Source of the DNA: Dicyema japonicum
Lineage: Eukaryota; Animalia; Dicyemida
Assembly: GCA_011109175.1 (NCBI GenBank)
Contig: RDEW01000008.1
Coordinates: forward strand, 1,295,600-1,358,662
Length of the DNA stretch: 63,063 bases
Direction of reading: 5' to 3'
Every line of letters begins with the position of its first letter. The stretch's first letter is position 1. The notes beneath the pieces were generated by a model that was given only the letters and a program-made list of their open reading frames with translations, ran no database searches and was not told where the DNA came from. Of the stretch, positions 1-63,063 are shown in pieces. A program made the position numbers and the translations under genes.

Positions 1-700
1 TTTTCGAGAGACTAGGTCATACCTTTTCAATTCCCAAAATGACCTGATTTCACTATATCCCCAATGGTGTTCTCAGACATCTTCTTTCACCCTATTTTAA
101 TCTCTATCTCACGCAATTCCAAGATCAAACACCATTTCAACAATAGCCCTAATATATGCCTTAACAACGAACTTCTTCCAGTGGTTAAATATCCTAAAAT
201 CCCCGGAGTCATATTTGACATGTTACTATACTTTAACAAAAACGTTGAACAACTTTGCAAAAATGCAAAGCCAAATATCCTCCAGTAGTAGCTAATCAAT
301 AGTAGGCCAACTTATGGAGTCTCTAACGCTCTTGTACAAGCAGTTCTTCATACATATCACTCTCCTCCTACAAAAGCTGGCATAATGTCCAAAGTTCAGC
401 ATTTAGAGCTGTAACGAGGTGTTGAAATCATCTCAGTTGGGACATACATTAGGAGTCGAAAATCCTGCCTCTGTTTGACCACCTTGAAAAGAGAAGCTCA
501 CAATATCACAGACAATCGCTTGACCCAAACTACCCAACCTTCTCATTAATTAAATCCACTAACAGCAGACTCATAATTCTCTGATCTACAAAAAGAACGT
601 CAAGGAAAATCTCTACTCCGGAAGATCAAATTTGACAAAGTATGCATGGTTTTGTGTCCACACAACATAACAAATCCTTGTAGATAACAGATACTGAGCT
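1..700 (+). mobile_element. Decayed non-LTR retrotransposon, C-terminal part of RT ORF
   Basis: Translation LNNELLPVVKYPKIPGVIFDMLLYFNKNVEQLCKNAK resembles the post-RT 'LP..K.LGV.FD..L.F..HV' motif of LINE ORF2. Downstream is broken by stops and frameshifts. Confidence 0.55.
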
Positions 701-2399
701 TATTTACAGGCAAACCCATTTTCTAAAAAAGAGTATTATCAACAATTATAAGAAATAATCAATCGAGGGTTATACTGTAGCCCCTGACTGTGGCTATATT
801 CCCTCAGGATGGCGAAGCGAGATTTGGTCAAATAACCAGCAACACTCACGGAGATCACTTGTTCGTTTTGAAATACGATTCACTAGACGACCCAAGAATT
901 TCAGCATCGAAAGGGCAAGGGAACCAGAGAATCAATACAGAAACTAAATAATTGGATATTCCCACTTTTTGGGGCATCAAATGAATCGATGTTTTCCTTA
1001 TATTTTGATGTTGAGGTTTTTTGTGCGGTAATTAGAAGATTTCTTTTCTATTGAGAACTATTCTGAATAAGAGGTCCCAATTTATTCCCATATATTTATA
1101 ATCAGTGACTGGTTTTCTGTACCAACCATCTATTACACCATTAATTAGATTATCATCATTGAATGAGTATTTTGTTGAAAATTCATTGCTTTTCTTGAAA
1201 GTTGAAATATAAATCCCCGCCCGTCATTGCCAACAAAGGAATCAAAAGATGCAACTAGGAATTTTTGTGGTGAATTTATATTTAACCCAATTTTTACTAG
1301 TTTTATCCGTCGCCACAAGGTCTCTCAGTCTGTCGTTTATTCTGAGTGTTCCACATGGGTGGTAATTAGCTTCCAAGTTGGCTCATGCCATTGTACAGAT
1401 GTAGTCAAACGAAAGGAGGTCTAAATATGAGTGTTCCAATCATAGGCACAAATAGGACGTGACATTAGCTTACTAGATAATATTATTATTAACTCCAGAA
1501 TCACTGAGTCATAGAGAAAGAAAAGGTTCTCAACTAACTAAGTGATCCCAGACCGACAAGGGAGAGGACGAGTCCGATGGGGTCGAGAATCCTGAACAAA
1601 ACAGCTTATTAAATATGACACGTGTGAATCCAAACAATAAGTAGTCGTATTCATTATATTCAAATTATTTTGACTATTTGAGCTATCAAAATCTTAACTA
1701 TTCGTCATTTTCTTTTCCAACCACTAGAGAATTTATCTATGCTGGTGAACTAATTTAAATTGAATTGATTTAAAAAAAAATATAATTTTAAATTAATTAC
1801 TATCATTTGCATATAATCACGATTTTTATATACAACTAATTTTAAAACTGAAAATCTTGGGGATCACCTACCACAACACATGTCCTTTTCATCTCATGTC
1901 GATGGCATCTCCGGAAGCTGCTCAAGGAAGCTAGAGATAATCAAATTTATTTTTGATGGCATTAAAACCCCTTCCAGCATTGAGATTATCTGTCAGCTAT
2001 GCCTGTGGGTCATAGGGAATCAATATGTCCTGGACGAACAAACAAAAAATCAGCGGCATTCAGTCCTTGATATCCACTACTATTAGTAATCTCGGGAAAC
2101 TAGAAAATTTAATCCCCTCTTTATTTGAAGACGTAATCCGACAAAATGGAAAGGGATTTGTTTTCCTGTGCAACTCCTAACAGTACAGAACCAGGACATG
2201 TCTTATGAGAGAAAATACATTACCCTCTCTAATTTCTATTCCTCAGATCATCCCACCCACAGATAAGTTGGGTTGGATCCCAGAAGGCGCACAAAGAGAG
2301 GATGAGAAATCTGATTGTGGCCTTCGAGATCACATAACTAATTTAGTGATTAAATTAACTATTGATGTTCTTGGGTTAATAATGATAAGATCCTCAAAG

Positions 2400-3120
2400 A
2401 TAAATTCTTCTCAAATCTGAATCTGTCTAACTCCCAGCGCGACTTCTATGCCAAGCATTCTACCTCAACCCATCTAACAGAGTTAACTGACTTTATTGCT
2501 AATGAATTTAACAACCATGAACCACCACTAGCCTTTATTTGCATTTTTAAGGTCATGACAAGACACCAGGCACATTGTCTGCGACAAATTAACCTCATCG
2601 GGTATTCCTCCATTCATAGAGATTACTAATCATTTCTCTCTGACGGACAGGACCTACTTTGATTATGTCGAAGAAATCTAGTCCTGTTACCTCCCAAACG
2701 GATTACCGCAAGGCTCTGCCCTCTCCCGGCTTTATTCAACATCCATCTGAGTAGCATACCCAAGCAGAAGATACGTTAGTCATGTCCTATGCGGAATACA
2801 TAAGTCAGAAATATCCTTAGGACTCGGGATTGAGGCATCACCTCCGCCTCACTCCTCCAAACAAACTTAGATTTCCTAGAGTCTTGGTTATTAAGCAACC
2901 ACCCCTCCTCTTCCAAGTCCAGCGTCACGGTATTCACTTTCGACCGATGTCAGCTAAACATAGCACCTTCGCTGAAAATCTTCGAAAAAGTCTTCACTGT
3001 CTCAAAAACACAGAATCGTGTGAGTAATCTACAACCAATGTCTTACGTCCTCCACCCAATAGACCATGTTTTTGTAAAAGCAAACAAGAAAACGATCGTT
3101 CAAAGACTGGTATAAAAAGA
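2400..3120 (+). mobile_element. Decayed LINE reverse transcriptase core
   Basis: Frame-broken RT motifs: AKHSTSTHLTELTDFIANEFN, LPNGLPQGSALS (GVPQG-type motif), SYA (YADD-like) and LDFLESWLLSN. Confidence 0.65.
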
Positions 3121-6100
3121 TCTGCTAGATGTCCCACCATTGGTAGAGACAAGATCGTCCTCTTGTGGACGAGGATTCATGACTTCTGGCCGGGACCTCA
3201 CGTCTCAACAGCAAATGGGACAAACTAGTGATTTCTCCTTAGGTACTTCTTCTCTTCTTATCCTCTGCTTGTCTAGAAGCATGACCAGGATCCAAGACTG
3301 AAACGGCCAAATTGTTCGGAGAGTATGTATCAACACATGTAGCGTCCTAAACCAGGTTCGACCATTGGCAAAAGGAATCCTCTCAGATGAGACCATTCGG
3401 CTTCAAAATGCAGTGGTGACCAGCAGATTTTATAAATTACAAAAGAATTCGAATTCGAGTACCTTGCAATACTGTTTATGTAATTAAGGAATACTAAGCT
3501 GAGATTGTCAGACAGCTTCAATAAAAATGCTGGGAATGAGGCTGAGTCTTATGGAGATATCAATGATAACTCAATGTGCGTTGGAATATGGATCCACAAC
3601 GAGGACTGAACTTTGGAGCATTTGTGGCACGAATAGCAGCGAAAAGGTTTGTCCAGATGCTCGTGGATTCTAAATCATTTACAAAGCCCAAACAGGCTGA
3701 TGGAGAAAATTATTAATGATTAAAATAGATACTAATTAACCTCAATCTCGCTACCTTTTTGGAGGCCAGCCGTCCTCTCTACGGGTCTTCGATGTTCGCC
3801 GGAGGTCCCGTCCAAGAGAAAAGTTCTTGAGAATCTATATTAGTTGGTCCGATGATAGGAACCAGGATCCAAACTCAGCTCTAAGGAAGAATTGCCCAGA
3901 ATGTAGTCGATTAAATAAATTTAAAATTATTATTTAAAATTTATTTATATAAAAAAACATTTATTTATAAATGGCAAACCGTAAATAGAATAAACATCAG
4001 TGATACACGCTCTTCTGTTGGTTCGTTGTTGTGGATTCTTAAGTTTTTTATTTAATTTTTTAGTCTATATTACTATATTCGATATATTTTACTATTTTAA
4101 ATGAAGATAAATATTATTGAGTTCTCCTAATAGTGTGTAAATGTTTTATCAAGATGTTCTACAGATATTTTGATAATTCTAAAAAATATGAGTTATTTTA
4201 ACACTATTATGAGTAATTTACTCAATTTTTATATATATTATTGTTATTATGGATTATTTTTCTGTTCCGTTTATTATTGAAATATATTTTATTAATTCAC
4301 GAAATACACATTGCTCATAATATATCAGAAAACGTGATATGATGGTTGCAGTCTCAGGTGATCACCTATATTATTCACCGAGCCAAATAACGCAAAATAG
4401 TCCCCGTTTTTAATGTATAATGGAAATCCGCTAAACGTCTGTCAATTGTGAAAACAACCTGTTGTTTATATCAGCTATCATCAACCTGTATTTGGTCGAA
4501 TATCTGTATTTTGACTCAATTGTTTTCAGAAACTTTTTGACGTAAGAATCATAAACCGATTTACTCTCAATTCACCCAAGTAAAGATAGTGATATCACTG
4601 ATATCTGGAACCCAATTGATGTCGCTTTATTATGTCCTTGCTTGGCAGTCAAGTTGACTGAATTTTCATCATACTTCGTAGACCCTCCTGGCAATTAAAA
4701 TAGCTGGAGAAACTATACCAGGGAATAAACCAAGCTTATACTCGTTTTAAGATAAATATTGCTTCGTGTATTTTTTCTCCTTCCAAAGATTTCCACTTGT
4801 TGAAAAAGCTCTCAAAATTAGAACTGGAAATAACAGAATGCGGAATATGCTCCGTAATATAATTTAAAGGGAATTTTACGATTAGACAGATCTTCTGCCA
4901 ATTTTTGCAGGATCGGTAACAGAGTGACATGAATATTGGGGTTGATTCTAATTGCTGCAACTATGTCTAACAACTCATATGCGTCTTTTTTCCTATTAAT
5001 CAATTCGAAATACCTTCCGTCATACTCTTCTCTTGCAATCTTCAAGGACATTTGCATCAGTTCTTGTCACTATGGTAATGATTTTTTGAATTTCCTTTAG
5101 GCATGCTATTTTGTTCCAGATGATTCTTGATTGTTTTCATTGTGTTATTTTCGTCCAATATTGCAATTCATTTATGATACGACAAACGAGCGTCATTCTG
5201 GAGCCCACTTGTCTTCGTACAACCCGTAAAGAAATGTGTACATCGGATAACAGACCTCACTGACACAGGGTTAAATAGTATTGATATATGGTCTTTGACC
5301 CATTTGAGTGGACGTCTTTGTCTCAAAGTTGGACATGAGAGGCCACCAAGTATCATTGGCTGCAATAACTAATCGACTTGGAAATATCGCTTGTAGTTGT
5401 TGAAGTTTATTTTAAAAATTATAGCAATTGAAAAAAACAAGTAATATGAAAAATTATGTTATTTTCATTTTAAATATCTCTCTAATTGTTTGAATTATAG
5501 CATTCAATTGGAATGTACTGAATTTACAGATTGTACAATATATAAAGTCTCTGGAATCAAATTGTCTCGTCAATTACATTTAATATTATTTTCCTGTTGA
5601 TGTTACTTTCTTAATTAAGTAAATAGAATTGTTTATTTATTTTTTTCTGTAGATCAATAATATGATGATCATAAGGTTTATGTATAATTAAAAAGTAACA
5701 GTTAACATAATTGAGAACTCACTCTCACGATTTTATATAACTATTCCCTAATTTGTTAAGTGGAATATTAGCATTTAAAAATGGTTAACCAAATAGATAT
5801 TCAATTTTTTTGTTATCTTCAGTATGAAAAAGTTGAGTGGTCTCTACTTTTTGGCATTTAGTCTCATGTATTTTTCTATTAAGATGTTGATCTGTGTAGT
5901 ATTGTTTAGATTATTTTACTATCTTAGAGCACTTTTTGTCAAAATAAATCTCCTTTAGGTGTTTTTGTAAATATGTATGAGTTTTTGGGAATTGCTTTTG
6001 AAATTATTTTCTTATTTTTGCCTGTGAGTTCTAATAGTTTTAATAATTGACAAATTACAAACTTGTCATAATAATAACACCAGAGAACACGGTAACACAA

Positions 6101-6234
6101 ACTAACTAATCAGGTGATCCAAGCACTCTCTAGCAGGAATGAAGACTGCTAATATACAACAAAAAACAATTTACAACGCGTAATTTAAAAAATCAAAAAA
6201 TAATTAAAATAATATTTATTTTAGAATTTACAAG

Positions 6235-6575
6235 CAATACATAGAACCATGCTTCTCGTACGCGTGTGCTTCATGGGGACTTTCATTATCATGGACAAAC
6301 ACTAAGAAAATTGAGGACGTACAAAAGAAGGCTTTCAGAATGACGGAGTGGTGGTCTTGTGGGAGACACAGAACCGGACCGACTACTCTGGAGGCCCCCA
6401 TTAAACAAAACTCCGGCATGCGGGTAGGCGGCCCTGCAAATACAGTCAGCCGCCCTGTACGAGCTTGTGGGTACGAGGGAGGAACACCGGGAAAGAATGA
6501 GGATTTTGGCGGAGCGCATCGGGATCACGTGATAGTTAGTTTTGGTTTTACCGTGGTCTTGGGTGTTAAATAAAT
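6235..6575 (+). mobile_element. 3' end of an APE-type LINE (ORF end plus 3' UTR)
   Basis: PCFSYACASWGLSLSWTNTKKIEDVQKKAFRM, then a UTR with GGGATCACGTGATAGTTAGTTT and an AAATAAATA end. The same UTR motif recurs near 6085, 11975, 35765, 46715 and 61960. Confidence 0.55.
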
Positions 6576-6599
6576 AGGACAAATAGGTTAATATCCACC

Positions 6600-7760
6600 C
6601 GACTGATCACATTGAATCTCTTCTTATGAGTGACGACGAACGCATAACTCATTTTTTCGGGCATTTCATATCTTCGACTACGCCAATTACGGTGGCGGAG
6701 ATACAAACGTCTCTGCAAAAGCTGAACAACTACCTGAGTTCGGGCACTGACAATATCAATGGGGAACTTCTGAAACATTCGCCACCCTAACTGGCCTATC
6801 AAATATGCAGCATGCTAACGACATTTTATGAGACACATGCCTGTCCCACTAAGACAGGGAATTCTGATACCTATTTGGAAACTCGGAAAGCCGGTCGGAC
6901 CGGTAGAAAATGTCAGGCATATAATCCTTCCAACAATTCTATGGAACTATTATCTCTGATTGTTCTGGATAGGATTTCTTCTACTGTTGATGAATATCTG
7001 TCTCTGGGCCAAAATAAATTCAGAAGAGAAAGGTTCACGGATTATATCGTATGGACACATAGATGGATATGCTCCATGACGCAAAAATTTCAGTAGACTG
7101 TTCACATACAGATCTTTCCCTACCGTTCGATACTGTATGCAGAGGGAAACTAATGTTGTTACTTGGAACGTTGTTGGACGAAGACAGTGAAAGAATGATC
7201 CTCGTACTACTTGCGAACACTGAAATACAAGTCTGGGTCGGTTCAGAACTAATTTACGCAGATGACGTTGAATTGTTTCAGAGAACATAAAAGAGATTAG
7301 GACTGTTCTAAATCATGCTCCTGGAGCATTCGTGGAATGGTGTTTGAAAATGAACGAAAGAGAACGGAGTCACAACTGAACAAAAAAAGTCGGCTCAACG
7401 AAGGAAATGTTATCGATTCTTCACTTAAAAGACAGAGTCTACGTAACTAAAATATTCACACGTTTCAAAACCCATAAAGGTGCATTTATAAAATGCATTT
7501 ATTCTGCCTATTTTGCTATACAACTCATGAACGTGGGATTTGAATAAACTTGTACTGAAAGAGTGAATGCTTTTCACAGAAAACAACTGAAATCCCTATT
7601 GGACATGCGTTATCCGAAGGTGATAATCAACATATACACTATCTGTAAATCTGAAAGCTTGGGGACCACTATAAAGAGGGCTATTTTTACATATCTTGAG
7701 AATGGATCCAGTTGCTCCAGCAAATGACATCATGGAATCCTACATCCTCTCCATTACCAA
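6600..7760 (+). mobile_element. Decayed RTE-like LINE (RT domain to C-terminus)
   Basis: Across frames: PITVAEIQTSLQKLNN..SGTDNINGELLKH, GILIPIWK.GKP, LLSLIVLDRISSTVDEYLSLGQ, FDTVCRGKL, HILRMDPVAPANDIMESY. Confidence 0.7.
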
Positions 7761-7809
7761 TCTCGATTGTCTTTTTTAATAATTTTTTTATTTGACAAAA
7801 TTTTATTTA

Positions 7810-8000
7810 TTTATATCAAAATGGATCTCGTCTATGTGTGTTGCCTCTCACGATTGCAACGAAGATAAACTGGAGAAGCCACGTGCGCCGTGGAGTTGAG
7901 TGCAGCAGTTTCTTGAGTAAACGAAGCGATTTCTCGCTTATTCCTCCACTTATCTCAACTACAATGAACCGGAACGTGAACCGGTCTTGGGTTTCCCACA
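7810..8000 (-). mobile_element. 3' end of CRE-like (RLE-type) non-LTR element
   Basis: FRFIVVEISGGISEKSLRLLKKL...WLLQFIFVAIVRGN matches the 'F.P.AVET.G...WL.QR.S.AI.RGN' C-terminus. A related stretch lies at 60125-60180. Confidence 0.5.
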
Positions 8001-8059
8001 ACTGGAAGGACTGAACGTTTTTTTCCTTTTTTGGTTCTGGATTAACTTTTTGTAAAATT

Positions 8060-8300
8060 GGAAAGTTTTTCTGCTGATGTAATCGTGGGAACTGAATACA
8101 GTCCATTATTGATCTTCGATACTAGTCGCTCTCACTCTCTCCTGTTCGAAGCCAGTCTCCGCAGACTACTGAGGTCTTCAATTTTCCTTAGTGTTATGTT
8201 CACTGTCATTGTACGCAGACGACCGCGGAACTTTTCCCCATATGTTTCAAAGAATTCTTCCATAGCCAAAGTGGTTTCAGAACTGGGAGATTAACAGCTG
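8060..8300 (-). mobile_element. 3' end of RTE-like LINE
   Basis: TLAMEEFFETYGEKFRGRLRT...EDLSSLRRRLASNRRE; same family as 14915-15120. Confidence 0.55.
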
Positions 8301-8329
8301 ATGTAGTATGGTGCCATAGATTGCATTGC

Positions 8330-8715
8330 GCTATTTAGCAAAAATTCCGAGTATACCTGAAAATGACTGGGGGAGACTACATCGAAGGTGTTGTATCTCC
8401 CAACTCACTGCTGCGTATTTCGTCCAAATAAAACTCAATGAAACGGTTTCTTAAGGCTCTTGATAGTATTCACTCAGTAAACTCCTTGAGTATTTTGTGT
8501 TGCAAATAGCATTAATTTTCTATGAACTTTGATAGTTTTCTGAGTTTATGACATAAATATCTCTCGGTTTCCGTCCAATAAGTAGAATCAGGCAACACAG
8601 TACTCTATTCAAAGCCTCCAGAACGTCAGAAAGAGTCAGGTTTAATTCATTCAGAATAACCCAGTAACCATTCCTTAGTGGCTCAATAAGGAGTTCTAAG
8701 GTAACCAAACAGATA
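8330..8715 (-). pseudogene. MDN1: Midasin (Rea1/MDN1) AAA-domain pseudogene fragment
   Basis: LIEPLRNGYWVILNELNLTLSDVLEALNR, then a 22-nt intron (8582-8603, acceptor mutated to AC), then LLDGNREIFMS*TQKTIKVHRKLMLFATQNTQGVY* and LSRALRNRFIEFYLDEIRSSEL. This matches the midasin string GYWIILDELNLA..DVLEALNRLLDDNRE..FATQNP..LSRAFRNRF. Walker B Asp is changed to Asn and there are internal stops. Confidence 0.82.
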
Positions 8716-8862
8716 ACCGTCTTATTTATTTATTTAACACCAAGACTTCATAATCATAATCCGCAATCAGAAAGACATTTATAAAAAAATTTCAAATTAA
8801 TTAATTTTTTATTATGCATTTAATTGAATTTACATTTTAAATTTAAAATCATAAAGTGCCAC

Positions 8863-9235
8863 ATGGCTAGAAAGAGGACAGAAATTTATGTTACATGGAA
8901 AAGAAAGATTTGTGTAACAGAAATACATCAAAAATGTCTCGAAACTTTCAGAAATTCTTAAAAAAATGAAAATGTGAAAACTATGAAACTATAATTAACA
9001 ATTTAAGACATTATTAACTTGATAATTCACCTGTTAAATGATTTTCATGGATGGATACAATCAATGGTTTTATTATTGAAGATACTATCATTTCAAATGC
9101 TAAGGTATTTGGTGTAAAGCTTGGATTCAATGATCTTGAATTTAGTAAAGGCTGGCTACTCAGATTTATAGGAAGATTAAAATCTTAAACTAAAAGTTCT
9201 TAAAGGAAAAGCTAACACTTTAACATAATAGTGAT
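8863..9235 (+). mobile_element. pogo/Tigger transposase N-terminal remnant (CENP-B-type HTH)
   Basis: Starts MARKRT, later TIISNAKVFGVKLGFNDLEFSKGWLLRF..KVLKGKA ('F.AS.GWL.RF' motif). It ends at the SINE at 9240. Confidence 0.65.
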
Positions 9236-9239
9236 GGTT

Positions 9240-9330
9240 GCCGGGAAAGAGGCCTGAATGTCGCTAGTTCGAATCCCGATACTGCAAATTTCGGTTGAAG
9301 GTTCCACGCATCAATATGTTTTGGCTTGAA
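9240..9330 (+). mobile_element. tRNA-derived SINE, 5' partial copy
   Basis: B-box AGTTCGAATCCC followed by TTCGGTTGAAGGTTCCACGCATC...TTTGGCTTGA, matching the family core. Confidence 0.6.
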
Positions 9331-10284
9331 AGTCTCGAATCACAAGCAATTGTGCATTCCAGATAGCATAAATAATACCACCGAATACGTATCAACAATG
9401 AACCTTTTCTCTTATATAACAACGAAGACAGTTTTGATTGAATAATTATTTTCATCAGAAAAAAAATCTTCTTGTTTTCTATGGCATAAACCAATTAAAA
9501 TTGTGGTCTGCACTGCAGTTACCCTTTATGATCGCGAGCCCAATGATCTGAAAGTGATATCGTATCATCCTAGACTCTATTTTCGTCTGTTCTACAAACC
9601 GCAAGATTAACCTAATAAACTTTGATGTGAATGTCAAACGTCTCACTGAAGATTACTGTTCATAAAACGAATAATTCACGTGAATGATAAACTATTAGAC
9701 AAAAGAAACAAATCAGGCACCATCAGCCGTGAGAATGTGAGCGTAGCCGCAAGCTATGACTATTCTAAGACATTCACAAAACCAACACCGTTCCAGATGA
9801 TCTCCCAACTTGAACGAGATTCCGTTCGGAAGAATCAGTGGCAGGATAGATCGAGTTTGAACTGGGAATGATATTATCATGGTCTAAACATCAGAGGATA
9901 TGCTAAAGGGATTGGTTTTCTTGTTTCTTCAATAGAAGGTTTCACAATCAAAAACAAGCTAAGAAGAAAAAACCCAATACGACTTATGTGGAATTAATAA
10001 GTATCTGGATTCTAGATTTTATGTCAATAAATGTTTAGAAGATATTTTTTATTAATTAATTAGTTAAAGTCATTTTTATATTACAAAAATCGATAAACAA
10101 CGTATTTCTTCATACACATACAGCTATTTGAAAATCTCGTTCCACGTTATCCAGATCTGTTTCTCAACCTTTTTTCGTATCCCCCTATGAAAAAAATTTC
10201 GCCTCCTCAATAAAAACTATATGTACTAGTGATGCAATTAATTATAATTTTTTGTTTTATTTATTTAGCAAAAAAAGGACAAAA

Positions 10285-10385
10285 CAAGTGTTAGCTGCCC
10301 CCTCACTGCGTGGCTGCTTCCTCTCAGAATTGGGAGCTAAATTCGCTCAAACAGCCAGCGGCGTTCGCGGAGATCTCGAATGCAT
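10285..10385 (-). mobile_element. CRE-like element 3' terminal fragment
   Basis: Reverse complement aligns with 45985-46080 (GAGATCTCCG.GAAC...CAATTCTGA.AG..AGCCACGCAGTGAGGG). Confidence 0.6.
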
Positions 10386-10659
10386 TTTTTATAAAAAAAT
10401 TTTAGTGTGACCCTTGACCTTGGTGAAGGTCTACCACATGCTATATATTGGATTCTTTTAGTAAGAACTACTCTGATATCCCGTCTTTCGAAGATACTAA
10501 AATTATTCCCACTTACTCATCATCTCAGCAATAAAATGAAGATTACCTATATAAATTGAAATAAATAAAAACCAAAAATTGCAATGATTTCTGCAACTTT
10601 ATATGAATACACAGCCTTGAGTAGTTTGAAGAATTGTAGTATTTATTAATAAAGTTAGA

Positions 10660-10760
10660 TCAACGAGAAGGGCTATGGCTAAGACAAAAGATTGGAATAG
10701 CCATACTCCGAGGGAAACTCGTTCGCAATCCACGCAGCAGGCTTCCTCAACTGATATTTG
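10660..10760 (+). mobile_element. CRE-like element 3' terminal fragment (second subfamily)
   Basis: WLRQKIGIAILRGN-type terminus; near-identical to the reverse complement of 55775-55865. Confidence 0.6.
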
Positions 10761-12285
10761 TTTAATTGTTAAAAAAAGTTTTAACTATTAATAGAAAAAC
10801 AAAAATATCATTCTTACTCCTTTATTTGTAGAAATCTCCCATACTTCTCATAATCGGGTGTGAGTCTAAAAAAGCTGTTGATAATGAATTAAGAACATGG
10901 GATACAGGGCCATTATTGTTAGCATGCATAGAATCATTTTACTGTCTTTCTATAATTGCAGCTACAGACTGATAACTCTCAACTTTTTTCATTTTTATGA
11001 CAGTATTTGTGTATATAACGGCTCTTTAGCTCAAAATATTAGATTTGGGAGTCTGTCGATATAACACAAGTCCAGTGAAAGGGAAGAAAACGTCCATCCT
11101 TTACATTCTTGGGAACTCTTCCAATGCAATGGAAAGAAGAAAAAATTATAATTTTTTAGCAACCCTAGTACTGCCCACCTCTTGAGACAGGAGATTTCAT
11201 AGCATCATTTGTAAAAGAGGGAAAAAAAGTTATTCGATCAAATATCTAGTTAAAGAGTCGAACCCATGAAAAGAGACAAAATTCGACATTGTAGGGAATC
11301 GACCCTTCTAGTATTGTTGGAAACATGAACCCTAATAAAATCAATAAAATATTTATTCATACAAAAATAATATCACAAAACTCGAGCAAACACTGAAGTG
11401 ATGAAAAACCCAGTCGAAATCTCACACACAACCTGAAGACAATCATTCACTATATTCCACAATTTCAGAGGCCATCTGACGAACAGCTCACCGACAAATC
11501 ATTCCCCTGAAAACTTGGAAACGACAGCCCTTTGACTCTGATTTTATAAATAAAATAGAACCTCCAACATGAACTTTATATGTGGATAGCAACACAGTGA
11601 CCAAAGTCCAGGCATATAAAAAATAACTCGACGAGAGACACCAACGAAGTAAGCAATTATCCTATAGTAGACAAACCACCATCACTATAATCAATAGCAG
11701 TAAAAGAAGAATACATCTTAAAGTCGATGCGTTTCGCCAAAACTCTGGATTTTACGATCTTTAGCATAAATCATTAAAATACAGGTTGGAACACAACGAA
11801 TGAAAAGATTATATAAAAATCCTCTTCGTAAAAATGTGTCCATTTTTCTGTAGCTAAAAATAAGTAAATATTAAATACCTATAATATAAATTAACTATAA
11901 ATAAAAATTTAAATATTAGTTATATGAAACCTCCCTCAAGACCACCGGGCTAAGCCGAGAGCCCTATTGAAATTCGCCGGGATCACATAATTCTTGTTTT
12001 TGTCTTTAACTGTGGTTTTTGGAAATAAATTTCAATTTCCACCTTTTTGGTATAAACTTATTTTCCCAAGGTTAAATTCCAAATCTAAGACCGCAAACAT
12101 GTAAGAGAGATATGAGAAATTTCCCACAAGGGTGGACGGCCATGGAAACAATGGCGGATCTAAAATGATTACTTCACTAAAACTTGTGTTATGTAGCTTT
12201 TTAAAAAAGGTCCAGTTTCTCGTGTTAAAAACTGAGATAGAGTTGTCTTCAGAACAGCGGAATAAATGGGGGACGATAATTTTAG

Positions 12286-14548
12286 GAGTGCGGAAAAAAA
12301 GTCAAGTGGAAAAAAAGTCAAGCGGAAAAAAAGTCAAGTCCGTTAACGAAATTACGGACTTGACTTTTTCGAAATTTAGCGCAAAACGAAATTTAGCGCA
12401 AAACGGAAAAAAAGTCAATCTTAACGAATTACGGACTTGACTTTTTTTCCGTTTATAAATTAAGATTTTTATTCATGATCGTTTCATTTTAAAGTAAGCG
12501 AGTTTAGAATAACAAATTATTTAAATAGTTAATTTTGGCTAATGTTAATGAATTAAAATGTCCCGCCACAACTAAAACTACACGTGGTGGAAATAAATTC
12601 TAAAAATAAAACAGATTTTTTCTACTTTTAAAATTTTTTAAAATGTTATAAACATATGATTTTTATTTAACGAGAATCAAGGGATTATTTAATGTGAATC
12701 AAAAGAATATTTAATATTCCATGCAATTGCTTTTAGGGCTTCTCCTACTGTTTTTTTCCGTCCTGGCGATCCAGACATATATTTAAAAGCCTTTTTTGTC
12801 TATCAATCGTTTTTTTATTTGTTCTTGTTGAAATTCTTTTTCCAAAGGAATCCTGGTCAATAATAGTTTTCGTCATTTTTTCTTCTTTTTGGAATGACGA
12901 TATAATATTCCATATCGATGGATGACGATATCCCGTCAAATTGTATAATTTATTGTTCCACCCTTCACAATAGTTATTTGTTCTTTGTTTATTATTGAGT
13001 GTAGCTTCATACACATTCCATAAATTTGGAGGAAACAATGGAGCAATGTGCTGTATTCTAACAGCTAAGGGATTTTCTCGATCATTTAAGCAACGATAAT
13101 AACCGCGAACATATGTTCTATCAAAATAATCTAATATATATTTTGAATCTGGAACATTTTCTGGCATATTATTCATTAGGAATTCTATTCCTTCTTCCAT
13201 ATCTTGAATGGGTAAAAACGCAAGAGCGTCTATCATTGCGCAAAAAATGTTAAAATTAATATTTTCTTTATATTGTTTTACTAGATGCAATTCTTGAATT
13301 TTTCTCCAGGTTGACTGTCTTAGATGATAATAACATCCTCTAATATGTATTCGTCTCCCAAATACTGCAAGGACAGCTCGAAATACCGAATCTTCAAAGT
13401 CTGCCATAATAGTTTCAAGACAAAATTCCAAATTCAAATTATGAATTGCATTTTGAATAGCCTCAAAAAATTCTTCGTAAATCTTTCGTGATTTAGAAGG
13501 TAATATTCCATAAATAACTGTAATTGCACTGGCATTGAACTGAATCCTGATAAAATAGATTTGCTTGAAGATACATGGTGCCATGGAAAATTTCCATCCA
13601 TATACCATGATTTTGAATTCGCCAATAACGTTATATTAGTTTTGGTGCTGAATATCAATATTCTATCGGTTCTTCTATGATTATCATAAATTAAAAAATT
13701 TTCTGAATCTGGACCAAGAGTTAAAGATAAAGACGATGGAATATCTCCGAGATCGAAAATATTTTTTGGAATATGTAGAGACAAGCGTTGATTCCTAAGT
13801 GTTCGCTTGAAAGAATCTGCAGAAGGGAGAATAATTCTGGTTGCTGTTTCACATTCAGACACAACCTTTGAATAGATTTGTAAGGGATTTTCTTGACTCG
13901 TTTTAGCAATAAGTTTTGCTTCGTTGCACAATTTCATCAGTTTTATTTGACTTTCGTCAAATTCGTGATTGTGAGAAATTCCTTCTTTGGGAAATTCGAA
14001 ATTATGATCTGTTCTTAGGCTTCCTCTGCATCCTTGTGAAGATTTTTTTACACATTTAAAAATTATATAGTTTTTTGTCTTCGAGTGCTTTGTATACATA
14101 TAACCCTTAAAACAAATTTTCTTTCCTCCTTTGTTAGTTGATATTATCTCCATTTTGTCTCTTATTTTTTGCGGCAAGCATAATATTTAAAATACGCCTA
14201 ATTATAACCTTAAAATCCGTATATTGATTAAGTCAAAAAGATTAAACCAAAGCGAAAAAAGTTAAGTCAATTTTATTATTACCTTGAAATTCTTAAATTG
14301 ATTTAGTCAAATCGATTATACCAAAGCGGAAAAATTCGAAAATTTATAAGGGAAAAATTTTCAAAAATAAAAAAGAAGTCAAGCGGAAAAAAAGTCAAGT
14401 ATTGAAAAAATTTTTAAAAATTAAAAGATGCTAGTAGTATCACAAAAATGCGATATAAACTAAAAAAGACAACTTGACTTTTTTCCGCTTACGGACTTGA
14501 CTTTTTTTCCGCTTGACTTTTTTCCACTTGACTTTTTTTCCTACAACC
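12286..14548 (-). mobile_element. Mutator-like (MULE; Phantom-type FLYWCH plus DDE) DNA transposon, complete with TIRs and TSD
   Basis: 9-bp direct repeat TAATTTTAG at 12277-12285 and 14549-14557. The ends are inverted copies of each other (GGAAAAAAAGTCAAGTGGAAAAAA(A)GTCAAGCGGAAAAAAAGTCAAGTCC). A transposase lies inside. Confidence 0.92.
12745..14153 (-). pseudogene. MULE transposase, about 469 aa when one frameshift at ~13590 is repaired
   Basis: FLYWCH-like finger (KGYMYTK..FKCVKK..GCRGSL..HNH), first catalytic D in WYMDG, IMADFE, CxxH in GCYYH, and TNNYCEGWNN. The two track ORFs overlap and join with a single -1 shift just after MDG. Confidence 0.88.
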
Positions 14549-14914
14549 TAATTTTAGCCTCTTCCTAAAACTCAAAAAATATAAAAACCTCGATAAATTT
14601 TAGCCTCTTCCTTAAAAAAATCTCAATCTAGTTTGAATTCTGATTAAATAAGGAAAATCATTATTTTTTCTATTGTTTCTTTGTCGAGACTCACTAAAAG
14701 CATTCAGACATGTTATATTTTTTAATTTATAGTTTTTATTATATATAATTTTATAATTATTTGTCGATTTCTAATGAGCTTATTATTAAAAAATTATTTT
14801 TTTGCAATCTGTTATAATTTTTTGGTTGAGGTGGTGACGTCCCTCTATAGCACATATGTCTAATACGTATTTGAATAATCCTTTCTGGTTTCTACCCTTA
14901 CCTTCAATTTCTCA

Positions 14915-15120
14915 GATTGGAACAAGACACGCCAGCAAACGTCGTCATGGAAGAATACTTCGATACGTCAGGGAGAAGTTCAGAGGTCGTCCAAGAATAA
15001 CTCTTCCGGAAGTCCTTAATGGTGACCTGAGATCAGTAACCAGACTACTAAAGGACGGTGAAGACCTTAGTAGTCTGCGGCACTTGGCATCGGACAGGAG
15101 GGGATGGAAAGGCTAATTAA
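14915..15120 (+). mobile_element. RTE-like LINE 3' fragment
   Basis: DTPANVVMEEYFDT followed by KFRGRPRITLPEVLNGDL...LRHLASDRRGWK (RTE C-terminal RGRP...DR..W motif). Confidence 0.65.
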
Positions 15121-15239
15121 GAGGATTGTTCAGACGCGGCACGAATAGAATTATAGTTTATATGATTCTATGTAGTCAGTCCTCATGTGGTTTTTGAGAG
15201 GTTTTCGCGTAGTATTTATTAGGGCGTTTCGCTCCTTTT

Positions 15240-16260
15240 GACTGAATTCGTCATTTCCGGGTGTCCTCTCATCCACTTCGAGATATTTCGATTTGTCTTC
15301 CAGACTTCAAATGTTGACCGATCACGACTTGATGACGTAAGGACCATCTTCCATTTAGCTCTCTGTATTTTGAATCATTGGCTTTTATTTCTTCGTTCAG
15401 CACTTTTAGACGGATCATTTGCTTCGGAGGAACGGATCCCTGCTTTTTGAGACGAATTTCGTTCCTTGACCAGAGCCTTCCTTTCGTACTTCTCGTGTAA
15501 ACGACTTCTTTTTTCCACTGGTAATTTCGCTTTTGATTTTTAGCAGAATAGAGTTATGATCCACTTCGGGTGTCGTACATGACAAACCAATTTATCGTTG
15601 TTGAAAGTTTTGGTGAACAGAGTGTGATATTTGGGGAGGTTGGGTTGTCAGAGTTCCTTTGAGGTGTTCTTGTGTTTTTTTGATGGGTCAATGATGATTA
15701 TCAGATTGCCAGACTGCGTCAACATCAAATTTCTTCTTGTATCTGCAGACTGATTTAACAGCCAGAGAGTGTGTTTGGCTATCAAATCGCTGTATATCAC
15801 GACTTTGTTCCAAATCTCCAGTGCTGATAAGTCCGGCATAGTGTAATGGTTTGGACATGAGCCCGGAGGCAGAATAGACATGTTTACAAAATATAGTCTT
15901 CCTTTGTTGTGCTAACAGATATTCCGATTGTCTCCGTGGCTTCATCACTCCCCAAAAATTTCTTCGCTTAGAGTGTATGGTCCTCATACTTTATGCCTTT
16001 TCTGATAATATACGTAGTCCTTCACGTTTCATAGTGCGATTAGCATGTATTATGTTGCATCCGGAAAAGAGGGGCGTATTATCTTTTGCTGATAGCTTCG
16101 ATTCTTGGATGAGCACGATGTCAGCATTAAGTTTAACAATCAGAGTATTAAGTTCAATAATTTTGTTTTTCATTTCGTTCACATTCAGTTGTATAACGGA
16201 GATCAAGTCCTTTGACTTGTGTAGGTTTCGAATCCGAAAAGCTCTAGCCAGACCAATAAA
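15240..16260 (-). mobile_element. Decayed LINE APE endonuclease region
   Basis: SVIQLNVNEMKNKIIELNTLIVKLNADIVLIQESKL and VVIYSDL.AKH.LW are EEP/APE motifs. The paralog is at 30135-31140. Confidence 0.75.
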
Positions 16261-16506
16261 TAATCCGTCGACCGGGGGCGACATGTACCCGCAATGGAAG
16301 AGAGCTAATAACTTTTTTTGAAAATGCTTTAGGAGCATTTTGAGCGCCTCCAGAGTTGTTGCATCCGGTGAGCCACAAGACGTCATTCTAAAATCTAGTC
16401 AAAGTGGAAAAATTACACAAAAATGACCTACATTAGTTAATTTATTTCTGACGTTAATCTCATTATTTTTTTTAACTTTACCATTTTCGATCGTTCAGTC
16501 ACAGTC

Positions 16507-17526
16507 ATGAGGATATTAAATCGTAAATTCTGGCTTGTAATTCTATTTGTATTAGTTCTACTTGTATTGAAGATCTCATAAATATATAAAACTAAAAAAA
16601 GGTCCTCAGTTGTCTTTCTAAAAACTAATAAATGTGCGAGTAGTTCAATCGTCAACATTCTCGACCGATATGCTCGTAGTCATAATTTGAAAGTAGCTGT
16701 GCCATTGATTTAAGGAACTGAATTTAGTAAAAAACGATCATTTTTTAATGCAAAAAATGTCAGGAATGTGGAAATGAAATCCTTTGATATGCTATTCTTT
16801 CTTACAAGATTTAACAAAACAAGTATTCAGGAAGTTGTAAAACCAAATGCATTTTTTTTACAATTTTGAGGAATCCCTTTCGTCAATCTATTTCATTTTA
16901 TAAATATTACCGAAAATCAAAAAAACTTGAAATATCGGAATTTTTCAAAAATCCAGAATTTTATTATCGAATCCAAATAGATGATAGAATGAGGAAACCA
17001 TGTCATATATGCTTGGATTTAACTCACGTTATGGTTATTCACAGAAAGACATTGATGAATTTCTATTGGGAGTAAAAAGAAGCTTTAATTTGATATTGAC
17101 TGCTGATTTCTTTGACTTATCTCTCCTTCTAAAAAAGTACCTTCACTGGGAGATCCAAGATTTGATATCATTTCAGATAAATGCACAAAAATCCCCAAAG
17201 TTAATGAAACCTTAAAGGAATTAATTTTAAAATGGAACGATGTTGACTTTGCGTTGTATGAATTTTTCCTTAAAGACTTTCGGACTGAAATTTCAAAAAT
17301 TAATGAAAAAGAATTAAATGATGATTTAGATAAAATAAAAAGCAAAAGAGAGGAACTATACAAAATTGTGTACTAAAGGAAACTATGATAACAACCTTCT
17401 AGGGAAATTCAGTAAAGTTTTGTAGATAACACATATGGATTTGTTTTAACTAAATATGGAGAAAACAGTGAAATTTGTCAACGACTGGTTATGACTGATT
17501 TTGGAATTCGGTTGAGTTATGATTGA
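16507..17526 (+). pseudogene. GAL3ST: Galactose-3-O-sulfotransferase (GAL3ST family) pseudogene, full length
   Basis: Type II anchor MRILNRKFWLVILFVLVLLVLKIS*, PAPS-binding VFLKTNKCASSSIVNILDRYARSHNL, TILRNPFRQSISFYKYY, SFNLILTADFFDLSLLL, WNDVDFALYEFF and C-terminal YGFVL..CQRLVM. Several stops and frameshifts. Confidence 0.85.
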
Positions 17527-17637
17527 TTATATTTTTTGTTAAAGGAAGTGTTTTCATTGGGGAAATTGTAAAAACCTACTATCTATAGACACTGTTCTTT
17601 CAATATTTCCATATTTCCATCAGATTGATAACCAGGT

Positions 17638-18212
17638 ACTTTTTTTTACTTCTAATAGAAATTCATATATGTCTTTCTGTGAATAACCATAACGTGAGTT
17701 AAATCCAAGCATTATATGACATTGGGTTCCTCATTCTATCATCTATTTGGATTCGATAATAAAATTCTGGATTTTTGAAAAATTCCGATATTTCAAGTTT
17801 TTTTGATTTTCGGTAATATTTATAAAATGAAATAGATTGACGAAAGGGATTTCTCAAAATTGTAAAAAAAATGCATTTGGTTTTACAACTTCCTGAATAC
17901 TTGTTTTGTTAAATCTTGTATGAAAGAATAACATATCAATGGTTTCATTTCCACATTCCTGACATTTTTTGCATTAAAAAATGATGTTTTTTACCAAAAT
18001 TAGTTCCATCATTCGATGGCACAGCTATTTTCAAATTATGATGATGATCAATCGTTCGAGAATGTTGACGATTGAACTGCTCCCACATTTTATATTTTTT
18101 AAAAAGACAATTGAGGACCTTTTTTTAGTTTTATATATTTCTGAGAGCTTCAATACAAGTAGAACTAATAAAAATAGAATTACAAGCCAGAATATAGATT
18201 TAATATCATCAT
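17638..18212 (-). pseudogene. GAL3ST: Inverted, 3'-truncated second copy of the GAL3ST-like gene
   Basis: 17638-18240 is the reverse complement of about 16472-17082. It is frameshifted shortly after the ATG at 18212. Confidence 0.85.
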
Positions 18213-19029
18213 GACTGTGACTGAACGATCGAAAATGGAACCATAAATTTATTAACTGTTAACATGGATGAACGAATTTGGCTTTGGGCTCTTAGTGACT
18301 ACATTATTCATGAAGAATTTCAATTACGCACGCGATGTTGGACCTATGGCATGCTTCAGAATCATTTACATAGAAGAAATCATAGATGGAAATCTCTGTG
18401 ATCCGAAAATCAACAGGATTGTAAACCTTCTATATGGTAAGCCCTGCACATTATTTTTCGGGCAACATTCCTTCATGTTTATGACTGGGGTAAAAGGTGA
18501 CCCCCTCCGCCCCTACCCTTCGCATTCATATGTACTTTATTTCATCATCTTTCAAAGATTTGATCAATTTGTGGTATCTGTACTATGTCATCATCGGATA
18601 GAACTGGGAAACTGTGGTGGCAGACGCTTCAATCAAACAAACCTCCTCCCAAATATTTCAATCACCGAAACTACAACTGCGATTTTGTACCGCTTTCTGA
18701 TATATAACAAAAATAACATTTTGGGACAACTCCATCCCAAATCAAAACCACGGGAATTATCTTAACCTGACATAGGGATTCGAGAGCTCTCCTGCAGCAA
18801 CCATCATCTAGTGACAATTCTCAACTGGTCTGAGTAGATCCTGTGTAGTAATAGACAATTTAATTTGAGTTATCCTATTTTTAATTTATAAAACAAAAAA
18901 TTATTGTTCAGACTTCTGAGCAACACATCCCCTACAGCCATACCCTCAAGAGTTCTTTTTATTTCAGTGGTAGGAATATATGCCTATCAAGTGCCATCCA
19001 CTATGAGGCAAACCCGTATATTCTTCACA

Positions 19030-19385
19030 TTTATTAGATTTGGGAGTGTACTTTTGTCGTAAAAAGTCGACTGATTCGATGAAACGGCCATCTTTCTGTT
19101 CTTGTGCAAATCGGCATAGAAGGGTATCCGGCAGCGACTGATTCCAATAGTTAGCGTTATCAACTATTTAGTTCGTTAGTATCACCTTTTCTGACTGATT
19201 CCGGCATAGAAAGGTGTCCGGCAGCAACCGATTCCGAATAGAAGAGACGACGTACAGACTCTTAGCAGAAACTCGACATTCCTGTTGTCCTTCCTCTCCT
19301 CGTATAATGAACATCAGATTTTTAAAGATCTCATAATTCTCTCTGATTATTAGATTTGTGGTTGTACTTTTGTCGTAAAAAGTAT
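19030..19385 (+). repeat. Nested short direct repeats
   Basis: TATTAGATTTG.G..GTACTTTTGTCGTAAAAAGT occurs at ~19032 and ~19348. CGGCATAGAA.GGT.TCCGGCAGC.AC.GATTCC occurs at ~19112 and ~19202. Confidence 0.7.
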
Positions 19386-19440
19386 GAATTTAGATTATAC
19401 GACAAATAAATTAATATTCGCACTTTCCGAAGAGCCATAT

Positions 19441-19695
19441 CAGTTATCGCTCCCCACATACACTTTATTTTAAGAAAAGAAGTTAAAATTGCTAATCGAG
19501 GAAGGATCAAGGAATACTCTTTACTTCTTTATTTTCTTTTTCTTGGGTGTATGTCCTTTATACACTATCCAGTTCAGCAGTGAATGTCCACTGATGACGG
19601 CGTCACTCGTCAAGCCCTTTTAGCATCGTAGATGCGTGGAACCTTCCACAAGGTGAACATCATCGAGAATCGAACCCGTAACCGACTCCCATCCA
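19441..19695 (-). mobile_element. tRNA-derived SINE, near full-length
   Basis: The reverse complement contains GGTTCGATTCTC, GGTTCCACGCATCTACGATGC, TTGACGAGTGACGCCGTCATCAGTG and the family tail. Confidence 0.85.
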
Positions 19696-19807
19696 GAAAG
19701 TACTTCAGGTAAATCATGTTCTGGTTGAAATTTATCGAAATTTCTGGTATCAGTGGAGATTTAATCTAAAACTCACATGAATCACTACAATTGGGGGTAA
19801 ACTATTC

Positions 19808-21110
19808 TTAAGTTTTTAAGAAGACAGCTTTTGCATCAAATCCCTGAAACATCTGAAATATAAAAGAGAGAATATACGGATGTGTTTTAATCTCATCAAT
19901 ATTATTTTTAGTAAATCTAAGACGTTCAAAAAGTGAGTGTTTACATACTGAGAACTCGTTAGCCAACAAATCGGGTATAGTCAATGGAGGCGCCCCTTTA
20001 AAGATCTGTTTGTACATTAATAATGGATCTTTGTCAACAAATGGGAGACTGTAGTGAGTAAATAAGATTACCATTCACTTAGTGACTCAAATATAAGTAC
20101 CCCAAAGACCTATAATCTACAGCATTCATGTACTTTGTTGAGGATTATTTCAGAGGTTACATATTCAGGAGTACCATAGAATGTCCATGTTTTATAGACT
20201 TTAGAAGTCTCTTAGCAAATCCAAAGTCATCCTAAAATAAGAGGAAATTAACCATTTTAATGTATCCCTGTCAGTCAATCATTAGGTTTTCAACTTAATG
20301 TCTCTGTAGACGATACCATCAGTGTGCAGGTACCCAATGGCCATTATAACACTTCCCAAAGAAAATCTGGTTGTCTCCTCGAAGAAATGCTTCCTAAATT
20401 ATGTAAAAGAGTGACATGTTTCGTAATATAACTCATGGTTGTCCTCCAAAGTGACCTTCACTAGTAAATAGACATATCGTGAATCTCAAAATGTAGTTAA
20501 TAATATAATCACTTATTTTTTTTTTAAATTTAATTTTTTGGCTTAATAAATTTAAAATTATATGGGGATTATTACATAACAATATTATGTCTTTTCCTGT
20601 ATAATATGCAGTTCTTGGTGGGAGTTTACTATATGACACTTTGATACAAATTTTGATGTCCTAACTTGAACTTTTCCTTTATTATTTTATTATTAGTTCT
20701 ATACGACCGAATCCTCCTACTCCTAGAGTTTTTAATATTTTCATATCCTTTAATCCCACTCCAGCCAAACTGGTAAGATTCAATATTACTAAAGTAGCGC
20801 CTGTTCTCCGTACCTTTATTCAATTCCCTTATTGACTTTATTAGAGTGTTCACCTCCTACAAAACTTTCACCTAATAGTCACTTATTAATCCACCTTTCC
20901 ACAGACCACTATGAAAAATGTGCCCCAATCTCCCATGTTTAACAATTACGCCTCCTTGTTTGTATGATTCCTACACTAAAATGACCATTGATCTGTTCCA
21001 GAGCACCAGAAATCATCGAGTTTCTCTTTTTTGACACCCTTGAAAAAAGGACACTGACATATAGCAAAAAATACCTCGACAGGAATTATAGCCGTTTATC
21101 GATCACACTT
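19808..21110 (-). pseudogene. PRKG1: cGMP-dependent protein kinase (PKG) pseudogene retaining micro-introns
   Basis: cNMP-domain remnant GTFFIVVCGKV; LKDMKILKTLGVGGFGRIEL; GYLHTDGIVYRDIK; DFGFAK; KTWTFYGTPEYVTSEIILNK; LPFVDKDPLLMYKQI. TLGVGGFGR and KTWTF.GTPEYV..EIILNK are PKG-type rather than PKA-type. GT-AG introns at 21054-21074, 20394-20415, 20232-20252, 20049-20071 and 19853-19877. Multiple stops and frameshifts. Confidence 0.88.
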
Positions 21111-21394
21111 CCACTTCCAAAAAACACAAGTCGTGTGCCCGATGAGTCCAAGATTTCCAAAGTTCATCTATTAAATTAATAAACTCAGTACCTTTTATTA
21201 TGAAAACTCAATGTCTGACTATCCCTCGCGAATTAACTCTAAAGTCCATAAAGAAGTGTTGCGAATACATAAGGGAATATCAGCGAGATAAAGTAACTTG
21301 GCCAGCATGAAGAACACGCTGCAACAAATTTACTATGCAAATATTAATCAAATTTTAATAAATATAATTTTATTTATTTTTAAATTTAAATTAA

Positions 21395-23440
21395 TGGTGA
21401 TTCTTCCAGAGGAAATGCGTGGAATGTCCCGTACAGCGCCGCTCCTTTCTTGGTGGAATCTTGCGGAATTTTCGATTTTCGCAAGAAATTTGAGGCGGTA
21501 GTGAGACATCTCCCTGATTGGAAAACGACCGTGGTCGATAAAGTTTATAATTTCTTTATCAAAAGATACACTTCATTACACGAGTCTATGTGTCGTGTAT
21601 TACAGAAAAGCATTACTAACCCGGAAGCGATTCCTGATTGGGCATGCACAGGGACAACTTGTTTGATCCCAAAGCTGGACAACCCCCAGTCTGCTGCAGA
21701 TTATCGACCGATAACCTGCATGCCAACCCTGTATAAGCTAATGACCAAATTGGTGGCTAATGAGGTCAGGAGCTTTGTAGACGCAAATAGGATTCTCTCC
21801 GAGAATCAGTTGGGAACTGTGCGAAATTGTCAGGGGGCAAAAGAGCAGGCTTTGATCAACAAGTGCCTTTCTGTGTCTCACGGAAACTCACTTTTGTCTA
21901 TGTGGGTGGATGTGAAGAAGGCTTACGATTCAGTTGATCATTCTTACCTTGTCGAGTGCCTACACAGTCTGTGTATGCCTGTGTGGTTCATCAGCTTTGT
22001 AGTGGCTGTGATGAATAGGTGGAGTATTCATCTGAACTATAATAGGCACCGGATAGGCGAGGTAAAACTCAAGAGGGGGATCCTTCAGGGGGATAGCATG
22101 TCTCCGCTGCTCTTTGTTCTCTGTTTGGAGCCATTGAGTCGCCGCCTCAATGACCGGTTTGAGCAAATACCAGTTCATTGTGAAGGGGTCTGTTTCAGTA
22201 CAAATCACCTTCTTTTTATCGATGACTGAAGATGTATGCTCGAACAGCCGAGGAGCTCTACTCCATGGGGGTCTGTGCCAGGGAATTCTTTGAGAGTATA
22301 GGGCTAGATTTGAATTATTCAAAGTCTGCGACTAACACGCAAGTATGTAGCGAGTTAGTAAGAGTCCTAGAGGAACACGAAGGATATAAGTATCTGGGTG
22401 TTACCGAATCTCCAAAGTCCCTTATAATGCCTGAGACAAAGCGACAAATTACTGAAGGCATCCGTAAAAGAGCAGCGTTATTGTGTAAGACGTCTCTAAA
22501 TGCAAGGAATTTGTTCCTAGCATTAAATGAGTATGCTGTCTCGCTGCTAAACTACTACATAGGTGTTGTGGAGTTTGAGCCCAAAGAGTATGATGAGATG
22601 GATGTTATGATCCGTGGAGTACTCAGAGAGAACCATGTCCATGTGTTGGCAGCCAATAAGGAGAGACTATATTTACCCCGTGATAAATTCGGCCGTGGAC
22701 TGTGTGGAGTAGTCCAACTAAGTGAGCGTATCCTAATGCGAATGCACGACACCCTGATAGCTGGGTCAAGTGTGTCTGCTAGGAAGCACGCCATAATAAC
22801 GACCGAGAAAACACGGGCAACCCACCTAGGCACTATCAGACCTTTTTTGTCTGCTAAGTATGGTGTTGATGATGGTGGGCTAGTAAATGTGAAGGCGTTG
22901 ATCGAATTACAATATAATAATTTGATGGAAAAGATCAACTTAAAAAGCCTTCATAAGGTCCTCTTCAGAGCATTGGACAACCCACATGTCGACCTTAAGT
23001 CGTCGACAATATGGCTAAAATACGGTGACAACTCACCTCGATCGGAGGCGTTGTACACGTATATGCAAGACCGCAATATTTTTTGGGGTCGATCAACAAA
23101 TACATGTCCCCACTGTAAGTCAAGGAGCATGTCGGTTGATCATTTAGCCACTCGATGTGGATCCATGCTCTACGACTATGTGTGGAGGCATAACGATGTA
23201 AGGGTCTTCATCTTCTACTATGCAATAAGTATGGTATTCGCCACACCAGAAAGTTGGGGACTCATAAGGTGCAATCTGTAGTAGAGAACACCAGGGTCCA
23301 AATTAAGGTAGACAGTGTTATCCGTACCTCGGTGCTAGTCAAGCACAATAAACCGGACATTGTGGTACACGATAAGGAGTCTGGCCAAGTCCTTATCATA
23401 GAACTTGGCATCACGTCTCAAGACCGTTTGCAGACTGTGA
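21395..23440 (+). mobile_element. Young R4/Dong-like non-LTR retrotransposon fragment (RT, CCHC and restriction-like endonuclease), two frameshifts
   Basis: YRPITCMPTLYKL, ENQLG, WVDVKKAYDSVDH, RGILQGDSMSPLLF, HLLFIDD (frameshift), GYKYLG, CPHCK..SVDHLATRC, and KPDIVVHDKE..LIIELGIT (PD-(D/E)xK). Frameshifts at ~22228 and ~23205. GC is visibly higher than the flanks. Confidence 0.9.
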
Positions 23441-24743
23441 TCATAAGTGGTAACTTTCAATACCTGCAAGTTTTAATGAAGACTTTTCCAAATAACTGAC
23501 TTTACTGATTTAAGAAAACTTTAAAATTAAAAAATATCTGAGAAGATTTTGGAGACTCGGGAAGTTGACCCAAAAATCTTAATATCTCCAGGAAGATGTT
23601 TTCAAATAACAGAGCGAAGAGGCTATCATGGTTTAATCGTACTGTTTAGATATACCTTGGGACTAAAGGGATAAAATGGCTAATAGTGGGTTTGACGATT
23701 CAAGCTGGTGTAAATCATTTTTTACTAGAAAAGCGGATAGATTGACTAATTCCTGTTTGAATTTATTTGGAAGACTAAAATCAGTTTGTTTTCCGTGTTT
23801 CGGTATGAGAACATATTTTTGAAAGGTGAGAACATGGCTGGAATAGGGATTGTCTCTTAGTGGAGTGAATAGTTCTTTTTGATCTTCTCTTTAGAAATAC
23901 CAGTTTCATTCATTCAAAAAACTGGGGGTAAATAAAAAATTTATCCAGCTTACAAAATAGATTAAAAAGATTTTAAAAATCCACGTATAACCCAAAGAGA
24001 AGTTTAGCGTGCTTGAACCCGGCACAGTAAAGTTTATCTGGCTGATCAGGCCTTATATGAGTGAGCAAGGGAGAGCCTAAAATAACAAGATGTCTACGGA
24101 AGATTTGGCTCGCGATCATGAGGGGCAACTCTCATCGGTAGCTCAATGCTTGAAAGGTCATAATGGAGATGTCTAAAAATTGAATGAGACAGCAGATATC
24201 TCAATGCCACCTAGGATGATGACAAAAATGACAAAAAAGCTAAAAATGTAAAACGGCAGTTTCCTTGGTCCATTTTTATATGAATTAACTATAATGTAGC
24301 TAAGAAATATTACAAGGTATGAGCCTAATCAATATCAGATAGAAGACCTGACGATGCCAATTTTATTTTTTCTCTGATGGAGTCAAATTTTGAATAAACA
24401 AATACAAAGAAGACAGAATTTGCTCTTTAGACAGTATTGAACCTGAAAACTCCCATAAGGAATCTAGCGAATCCAACTGCATAGCTGGACACTTTCACAA
24501 TGGCACTGTCAAGACAAAGCGTCGCAACCTAAAAAATAAACAGCAGCGTACCATCCTTTACTATCCCTGTTACAACAAACTCTTATATAGTCCATCTAAT
24601 CGTATCCCCCTATGAGTCAACTCCCAATCTATGTCCCCGTAGATGGTCCATGGTCGTCAAAGAACATTAGTAAAAACTTAACTACCAGACTAAAAATCAC
24701 CGAATTTAAATATGAAAGCAAATCTAACAAAAACATCAAAAAA

Positions 24744-25290
24744 CTAATCGTCATTTAACAAAAACTCCAGATTCTCAATACAATTTTCAAGGTCCCTTAT
24801 ATTATCATTATTATCGATGAGTTCAAGCGAAATCTAGGTGACCACAATGACAACCTGAGTGGATCTTTCCACCAACTCATTTACTTCATTGTCAGAAGGG
24901 TCGCATTCTCTTGTATATTTGTCGCCTTCTTTATCACACGGGAGCGTCACGTGGTCGGGGATCTTAAAAATTGACGAAATTAAGTCCTTAAGTGAGACAG
25001 AATAGTACAAATGATCGAAAAATGAAGTCGTCCGTAGACTCAATAGATTTGTTGTAGGCATTCTCTAAAGTCAGTCCAGTCCTTCTCGGAAATGGTCTTA
25101 TTAGGTTACTTAGTAAGTACCTCGTTTCTAAGTGGGAGTAAGTTATTTTTCAGGTTATCGAGTTCTTCTATCGTTATTTTAACAACTATGAGGATAAGAA
25201 ATCGAATTTACCTTCTTCTATAAGATCAATGGGGATAAATCCAAAGTACTTATGCCCATATATATTAAAGTTGTCATACAAATCCCGCAT
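24744..25290 (-). CDS. Spliced gene, Mis12-like kinetochore protein (tentative)
   Basis: ATG at 25290: MRDLYDNFNIYGHKYFGFIPIDLIEE. Introns at 25186-25211 (26 nt), one ambiguous intron near 25080-25115, 24987-25008 (22 nt) and 24834-24854 (21 nt) give an open model ending at TAG 24744. It contains DLISSIFKIPDHVTLPCDK. The FGF.P and I..IP....LP.DK motifs are recalled from Mis12-family proteins. Confidence 0.5.
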
Positions 25291-25655
25291 AATGAAAAGA
25301 CAACAAAAGACTATAAAATTAAATAAACTCCCGCTAATTTATTTTAGATATTAATAATTAATTTATAAATAATCCTTACAAATTGTTTATAAGGAATTCG
25401 GATTTATTGCTACTCTTAAAGATTGTGACCAGAAACAATGGGTAAGGTTTTCTGCTTTTCTGGAAGAAACCAGGAAGTGCACTGTTTATTTCATGGGAGC
25501 ACGTACATGTAACGTAAGCATACCCTTCGCCGTCTTCAAAGTGAACACCATGTAGCTTATCATCTTCGAATACCCACAAAGCGTGTTCTCCGTCCCAACC
25601 GGCTATACTTCGACTTTTTCTTCTTCATAGATTTCCTTCACCTCCTTGATCATTA

Positions 25656-25790
<135 letters not shown>

Positions 25791-26065
25791 TTACCAGTTC
25801 TCAAGAGACAAGCCAGGAATACTGCTCGACCTCTCATTTTCTAACTTTTGATTATATCGACAATGGTCCCGCATGCATGAGATATTTAAAAATAGTTACT
25901 TCACGTGTTTGAGTCTGGGCAAAGAGAGCCGGAACAGATTCAATAGCATTTCCCTCAGCGTCCATTATTACTCTCTTAATGCGGCTGTGGAGCGCTACTT
26001 TCTGGGTTTTGACTATGCTTGTAACTTTTTCTCTTTTCATTTTTTAATATCCGTTTAAAGATGAT

Positions 26066-26190
26066 GGTCCCTAGTCAGAATCCCGCTGCTGTACAATTCG
26101 GTTAAAGTTTCACGCATATACGATGCTTTGGCTTGACGAGTGACGCTTTCATCAGTAAACATTTCACTGCAGAACAGAACTGGATCGAAT
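26066..26190 (+). mobile_element. tRNA-derived SINE, partial copy
   Basis: GAATCCCGCTGCTGTACAATTCGGTTAAAGTTTCACGCAT...TTTGGCTTGACGAGTGACGC..TCATCAGTAAACATTTCACTG. Confidence 0.75.
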
Positions 26191-27394
26191 TTTTAAAACT
26201 TTATTAATAATTATTTCTGAAGTCACTAATTCGAATAAACGGTTATGGAAAATATGCCACGTGGCGTCAACGTTAGTGTGGCTTATAATGAAATTTTTTT
26301 GTTCGTTACTCTTGTTCCTTATCTTCCCTTTTGGTCCCAAGGAGCTTGAATTGTTACCGTGCGTCATGTGGTTACCCATTTCTGATAGCGGCAGATATAA
26401 TCCTAAATTATATCCACAAAAGGACCATTATTAAACAACCATTCAGAGGAGTTCTTCCTGGAGGGCCTTCCTTCAAGTCCAAACATGCCGAAGATTGATA
26501 AGGGAGGACGAGATCCCCTGAATTTTTCATTCTGGCTATGACGGTGGTTTTCTAGTTCAATAAATTAAAGTTTAATTTAAGTAATTTATGCATTTTATGG
26601 ACCATAATTCCATAATTTTTCTGCCTGAAGTGATGACGTCCTTCAATTGCAAGTATGTTTAAAAAACACCCTGGAGAAATCCTACTTACGACGGATACGT
26701 GGATTTTATCTCCAAGGAAATCAATAATATCAACACTGCTCTTAATCATGCTCCTAGATTATTTGGAGAGCGATTCCTGAAAATGAACTAACAAAAAACC
26801 GAGTTTTTTACTATCAAACAAAAAAACAAACGTACCATTGAGATATGTAGAAAGAGCAAAAAAAGTCGTGTCTTGCGTGACCTGGAAGATCAACAAAGAA
26901 AGATGTTGTCAAAAATACCACTGAAGAGACTACTTCGACGCTGATAATATACGTGCATGTTTAAAAACCAGTAAAAGAACGCTTTCTTCCAACCGATACT
27001 GCTCTAAAACATGGGAACGTGGTGATTAACTCGAACATGGAAAACAACTAAGGACTCAACAGCCACGAAAAATCGCAATCTATAGAAGAGCGATGAGGAG
27101 TCTAACAGACTGGATCATCCAGGGGATGGCACAAGAAACGGGAATAATATAACTTTTGTATTGCGACTGTTAATTATAATAATTCCGTTATTCCGACTTA
27201 TGGGTTAAAATGGCCGTAGTTGAAATAGCGCTTTCCGTTAATTGTGGACATAACCTCAATTGGTACTCTTGGGTCTTTTTTCTTCCAGCCTCTTGATGAA
27301 ATGACACATTCAGATGAATTCTCTGTATAAAAGAAACGTGAATGCAATGTCGTTGTAGTTTAGATCTTTAAAATAATGGCTATTATATTTCAGA

Positions 27395-27612
27395 CAGCAA
27401 ACTATCTTAGAGACACCATTTTTAGCCTAAACGTATGAATCTTTGATCTAGGTCTTTACTGAACCTACTTTAAAAAAAGAGATTTGGATAGAATCATCAA
27501 TAATACGCTTTGACTTTCATTGAAACTACTTTGAGACACCAATTTTAGCCGAAATATGAACCCTTGATTTAGGCCTTTACTGAACCTACTTTTTAAAGAA
27601 TAATTTGGACCA
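27395..27612. repeat. Imperfect tandem repeat, period 123 bp, about 1.8 copies
   Basis: GAGACACC at 27410 and 27533, each followed by TTTTAGCC...TATGAA...CTTTACTGAACCTACTTT. Confidence 0.75.
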
Positions 27613-28223
27613 CCCATTAGACTCAGTCATTAATAATTACCTCCGACCGTTCGTAGCATATTTACTTAGAGTCACATGTAAATGGATTTGTCGTCATGAT
27701 CAAGTAATTATCGTTAAAGCGACTGGGACGACGATAAAACTCATTTAGATAACGTTATACGAATCACAATTTGGATTCTCAATAAACATAGTGGATTCCC
27801 TTGTTCCAGGAAGAACCGAAGGAATCCGCGTCTATTTCTTCGCATTGATAATTCCAGCATAGAAGTGAAGAGGGAAGTATCCGTTAAACTCCCTAAAAGG
27901 CGTAGAGTCCTCTCATGTAAAAAGCTGAATCGTCCAATGATGACCAAGAAATGCAGAATTTCTTAAGTAAAGTCATATTCTATAGCGGGAACGATGATTT
28001 GTCAGTATAATTTACGTGTACAATTTTCACTACAATCTATTCAGAATAATTTCTTGAGGACATTCCTTGAGTAACTTTTAGTAGCAACTTTCAGTAGTTG
28101 TTGATAAATTATAATTATGTTAATTTTAATTTATTAAAAATTTAATTATTTAGTTTGGTATTATTTTTTTCCAATAACACGTTTTATTTAATAATAAAAT
28201 ATTATTTTTTGGTATTATTAATT

Positions 28224-28543
28224 AGCCGGGTGGCTTAGTGGTTAGGTGTCGGGCTTAAGTGGCTTAGGCTACGGGTTCGAATCTCGCTGCTGTTCACCTG
28301 GTGGAAGGTTCCACGCACCTACGATGCAGAAATGGTTTGACGAGTGACGCCGTCATCAGTGAATACTCACTGCGGAACTGGATTGTCTAGAAAGGACCCA
28401 CACACAAGAAAAAGAAAAAAAGAAGTGAAGATCATTCCTTGGTTCTACGATTAGTTAAAATTAACTGTTCTTTACTTAAATAAAGTGTGTGTCCTGCCTA
28501 TGCGGAGCTATAAAATACTATGGCTCTCGTGAAAAGGCTTTAT
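28224..28543 (+). mobile_element. tRNA-derived SINE, full-length with 11-bp TSD
   Basis: A-box TGGCTTAGTGG, B-box GGTTCGAATC, family core and a (TAT)n tail. TATTATTAATT flanks it at 28213-28223 and 28544-28554. Confidence 0.9.
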
Positions 28544-28778
28544 TATTATTAATTGGACGGAATTTTGTAGTAGCTACGTATCTTTGCTGTGCGAAATCCT
28601 GACCATTCCCTCTGGCTGGACATAAACTATTTCCGAGATACGAGAAGAAACCTTCTCTGTTGTGGAGATTAATCCAGGATTCCAAAACTAACCGCAGAAA
28701 AAAAACTGATATAGACTTCTGGATAACTTTATTAGACGATAACTCTTGTCCTTTGAAATTCGAATTTATGAAAAAAAG

Positions 28779-28952
28779 TGTCAGATGAACGTAAGATCTT
28801 GGTTCGAAGGGGGGAGACATGCCAACTTAGACCGTTTTATGGGAGACACCCCAAACGTTCTAAATTGTCAGATGAACGTAAGATCTTGGTTCGAACGGGG
28901 GAGACATGCCAACTTAGACCGTTTTATGGGAGACACGCCAAACGTTCTAAAT
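28779..28952. repeat. Near-perfect tandem repeat, 2 x 87 bp
   Basis: Units start TGTCAGATGAACGTAAGATCTTGGTTCGAA at 28779 and 28866 and differ at only a few positions. Confidence 0.9.
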
Positions 28953-28961
28953 TAAAATTAG

Positions 28962-29450
28962 TCTTGAATAAATTTTGTTCATCATGAAATGTTCTAGAAT
29001 TACAAAAGGACGCCGGTTATGTGTATAGAAGGTGTTTCATTCCAAGTTAAAAGTAATNCTGGATTGTCTAGAAAGGACACTCACACAATAAATTTTGTTC
29101 ATCATGAAATGTTCTAGAATTACAAAAAGACGTCGGTTATGTGTATAGAAGGTGTTTCATTCAAAGTTAAAAGCAATCTTGAATAAATTTTATGCATCAT
29201 CAAATAATTAGAATTACAAAAGGACTCCGGTTATGTTATAGAAGGTGTTTCCTACCAATTTGAAGTAGTCTGTAGTAACTTTTGTTGATTATAAATGATC
29301 AAGAAACGTAATTAGAGTACAAGTATGTGAATAGAAAGTGTATCCTTCCAATTTGGAAGTAGTCTGGAATAACTTTTTGCTTTATGAAATGATCTAGAGT
29401 GACTAAAGGACACTGGTTTTGTGTATAGATGTTGTTATTTCATGAATACA
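28962..29450. repeat. Degenerating tandem array of ~95-bp units (about 5 copies)
   Basis: Recurrent AATAAATTTTGTTCATCATGAAATGTTCTAGAATTACAAAAGGAC..CGGTTATGTGTATAGAAGGTGTTTC, increasingly diverged rightwards. Interrupted by an N at 29058 plus 30 bp of SINE. Confidence 0.75.
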
Positions 29451-29735
29451 ACTAATCCAGTCACAATGATTCAGATTGTGCTCAGCCTAAACTCTAAAAT
29501 ATGAAAAACCTCGATAGATTTATTCTCTTCCTAACAAAAAAATCTCAATTAGAAATTGCTTGGAATGAATCTTGAATTCTTTATTTTTTCTATTGTTTCT
29601 TAGTCGAGATTCACTAAAAGCACTCAGACATGTTATATTTTTAATTTATAGTTTATCATTATATATAATTTTATAAATATTTGTCGATTTCTAATGAGCT
29701 TATTATTAAAAAATTATTTTTTTGCAATCTGTTAT

Positions 29736-30062
29736 AGCCGGGTGGAATAGTGGTTAGGTGTCGGGCTAAAGTGACTTTAGGTTACGGGTTTGATTCTCGC
29801 TGCTGTTCACCAGGTATAAGGTTCCACGCATCTACGATACCAAAAGGGTTTGACGAGTGATGCCGTCATCAGTGGATACTCACTGCTGAACAGGATTATT
29901 TAGAAAGGACCTACACAAGAAAAATAAAAAAAGAAGGGAAGATCATTCCTTGGTTCTACGATTAGTTAAAATTAACTGTTCTTTACTTAAATAAAGTGTC
30001 TGTCCTGCCTATGCGGAGCTATAAATATTATAACTCTAGTGAAAAGGCTGTTATTATTATTA
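29736..30062 (+). mobile_element. tRNA-derived SINE, full-length
   Basis: Colinear with 28224-28543 from AGCCGGGTGG to the TTATTATTATTA tail. Confidence 0.9.
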
Positions 30063-30134
30063 GCGGCAATTTGGGTGGGTCAGTCCTCATGTGGTTTTTG
30101 TGAGAGATTTTCGCGTAGTATTTTATTAGGGCGT

Positions 30135-31140
30135 TTAGGTCCTTTTGGCTGAATTCGTCATTTCCGGGTGTCCTCTCATCCACCTTCGAGATATTTCGAT
30201 TGTCTTCCAGACTTCAAATGTTGACTGATCACGATTTGATGACGTAAGGACCATCTTCCATTTAGCTCTCTGTATTTTGAGATCATTGGCTTTTATTTCC
30301 TCGTTTAGCACTTTTAGACAGGTTTTTGCTTTGGAGCAACGGATCCCTTTTTTTTGAGACGAATCCTTGACCAGATTCCTTTCGTACTCTTTGTAAACGA
30401 CTTTTTTCCACTGGTAATTTCGCTTTTGATTTTTAGCAGAATAGGTCATGATCACTTCGGGTGTCGTAGATGACGGACCAATTATCGTTGTTGAAAGCTT
30501 TGGTGAACAGAGTGTGATATTTGGGAAGGTTGGGTTGTCAGAGTTCCTTTGAGGTGTTCTCGTGTTTTTTGATGGATCATTGATGATCGTCAGATTGCCA
30601 GACTGCGTCAACAGAAAATTTCTTGTATCTGCAGACTAATTTAACAGCCAGAGAGGCTGTTTGGCATTCAAATCGCTGTATATCACGACTTTGTTCCAAA
30701 TCTCCAGTGCTGATAAGTCAGGCATGGTGTAATGGTTTGGACATGACCCTGAGGCGGAATATACATGTTTACAAAATATAGTCTTCCTTTGTTGTGCTAA
30801 CAGATATTCCGATTGCTTCCGTTTCATCACTCCCCAAAAAATTCTTCGCTTCGAGTGTATGGTCCTCATACTTTATGCCTTTTCTGATTAATATAGTAGT
30901 CCTCCACTTTCATAGTGCGATCGATAGCATGTATTATGCTGTATCGGGAAAAAGGGGCGTAGTATATTTTGCTGATAGCTACGATTCTTGGATGAGCACG
31001 ATGTCAGCATTAAGTTTAACAATCAGAGTATTAAGTTCAATAATTTTGTTTTTTATTCCGTTCACATTCAGTTGTATAACGGAGATTCGGTCCTTTGACT
31101 TGTGTAGGTTGCGAATCCGAGAGCTGTAGCCAGACCAATA
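30135..31140 (-). mobile_element. Decayed LINE APE endonuclease region (paralog of 15240-16260)
   Basis: ISVIQLNVNGIKNKIIELNTLIVKLNADIVLIQES; VVIYSDLNAKQPLW. Confidence 0.75.
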
Positions 31141-31388
31141 AATAATCCATCGACCGGGGGCGACACATGTACCCCCGATGGAAAAGCTAATGGCTCTTTT
31201 TGGAAATGCTTTAGGATCATTTTGAGCGCCTCCAGAGTTGTTGCATCCGGTGAGCCACATGACGCCACGCTAAAAATTAGTCAAAATGGAAAAATTGCAC
31301 AAAAATGACCTACATTAGTTAATTTATTTTTGACGTTAATCTCATTATTTTTTTTAAATATTCCATTTTCGATCGTTCAGTCACAGTC

Positions 31389-31805
31389 ATGAGATATTAA
31401 ATCGTATATTCTGGCTTGTAATTCTATTTGTATTAGTTCTACTTGTATTGAAGATCTCAGAAATATATAAAACTAAAAAAAGGTCCACAGTTGTCTTTTT
31501 AAAGACTAATAAATGTGGGAGCAGTTCAATCGTCAACATTCTCGACCGATATGCTCGTAGTCATAATTGAATAAGCTCTGCAGCTCGTGAATGAAGGAAC
31601 TAATTTGGCAAAAAAACACTATTTTTTAATGCAAAATATGTCCTGTGGAAATGAAACCATTTAATATGTTATTCTTTCACACAAAATTTAACAAAACAAG
31701 TATTCAGGAAATTGTAAAGCCAAATGCATTTTTCTTTACAATTTGAGAAATCCTTATCGTAAATATATTTCATATTATAATTATTACGTAAATCAAAAAA
31801 ACGTG
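31389..31805 (+). pseudogene. GAL3ST: Third, 3'-truncated GAL3ST-like pseudogene copy
   Basis: VFLKTNKCGSSSIVNILDRYARSHN. Frameshifted just after the ATG and ends in the tandem repeat at 31792. Confidence 0.82.
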
Positions 31806-31969
31806 ATAATATCAGAGTTCTTGACCACTTAAGTGATGCGCACGACCAGTAATATCAAAAAATACGTGATATATCAGAGTTCTAAACCACTTAAGTGATG
31901 CGCACGAATGTATCAAAAATACGTGATATATCAGAGTTCTTAAACCACTTAAGTGATGCGCACGAATGT
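31792..31969. repeat. Tandem repeat, 3 x ~58-62 bp
   Basis: ATCAAAAA(A)TACGTGATATATCAGAGTTCT(T)AAACCACTTAAGTGATGCGCACGA, three times. Confidence 0.9.
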
Positions 31970-31999
31970 AGGTCGTGTGATAAACATGTAAGATGGCGA

Positions 32000-33800
32000 C
32001 CTACTTCTCCATATCTATCCAGAAGCATGTAATGGACGAATAGAAGTGGAGGATGGATTTGGCGACAAGCAGTTCTCCCATAGGTTCCTTTCTCGGATTA
32101 ATAAGTTATGACCGCTTGTGCTGGGCTTATCAAAGATTGTAAGGTGGGTTGAATAAATATGTGGCTCACTTCTCTTACTGTCACTTGTCTGATCAAAAGT
32201 TTTCTTTCGTTGCTCCTTTAACAAATAGTTGATCCATATAGACAACTCTATCCAGGTCAATTTTTATTTGACAATCGTAGAAGCGAAAGCTCACTTGCGG
32301 GAGGTCTTACATGTGACATTTTTCTACTTCAATCCTGATATGTTTCTCACTTCTATATATAAATCAAATGTTATAAAGTCTAAATTTAATTTTTTAGGTC
32401 AATTAAGTCCAAAATCTTATTGATTTTTATTTTTTAATTTTTCGGTTATAATACATTTCTATCTTGTTGAGGTCTACCGAGATCACTTAATTAGATGGTT
32501 TAACCCCTTCTTTTTGGTGTATCTTTTTCTTTAACTTTAACAACTTTATTAGCAAGGAAAACTTAAAGAACGAGTTATTTTGGCCTCATCCCCGCAAGTC
32601 CTGCAAACGCTTGGACTCTTCTCTGCGCTCTTAGACCCCACTTATCGTTTATTCTGTTCTGCAACATACGAGTCAATGATGGCATCTCTTTTCAGGTAGT
32701 TTTCCATCCTTTCTTTCTGCTGCATCTCTTAAAGACATTACTAGCAAATTTTTTCCTCATCTAGCTTACAGTTTTGTGAGCCGTCTTTGTGTAGGGCAAT
32801 CTTGATCCCTGCTCTCCTCGATTTTTCAAGAAGCAGTATAATACCATCCTTGCTGTGCTTTGCCTGGAGCGCATGTCGATGTATCAATCAGCTGTACGTT
32901 CAAATCGCATAATTATTACGACGGATTCTATGGGGATACTCTGAACCAGGCAGTTGATAACGTTTTGAGTGGATTCTCAGTCACGATAATCCGTCTATCT
33001 GTGAATACTATATTAATATGAGCCTGACATATCCGGGCATCGTATGGGTCACCAAAAAACGTTTGAAACCACCGTGAAGCTTGATCATGCGATAGGGACC
33101 TTGTTGAACTATATGGAGAGGGAATCAACCTCAATATGATCCTCACTGCTGATCACGGAATGTAAAACACACTAACGGATCCCGGCTTTGTGTTTACGTT
33201 GGACAGAATTGTAGACCCAAAAGACTTCACTTCTACGAATGCTACCAGTTCTCTTTGCTTTGATATACCCAAAGAAAGACTTCTAATCACTAAAATTAGG
33301 AAGAGACCAGGTCGTCTATGACAAATTAAAGGGATCAATCCAAATCTGGAGCTTTACTGGCATGTGGATGTCCCCAAGATTACCACTATTCTAAAAGCAA
33401 CCTATCTCCCCAATTGTGGATGTGTTCCTTTATCATATAATTTAGAACTTGCTGCTTTTTGCTGAAGGTAGAAATGCTTTTAATCTGTTTAGTCGGCCAG
33501 CATGGCTATAATCGACGCGTATCTCAAATGCACCCCATCTCCATTGCAATGGGAAATGTGTTTAAAGAGGATTTTGTTGGTGAGTCGTTTGAATCTATCA
33601 ATATCTTCCCGTTGATATGTAGTATTCTTGGATTTGAATCACCAGGTTAATGGATCATTTTCAAAAATAAACAGATTTTGAAGGGTCATAAAGGTTGGGT
33701 TCATATTTTACTTTTAGAACCTCGCAAGTTCATAAGGGTGCTCAGACTTATCATAATTATCCATAATGGACGTGGTTAATTCAGGATCTCAGATTCCTCT
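32000..33800 (-). mobile_element. Highly decayed non-LTR retrotransposon (tentative)
   Basis: Only scattered motif remnants: IDDLV (RT catalytic-like) near 33315 and CRTCGDE (zinc-knuckle-like) near 32600. Confidence 0.3.
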
Positions 33801-34019
33801 ATCTCTTAGCTGATTTCTCTTTATTCACTCTACTTTGTCTATAATTTTGATAGTCTAGTGTAGTGTTTCTCAACCTTTTGCTTGTATCGGCCCATAAAAA
33901 TTTTCTCCTCTGTAAATAATTTATTGCCCCATAATAACTATAAAGTAATTAATTAAAGATTCACCAGTAAAATAATATTTATAACGCCCGTTTAACTCAA
34001 TCTTCTCATCTTGGACTAA

Positions 34020-34300
34020 CCTCTATTGCCTGTATAGGTGTGTTCACTCGCTGCACAACCCACACTCAGAGACTACCCTAGGTTGACAGTCCATGCCGTC
34101 TTACTTCTCACCTGGCATCGATGCTTCATACCTCTCTTCAATAAGACTAGCGTTTGAATTTAAGCTTTGACAATCTCCTCCACCTTGAGGGCATCCAGGT
34201 AGCCCTTGAAGAATCTGGAAACAATTCCATCCCAGGTTACGACCACAGGATTATTTCGACCTTTGTGAGATGGATAATCTCAAGTTCGTTGGCTACTAGG
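34020..34300 (-). mobile_element. R4/Dong-like element 3' end with UTR
   Basis: YDLVANELEIIHLTKVEII..VVVTWDGIVSRFFKGYLDALKVEEIVKA*IQTLVL. The UTR aligns with 50570-50690. Confidence 0.7.
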
Positions 34301-34499
34301 TCATATATGTGAAAGAAACCGGTGGCCGACGAAAACGTCCAAGTATACTATCCTAGAGACATCGACCACTTAGTAGTTTTGAAAAGTGGATGCTTTATCT
34401 CGGAAGACTTCACTTCTAAAATTTGAGAGTATATTTCGAAAAAACTTTCAGTTTCCAAAATAAAGTTAAAAAAACATATTAAATTATGAAATTGTATAA

Positions 34500-35641
34500 A
34501 CCATGTACAGCATTCGGTGGTGAGACCGATCTTACCACAATAGTTCTGCTATGAAGGGGAGACATCTCTAACACGACGAATTGCATGTAGACATTATTCT
34601 TACCCCCAATTTTACTGATAACAATATCTCTGATTTCAGAATCGCCTCGTCATCAAATTTCTGGGAGAAACAGTAACAGTAAAGATTAGGCATCAAACCC
34701 AGAGCTTAGTCAAGGCCGGTTTGAAAACATCCCCAATGAAGTCAACAGCATCCATGTTGTACGTCAAATGTTCTTTGAGCTCCGGATCGAGTCATAAGTT
34801 CTCATTAAGCCAGTGAGAACACTTAAGATTCAGATCATTTGCAAACACGTGGTCAGACCCCGGATGGAAGAAGGGATAGAAAAGGACCCGATTCCAGCGC
34901 AAACATAAATACAACAGTTCAGGACCGGTTAACTTAATCACGTGTTCATATTCCGTTCAGCCTCGAATTCAAGTAAACTTTGGAAAAATCCATTTTGAAA
35001 GTGACTCCATTCTTCCGAACACACATAACCATTTCATTCTCCCCAGCAATTACCTCCAGGTCCATAGTCCTGAATGTATTGGAGATGTTTTCATTACCAC
35101 TGTGCGACTTTTCGAGAAGAACTTGGCCAACAAATTAGTTGGTCCCGAACCAATGACGTATTGGTAGGGAACAAAGTCATCGTCAATGTTCACGTGAAGA
35201 ATGCCCTGTGATTGTGTGAGGTGCAATGGAGACGCCATAAAAACTACGTAACAAGCCTTCCATGGCGACGTGGTGTAGTCTATTTTCAGCAGCATTTTTA
35301 CTAAGTTTTCCTCAAATTTGAGATGAGACTCTTTATTGTCATTATTTATAAACTTTCTGACAGGGATCGAAATCTCCATAGCACGTGACCAGATGTGGAT
35401 CCAGAATCAGTATCCAGAATAAATCGCATATTTGTTCAAAGGAGGACGGCTTTAGCTTAACAAGAGAGTTTCTCAATTCCTTGGAGAGCTGGCTAACTGA
35501 CTGGTTTAGTAATCAATCCTAGCACGTGGACCTCTCTATCAAAAAATAGAACGGCCAAGTATTGTCGGTGGTGATGTCTTACAATATCAAACATCCTTTC
35601 CGTCGACCTAAAGTTGGTAGAGAACACAGAAACGAGTCCAT
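34500..35641 (-). pseudogene. TRMT5: tRNA (guanine-37-N1)-methyltransferase TRM5 pseudogene
   Basis: GILHVNIDDDFVPYQYVIG, NTFRTMDLEVIAGENEMV..NGVTFKMDFSKVYLNSRL, AGIGSFSIP, VFANDLNLKCSHWL, PNLYCYCFS and VRDVSP, in TRM5 order. Many stops and frameshifts. Confidence 0.85.
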
Positions 35642-36788
35642 AACTGAGATTATTCTACTTATTAACAGTCTGTGCATTCTTACAAATTAGCACGTGTTCT
35701 CTTTCAAAATAATATTAAGTGTTAGTTTTTGAATTAAACTTTTTTTATTAACATTACGTTAATGACCTAGAGTAACCAAACTAACTAACTCCTTGATCCT
35801 GACTCGTCTCCAGGTAATAATTGGATCCTCTTAAAGCCGGCCAGACATTGGAAGTCTCCTCAGAAAGGTGGATCCATTGACGCCATCGAAAGGAAATAAT
35901 TATGACCAATAGCACACATGGGGATATTTTTCAGATATTTAATGCGAGCTAGGTTGAGGAAGTGTATTTGGTTAAAAAGATGTGATCCCCGCGATAAACT
36001 GTGGTTGAGGGCTCGAAATGGCGGTGATCAAAGGAAGGCCTTCGCAATCCTGGCCTTTAACTAAAAGACTTTAGTTGTTTCGAGTATTCTCCAGCTCATA
36101 TCTCTCTTACTAAATTATTAAGATTGTCAATATAATTCTAGGGTCATTTTTACTAAAGAGCTGCTATAATATATTTATTTTTGTTTACACATCAATCCGG
36201 TTTTTTATTATGACAGTCTTTATGACACTCAGAAGTTTGAATTTGATAGAAAAAAGAACTATAGCAATCACAGTTCTCATAATAAAAATCTAGAAAACAA
36301 TTATATTTTAGTTTGATGCTGTCGTACTGATCATTACCGTTGTAATTCTGGTATACGTGATACATACCTTACTGTTCGTCTGCTGAGAATGTTGAATCTG
36401 TCTTTTAGATTCTCTAGCTATTCAACACGGTTTTGACTGTATCCGTGGCCGTTTTTTACTTTCGCAAGGTTAACTCAATTAGTAAATTATAGCAATCACT
36501 GCTAAAAAATAATTTCTATTATATTCGTTGAAAGGTTTGTCATCATCTGGGTTCTGTACAGAACCAAATACACTTGACGGATCTATGGGAGCATCAATTC
36601 ATTGCTATGACGTTCTTGTTAGCCACAGGTCTCTTTCAGTCCAAAGATAACAAATCATGGTAAATAAATAAACCAAGACATAACAAATCATGGTAGCTGA
36701 TGTGAGACAGTGGACATTGCCCAGTCGATGAACTTATTCAAGAGCTGTAAATACCAAAAAATAATTTGAACAACAAAAAACTATTTTT

Positions 36789-37470
36789 TTAAATTAATAA
36801 TATTTTGACGGAGCTCTCCAATCTATCTTCCTTTATTTCTTTGTACTCTGCAATTTCCTCTGTAATAAAAACTCACATCAAAACCAATTAAATTCAGATT
36901 CACCGTCTGATTAATCTCCAGCATTTTAGAGAGGCTATTTATGCACCCAAAAATAACCTCAAAGTTAAGATTCGACACCTTATCATATATCTTGTGTTTA
37001 GTCATTGACATCAGCAAAATCAATTCACGAGTTTGCTGATTTATAGACTCTTCACATGCTTCTAACCTTTGTATTACCTCCTGATGTTCTTCTTGTATGT
37101 CAGGACGCTTAGACTATGAGTAAAATTAGTCACCAGGTAGTAAAGTAGACGTATTTCAAGTCACTTCCAGTATCCTCCGCTACCTCAAGACAATAAGAGT
37201 CGATTTCATCAAATCTACCAAATCAAACAGAATGTTAACAAATCTGCATATTTTACTGAATTTAGCGTCTGCTTGCTCGAAATCTGAGTTGGAGAATTAT
37301 TCGTTATCTAAAATAGACAAAGCTAACAAACCATGCATGTTTTCGTTTTATCCCCATACTCAAAATGTGAATTCAGACCGTAGGGTTCCGAAAATGTGAC
37401 TATTTTCTGATATATACATTTATTTTATTAACCCCGAACAAATCACGAGAAAGATAATAAAGGTATCGTC
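36789..37470 (-). CDS. Unidentified spliced gene with a coiled-coil-like C-terminus (gene or young pseudogene)
   Basis: Candidate GT-AG introns of 26, 24, 25, ~37 and 25 nt join open frames including SKRPDIQEEHQEVIQRLEACEESINQQTRELILLMSMTKHK and EEIAEYKEIKEDRLESSVK. The 5' end abuts a LINE fragment and no start codon was found. Confidence 0.4.
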
Positions 37471-37473
37471 TAG

Positions 37474-38100
37474 TTAAGTGATATCAGTCCTTTTCCTGCG
37501 GTTAGTTTTGGAGTCCTGGATTAATCTCCACAGCCGGGAATGTTTCTTTTCATATCTCGGGCAGGCGTCCATATATAGTCTGATGTGCGGTACGAGTGGA
37601 TGGTCAGGGGACTTTGCTATCTTAAGAAAGTCCCGGTGACGTTCCGTAAAGTATTCCATGAATGGAGGACGTTTAGTGTTCTCCGCAGTAACGAGGTGGA
37701 CGTCTTTTTCGACGATCTCAATAGAATTCTGAGACATCGATTTTGTAAAACCTCCAGCTTGTCTGTGCCGATATTGATAAAAGGGCAATCCATGCAGCAC
37801 AGGTGTACTCAATACTAGGTAGAACAAATTGTTTGTATATAAGCTCTAACGATTGGCGGGAAATACTGGAGATGAGTGAAAGCCTTGAGCATTCCAATTT
37901 TCTTTTGTATCCTCGCGGTACTAGGTCCACTTGATAGGTAAATGTGAGTAGGGGATCCAGGAAGACTCTACGGATTGAAAGAGTCTTCTTAATGGAAAGC
38001 GGGGAGTCATACAATGTTATTCGTGGTGTTGCCCGTAATTCTTTTCGTGCTGAGGTAAACGTCATTACATGTGACTTTGATATATACATTCAAACTCCAC
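37474..38100 (-). mobile_element. LINE ORF2 C-terminal fragment
   Basis: ISKSHVMTF...FLDPLLTFTYQVD...LELIYKQFVLPSIEYTCAAW. Related fragments at ~38330-38760, 42050-42240, 47712-47987, 57370-57700 and 59637-59830. Confidence 0.65.
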
Positions 38101-39029
38101 AAAATTCACATAGCAAGATTTTCTTCTTTACTGAAAATATCAATCCCTTAACAATTTTCCTGTATTTTAAAACTCAAATGTTTACAGTTTAATTTCTCAA
38201 CCAAAACTGAAAAACCTTGCCTGATGAACCCGGCCATTTATTCAAAATTAATTTATTTTTTAATTAAATTATATTTAATTATAACTCTATTTGATAATCG
38301 TACCCACAGCGAATATGAATAAAGCAATCGGAATCATAAGTTAGTGTTTGTTCGTCTGTTCCTCCTCTCTCTTCCTATTAGAGTGGCGTCATGTGATCCA
38401 CCTGTCTAGGTGGCGCCCATTGCCAGGCCAGCACGAAAAGGATCATTTGCTCTCCCCCACTCCACTGGAGAAGTTTCCACAACTGCAATTATGGACGTAT
38501 TTTATCCTTGATGTTGATTCCGGATGGACTCTATATACCGCCAGACAATTGGGCCGTCCGTGGAAAGTCGCGTTATCAGAGGCCACTATCCAAAAACTAA
38601 ACTTACTGTAAAGGAAAACAATACGTATGCTGGGACCACAATGTGGAACAAAAATACCTCCCCTGCTGACAGGAATCTACAACTCGTAGATTTTGTTACG
38701 GATTTCTCCGCATTTGCGAGGAGGATGGACACCCACTAAGCCTCTCACTGTTCCACGCAAAAGAAAATCAGTTGGCTAAGAAATTTCCGTTCCCAAGGCG
38801 CTAGGAGCGAAATTCTATTATGTCATCTCTATTATCAATGTCTATGCTCCGACAGCTGCCCATGTTAACACCGACACTAAGAGCTCAGCGCATTTTATTC
38901 ATACTTGACAGGGACATAAGACAAGTTTCATTTCTGACGTTTATTAAAGGAGATTGAAATGCTAGAGTTGGTAATGAGGAGATTTGTATTGGATCGCATT
39001 CTCGGATCCCGTCGAAATTTCTCTGGTGT

Positions 39030-40330
39030 ATCATTAGTTTAATTCTGTTAATCCTACAAACTTATTACGAATAATGCTTTTGATCGTCCAACAAGACTAC
39101 TTGGTTGGTTCAAGAAGGGACAAAAATAGGAACCTAATTAAAATATACCACCAAGTCGACTATATCTTATAATTTCTTGAAGTAATCTTTAATAAAATCT
39201 TGAATCACATGGAAAGTGTCCCTGGTGGTTGGTCTTAAATGGGAGTTATCCATATGATACCAAAACTGTAATACCTGAAATCGTCTAAGGAATTATGGCC
39301 TTAGAGAATCTGTGAAACTCTTTGGTTTTATCTCTGAAAACCAAACGGGAACAATGTGTCAATAGGCGAAGAAACACTAGTCAATATAGAACTATTCAAA
39401 GCAAATAATTATACTCTGCTACCTGGATTGACGTAAAGAAGGCGTTCAACTAGGTAGATCACGACTTTTTAATTCAAATTTTGAAGGAATACCTGGAGGA
39501 TCTTGAAATTGGTTGAATCCCTGATTATTAAGGGGAGAATCAAACTCAGAATGAGTATATTCGTGACGTTCACATATAACAAAAGTATTCGGCAAGGAGA
39601 TAGTTTATCAATTATTATAAGTATCCAAAGGATCCTTGAGATTAGAAGATGTTGATGACTTGAAGCTTAATTCGAGCAATGAAGATGCTAGTGTTGGGAT
39701 GATTAAAGATGCAAATTGTTATTTCGCTGTTGTTGGGTGGAGAAAATTTGGAAAAGTCGGTAACGAATGCTATTTTGTTTTCAAAAATGCTGGGTGGAAT
39801 AGATGGATACAAAAACTTGAGTTTATTCGAAGGAATGGACAAATTCAAAAAATACTGAATTTGATATTGGTGGAAGTAATTCAGAGGATTGAGAACTTGG
39901 GCAAACTAAATTATATGCAGTAAATATATGAGGTCTGTAAATGAACATGCACTCTCTTGACTGAATTTTGACCATCAATTTGGGAATTACTTCTTTGACA
40001 AATTCAAGGCCCATTAAAGCATAGCATAAATATATCATATTTGCTAAGCTAGAAATAATTCGCTAGTAGAAAGTCAGGATATTTCTTATTGTTATAACTT
40101 TGGATGGTTTAGCATCTCCATTCGTTAAGAAGTACTTTGAAATACTACAAATACATTACAATATGGAGAGTACCTGAGTATAAGACCTCTGGATTAATTC
40201 ATCTGCGTGAGGAGTAGAAGGAGATTTTATTTATTGTCGAGCTAAAAATGAAACCGCCATTAAAATTCCTATGTTTCGTTGTTGAGTTATTTCAAAACAA
40301 ATGCATTTCTAGTTAATAGAATTTTCTAGC
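39030..40330 (+). mobile_element. Old, decayed relative of the R4/Dong-like element
   Basis: Broken motifs ENQTGT, ATWIDVKKAFN*VDH, IRQGDSLS and DVDDLKL, in the same order as in 21395-23440. Confidence 0.65.
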
Positions 40331-41209
40331 AAAAATCGCCCTAAAATCTTTTTTAGGCAAGTCTTCAGTCCTTTTTCTGTTACTTCAAAAAACAGTGGAA
40401 ATGCTACCATTTGGATGACAATTATGGGAGGCAGTTTATTACCACGTTGGAAGAGAAGTAATTCCTTTAAAGTAATCATTCTGAAAAGTGGATGAATTTA
40501 AGTGCTCAAATAAACCGGGAATAACGATCATCTATCCATATTAGAATATCACTTCCATATTTCGTTGTGAAACATTGAATTAATTCACACCATTCCTATT
40601 TACTTAAGAAAATCAAAAATTTATGTGAAAAAAACAAATAAATGGAAATTATAACTTAATGAACTGAAAAAAGTCAAAAAACAAAAATAAAGCAGTTTAA
40701 CACAATTTAAGCATAATTCATCGAGACAAAACTTTTTGATCATCCTCATTAAGGCCCTCGTCGACTCACTTTCGATAAGATATCTTGATTCAAGCTATCT
40801 TCGACATTTTTTGAAGTGACAACTTAGACAGATTCGTTTACAAAAAGTTTTCTAGTTGAAATTCAAGGAGATAGAAAATAAAATTTCTTTCGTCCAAGAT
40901 CTCAACTACCTGCCTCATTCGGGAATGACTTCCATCGCTAAGGTTCACAAGACTGTCAGAAGTCGTGCGAAAAGAATGTAATTCAATGATAGTGACTTAT
41001 ATCTGAAAACTAGTCCATACAGCGGAGTCTGTAACCGTGTATGTTAAGAATGGAAACAGACTCCGAGTTGTTAAGTTGATCTTAAGTTCGAATACTGAAG
41101 CCTCTAACACACGTGGGTTACACAATTGGGTAATTATAATCGCATAAAAATTCTTTTAAAATGAAATTAGCATTTTAACGTACATTTGAGCATCTCTTAT
41201 GCATGAGCC

Positions 41210-41560
41210 ACATGGGATCCATTCAATTCCTGGACAAATTCTTTGAAGACTGAAGAAGGACGGGCTACTTGTCGCAGGATGCTGGAATGCAAATATAGGT
41301 GTCCAAAAAATGAGATGAGGCCTTTATCAGTCTATATGGAAGAGGAATCAGAAACTTCCTTGAGTTGCATTGGTCAATTGTGTCAAGTATTTATTCCCTT
41401 TTATGAAACATGTGCTTTCATCACCTCACTCATCACAAAAATACGTGGATTGGAATTGTAATTCAGAGTTTCTTAGCTCCTGTACTAATTGATTACAATA
41501 CTCACATATACAGTAAGACTCCTCCTAACCGCCAATTTTGGGAATTCGAAAAATACAGAC
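41210..41560 (+). mobile_element. RTE-like APE endonuclease remnant
   Basis: LVAGCWNANIG (GDWNAKIG-like), FHHLTHHKNTWIG, LIDY. Confidence 0.55.
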
Positions 41561-41699
41561 GGTTAAGAGGAGTTGGCGGTTATAAGGAATAATAAATAAA
41601 AATTTATTTTTTGATAAACCAATTATCAAGTGTGTTGTTAACCTATACTTGAGGACACACGCCATTTGTCTCTAAAAGTAGTTTGCTTCATTCAATAAA

Positions 41700-41860
41700 A
41701 AAATTTTTTTTTTTCCGTAAATCGTAAACCCGTCAAATTTCTTAGATCTTTTTATCACTATATGATGGATGCAAATCAATCTGTCTACTGATTTCAATTT
41801 TTTCTTCAAGTGAATGTATTATACATTTTCTTGGCATATTTGAAGGGGTAGAACAATTAA
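41700..41860 (-). mobile_element. Possible pogo/Tigger N-terminal remnant
   Basis: MPRKCIIHSLEEKIEISRQID resembles the 'KRK..LSL.EK..II' start of CENP-B-type transposases. Confidence 0.35.
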
Positions 41861-42884
41861 ATCATAAATTATCACAAAGAAGTGAAATTATTTCTTTAAT
41901 TTAAAAAAATTTTAAATAAATTTATATTATAACTTTTTAAAATAAATTTTTATGAACTATTTTTTAACTCACACGTGAAGAAAGTCCTTACTAAAGGCCT
42001 GCAGAAGTTGAATGTTGTACGAGGATTCCTTTGAAATTAGATGTTTCTGTTGCTACATTCTACTGGCAAAATTTTTCCCTGGCTATGGAGTATGCCTCTG
42101 TTGCATAGAGATTCGCGTTATCAGAGACTACGTTCCACAGAATCAATTCAATATACCGGAAAACTATATTTATGATTGACTCTCATTCTGGATCAATGGT
42201 TAATCCCCTACTAACGGAAGCTTCTTTCTCGGTGATTTCGGGGTTCTAAATAAATAAACTATTTTTAAAAAGTTGGCAGTTAAGAAAACTGGCGGTTAGT
42301 ATGAGTTCGGCATATGATTAGAAATCTTCGTAGAAAAGAGGAATTTGGAGGTAAACCAAGACGATGTTGGGATCAGCAAGATTCTTAGTGTCTTAAAGAA
42401 ATGATTCAATGTCTGAATTCCTTTCTTCTTTATTTCAATGGACGGGATTCACAATGGTGGACATTGATACTTATGAATATGCGTCCCATTTTACAGGTAT
42501 GTTATTAAAATATTGGTGGATAACATTTAATAGTTGTTAATTTTTGAATATTATGTGGTTGTCCTACATTATACGAAAACTTCATGTTTGATCAAATACA
42601 AAGGTCCCTGGAAAGTTTGTTTAACTTTTTTTGGAAATAATAATTTTTCTGAATGGTTGTTGCCCCTAACGATAAGTTCCATTAATATTGAGGTAACGTT
42701 CGAGAATTTATAACTATTGATCCTCTTGTCACATCTCAAGGGAGACAGTCACAGTTCCTCCGTTTAAACCTGATGATATTTAATCCATGAGCGTGTAGTA
42801 ATACTCCATTTTACGAAAAGCCATACTAACTATAGCTCCTCCCAGGCAGACTACACATATAACTAATCGTAGAGGGAGATCCAA

Positions 42885-43065
42885 GGAATGCTCTTCACTT
42901 CTATTTTCTTTTTGTTGTGTGTGAGTTGTTTTGTAGACGATCTGTTCCGCAGTGAGATGTTCACTGGTGACGACGTCACTCGTCAAGCCGAAACATCGTA
43001 GATGTTTGGAACCAAAAAATGTACAGCAGCGGGATTCGAACTATGGGCCATGGGCCACCCGGTCA
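42885..43065 (-). mobile_element. tRNA-derived SINE copy (short head)
   Basis: Reverse complement: CCGGGTGGCC...AGTTCGAATCCCGCTGCTG...GGTTCCAAACATCTACGATGTTTCGGCTTGACGAGTGACGTCGTCACCAGTGAACATCTCACTGCGGAAC. Confidence 0.85.
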
Positions 43066-43322
43066 TTAACGTGTAAATGCTTTTTTATTTCCAAAACTTC
43101 TGATAGAAAACTAAACAATTAATGAATATGAGTTTGTGTATTCTAACAAATTGAATTGTGAAGGCAAAATTCTTGCTAAAAATTAAAAATAACATTATTA
43201 TTGAACAACAGAACTGTGTAGCAAGACTAAAAATGCAAGTTAAGACTTTTAGTCAGACCATTATTAATTTTGAGTTTTTTAATTAATAAGCAATTATGTT
43301 TCATGTTGATCTACCTACAACA

Positions 43323-43392
43323 GCTTTGGTAGCTCAGTTTGTTAGAGCGTCGTGCTAATAATGCGAAGTTGTGGTCGAACTCCCTCGGAGCA
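43323..43392 (+). pseudogene. tRNA-Ile(AAT) pseudogene
   Basis: GCTTTGG..TCGGAGC acceptor with three G-U pairs, D-arm AGCTCAGTTTGTTAGAGC, anticodon loop CT-AAT-AA. The T-arm is shortened and unpaired (GTGGTCGAACTCCC); 70 nt in total. Confidence 0.75.
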
Positions 43393-45199
43393 ATTAAATT
43401 TTGTAGTTGATAACTTTTCAGCCAGACATCCCAGTGCTTTAATATGAGAAAGTGACTTGTTTCTTAAAATTTAGCTGTCTCCACGCACGGAGCGTGAACA
43501 GGCCTAGGGACCTTTTTTAATACCATTTTTTAGACTTCTTAATCTGTTCGTTAACAGATAATGTGTTTACCGGGGTCTTAATAGTGTTTGTAGCAGAAAG
43601 CGAGTTGACGTCACATACAAGTGGCTTCTCTTCTTCGAACGGAAAAATTCCGACATGTTGCAGCGTGGAAGGATCCTCTAGATGATTACGGTCGTTTAGT
43701 GATTATGCCTCGGGAATCTTCCCGCACTTCTTCGGCAAGATAGATCATGATATTTGATCGATCCAAGTCTTAGGTTTGCATCGACTAGCCAACTTCTGAT
43801 AGTTTTTGTAGGCAGTATTTTAATTCGTGCAGTTTGACATTGAATTATTTGGCAAATGCAAATTATATGTCTAAAAAGCATCTGACAGTGGTCTTCTAAA
43901 CATTTGTTCCTACCATTTTCGAGTCACAAGCATACGAGGAGCTGATTTTGATCTGACGACCAGCCATGCAACAGGGAACTCTTTTTCTCGCAAAGCGATA
44001 ATTGCTTTTGACGGTCAGTGCGATGCTCTTTATATAGTGAACAGAAGGGCATGCTTTTCAGAATAACCTTCGAGGACTTCATAATGACAATCCCACTATT
44101 GACGCATCTAAGTTCATGCAGATACATCGCAGTAACACCCATATACACGTCCAGCAAATAGCATTTATGAGTAAACTCTAAAGGAGTGATCCAATGGAAT
44201 GAGAAGGGTCAAATGATGCCGTTGTCCTTCCACACACAAAAGAAGCCTTCTTCTTACAATGGCTAATGGTTGTTGTTATGGCAATAATTACGATGATTAA
44301 TGCTCGTCATTTTGTGAGGGTGAGACGTGTCTCTTTTCCTCGTATGTCTTCTTCACGTTCATTAACAAGCTCTACACTATCCCTTGGAAGCTTTACACCA
44401 GAGGATTGAAACGTAACTTTAAAAATACCAACTTGCATGAGATCTGTCCAGTCATGGGATAAATATCTGTTGTCTACAAGAAACGAAAATTGCTGCACAC
44501 TGACTGCAAGGTATAATGATTACTACATGAATCTGGTCAGTTTCTGCACGAGTAACTGTTATGCATATCAGATGGAGGAAAAGAGCGAATTTTGTGATCT
44601 CTACAATGAATGCATATGGCCCAACAAGAGTTAGAGTTTCATTTAACCCCGAAGAGTTTCTACTCAACTGTAACTGAAGAGTACATTTCTATTTCTTCAT
44701 TTAATGTTCATTGCTGGTGATTGAAATGTCAGAGCTGGAAAACAAGACCTGATGAGTTCTGCATATGATCTCACGGCAGAAATCGCGAAATATACCTGAC
44801 GAATCACTTTTCAATTCTGATCGTCGGAGGACTGTTATTGATCGCAAACTCGTTGTTGCCCGTCTGGTGCTACGTATGTTGTACGGAACTGGAAAACATG
44901 AAAGAATTGACTCAGAAAAATATGACACAGATATTTCCCGCCACAATGACGGCAAGAAAATGGAATGAAGCGGAACACTAGAAAATACACTTGACCGGAA
45001 AGATCGGAACGATACGATAGAAAAGATTTGGACGTAGACCTCTGCTGTAATCCAAGGCACTACATCCATGGTTTTTGGACAAATTCCAATGCATCGTCAT
45101 AAAATTAGTAACTAAGAGATCTCTGTTCTAGCAGAACAAAAAAGTATTGAGACTGAAAATAAAGAATGCTAAGACAGATGAGAAAGCAAAAGAATCACG

Positions 45200-45370
45200 A
45201 ATATTGAAAGGAAGAACTCTTACAAAAATTTACTTTTCAGAGACAATCGAAGCAATTAAGAAGTTTAATCCGGACGATCCGCTGGACCAGACAACATCTC
45301 CGCAGCACTACTGAAGTTTGGTCCAATGAAGTTAGCTGAAACAATCACACATATAATCAATACTCCATTT
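45200..45370 (+). mobile_element. RTE-like RT N-terminal fragment
   Basis: FSETIEAIKKF...SAGPDNISAALLKFGPMKLAETITHIIN. Confidence 0.6.
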
Positions 45371-45559
45371 GTGGAAGACAACTTGCTTGATATTGGTGAA
45401 GGGTGGTTGATTCCGTCGTACATTGGACGTCTCACTTCCTGCACATCTGTCTTTACTCACGGCCTGCGAACCTTTGGTCCGGAGGATTCTACACTCCCTA
45501 CCAGAATTCTCAATTGACCAAGAGATAATCCACGCACGAGAAGCCTGGAATCCCACAAA

Positions 45560-46080
45560 CCTCGCCTTGCCTCTTCAAAAGACTGCCAGCAAAACCTGGA
45601 CAATTTATTATGCTGGAAAAAGGCTCTGAATGAGATTGTCAAACGGGCTATGGATGCTGCTGGATACTCGGCTATTTTTGAACCGATCGGGTTATGCAGA
45701 AGTAACAGAAAACAACCGGACGGGATGACCATATTTCCCTTTGAGGCCGGGAAAACCACTTGTTGAGACGTGACATGTACAGATACGTATGCCCTGAACA
45801 ATCTTCACAAGTGCGCTTCAAGGGGCTGCTCTGCAGCCGTCAAGGCGGCGAAGGCCAAACTTGAAAATACGTCGACCTTCCTGATGATGTCAAAATTGTT
45901 CCCTTGCTATGGAGACTTCCGGATCCTACCCCCCTTCTACACTCAAGTTTTTCGGACGTTTTAAAAAATCGGATCACCTCATGCACTTGAGATCTCCGTG
46001 AACCCTGTAGCTATTTGAGAGAATTTCGCTCGCAATTCTGAAAGAGAACAGCCACGCAGTGAGGGCGGCAACTAACTAAC
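45560..46080 (+). mobile_element. CRE-like element, RLE domain to 3' end
   Basis: LNEIVKRAMDAAGYSAIFEPIGLCRSNRKQPDGMTIFPFEAGK...DVTCTDTYA...METSG. Confidence 0.75.
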
Positions 46081-46714
46081 TTATGTTTTGACCAATAAAA
46101 TTTAGTCATAAAAAAAGCTGTACGAAATAAAAGACAAGGTGAATGGAGCTACACCATAGTGGATCCAAAGTACGTCATCTGTTCAACTTTCCAGCTAGCT
46201 AGTCAGTCGATAACCAATAAAATTGGTTTTCTATTAAAAAGATAATTAGTCCAAATTAATAGCCAAAAAATTATGTTTCAGCAGCTTCTCAGTATAAATC
46301 GGGAGTGCTGGTATTATGGGAGTCTACTGATTCACTATACAACTTCCCTTCCTCGTTCTTACTAGAGTATAACCTTTCAGGAAATCGCAGCTGCTAAGGC
46401 CTAGAACTGTTGAGCTTTCAGTTGAGATGGAGTTTGATGATTGTTCTCCTAACCGATTAAAAAAACTACCATAGTAATGCTAAAAAATACCACATTAAAG
46501 GTATTATATAAAACTAACTTTTTGTTTTTATAAATTGTCACGTTTTGTAAACTTTGATGATTAATTTAAGCGAAGATCCTCGAATAGGGAAATAGTTAAT
46601 ATGCTATGTCACTAATAATAATGACACGGCCATTAGTTGATCCCCATCTCAATCAGTAGTCTCCTTACTTTGGTTCAGTTTATCTATTCATTTAATAACT
46701 CAATACCATGGTGA

Positions 46715-47460
46715 ACCAAACTAATTATCACGTGATCCCGATGCGTTTCAACAGCGATCTCATCTCTGACCAGTGTTCCTCCCACGTGGCCGTGCATGAT
46801 CTTACATAATTGCTTTTACTGGTGCGCATTCTAGAGACTAGTTTCATAAAAGCGTCAGTCCGTTTCGGTGATCTCAACAAATCCAGTGCTCCGTAATTCT
46901 GAAAGCCCTCTTTTAGATTTCTTCAATCTTCCTCATATTTGTCCAAGATACAGCCATAAGGGATGCTTCGCATTAGATCCCCGACATGATGATCTCATCG
47001 AAAGAAGACTGTCTTGATAGGTTTGGCGTAGCATTGCTCTAGGAAAGAAAGCAGGGGAAGAACGTAAATATTAACAAGGGATAGTCTTCTTTTCGTTCTC
47101 CCGAGCGATTATTTCTATAGCCTCAGCATCCCCAACATGCTTCCACACCTCTGAGGAGATTTGTATGGATTTCAGGTACTTTTTGAATAGAGTGACCAGA
47201 TTCCACTTATTCTATCTTTACAGTCTATCCTGATAGCCTTGTATCCGGAAATGAAGAGTTGGGTCATTTAAAGTGAATTTGGTGTGTATAATCATAACCA
47301 TGTTGATCTTCTGACTTGTCAGGAGTTAGCCGAGGTCCCTGGTTTTTCCTTCATTTTCATTGATGTTCAACTGAAGAACAGTAAAGTGATTTTCTCTTCT
47401 GTGGACTCAGGAAATACATCGTCTGGGGACGAGAATGTCAAAATATGAAAAGATCTAAAG
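46715..47460 (-). mobile_element. Internally deleted APE-type LINE (endonuclease joined to the 3' end)
   Basis: VLQLNINE...LSLVNIYV...GDLNAKHPLW-like motif, followed directly by sequence matching 6280-6560 including the GGGATCACGTGAT UTR. Confidence 0.6.
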
Positions 47461-48450
47461 GTCATTTTTCTGTGGAGATTATATGCTCCCTGGGCGTTTC
47501 CAGATCCCTTTGAATCGATAGACCACATAAAGCTGAGCTAATAGTTAATACAGAATTTATGTAGAAACCCTGGATCTTTGAGAAAGAATACCAATTTCCG
47601 CAATTAATCGATCTAATGTAGTGGTCTCCCATTGTTCCACTTCTCTCATCCCTTCAGAGGAATCCGATTAGAAAAAGGAACTTTGCCTTGGAAAAAACAG
47701 GCGAAATGGATCTACATCCTCCTCACAGAGCCGGAGAAATCTATATTACGGTTTGTTTCTCTCGTTAGTAGGGGATTGACTTTTGATCCAATATGAGGAA
47801 CCATCATATGAATTGTTTTCCGGTACATCGAGTTGAGTCTGTGTAGCGTAGTATCCGATAACGTGAATATCCACGCAACAAAGGCGTACTCCACAGTGAT
47901 CGTTTGCCGGTAGAGTGTTGCAACAGAAGCATTCAAATTCAAAAGAGTCCATTGGACAAGCGCATGCATAACGTTCAGCTTCTGCAAGCTTTTAGTGAGA
48001 ATTTTTTACGTGGGAGCTGAAATTCAACAGACGGTTAAACGTTAATCCAAGAATTGAAGCAAGATACTTTGTTACTGGTATCTAGAAAGCTCAATGAAAA
48101 TTCTTGGATCTTCATTGTATCAACGATCAGAGATGAACGCGTGCATATTGATTTTTTCGGCAGAAATCGTAAGTCAAATGCCAAAGAGGGGAAACATAAG
48201 GTTAAATCGGGAGATATGATTTATCAGCGCTCCTTAATAAAATTCTTGTATGTAATTTAGGGTCATTCAGGATAATCATGTCAATAAGACTATTTGAGAT
48301 TAACTCGGCTTGACTGTCAGAAGACTGTGAAGCATGCCAGGTGGCGGGCATTTGGGTCGCCGTATATTATAAACTTATTCATTGTCGAGAGGCCTACTAG
48401 ATTGGGGGTGTAGGATGTTGGACAGTATCTTTTTGGAGGAATGAATTAAT

Positions 48451-48644
48451 NNNNNNNNNNNNNNNNNNNNNNNNNNNNNNNNNNNNNNNNNNNNNNNNNN
48501 NNNNNNNNNNNNNNNNNNNNNNNNNNNNNNNNNNNNNNNNNNNNNNNNNNNNNNNNNNNNNNNNNNNNNNNNNNNNNNNNNNNNNNNNNNNNNNNNNNNN
48601 NNNNNNNNNNNNNNNNNNNNNNNNNNNNNNNNNNNNNNNNNNNN
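48451..48644. other. Assembly gap (194 N)
   Basis: Run of N. Confidence 1.
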
Positions 48645-49989
48645 GAGTTATATATTTTCCCTCATGTCTTTAAATAAAGCCTTTGACTGCATTTTGAGTG
48701 TTGATCTACTACGAGCAATGTCAAAAGCAAATATAAGACAACCCCCTATTTTATGAGTGAAATATTTTTTGATAGAGTCGTTTATAGTTGGTTAGGTAAT
48801 CCAATCCGTGTTACCCATAAGCATATGAATAGTTAGGGTTCCGCTTTTTTCCGTGTTTTTCACTACTGTCTTAGCTGGAACATGACTTGTTATAAAATGC
48901 CTATTCTGTTTCAGATTTTTCCATTAGGATGCATTCTTTCTTCCCCTTGATTTCTTCCTAGTGCTATCTCTTCAAGGTAAGTGACCATGTTAGACTCTTC
49001 AATGTACCAAAAAATATTGTAGTACTCCCATTTGGCATCTTACTATCTACTTTTCGAGGCATAAAGCCTTGACTAGGCAAGTAAAATCGACGTCTCCATT
49101 ATTAGTGCATTCAAGACATGGATTCTCTCAACAATTCGCTTAAACAATGACCTTTAACGATTGCTTTTCGCCATAGAGACATCGAGTTTTTGTAAACTGA
49201 CCAATTCGATTGAAAAGTTTTTCGAGCGAAGAGAAAAGGAGACATTAACTTTTTTCAGAGAAAGATTCACGGCATGAGAGAAGGTGGTCATCCCAAAAGC
49301 TGTCTTTGGAGATATCAATCCGTTTGTAAAGTATCGTTAGTTAGAAAAAAATTTTCTCATTTACTTCTCTTCTCTGTGTTTTTATAGTATAGCTCAGAGG
49401 TACCTATATTGCTCAAAATGCCTTCATCTCTCCAATATGTAACTTTAATCGTCCTTCAAGTTCATAGACAGAATAACTGACCGAGAACTGATTGGATACA
49501 TGTTTAAGGATACGTCAGGTCCCATCTGGTCCATTTGAGAAACATGGACAAGTACAGTCTGTCTTGAGACAAAACATGGAATTTATTAGGTATTATCAAA
49601 AGCTATTATTTTATTTAGTTACCCCCATTCGAGTGAAGGAAATCGGTCTACAACAAGGAAAAAGTTATACAATCGGACCTCGATTCGGATTAAACCTTGG
49701 TTTTGAATAATCCCCAGATTTTTGAACACTTGGTAGGATTAGGCGTAGAAATTGAACAGACCCCTTCTGATAAAAACTTTGATGTGGAACAAAAATTAAT
49801 TAATTTATGACTTATTTAATTGTTTATTTTATTTTAATTTGAAATAAAATTTCACATTGACTTAATATCCTTATAGTGTTCTTAAATGAGTCTCAAATAA
49901 GAAGAAAAATTTGAAATTGCTCTTCTCTTATCGAAAAAATCTATTACAGTTCTTACACAAAGTTCGGAGCGAGGATTGGAACTATATTT

Positions 49990-50690
49990 CGAATAAAATA
50001 TATACCACTTGTGATTGGTAGGAACATTTGTTCAAAAGATGAAACTCATGAGAAGTATGAAAGTCACTTTTAATTTGTTGGATTCAAAGGTTCTTGATGT
50101 AATTTCACCACTTGAGACTGTGGTCCACTCTAAAAATTAGTAATCTCCATATTGACCCATAAAAAAGTTAATTTACGACTCTGCGACAAAATATACAGCC
50201 TGAATCTGTTGTAAAGTGTTGGAACAGTATTTACAAGAAACAATCTCAATGATCAAAGCGATGTATCAGAAATTATAGAGGAGTTATTAAGAAGAAATCT
50301 ATGATGAAATATAATGGTGGATCTAGAGAAAATAAACTCAAAACAAATTAGGACAATCTGTTGTTTCACATGAATTTGTGGAGATTAGTGTAGAGACGAT
50401 GATCAGTACGGATACGCCTGTAACCAATAACAAACCCGACATTTTCGTTTATCACGAGATTCTTCTAAGTCCACCTGGATGTCCTCAAAGCTTATATACA
50501 AAGGGAGACGATCAAAGCTTACATACAAACGCTAGTACTGCAAAAGACTTTAGAGAGTATGCAAGCTGAGGAGAGTCATGGAGTATCGATGCCTGGTGAT
50601 GAGGAAGACGGCATGTAGTGTCATCTTAAGGTATTCTTTAAAAGTGAGGTGTGCAGCGACGTGAACACACCTATACAGGAAATAGTCAAA
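49990..50690 (+). mobile_element. R4/Dong-like element 3' portion with an internal deletion
   Basis: EISVETMISTDTPVTNNKPDIFVYHE (RLE), TIKAYIQTLVLQKTLESM, and a UTR matching 34020-34140. Confidence 0.65.
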
Positions 50691-51194
50691 AACAGGAAAA
50701 GTGTGAAGTTTTACCTTAGGATTTTTTGTTTGTTCTGCTCGTGGTTAAAACCACCCCGTACTTCTTCATGGACCCATCTTCATAATTTTAATGTATATTC
50801 ATATTTTACGATAATCACTAAATAAATAAAGCCAAAATCCACTTTTTTAAGTGCCATCTCTTCCAAACAAATGACTTGATCCTTTTAAGCTTTAGATTTT
50901 TGATCAATCGTAAAATAAAAATTTCTTAAATACGTCAAAATTAATTTCTGGTTAAAAATACAGGATTTACACTTTTTCAAAATATTGTTGAATCTAGACT
51001 TCAGATAGTTAGTTTAGTAACTTTTAGGAGACCAGCGGCTAGTAGGAAGCAGCAACTGCCGGTCACTCCATAGATAAGTCAGTCTTAGTATTGTAGACGA
51101 ATAGTGTAATAATTCAAGACATACAAAAAGGTATTAGGAGAGCTATTCGAATGTTCTAGACGCAAAGCACAATGGGTATGTAAACATAGGTCGT

Positions 51195-51404
51195 TCAAAC
51201 CAGATCCGCAAAATCGCGCAAATTTTTCAAACCGCGTTGATCAGGCATGTTCGAGGACAACCATGTGGGATGGTGGGAATTAAAATCTCCACAGAATAAC
51301 ATATTCAATAGACATAAGGAAAAGTAAATTTGCCATGTAGTTTCTAGTACAAGAAATGGGAGGAATGTACATATTGACGACAGTAAAACAAGTCTTCTTG
51401 ACAT
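51195..51404 (-). mobile_element. LINE APE endonuclease remnant
   Basis: LFCGDFNSHHPTW motif. Confidence 0.6.
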
Positions 51405-52084
51405 TTACCTATTTTCTTTTTTGGTTACGTGCAAATCTGTAGATATCCCATACCATATTAGGTATTACTGATGATGGTGCCCTTCGTAAACCAGGAAGCA
51501 TAGTAGACAACCTCATGGAGTAAATCTTTATAAAGGTTTAACGTATAATCAAGAAATCATAACTCATATATGTTGATAGTCTCCATCTTCGAATGATTCA
51601 GCCAATCAAAGCTCGTTCAAAGATGGAACGAATATAAGTAAATCGTTTGCACGACTTTATAATCGTTCAGATATTATAGATGAAGGAGGCTAATGTTACG
51701 GCTACGCAGTCAATTGTGCCTATAATATTTGTCCTTTTCAAGCACACGCAAGTACACCGAACTAATTTTGTGAGAACAACCTCATAAAATTATCTTTCTT
51801 GATGCCATTCACGCATTCGCCGCCTCCTGAGACAAATGGATCATATGACTTCACTCTTTTTGAACGACAGAAAAAAGGGACAGAGCATAGGAATAGAACC
51901 TCAGACGTAATTAAAAGCACTCCGCGGTTCCGTAAGTATATGAAGGGTGTTTTACTAAATTTCCACGTGGGCAGGACACATACTTATTTTTAAGAGGGAA
52001 AGAACAGCTATTCTAATTAATCGTAAGAATGGAGTTAAGGCATCAAGGTTGTTCTTAACATCTCTTTTTTGTCGGAGCGAGTAT

Positions 52085-52235
52085 CTGTAGACTAAGTGAG
52101 GTATCATTGAAATCGTCGTCACTCGTTAAGCCAGGAGGCATCGTAGATGTGCGGAACCTTCACCTGGAGTGGACAAGAGCGAGATTCGAACCAGGAAGCA
52201 AGTTAATTAACCATTAGTTAAGTAACCCTGGTCTT
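52085..52235 (-). mobile_element. tRNA-derived SINE, partial copy
   Basis: Reverse complement: GGTTCGAATCTCGCTC...GGTGAAGGTTCCGCACATCTACGATGCC...TTAACGAGTGACGACG. Confidence 0.75.
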
Positions 52236-53469
52236 ACTAATTTTTTAGAGACTAGCTGCTAAAACATTCCAGTCACTCCCATAGGTCAGTCTTCGTATTT
52301 TAGACAAACGGTGTACTAATTCAGAACATTTAAAAAGCTTAGTCCTGTCAACTCGGAGAAGTTGGAAAAGGAATGAATGACATCTTTTACCTCTTCCAGT
52401 CTACGTACGTACGTCGGTAGAGAGGGGATGGTGTCCATGTCGTAGACGAGCCGGGTTCATTCCAGAGACCACGGAAACGCCAAACTAACTACTCACGTGA
52501 TTCCAGCACCTCTCTACAGAGACCTAAACTTGACCAGATGTTCCTCTCTCGAGCCCACAAAACCAGTATCGGCAGTATAACTGGATGCTCTTATTCTCAC
52601 AAGCACGCTTCTCGGTTCTTACAGATGGGAATTCCAGAGGAGTGAACAGGGGACCTTTTTTTTCCTCAAAGATTTTTTCCTATTTTTCCTTAATAGTAGA
52701 ATCGGTAATCTTATAAATTCCACTTTTCCTATATTGCAGCACAACATCTCTATTATTCAAATTGCTGATTTGTCATCAAATCAGCGAGCGTCTTCTTTTC
52801 GAGCTTGCATATAAAATTTCGCCACTATGGACTCGAATTTGCTTTTCAGCCAATATTGGTCACTGAAGTGCACCGAATGAGTGACAGAATCCGTATTATG
52901 CAAATCTTTCAACAACTATTGTATCTCTAAAAGTTACATAACTATTATAAATATCTTTGCGCCACACTGTGTTCTGGGTACAACCTGGACTCAATGAGAT
53001 TACTGACTCACGATCAAGGCTATATATACTGAGCTTCACACGAATGTTCTTTCATCCTCCACAGTTACACGCAATCGATCTCAGCTCGTCCAGTTCGTCT
53101 CCCGTCTTTTGAACGAGTCTCCATCGCAATAGGAGTGAAATGGATTTTCCGATCTACTCTCTGATTTTCCGACCTCCACCTTGTCTTAATAGCATAAACT
53201 CTAATTCATTCATGTTATGTTAATCTATGAATTATCCGTTATTTGAATTGGTAACAAGAAAAATTTCAAGCACATTTTCATTGAAACATTTTATGTCAAA
53301 ATCAAAAATTATTATTCAATAATTCACTTTAACCGCTTTTTTAATAAAATATCACACTCTTTAGTAAAATCAAGTAAGTTTGAGAATACTAGGATTGAAA
53401 ATGAAGTTGTCGACATTTTATGCACTAAATGGTTGAAATTCAGATGTTATGATAATTGACAGGAAATCT

Positions 53470-54030
53470 GTCTTAATGGTAAAAATTCTCAGAAACTGTC
53501 TCCCAATCCTCGGCTAAGAAAGTAAAAAATGAAGCATTCAATGATACCGTTACAAATGAAATAACTGCGGATCTCCCATGTTTAGAAAATGATCCGATTT
53601 CCAATGAATTGGATTCATCCTTCTGATTTCACGGAGAACTTGAATTCAAGTGGACTCTTGGAGGACGTCAAGATCTCACCGTTGAGCGTAATAAGACCAC
53701 AAACTTTCTAATGTGATAATTCTCTTAAATTTGAATAACCTAAGACTTCCATAAAGCGTAACAGATCTTCATTCCTACAATCCAGTGAAGAAGAAAGGCA
53801 CTTCTGCTGTGCACCAATATGGATGATCTGTTGGAATCAAATACACTCTTTCATTTCAGGACTTGTTCATTCAATTTTGCTTGCAATAGGATTATATGAT
53901 CAAGCATATTCGGACTAAACACTTGAGTGAGAAATCGACTCCATCTTCAGAGTCTGGGGTGACATTTTCATGTAGATTTTGCGATGCGACCTTTAAATAT
54001 TCGACTGTTTGTGTAAACCCGTCAAAACTA
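53470..54030 (+). pseudogene. Possible decayed C2H2 zinc-finger gene
   Basis: DYMIKHIRTKH (HxxxxH half-finger) and FSCRFCDATFKY (F-x-C-xx-C-xxx-F), preceded by Ser/acidic frames. No consistent splice model was found. Confidence 0.3.
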
Positions 54031-54224
54031 GAAAATGATCTGATTTTTATTCTGGTTTTGTCTTGTCTTTCACGTTTATTACTCATAGACCTCTCATGTT
54101 AGAAAACCTCTATGTTGGGGTGGAGAAATTAGATCATAATCAGATGAGTGCTGAGGGAGAATTAAGCAAAACCACGTAAATCTATGTGAAAAAAGCGCAT
54201 TCAGAACAAATATTTTAGTGAAAA

Positions 54225-55358
54225 TCACACTTCCACAAAGTAATAGGGGTGCTGATCACGGTACTTTGCATCAATGGAAGAGTTTATTAGAGGTTTCAGT
54301 TGCCTACCAGGACCGACTTCGTAAACATTTCGCTTGGATGGTGAATTAAACAAATATTCCATGGTTTGTTGCCATTTTACTGGCGACACAACCTGGCGGA
54401 CTAACAAATCCTTGATCTCCTCGACGTTTTTGTACGGTTTGGCTGATAGATTAGAAATTACGTTAATTTTGGGCTCATTAAATTTAACATTGCTAAATTT
54501 AGTCAAAAACAAACTTTAAGACATCTTTGAGTTCATCGCAGGCAAAATTCATCATCTGAGTATGAAAGGCCCCACTAACCTGAAGCCTCTTAACTTTCCG
54601 AATTCCAAATTTGGAACTATTCGCTTCGATAAACTCCAAAGCCTACAATTAAGGCAATAGTCACCTCGACAGAGCCACCAATTACTTGAAATGCGGAAGA
54701 AAGATAATTTGCAGGCTGGCAAACTGAATTAGCGATTCCCAAAGAATGACAGTGCTCAATAGCCGCCTTACAGCAGTCTTCGATGTTCGAGATTCCGTTG
54801 ACCATTATAGAAATCATCCCTCCATTAGTCATCTCCGAAGCCTTCTGCATGGATGTAGCACGAACCTTTACTACTTTTACTGCTGTTTGGGTTACAAATA
54901 AGACAAACCATCCTCAAAAGACAGGCACTCTGAGAAAACGAGAGAACTATATTCTCCCAAACTCAATCCTGCAGTATAATTGCAAGTTCTAAGAGCTTCT
55001 GGATCTTCATTCTCAAGTTTTCCGAGAGAGGCTAGAGATGTGACCATAATAGCTGGTTGGGAGATTTCTGTTCTCATTAATTTATCAGATGGCCCTTCCA
55101 AACATAACTAAAATGACATCTAAAATATACTTTCAGTAGATCATATCCTAAAATAACACTCGCTCTCTCAAAAAGATCAACAGATTCCGGAAAATGCTTC
55201 AACTTTGATGCCATACCGATAAATTGGGAGCCCTGTCCAGGAAAAAGAAGCACAGACGATTCCTTCGATATCTGAGTTTGCGAAAACACGGCTGCTTCAC
55301 TTGAGCAGTTCCTCAAAACAGCTCTGACAGAAGCAAAAGGGAGCTTTAACGTGAACAT
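54225..55358 (-). CDS. MCAT: Mitochondrial malonyl-CoA:ACP transacylase (FabD family), intact, 346 aa, 5 exons
   Basis: Exons 55358-55131, 55107-54909, 54882-54665, 54642-54515 and 54492-54225; GT-AG introns of 23, 26, 22 and 22 nt; 1041 coding nt open to TGA. Motifs LFPGQGSQ, SQPAI, GLSLGE (catalytic Ser), VKVRA (Arg), VSGAFHT, QVVSPVKW and EVGPG. The basic, Ser-rich N-terminus looks like a targeting peptide. Confidence 0.95.
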
Positions 55359-55769
55359 AAGCACCGGTAACGGAGGAAGCGTCAAAATTCTATAAATAAT
55401 CGACATGGCGTGATCACGCCACTCTATTATGGTCCGATTTTTACTTATAATAATAATTAATAGACACCTGTGAACGCTCCAAGGGCATGTCGTGAGTTTT
55501 AAAAAATTTTGATTTTTACCCACGTGAGATGTCTCCCATTGTCCCCCATCTCCAGGATCTTGTATTAGTGCCTTTAAATGATTAAAGTGGAATTTTTTAA
55601 ATTAGCATCGAGGTCACGTCACTTGATATGATGATATTGATCGATCTTTTCAGCAACTCATATTCTTCATATCTGGTTTACTCACTTTTTCTTTAATGTT
55701 TTTATTCGTTCAAAACATTTTTAATTATTATTTTTATTTTAATTTTTTTAATAAAATAATTTTTTAACA

Positions 55770-56480
55770 AAAAAACAAATGTCAGTTGATGAAGCCGACT
55801 GCGTGGATTGCGAACGAGTTCCCTCAAAGTATGGCCATTCCAATCTTTTGTCTCAGCCATAATCCTTCTTGTTGATTCCTTTTCTTTCTGGCAAGCGTTC
55901 CTCCGAGTTCTCGCAAGAACTCAGCCGTTCATTGGACCAACGGCTCCCGATTATTCGGTCGCAACAGGAGTAAATCGGTAGCGGTCCCCGAGGCAAGAAT
56001 ATTTCTTGATTTTTAGGTTCTCCGCAGTCGAAGCAGCTGCTCCAGGTGTCTGAACCGATTTGAAAATATTCGTGCTTGAGAACGTGTCTACACTGCGTCC
56101 CAGACCAATGATCTTCCAGACGTGAAGGGGAAAAGCGTCATCCCGTCAGGTCTTTTTCCATCTCCTCGATCGAGACCCACTGATTCAAGCTGTGCTGGGT
56201 AGCCTGTAGCCTTCAAAACTCTGACGATCACATCGTTCAGAGCAGCATGATGTGGTCCTCTTCCGGCGCTTTTATCTGCAGGACAGCGAGTGCAATCCCT
56301 TCGCATTGACTGTTTTCCCGTATCGGCATCAATGCTCCTGGCAAACGTCTAGTCCCAGCCATTGTCCGATTCCAATCCTCAAAGAATCGTCGTCCAAAAA
56401 GGTCCCGAGGTTTGGGCAAGGTATTGCACCAAGCCATGCTCCACTCCCTCCTTTTGAAGCTGACACCAAACATGCCATAC
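55770..56480 (-). mobile_element. CRE-like element, RLE domain to 3' end
   Basis: [52 protein letters not shown], with a WLRQKIGMAILRG-type terminus. Confidence 0.8.
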
Positions 56481-59400
56481 AATGTTGATTTGTTTCTTTT
56501 TTAAGGTCTTACAAAATTTTGGAGCAGACAATGTTATCTCTTCCGACAAGCTTCGTCAAATGACTCATTCCAGCGAAGTCCAATAGTGTTATGAAGGACT
56601 TGCCGTGTCAAATGGCTAATTTTTATTTAAAAAAATTATTAACGAAAGGCTAAATCACTGAAAATTAATTATATCCTTTTTTCTCAACCACACTAGGCTA
56701 AATCAGTACCCCCATTTTTAAGAAAATGAGGTCAGCACTTCAGCAAAAATCATACTATTACTATTTGAGCAAAGTCTATGGTTACTATAGTAACCCATCA
56801 AGAGACAGGGAGCATTACAGCAAACGATTGTGATCGCAAGGCGTTTACGGAACCATGAATCGTTGTTCCTTAACAACCTGTCCACATTCTTCAATTTTTA
56901 TTAGGAAAGTTGACCAAATGGGAAGCACAATGTCTCAGACTATAACTTTATATGTCGTTAAGACATGAATACTTAGGGTTCCGCTTGTGTCGTGCTCTTC
57001 ACTATCCGTTTTACCAGTTTTCTCCGTGTTACTTTCGCTCTCGCATGTCTCCGTAGTTCATTGAGAAATCCATGCATAAAGTCCCCGTTTAGTGTTCGAG
57101 GCTTGTCCTCTGATCGTACGCGTAAAAAAATTTCGAAGGGACCACATACGGCTGTCGAAAGTCAAGAAATTCAAGAAATACAGAAAAGTAAACTTTCTGA
57201 CTTTAGTTGATGAGGAATTGATTATTGGATTCTCATTAGCATTACACTCAATAGTTAAGGCCGCGAAAAATATCAGTGCAGCTATTCAAAAGACAGGCAA
57301 GATTTTTATTCCTCTCTCCATGGACAGTAGAAAAATTGTGGTGTCACGTGCTAATTGATTTAAGATTTCTGTTTGTTTCGATTGCTTCACCTCTCCCATT
57401 TTCTACTAGAGTGACATCATGTGATTCACCTGCCCAGTGCAAGTTGGCACAAAAAGGATCATTTTCTCTCCCTTAATTCACTGGTGGGGTTTCCACGACT
57501 GCAAGGAATGGACTTTTTTACATTTTATACTGGTTCTGGATGTTTGAGTTTGACAACCATCAGGAAATTTAAAAAAGCATGTGCGATTATAGTTTCAATA
57601 AGAAAATTCCCGTCCTCAATTCTGGAAAACATTAAAACAGATCGAATAGGAGCTGGAAAATACATATGGACAGGCTGCTTCCCAGAGGATATATGTCTCA
57701 GATGAACCCTGATCTACCCATGAAACACTACGCGGCAGTTTCAAGACCTTCTCGAGTAACTTTTGCATAAAACCAAGGAGTTTGCACCAGGAATTATTCA
57801 GACAAACAAGTTTCCAACGGGTCTGCAGCCAGACAAGATTTCTTCAATTCACTTGAAACATTACACCTACCATACAATCTTCTTCGACCAGGGAAGAGTG
57901 GCGACTGGTTTAGCATTGTCGCTAATCAATTTATTTGGCATTTCTGCGCTAGCAGATTATTTCCAACCGCCAACAAACTTTCTAGTTTTCAACCATAAAA
58001 CTGAATTTTTTCCGAAACTTAAATCTCTCCCCCAAAGTCCTAAAAACGATATGATATTCAAATTTTATTAACGAATTTTCATAGTCGTGCAGAATGTAGT
58101 GGATCTAACTACAAATTTCAAATCAAGTCAGGGGATTTGAGGGGAGAGATCATCTGTTATGTTCTTCAACTGATGTTGCAGAGAACCAATCAACTTTTGG
58201 CAACATATCAATTTCCACGAACCTTTGATTTGCCATCTGTATAATTCGCCTCCCCAACCAGACATCAATTCTCTTTGGGATAAACATCACAACCCTTCAC
58301 GTCTGAATATATTAAAATATTCCGAGTTCACAAATTCTCGGATTACGAAAAAAACAAACTGGGAAGGCAAAACTGGATTGTAGTAGTTTCGAGGAAATTG
58401 TGGTAGCGTATCCTCCAAACGTTCTATGACTCTTAGCTAATGTTGGAATTAACATGAAGTTTCTCTAATTTCTTCAATAAAAAGTACAAAGCAAGTATTT
58501 ATTGAAGTAAAGAAAAATATTTCTGTTTCTCAACTAGATCAGTCACCTTTTGAAAATAAAATGTTCCATAATTTTTGATAAAGACCAAATAAGACTTTAT
58601 CGTTTTCAAGGTTTCACTACCATCCGGAGATCTTCCATCTATTAGTGAGGTGAAAAGAAACCAGTAGCTAACAGACACGTAGCAGCACACATACAGGGAT
58701 CCAAAAGGAATTCCATTGCGGAGAAGACACATAAAAAGGACAGGACACGAGAAAAGGTGATTAGTTCCGTGGCCATAAAGGTTACATCCAGGTCAGAGTG
58801 GCGACTCGACTGACACTTGAGGAAAATTCCCAATTAGCTTGGAGTCAATTAGTAGAATCAATAACAGGCGTCAGCGTCACATAAAAAGAAAAGAGACCTT
58901 TTTATTGTGAGAACATTCTTTTAACCTACTCAAAGTCAATTTTTTGGAATTCTCCACCGATTCCGATTGTTAAATCCTAGAAAACAGTTGATCCCATGTA
59001 GACATACACGTGGAGAGATATTGATATGCTATTGTAATTCAATCTCCCGATTTTCTCAAATAGATAGTAAAGAGATGGAGATGTTGTTCTTTTCATGTAT
59101 TTCAACAGAAATAGTTCCTTTTCCATCTGAGATGTTCTATAAATACCTCAAAGAGGGGAACCCAAGCCAAAAAAATCTTTTCAAGGTGAAAGACAGCCCG
59201 GGGTAATTTTATGGTTAGATTTGAGCACATATTACGGATGATTCATGCGTTCCTGCATACGATATTATGTAGTCATACTTCCTCTGCTCAGGGGCTTTTA
59301 GAAGGAGGTTACAGTAAACACTAAAGTAAAATGGTTAATTGGCTTGAGAGTCAATGCCTTATAAAGGAAAAGGACGTTAGGGTCCCAGAAAAAGAAAAGG

Positions 59401-60599
59401 GATTTTTTATTAATGGGAAATTATTCTTTTAGAAAAAATAAGGTGTTTAAGAATGATTTCGATTTTTCAGTATGTATTTTTTCAAAACTGTATGTTCCGT
59501 TGGATCCAAATTGTCAATATCTATTAATACTGTTTGATACAATGTAGTCACGTTCGATCTCCTTAGAATTTCCAATTTAGAGGCTGTTGAATTTCATCAG
59601 CCATTCGAAGTAAGTCTTCACCGAAGGCCTCCAGAGATGAACGTTGTGTGTCACTTGTTCAGAGGACCTCTCCACTGCAATACTCTATCAGCTCGTGCCT
59701 CTGTTGCGTGGAAATTCGCGTTATCGGAGACTATGCTCCGTAGACTCAACTCAATTTGCAGAACAACCATTCGTATGTTGAGCCCTCATACTGGATCATC
59801 AGTCACTCCCCTACTCACAGAAGCTACGAACCGTAGTCGTGCTCCGGCTTTCTTTTGCCTTCCAAAAGTTTCCACTTCGAATCTGATTTCTTTACAGGAA
59901 TGAGAGAAAAACTTCCGTTCGATACTGGGGACAATTAAAAACCATAGATGTTTGATAACACGGTTGATTGCGGGAACATGATCATTTGTTTTCCTTGGGG
60001 ACTTAACTTCTCTATTTTATTTTTCTTGATACAAAACTTAGTGGCTGTTAATGTTTTCAAGTGATAAAATGGTCTTATCAACCCAAACAGTATCGACGCA
60101 TAGCTACATTAAAAAGCCAAGATGCACGTGAGACTCAGTGGCTTCTCCAGTTGATCTCTTGCAATCTTTAGAGGCAACGCAAATACAAAATTAATTTTAA
60201 AATTAAATATCCGAGTTTTTTATTCGAAAATATTTTGCTAAGTTTTTTTCAATAAATTATATAGTAGAAACCATCTCCATTCACGTGGGTCTGTAGTCGT
60301 GTCATGATTGCAATTCCAATTTCATTGATGACACCTTTATCATTCTTCCAGCAAGAGCTTTCAAGGGTTATTAGAAAAACGTAAGCGATCTCCGAGGCTG
60401 ACTATTCTTCAATTCACGATTCGAGCAGTCAGAATTGCCAGAAAATACAAAATGTGAAGCGGTAATGAGTTGACGCACTCACGTCCCAAACGATACGTTT
60501 CCATATGAAAATGGGAAAATAATTCCATTGTATAACTCCCGAATCTATCATGTTGGTCCTCACTCAGTGATTTCGGTTGCTCTCTAGATCCTCACTATG

Positions 60600-61600
60600 A
60601 TTTTCTTCGGGGTTGGTGAAGCGACAAAGTATTCCACACCACCGAGGGGGCATTCTCTACTCAAATTAACAGTGAGTCGTTCCCAATCACCCTCATGTTT
60701 CTTTCTGACCCTTTCACAATCTCCTTCTCATGATCTGCTCCTCGGTTTACTTAGTATTGACCATAAAAGCTTTTGAGGCAGTTTACTTGATAAACTCGGC
60801 CATTTTTCTATTTTATGTTTTGTGACAGGTGACTTGATTTACAATTTCATTCCCATCTTGCACTATTCTAGAGCAGTATCAAGTAGCTTAAAGTCTTGGC
60901 TTTGAACCCCAACAGATTATTAACTACACAGCCAACTGATTTCTTAAAGTGAACATTCTTGTAATTCATGATTGGAGTCAGTGAGGACCGCTCTTTTTAG
61001 CGAGATAAAAATAGGGTTATTGTCCTTCCGAATTCGTATCCACGTACCACTAGTCAGTGGAGTGACGTCAGATGAGACGAGTGTGATGTCGAGCGATGTA
61101 AGGTCATAGGCTTTCTAAGGTGCTCTTGCGTACGTCAAATTTTCCAAGTTCTTCAATAATGAAATTTCCCCGTGTATGGGAGTTAATTCATGAATCCCCA
61201 GATATAATTCCAAGTCCTAAAGGCAGGAATCGAGAGGGGTAAGTTTATGTTTCTGATCATGACAAATCCAATGTTGTCGAGACACAGAGTCTGAATAACT
61301 CAGTGGGGGTTAGTAAATGGTCATATTCCCTTCCTGTCAAAAGTGATAAGTCTTCTTCCAAAGTCTGAGAATTGGACTTATCGGATGACGTCGTAATCAG
61401 GTAAGGCAGAGAGTGGATTAGTGAGTATCATCTTGTTTGTAAGTCCATAGATCGATAATTTCCTTTTACTTCGTTAATAGTAGAAGGCCAGAGATAATTA
61501 TCTGGTCTTCCTCAATGCCGATGATAACTGTCCAAGCACCTCATAGTGTAACTAGGACATTATTTGGACCCTGTTTCGATGACAGATAAAATGTAGTTAC
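60600..61600 (-). mobile_element. Highly decayed RT-like remnant (tentative)
   Basis: Only KAYDL and RHPISPILRL remnants are recognisable. Confidence 0.3.
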
Positions 61601-61639
61601 TTCAGCCTCACTAAAAAATAAAAGTCCGCTTCCTTTTCA

Positions 61640-62035
61640 ACGTTGGGGGCCCTATAAGCACCTTATAGAGCTCTGAGTGGTCTGAAGGTCATACAAAACT
61701 GTTCATCGAGGCTACAATAGGATGCGCATGTAATATCTGGGGATCTAACCTTTCTGCAACGAATTTGGACAAGATATGCATATTCAAGTGAAGGCAGCAA
61801 ACCTACTAAATAAATATTCCCGAGTGGAAATTCTGCCAAGAAACCTAAAAAATATGATAGAGGCTGGAACAATTCCTTTGCCAAGAACTCGAATATGCGG
61901 AAATTCGCAGGAACGCAGTCATAACACCGACAAACGATGCGAAGACTGTTGAGGGAGGCTGGGATCACCTGAATTTTGTTATTTTGGATATGACGATGGT
62001 TTTTTGGTTCAATAAAAAAAATAAATAGAGCGGGG
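61640..62035 (+). mobile_element. APE-type LINE 3' end (family of 6235-6575)
   Basis: KLFIEATIGCACNIWGSNLSATNLDKI, followed by the GGGATCACCTGA UTR motif and an A-rich end. Confidence 0.55.
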
Positions 62036-62149
62036 ATCCAAGGCAGATAAAATTCTTTCAAAGAGTGACAGCAGAGATTAAGTAACTCAAAGAGATTTGA
62101 CCATAAAATATAATTTATCCATCAAATTTAATTTATTTTTCTTAAATTG

Positions 62150-62397
62150 GACCTTTACATTTCGGTTAAAGGTTCCACGCATCTCTATGCTTTGGCTTGA
62201 CGAGTGACGCCGTCATCAGTGAACATTTCAGTGCGGAACCGGATTGTCTATATAGGAAATAGACCTAACAAAAAGAAAACAAAGAAGTGAAGAGCATTCC
62301 TGATTCTCCTCATCGATTAGCTATGATAACTGTTCTATGCTTAAAATAAAGTGTGTTCTGCCTGAGGGGAGCGATAGCTGATATTATTATTATTACC
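62150..62397 (+). mobile_element. tRNA-derived SINE copy, head truncated, (TAT)n tail
   Basis: TTCGGTTAAAGGTTCCACGCATC...TTGACGAGTGACGCCGTCATCAGTGAAC...GAGCGATAGCTGATATTATTATTATTA. Confidence 0.85.
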
Positions 62398-62631
62398 CCC
62401 AGGATCACTGTGTCAAAGAGAAAGAAATAAAAGTTCTCTAAAAAACAGCTCTTTTCATTGGATATGACATCGGCTCAAAATTTCTGTATGATTGTAGATA
62501 TTTCGATAGTGTATGGAATAGAGGCTCCTCGGAAAGTGCATTGTTTTTTTTTAAATATAATAAATTTATTTACTGTTTGTATTTGTCAATAAATTTAATT
62601 ATTTAAAAATTTTCTCAAAAATCTATTCAAT

Positions 62632-63063
62632 ATGACGTTGTCTTTCAGGGACAGGATAGTGTTTCCAACTCTTAGATATGGCACGTGGCAGGTTTCGTTT
62701 GAAAATTAAATTTTAGTGGAATGGATTAGAAATATACGAGGCGGTTAAGACAACTACGTTGATACGTCTTAGAATATAATATTGAAAGCTTAGCGGAGAG
62801 AGACATTATGGACAAATAAAAGACGGAACAATCAATTGGAGCTAAATATTTGTAAACACCAAGCTTTGGTGCACCTTCTACAGATAAGGAGATGTCATGA
62901 AGAATCTGCACATGTCCCTGAATAACCTCGGCCTTGACTACATCTACTTGTATTTCGTCCACTGGCTTATGATCTTCATGCGAGGGGATGCTCTATTCCA
63001 CAGAGACGAGTCCGAAAAGTTGGTCGAAAGTTGTGCGACTATGAACGAGACCTGGGGAGGTAT
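62632..63063 (+). pseudogene. Aldo-keto reductase (AKR1-like) pseudogene, runs off the window end
   Basis: MTLSFRDRIVFPTLRYGTWQ, a 25-nt GT-AG intron (62692-62716), EIYEAVK, then IFVNTKLWCTFYR*GDV..SLNNLGLDYIYLYFVHWLMIFMRGD..ETW. This matches the AKR string SKLWCT..L..L.LDYLDLYL.HWP. In-frame stops and a frameshift. Confidence 0.85.

Follow-up and report, generated by a model that had tools for sequence, protein, structure and literature searches.

The 63,063-nt stretch of Dicyema japonicum DNA analysed here (the window) carries a tRNA-headed SINE family whose several subfamilies have a central block in common, and structure prediction supports a fold of the consensus block as a self-contained four-way junction, both alone and in the full element. 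The block is a real central module of this SINE, and plausibly a structured one. We tentatively favour the explanation that a fold present in the master copies has been kept as an RNA-level module of this abundant element.

Results

An abundant SINE family with a tRNA head and a common central block

An nhmmer search with the copy at 28224 as query recovered eight copies of one tRNA-headed SINE in the window, and these comprise all of the copies that an earlier note on this DNA had listed (at 9240, 19441, 26066, 28224, 29736, 42885, 52085 and 62150). Their extents are as follows.

9238..9314, forward strand: partial copy (9240) in which only the B-box half of the head and a variant of hairpin 1 are present, diverging past TTGGCTTGA
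19419..19689, reverse strand: 5'-truncated copy (19441), block at 19571-19643
26068..26188, forward strand: copy (26066) ending just 3' of the block (26106-26176)
28224..28560, forward strand: full-length reference copy with head, block, A-rich stretch, tail and (ATT)n
29736..30063, forward strand: second full-length copy, 90% identical to the 28224 copy, block at 29820-29892
42797..43057, reverse strand: copy of a second subgroup (42885), block at 42943-43013
51956..52198, reverse strand: old, diverged copy (52085), block at 52095-52158, lacking the 3' closing strand
62163..62377, forward strand: 5'-truncated copy (62150), the example of the earlier note, block at 62171-62240

The head and tail of the reference copy were assigned as follows.

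28228..28298, forward strand: tRNA-derived pol III head, called tRNA-Leu(aag)-like by ARAGORN at the 80% threshold
28231-28241, forward strand: A-box-like TGGCTTAGTGG, read from the sequence
28274-28284, forward strand: B-box GGTTCGAATCT, read from the sequence
28431..28548, forward strand: 3' tail region, presumed to be LINE-related, followed by an (ATT)n repeat

The element thus has the tRNA-related head with A and B boxes that is expected of a SINE2 family, together with many dispersed copies on both strands, some of them 5'-truncated. For the 28224 copy, ATTATTAATT on either side of the element is the likely target-site duplication, such duplications being less evident around the remaining copies, and an (ATT)n end is present in the copies at 28224, 29736 and 62150. 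The Rfam tRNA model did not match the SINE head at an E-value of up to 10, which identifies the head as a decayed tRNA derivative. Since no copy touches the assembly gap at 48451-48644 (the nearest copies to either side of it are 5.4 kb and 3.3 kb away), the continuity of the gap is irrelevant to the SINE finding.

Directly 3' of the pol III head, seven of the eight copies carry a block of approximately 73 nt, and a covariance model run without filters found it in the same seven copies and at no further site of the window. The 25-mer TTGACGAGTGACGCCGTCATCAGTG occurs six times with up to three mismatches, compared with zero occurrences expected. This block is common to subfamilies with differing heads and tails. 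The family is extremely abundant, as 22,573 public contigs from the same organism align to one SINE copy. Near-identical complete elements were found in three further labelled organisms, one of them represented by an RNA library.

Predicted fold of the block

The junction proposed for the block of the reference copy consists of the following parts.

28307..28379, forward strand: central block, proposed four-way junction
28307-28312 with 28374-28379, forward strand: closing helix, 6 bp
28315-28319 with 28323-28327, forward strand: hairpin 1, 3-nt loop
28328-28337, forward strand: linker between hairpins 1 and 2, 10 nt
28338-28342 with 28351-28355, forward strand: hairpin 2, 8-nt loop
28357-28361 with 28368-28372, forward strand: hairpin 3, loop described as 6-7 nt
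28337..28361, forward strand: 25-nt invariant segment (stem and loop of hairpin 2, plus the 5' strand of hairpin 3), no variant of at least 5% genome-wide

The earlier note had let a 7-nt closing strand follow hairpin 3 directly; C28373 intervenes, so the closing helix comprises 6 bp and not 7. For the genome-wide consensus block alone, the minimum-energy fold is the proposed junction (-22.7 kcal/mol, pair probabilities 0.63-0.94), and the same junction is predicted for the consensus block inside the 337-nt element (0.61-0.91). The majority consensus of the second subgroup, which has another linker and another hairpin 3 loop, is predicted to adopt the same fold (-22.9). The drawing of the block as a four-way junction stands for the consensus sequences; of the seven real copies, only two keep the fold.

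The closing strands GGTTCC and GGAACC can be read at 62171-62176 and 62235-62240, in the copy that the earlier note had given as its example; hairpin 1 of this copy is a variant (GCAT-CTCT-ATGC), and its hairpin 3 contains a G/G mismatch. The copy at 9238-9314 has the hairpin 1 variant GCAT-CAAT-ATGT, and both variants keep a 4-bp stem. In the 19419-19689 copy hairpin 1 is intact (GCATC-TAC-GATGC at 19635-19623), and in the 42797-43057 copy, which itself folds as the junction, it is extended to 7 bp (AAACATC-TAC-GATGTTT at 43007-42991) by a change from G:C to A:U plus a change from C to A; both stretches read as had been reported. The G-U pair noted in hairpin 3 of the 19441 and 29736 copies is likewise present. 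One hairpin 1 pair is broken in the 29736 copy, and so is the inner closing pair, which is also broken in the 19441 copy; a subfamily may therefore have spread without this pair. In hairpin 2 of the 51956-52198 copy, one G:C pair has become A:U and two pairs are broken, and both hairpins 2 and 3 are broken in the 26068-26188 copy.

Is the fold incidental?

It is possible, although we hold it to be on the unlikely side, that the block was simply inherited from a recent master, that it looks conserved since the family is young, and that its palindromes carry no selected structure. The folding energy speaks for such an incidental fold: it is unremarkable, with z-scores of -0.83 (consensus) and -0.1 to -1.2 (single copies), and the block is equalled in stability by 12-20% of the shuffles. 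What counts against it is the topology: a closed junction with at least four arms appeared in just 1.8% of 3000 dinucleotide shuffles, and in 0.2% at equal stability, in a test that was post hoc and devised once the fold was known. Moreover, the junction is retained by the consensuses of two subgroups with unlike linkers and loops.

Covariation favours the incidental reading, as do the broken pairs in most of the copies. The earlier note had argued that pairing survives substitutions, for which the seven-sequence alignment gave no support: two pairs show double changes, each in a single decayed copy, against 17 broken cells among 140 (87.9% paired), and shuffled controls equalled the observed pair counts in 104 of 500 and 58 of 500 cases, so that no covariation above shuffled controls was found among the seven block copies. 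RNAalifold, which had been suggested as a check, returned a covariation term of +0.94 for these copies and left the closing helix out of its prediction.

The placement of common variants points in the other direction. In genome-wide contigs that resemble the 28224 copy by at least 80%, the six block variants whose minor share reaches 5% fall on none of the 42 stem positions and on six of the 31 unpaired ones (Fisher p = 0.004); these six variants form two clusters, and counted as two events the chance of both being unpaired is about 0.18. In hairpin 2, the 8-nt loop varies as little as the stems do; structure alone does not account for this invariance, which fits an incidental fold. The description of the block as the best-conserved part of the family is correct for the diverged copies of the window (pairwise identity 0.80 in the block, compared with 0.60-0.65 in the head and 0.57-0.70 in the tail), which argues against an incidental fold, but not genome-wide, where, among the same contigs, the tail is the least polymorphic part of the SINE and has fewer common variants than the block.

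Comparison with described SINE domains

An unlikely alternative, which can be compatible with our preferred explanation of a kept RNA-level module, is that the block is a local version of a described domain (Deu, Nin/Inv, Meta, MESC, Snail, V, alpha or beta). Its position directly after a tRNA head and its length would suit such a domain, as MESC and CORE-type domains of about 70-90 nt are placed likewise; it is shared by subfamilies with unlike heads and tails, and central domains are widespread in spiralians. The CORE and Ceph domains (Gilbert and Labuda, 1999; Akasaki, 2010; Kojima, 2018, PMC5786205) resemble the block in both respects, being modules directly behind the tRNA head that are common to SINEs with differing heads and tails. 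However, of the motifs given for CORE and Ceph (CCTTGGG and CCTTGGGAAAG, and for Ceph also the RTE-like 23-mer CCTCCAGCTATGGGTTAAATAGT; PMC5786205), the CCTTGGG(AAAG) motif is absent from the block and the element, and the 23-mer has no match with up to three mismatches. The 11-mer CORE motif has three near-matches in the window, all outside the SINE copies.

Compared by description, the Vhc subdomain of V-SINEs, conserved from cnidarians to fish, is a single hairpin of about 39-40 bp (Matetovici et al., 2016, PMC4758252), whereas the block is a 73-nt predicted four-way junction that was so far found in one genome and three close relatives. The MESC, Snail/Nin-DC, Deu and Meta domains, which occur in lophotrochozoans (PMC4758252, PMC4824008), were compared with the block by description; the described MESC SINEs end in CA/CAAA-type repeats (PMC4758252, PMC4824008), in contrast to the (ATT)n end of the present family.

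Against a described domain stand also the missing Rfam match and the absence of 10-12-mers or fragments of the block from the searched texts of papers about SINEs, the sequence comparison being that with the CORE/Ceph motifs. The block was absent from 44 kb of the octopus (O. sinensis) genome, and neither SINE nor block was present at four loci obtained through LINE protein relatives (two from Octopus sinensis, two from other assemblies). An octopus source of the window was dismissed on account of this absence; its GC content, assembly gaps and micro-introns agree with D. japonicum. Exact-pattern scans of metagenome and viral contigs gave no matches, and then four chance 20-mers that matched the pattern alone. 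The suggestion that the domain is undescribed agrees so far with the searches of Rfam, of the CORE/Ceph motifs and of paper texts. In its full form, namely an undescribed, selected RNA module of dicyemid SINEs, in which a cloverleaf junction with an invariant 8-nt loop would be bound by a protein of the host or the LINE, or processed in a tRNA-like manner, and would be essential for retrotransposition, we regard it as quite improbable.

Comparison with tRNAs and ribozymes

Dimeric tRNA-tRNA SINEs and tRNA-like structures such as mascRNA contain cloverleaf-shaped units. The block could accordingly be imagined as a tRNA mimic or a decayed second tRNA unit, recognized by RNase P/Z or tRNA-binding proteins and released as an RNA of about 70 nt, a reading that we consider very unlikely. 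The similarity lies in topology: as in dimeric tRNA-tRNA SINEs, a second cloverleaf-shaped unit is found 3' of the pol III head, two bases separate the closing helix from hairpin 1, the stems of hairpins 2 and 3 comprise 5 bp each, and hairpin 3, with its 6-7-nt loop, is one base away from the closing strand, so that both helices could stack to 11-12 bp. The geometry, however, differs from that of a tRNA. The 3-nt loop of hairpin 1 does not permit a D-loop/T-loop elbow, and instead of the zero to one base between tRNA arms there is a linker of 10 nt where a tRNA has one base, and a variable region of one base. Unlike dimeric tRNA SINEs or mascRNA, the block has no tRNA sequence features, and the earlier remark that its loops are not tRNA-like is borne out by the lack of T-loop and A/B-box sequences.

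At E-values of up to 10, Rfam gave no match on either strand of 28200-28580, neither to tRNA nor to self-cleaving ribozymes, which for tRNA is a weak test because the genuine tRNA-derived head fails likewise. At the gathering score, the sole Rfam match in the whole window was one tRNA, with no SINE match and no ribozyme. ARAGORN never called the block at thresholds of at least 80% and called the head instead; default settings returned nothing for the SINE, and the 60% threshold and the mitochondrial mode only noise. In addition, the contig from the RNA library covers the complete SINE and not the block alone. The proposed likeness to tRNA is therefore confined to the cloverleaf topology, and the best reading is that the block is neither a tRNA mimic nor a ribozyme.

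Sm-alpha of Schistosoma is a SINE-like element with a hammerhead ribozyme. The present family is similar in being a spiralian SINE-like element with a putative structured RNA domain in its body, but no Rfam ribozyme family matches the block, the self-cleaving ones (hammerhead, HDV-like, twister, twister-sister, hairpin, pistol and hatchet) included. A minus-strand hammerhead was rejected from the sequence, as the sole CUGAUGA shares bases with the stem of hairpin 3 and the site that requires GAAA reads CAAA. An HDV-like fold was rejected as well: the partner of the 5' strand lies at the far 3' end and not in the middle, and Rfam gave no match.

Least probable of all is an action of the palindromes in DNA, with the TGACG/CGTCA inverted half-sites as putative protein-binding sites aiding transcription: TGACG is repeated 7 nt apart, the invariant 25-nt stretch holds both copies of TGACG as well as CGTCA, and the invariance of loop bases fits sequence-specific recognition better than pairing alone, but such binding would not account for the closing helix and the remaining two hairpins, and A and B boxes are the only elements needed by pol III type 2 promoters.

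Discussion

According to the explanation that we tentatively favour, pol III would initiate in the tRNA-like head and read through the block, the A-rich stretch and the (ATT)n-ended tail, and the reverse transcriptase of a partner LINE would copy the SINE RNA into new sites. The block of the master copies might fold by itself into the 6-bp closing helix and three hairpins of 5-6 bp, and this fold may keep head and tail from mispairing, or may stabilise or package the transcript. The folded module would thereby keep the SINE competent for retrotransposition.

To our knowledge, the question of what the central domains of SINEs do has lacked an answer since the description of CORE in 1999. At present, the family is an ordinary-looking tRNA-SINE with a tidy predicted fold; if the block were indeed an undescribed, selected module, no central domain of a SINE would before it have had a defined fold of several helices together with a role that can be tested. 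In a genome this small (about 67 Mb, of which half is repeats), a domain with a compact predicted fold lends itself to direct tests, since thousands of copies make a covariation analysis between subfamilies feasible and the shortness of the block RNA does the same for chemical probing. The repeats of dicyemids have so far been summarised as a percentage only (PMC6736024). Our literature search found no account of dicyemid SINEs, and the present one would be the first description of SINEs in this group.

Within the window, neither a LINE 3' end with the SINE tail nor a LINE 5'-UTR counterpart of the block was found. The R4/Dong-like LINE at 21450-23281 is truncated, and a 34-nt fragment of the SINE lies at 29058-29091.

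Organization of the SINE Family

A search of the window using the 28224 copy of the SINE as query returned eight family members on both strands, the same eight that had been noticed by reading the sequence alone, together with one 34-nt fragment.

SINE copies recovered with the 28224 copy as query, and associated features (position, strand, feature; names used in the text in brackets)
28224-28560, +, SINE copy (28224 copy, reference)
28307-28379, +, conserved block of the 28224 copy
29736-30063, +, SINE copy (29736 copy)
19419-19689, -, SINE copy (19441 copy)
42797-43057, -, SINE copy (42885 copy)
62163-62377, +, SINE copy (62150 copy)
51956-52198, -, SINE copy (52085 copy)
26068-26188, +, SINE copy (26066 copy)
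9238-9314, +, SINE copy (9240 copy)
29058-29091, +, 34-nt SINE fragment (element positions 154-187), a single N at 29058 immediately before it

Full-length copies consist of a tRNA-like head, the block, an A-rich stretch and a tail of ~120 nt with an (ATT)n end. The head of the 28224 copy (28228-28298) was called tRNA-Leu(aag)-like by ARAGORN at the 80% threshold and contains A-box-like (28231-28241) and B-box-like (28274-28284) motifs, and ATTATTAATT is present on either flank of this copy. The block is present in seven copies, the 9240 copy having its hairpin 1 only, and no further block was found in the window beyond these seven; the positions given in the earlier note for the closing strands and for both versions of hairpin 1 proved exact. 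The N at 29058 and the 34-nt fragment probably represent an assembly join within a repeat. The assembly gap at 48451-48644 lies more than 3 kb away from every SINE copy and therefore does not affect the SINE finding. A tRNA-Ile(AAU)-like gene (43323-43392, +; Rfam score 35.3 bits against a gathering score of 29, no ARAGORN call) is located ~270 bp off the head end of the minus-strand copy 42797-43057.

Predicted Fold of the Block

The four-way junction proposed in the earlier note comprises a closing helix (28307-28312/28374-28379), hairpin 1 (28315-28327), a linker (28328-28337), hairpin 2 (28338-28355) and hairpin 3 (28357-28372). A consensus block was made by setting three positions of the 28224 copy to the letter most frequent in the contigs (28318 T, 28333 G, 28362 G). 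Its minimum-energy structure is exactly this junction (-22.7 kcal/mol; pair probabilities 0.63-0.94), and when the entire 337-nt element is folded the junction still forms as a separate domain (probabilities 0.61-0.91). In a second subgroup (42885, 62150, and 26066 copies) the linker is shorter and the loop of hairpin 3 differs, and the majority sequence of this subgroup gives the same junction (-22.9). Among 3000 dinucleotide shuffles, a closed junction with four or more arms occurred in 1.8%, and one of equal stability in 0.2%. The folding energy as such is unremarkable, with z = -0.83 for the consensus and values from -0.1 to -1.2 for the individual copies. Only two of the seven genomic copies retain the junction fold and the copies themselves therefore lend it no support; its loss in the other five is expected of decaying insertions.

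The motif TGACG occurs twice, 7 nt apart, followed by the inverse CGTCA, at 28338-28355 and at the same place in other copies; since it is duplicated, the CGTCA 3' strand could pair with either copy, giving a loop of 8 nt in one case and a 4-bp stem with a loop of 3 nt in the other. The TGACG/CGTCA motif resembles bZIP half-sites.

Covariation was scored on an alignment of the seven block copies, where 87.9% of the pair cells are standard pairs, 17 of 140 are unpaired and two pairs have changed on both sides. Both double changes are G:C to A:U, one in hairpin 1 of the 42885 copy and the other in hairpin 2 of the 52085 copy, a hairpin that is broken at two other pairs. In 500 shuffled controls, the observed number of double changes was reached 104 times and the observed share of paired cells 58 times, and RNAalifold predicted the three hairpins, not the closing helix, with an unfavourable covariation term (+0.94). 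Because neither the counts nor this term provide covariation support, the earlier statement that pairing survives substitutions has to be regarded as anecdotal.

Variation and Conservation of the Block

Genome-wide variation was taken from contigs that match the 28224 copy by 80% or more, counting sites where 5% or more of the depth carries another letter. Six block sites reach this minor share, four in the linker (28328, 28329, 28333, 28336) and two in the hairpin 3 loop (28362, 28364), which corresponds to 0 of 42 positions in stems versus 6 of the 31 that are unpaired (Fisher p = 0.004). This split is our best evidence, and suggests that variation in the master genes is confined to places where pairing is dispensable. 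Our tentative reading, held with somewhat less than even confidence, is that the block is a structured central module of a young and prolific dicyemid tRNA-SINE, kept for an RNA role related to retrotransposition: in transcripts of the SINE masters it would fold into a compact four-way junction, which may be retained because it aids the folding, survival or packaging of the RNA for retrotransposition.

The leading alternative, which we consider less likely, is a module shared since recent times whose fold is merely a by-product. The six variable sites form two clusters, and counted as two events the split would arise by chance with a probability of ~0.18. Moreover, the hairpin 2 loop (8 nt) is no less invariant than the stems and 28337-28361 (25 nt) holds zero common variants, which points to sequence-specific constraint or youth, and not to pairing alone.

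The block had also been described as the best-conserved part of the family. This holds among the diverged copies of the window, where likeness is 0.80 in the block, 0.60-0.65 in the head and 0.57-0.70 in the tail, but not among the contigs that match the 28224 copy by 80% or more, where common variants number 2 in 118 nt of tail, 6 in 73 nt of block and 6 in 74 nt of head. Since the tail is less variable in the contigs and contig depth peaks at 28460-28485 as well as at hairpin 2, conservation as a module is not unique to the block within the SINE.

Comparison with Known Domains

A tRNA mimic is a minor possibility. The block was never called by ARAGORN at thresholds of 80% or above, and its geometry differs from that of a tRNA in a 3-nt hairpin 1 loop, a 10-nt linker between hairpins 1 and 2, a single base in place of the variable loop, a hairpin 3 one base from the closing helix and a closing helix of 6 bp; the earlier remark that its loops are not tRNA-like is supported. 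The SINE element gave no Rfam match on either strand at E up to 10, and therefore matched none of the known ribozymes or small RNA families; a ribozyme is another minor possibility, as is a DNA-level site. The CORE and Ceph motifs as quoted in PMC5786205 were not found in the element. The block may correspond to another described domain, the candidates being Deu, Nin/Inv, Meta, MESC, Snail, V, alpha and beta; by position and length it can be compared in particular with the MESC domain, which also lies directly behind the head (~95 bp).

Abundance and Relatives

Public contigs were aligned to 28200-28580, and in one run of the same organism, the best-matching one, 22,573 contigs were placed on this interval. 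Near-identical whole elements occur in contigs from three other labelled organisms, which are 302, 265 and 250 nt long and show 1, 5 and 20 differences, respectively. The SINE family is thus extremely abundant and common to close relatives, with likeness seen at close-relative range only. The 302-nt contig, from an RNA-labelled library (run X7), spans 28241-28540 and is almost exactly the SINE, with nothing outside; the element is present in this library and may be transcribed. The SINE and block were absent from 44 kb of the Octopus sinensis genome, and the block was not found in four loci retrieved through relatives of the LINE protein or in metagenome and viral collections.

Dicyema japonicum is a dicyemid kidney parasite of O. 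sinensis, whose genome, sequenced in 2019, has 36.7% GC, 4.1% gaps, 48.9% repeats and very short introns (PMC6736024); the GC content of the window is 36.6%. Taking this together with the octopus relatives of the LINE, the absence of the SINE from the octopus and the frame switching described below, we consider the window to be probably from this dicyemid. The genome paper does not describe SINEs (PMC6736024), and our literature search found no other paper on dicyemid SINEs.

Other Features of the Window

At 21450-23281 (+) lies a non-LTR retrotransposon that is truncated and has an RVT_1 domain. Among the named relatives of its ORF (22232-23281), O. sinensis proteins rank first, at 69% and 65% identity, and microsporidian and insect elements come next. 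Should the genome be that of a dicyemid from an O. sinensis host, this element would be a candidate for host-parasite transfer. Adjacent ORFs at 12745-14177 (-) have a FLYWCH zinc finger and, just below the Pfam cut-off, a MULE transposase domain; they are the remnant of a Mutator-like DNA transposon. A malonyl-CoA:ACP transacylase-like gene (about 54200-55500, -) contains LLFPGQGSQ and GLSLGEYS motifs; its frame changes again and again, every few dozen codons, a pattern that, judged from the sequence, would be compatible with micro-introns and a dicyemid origin.
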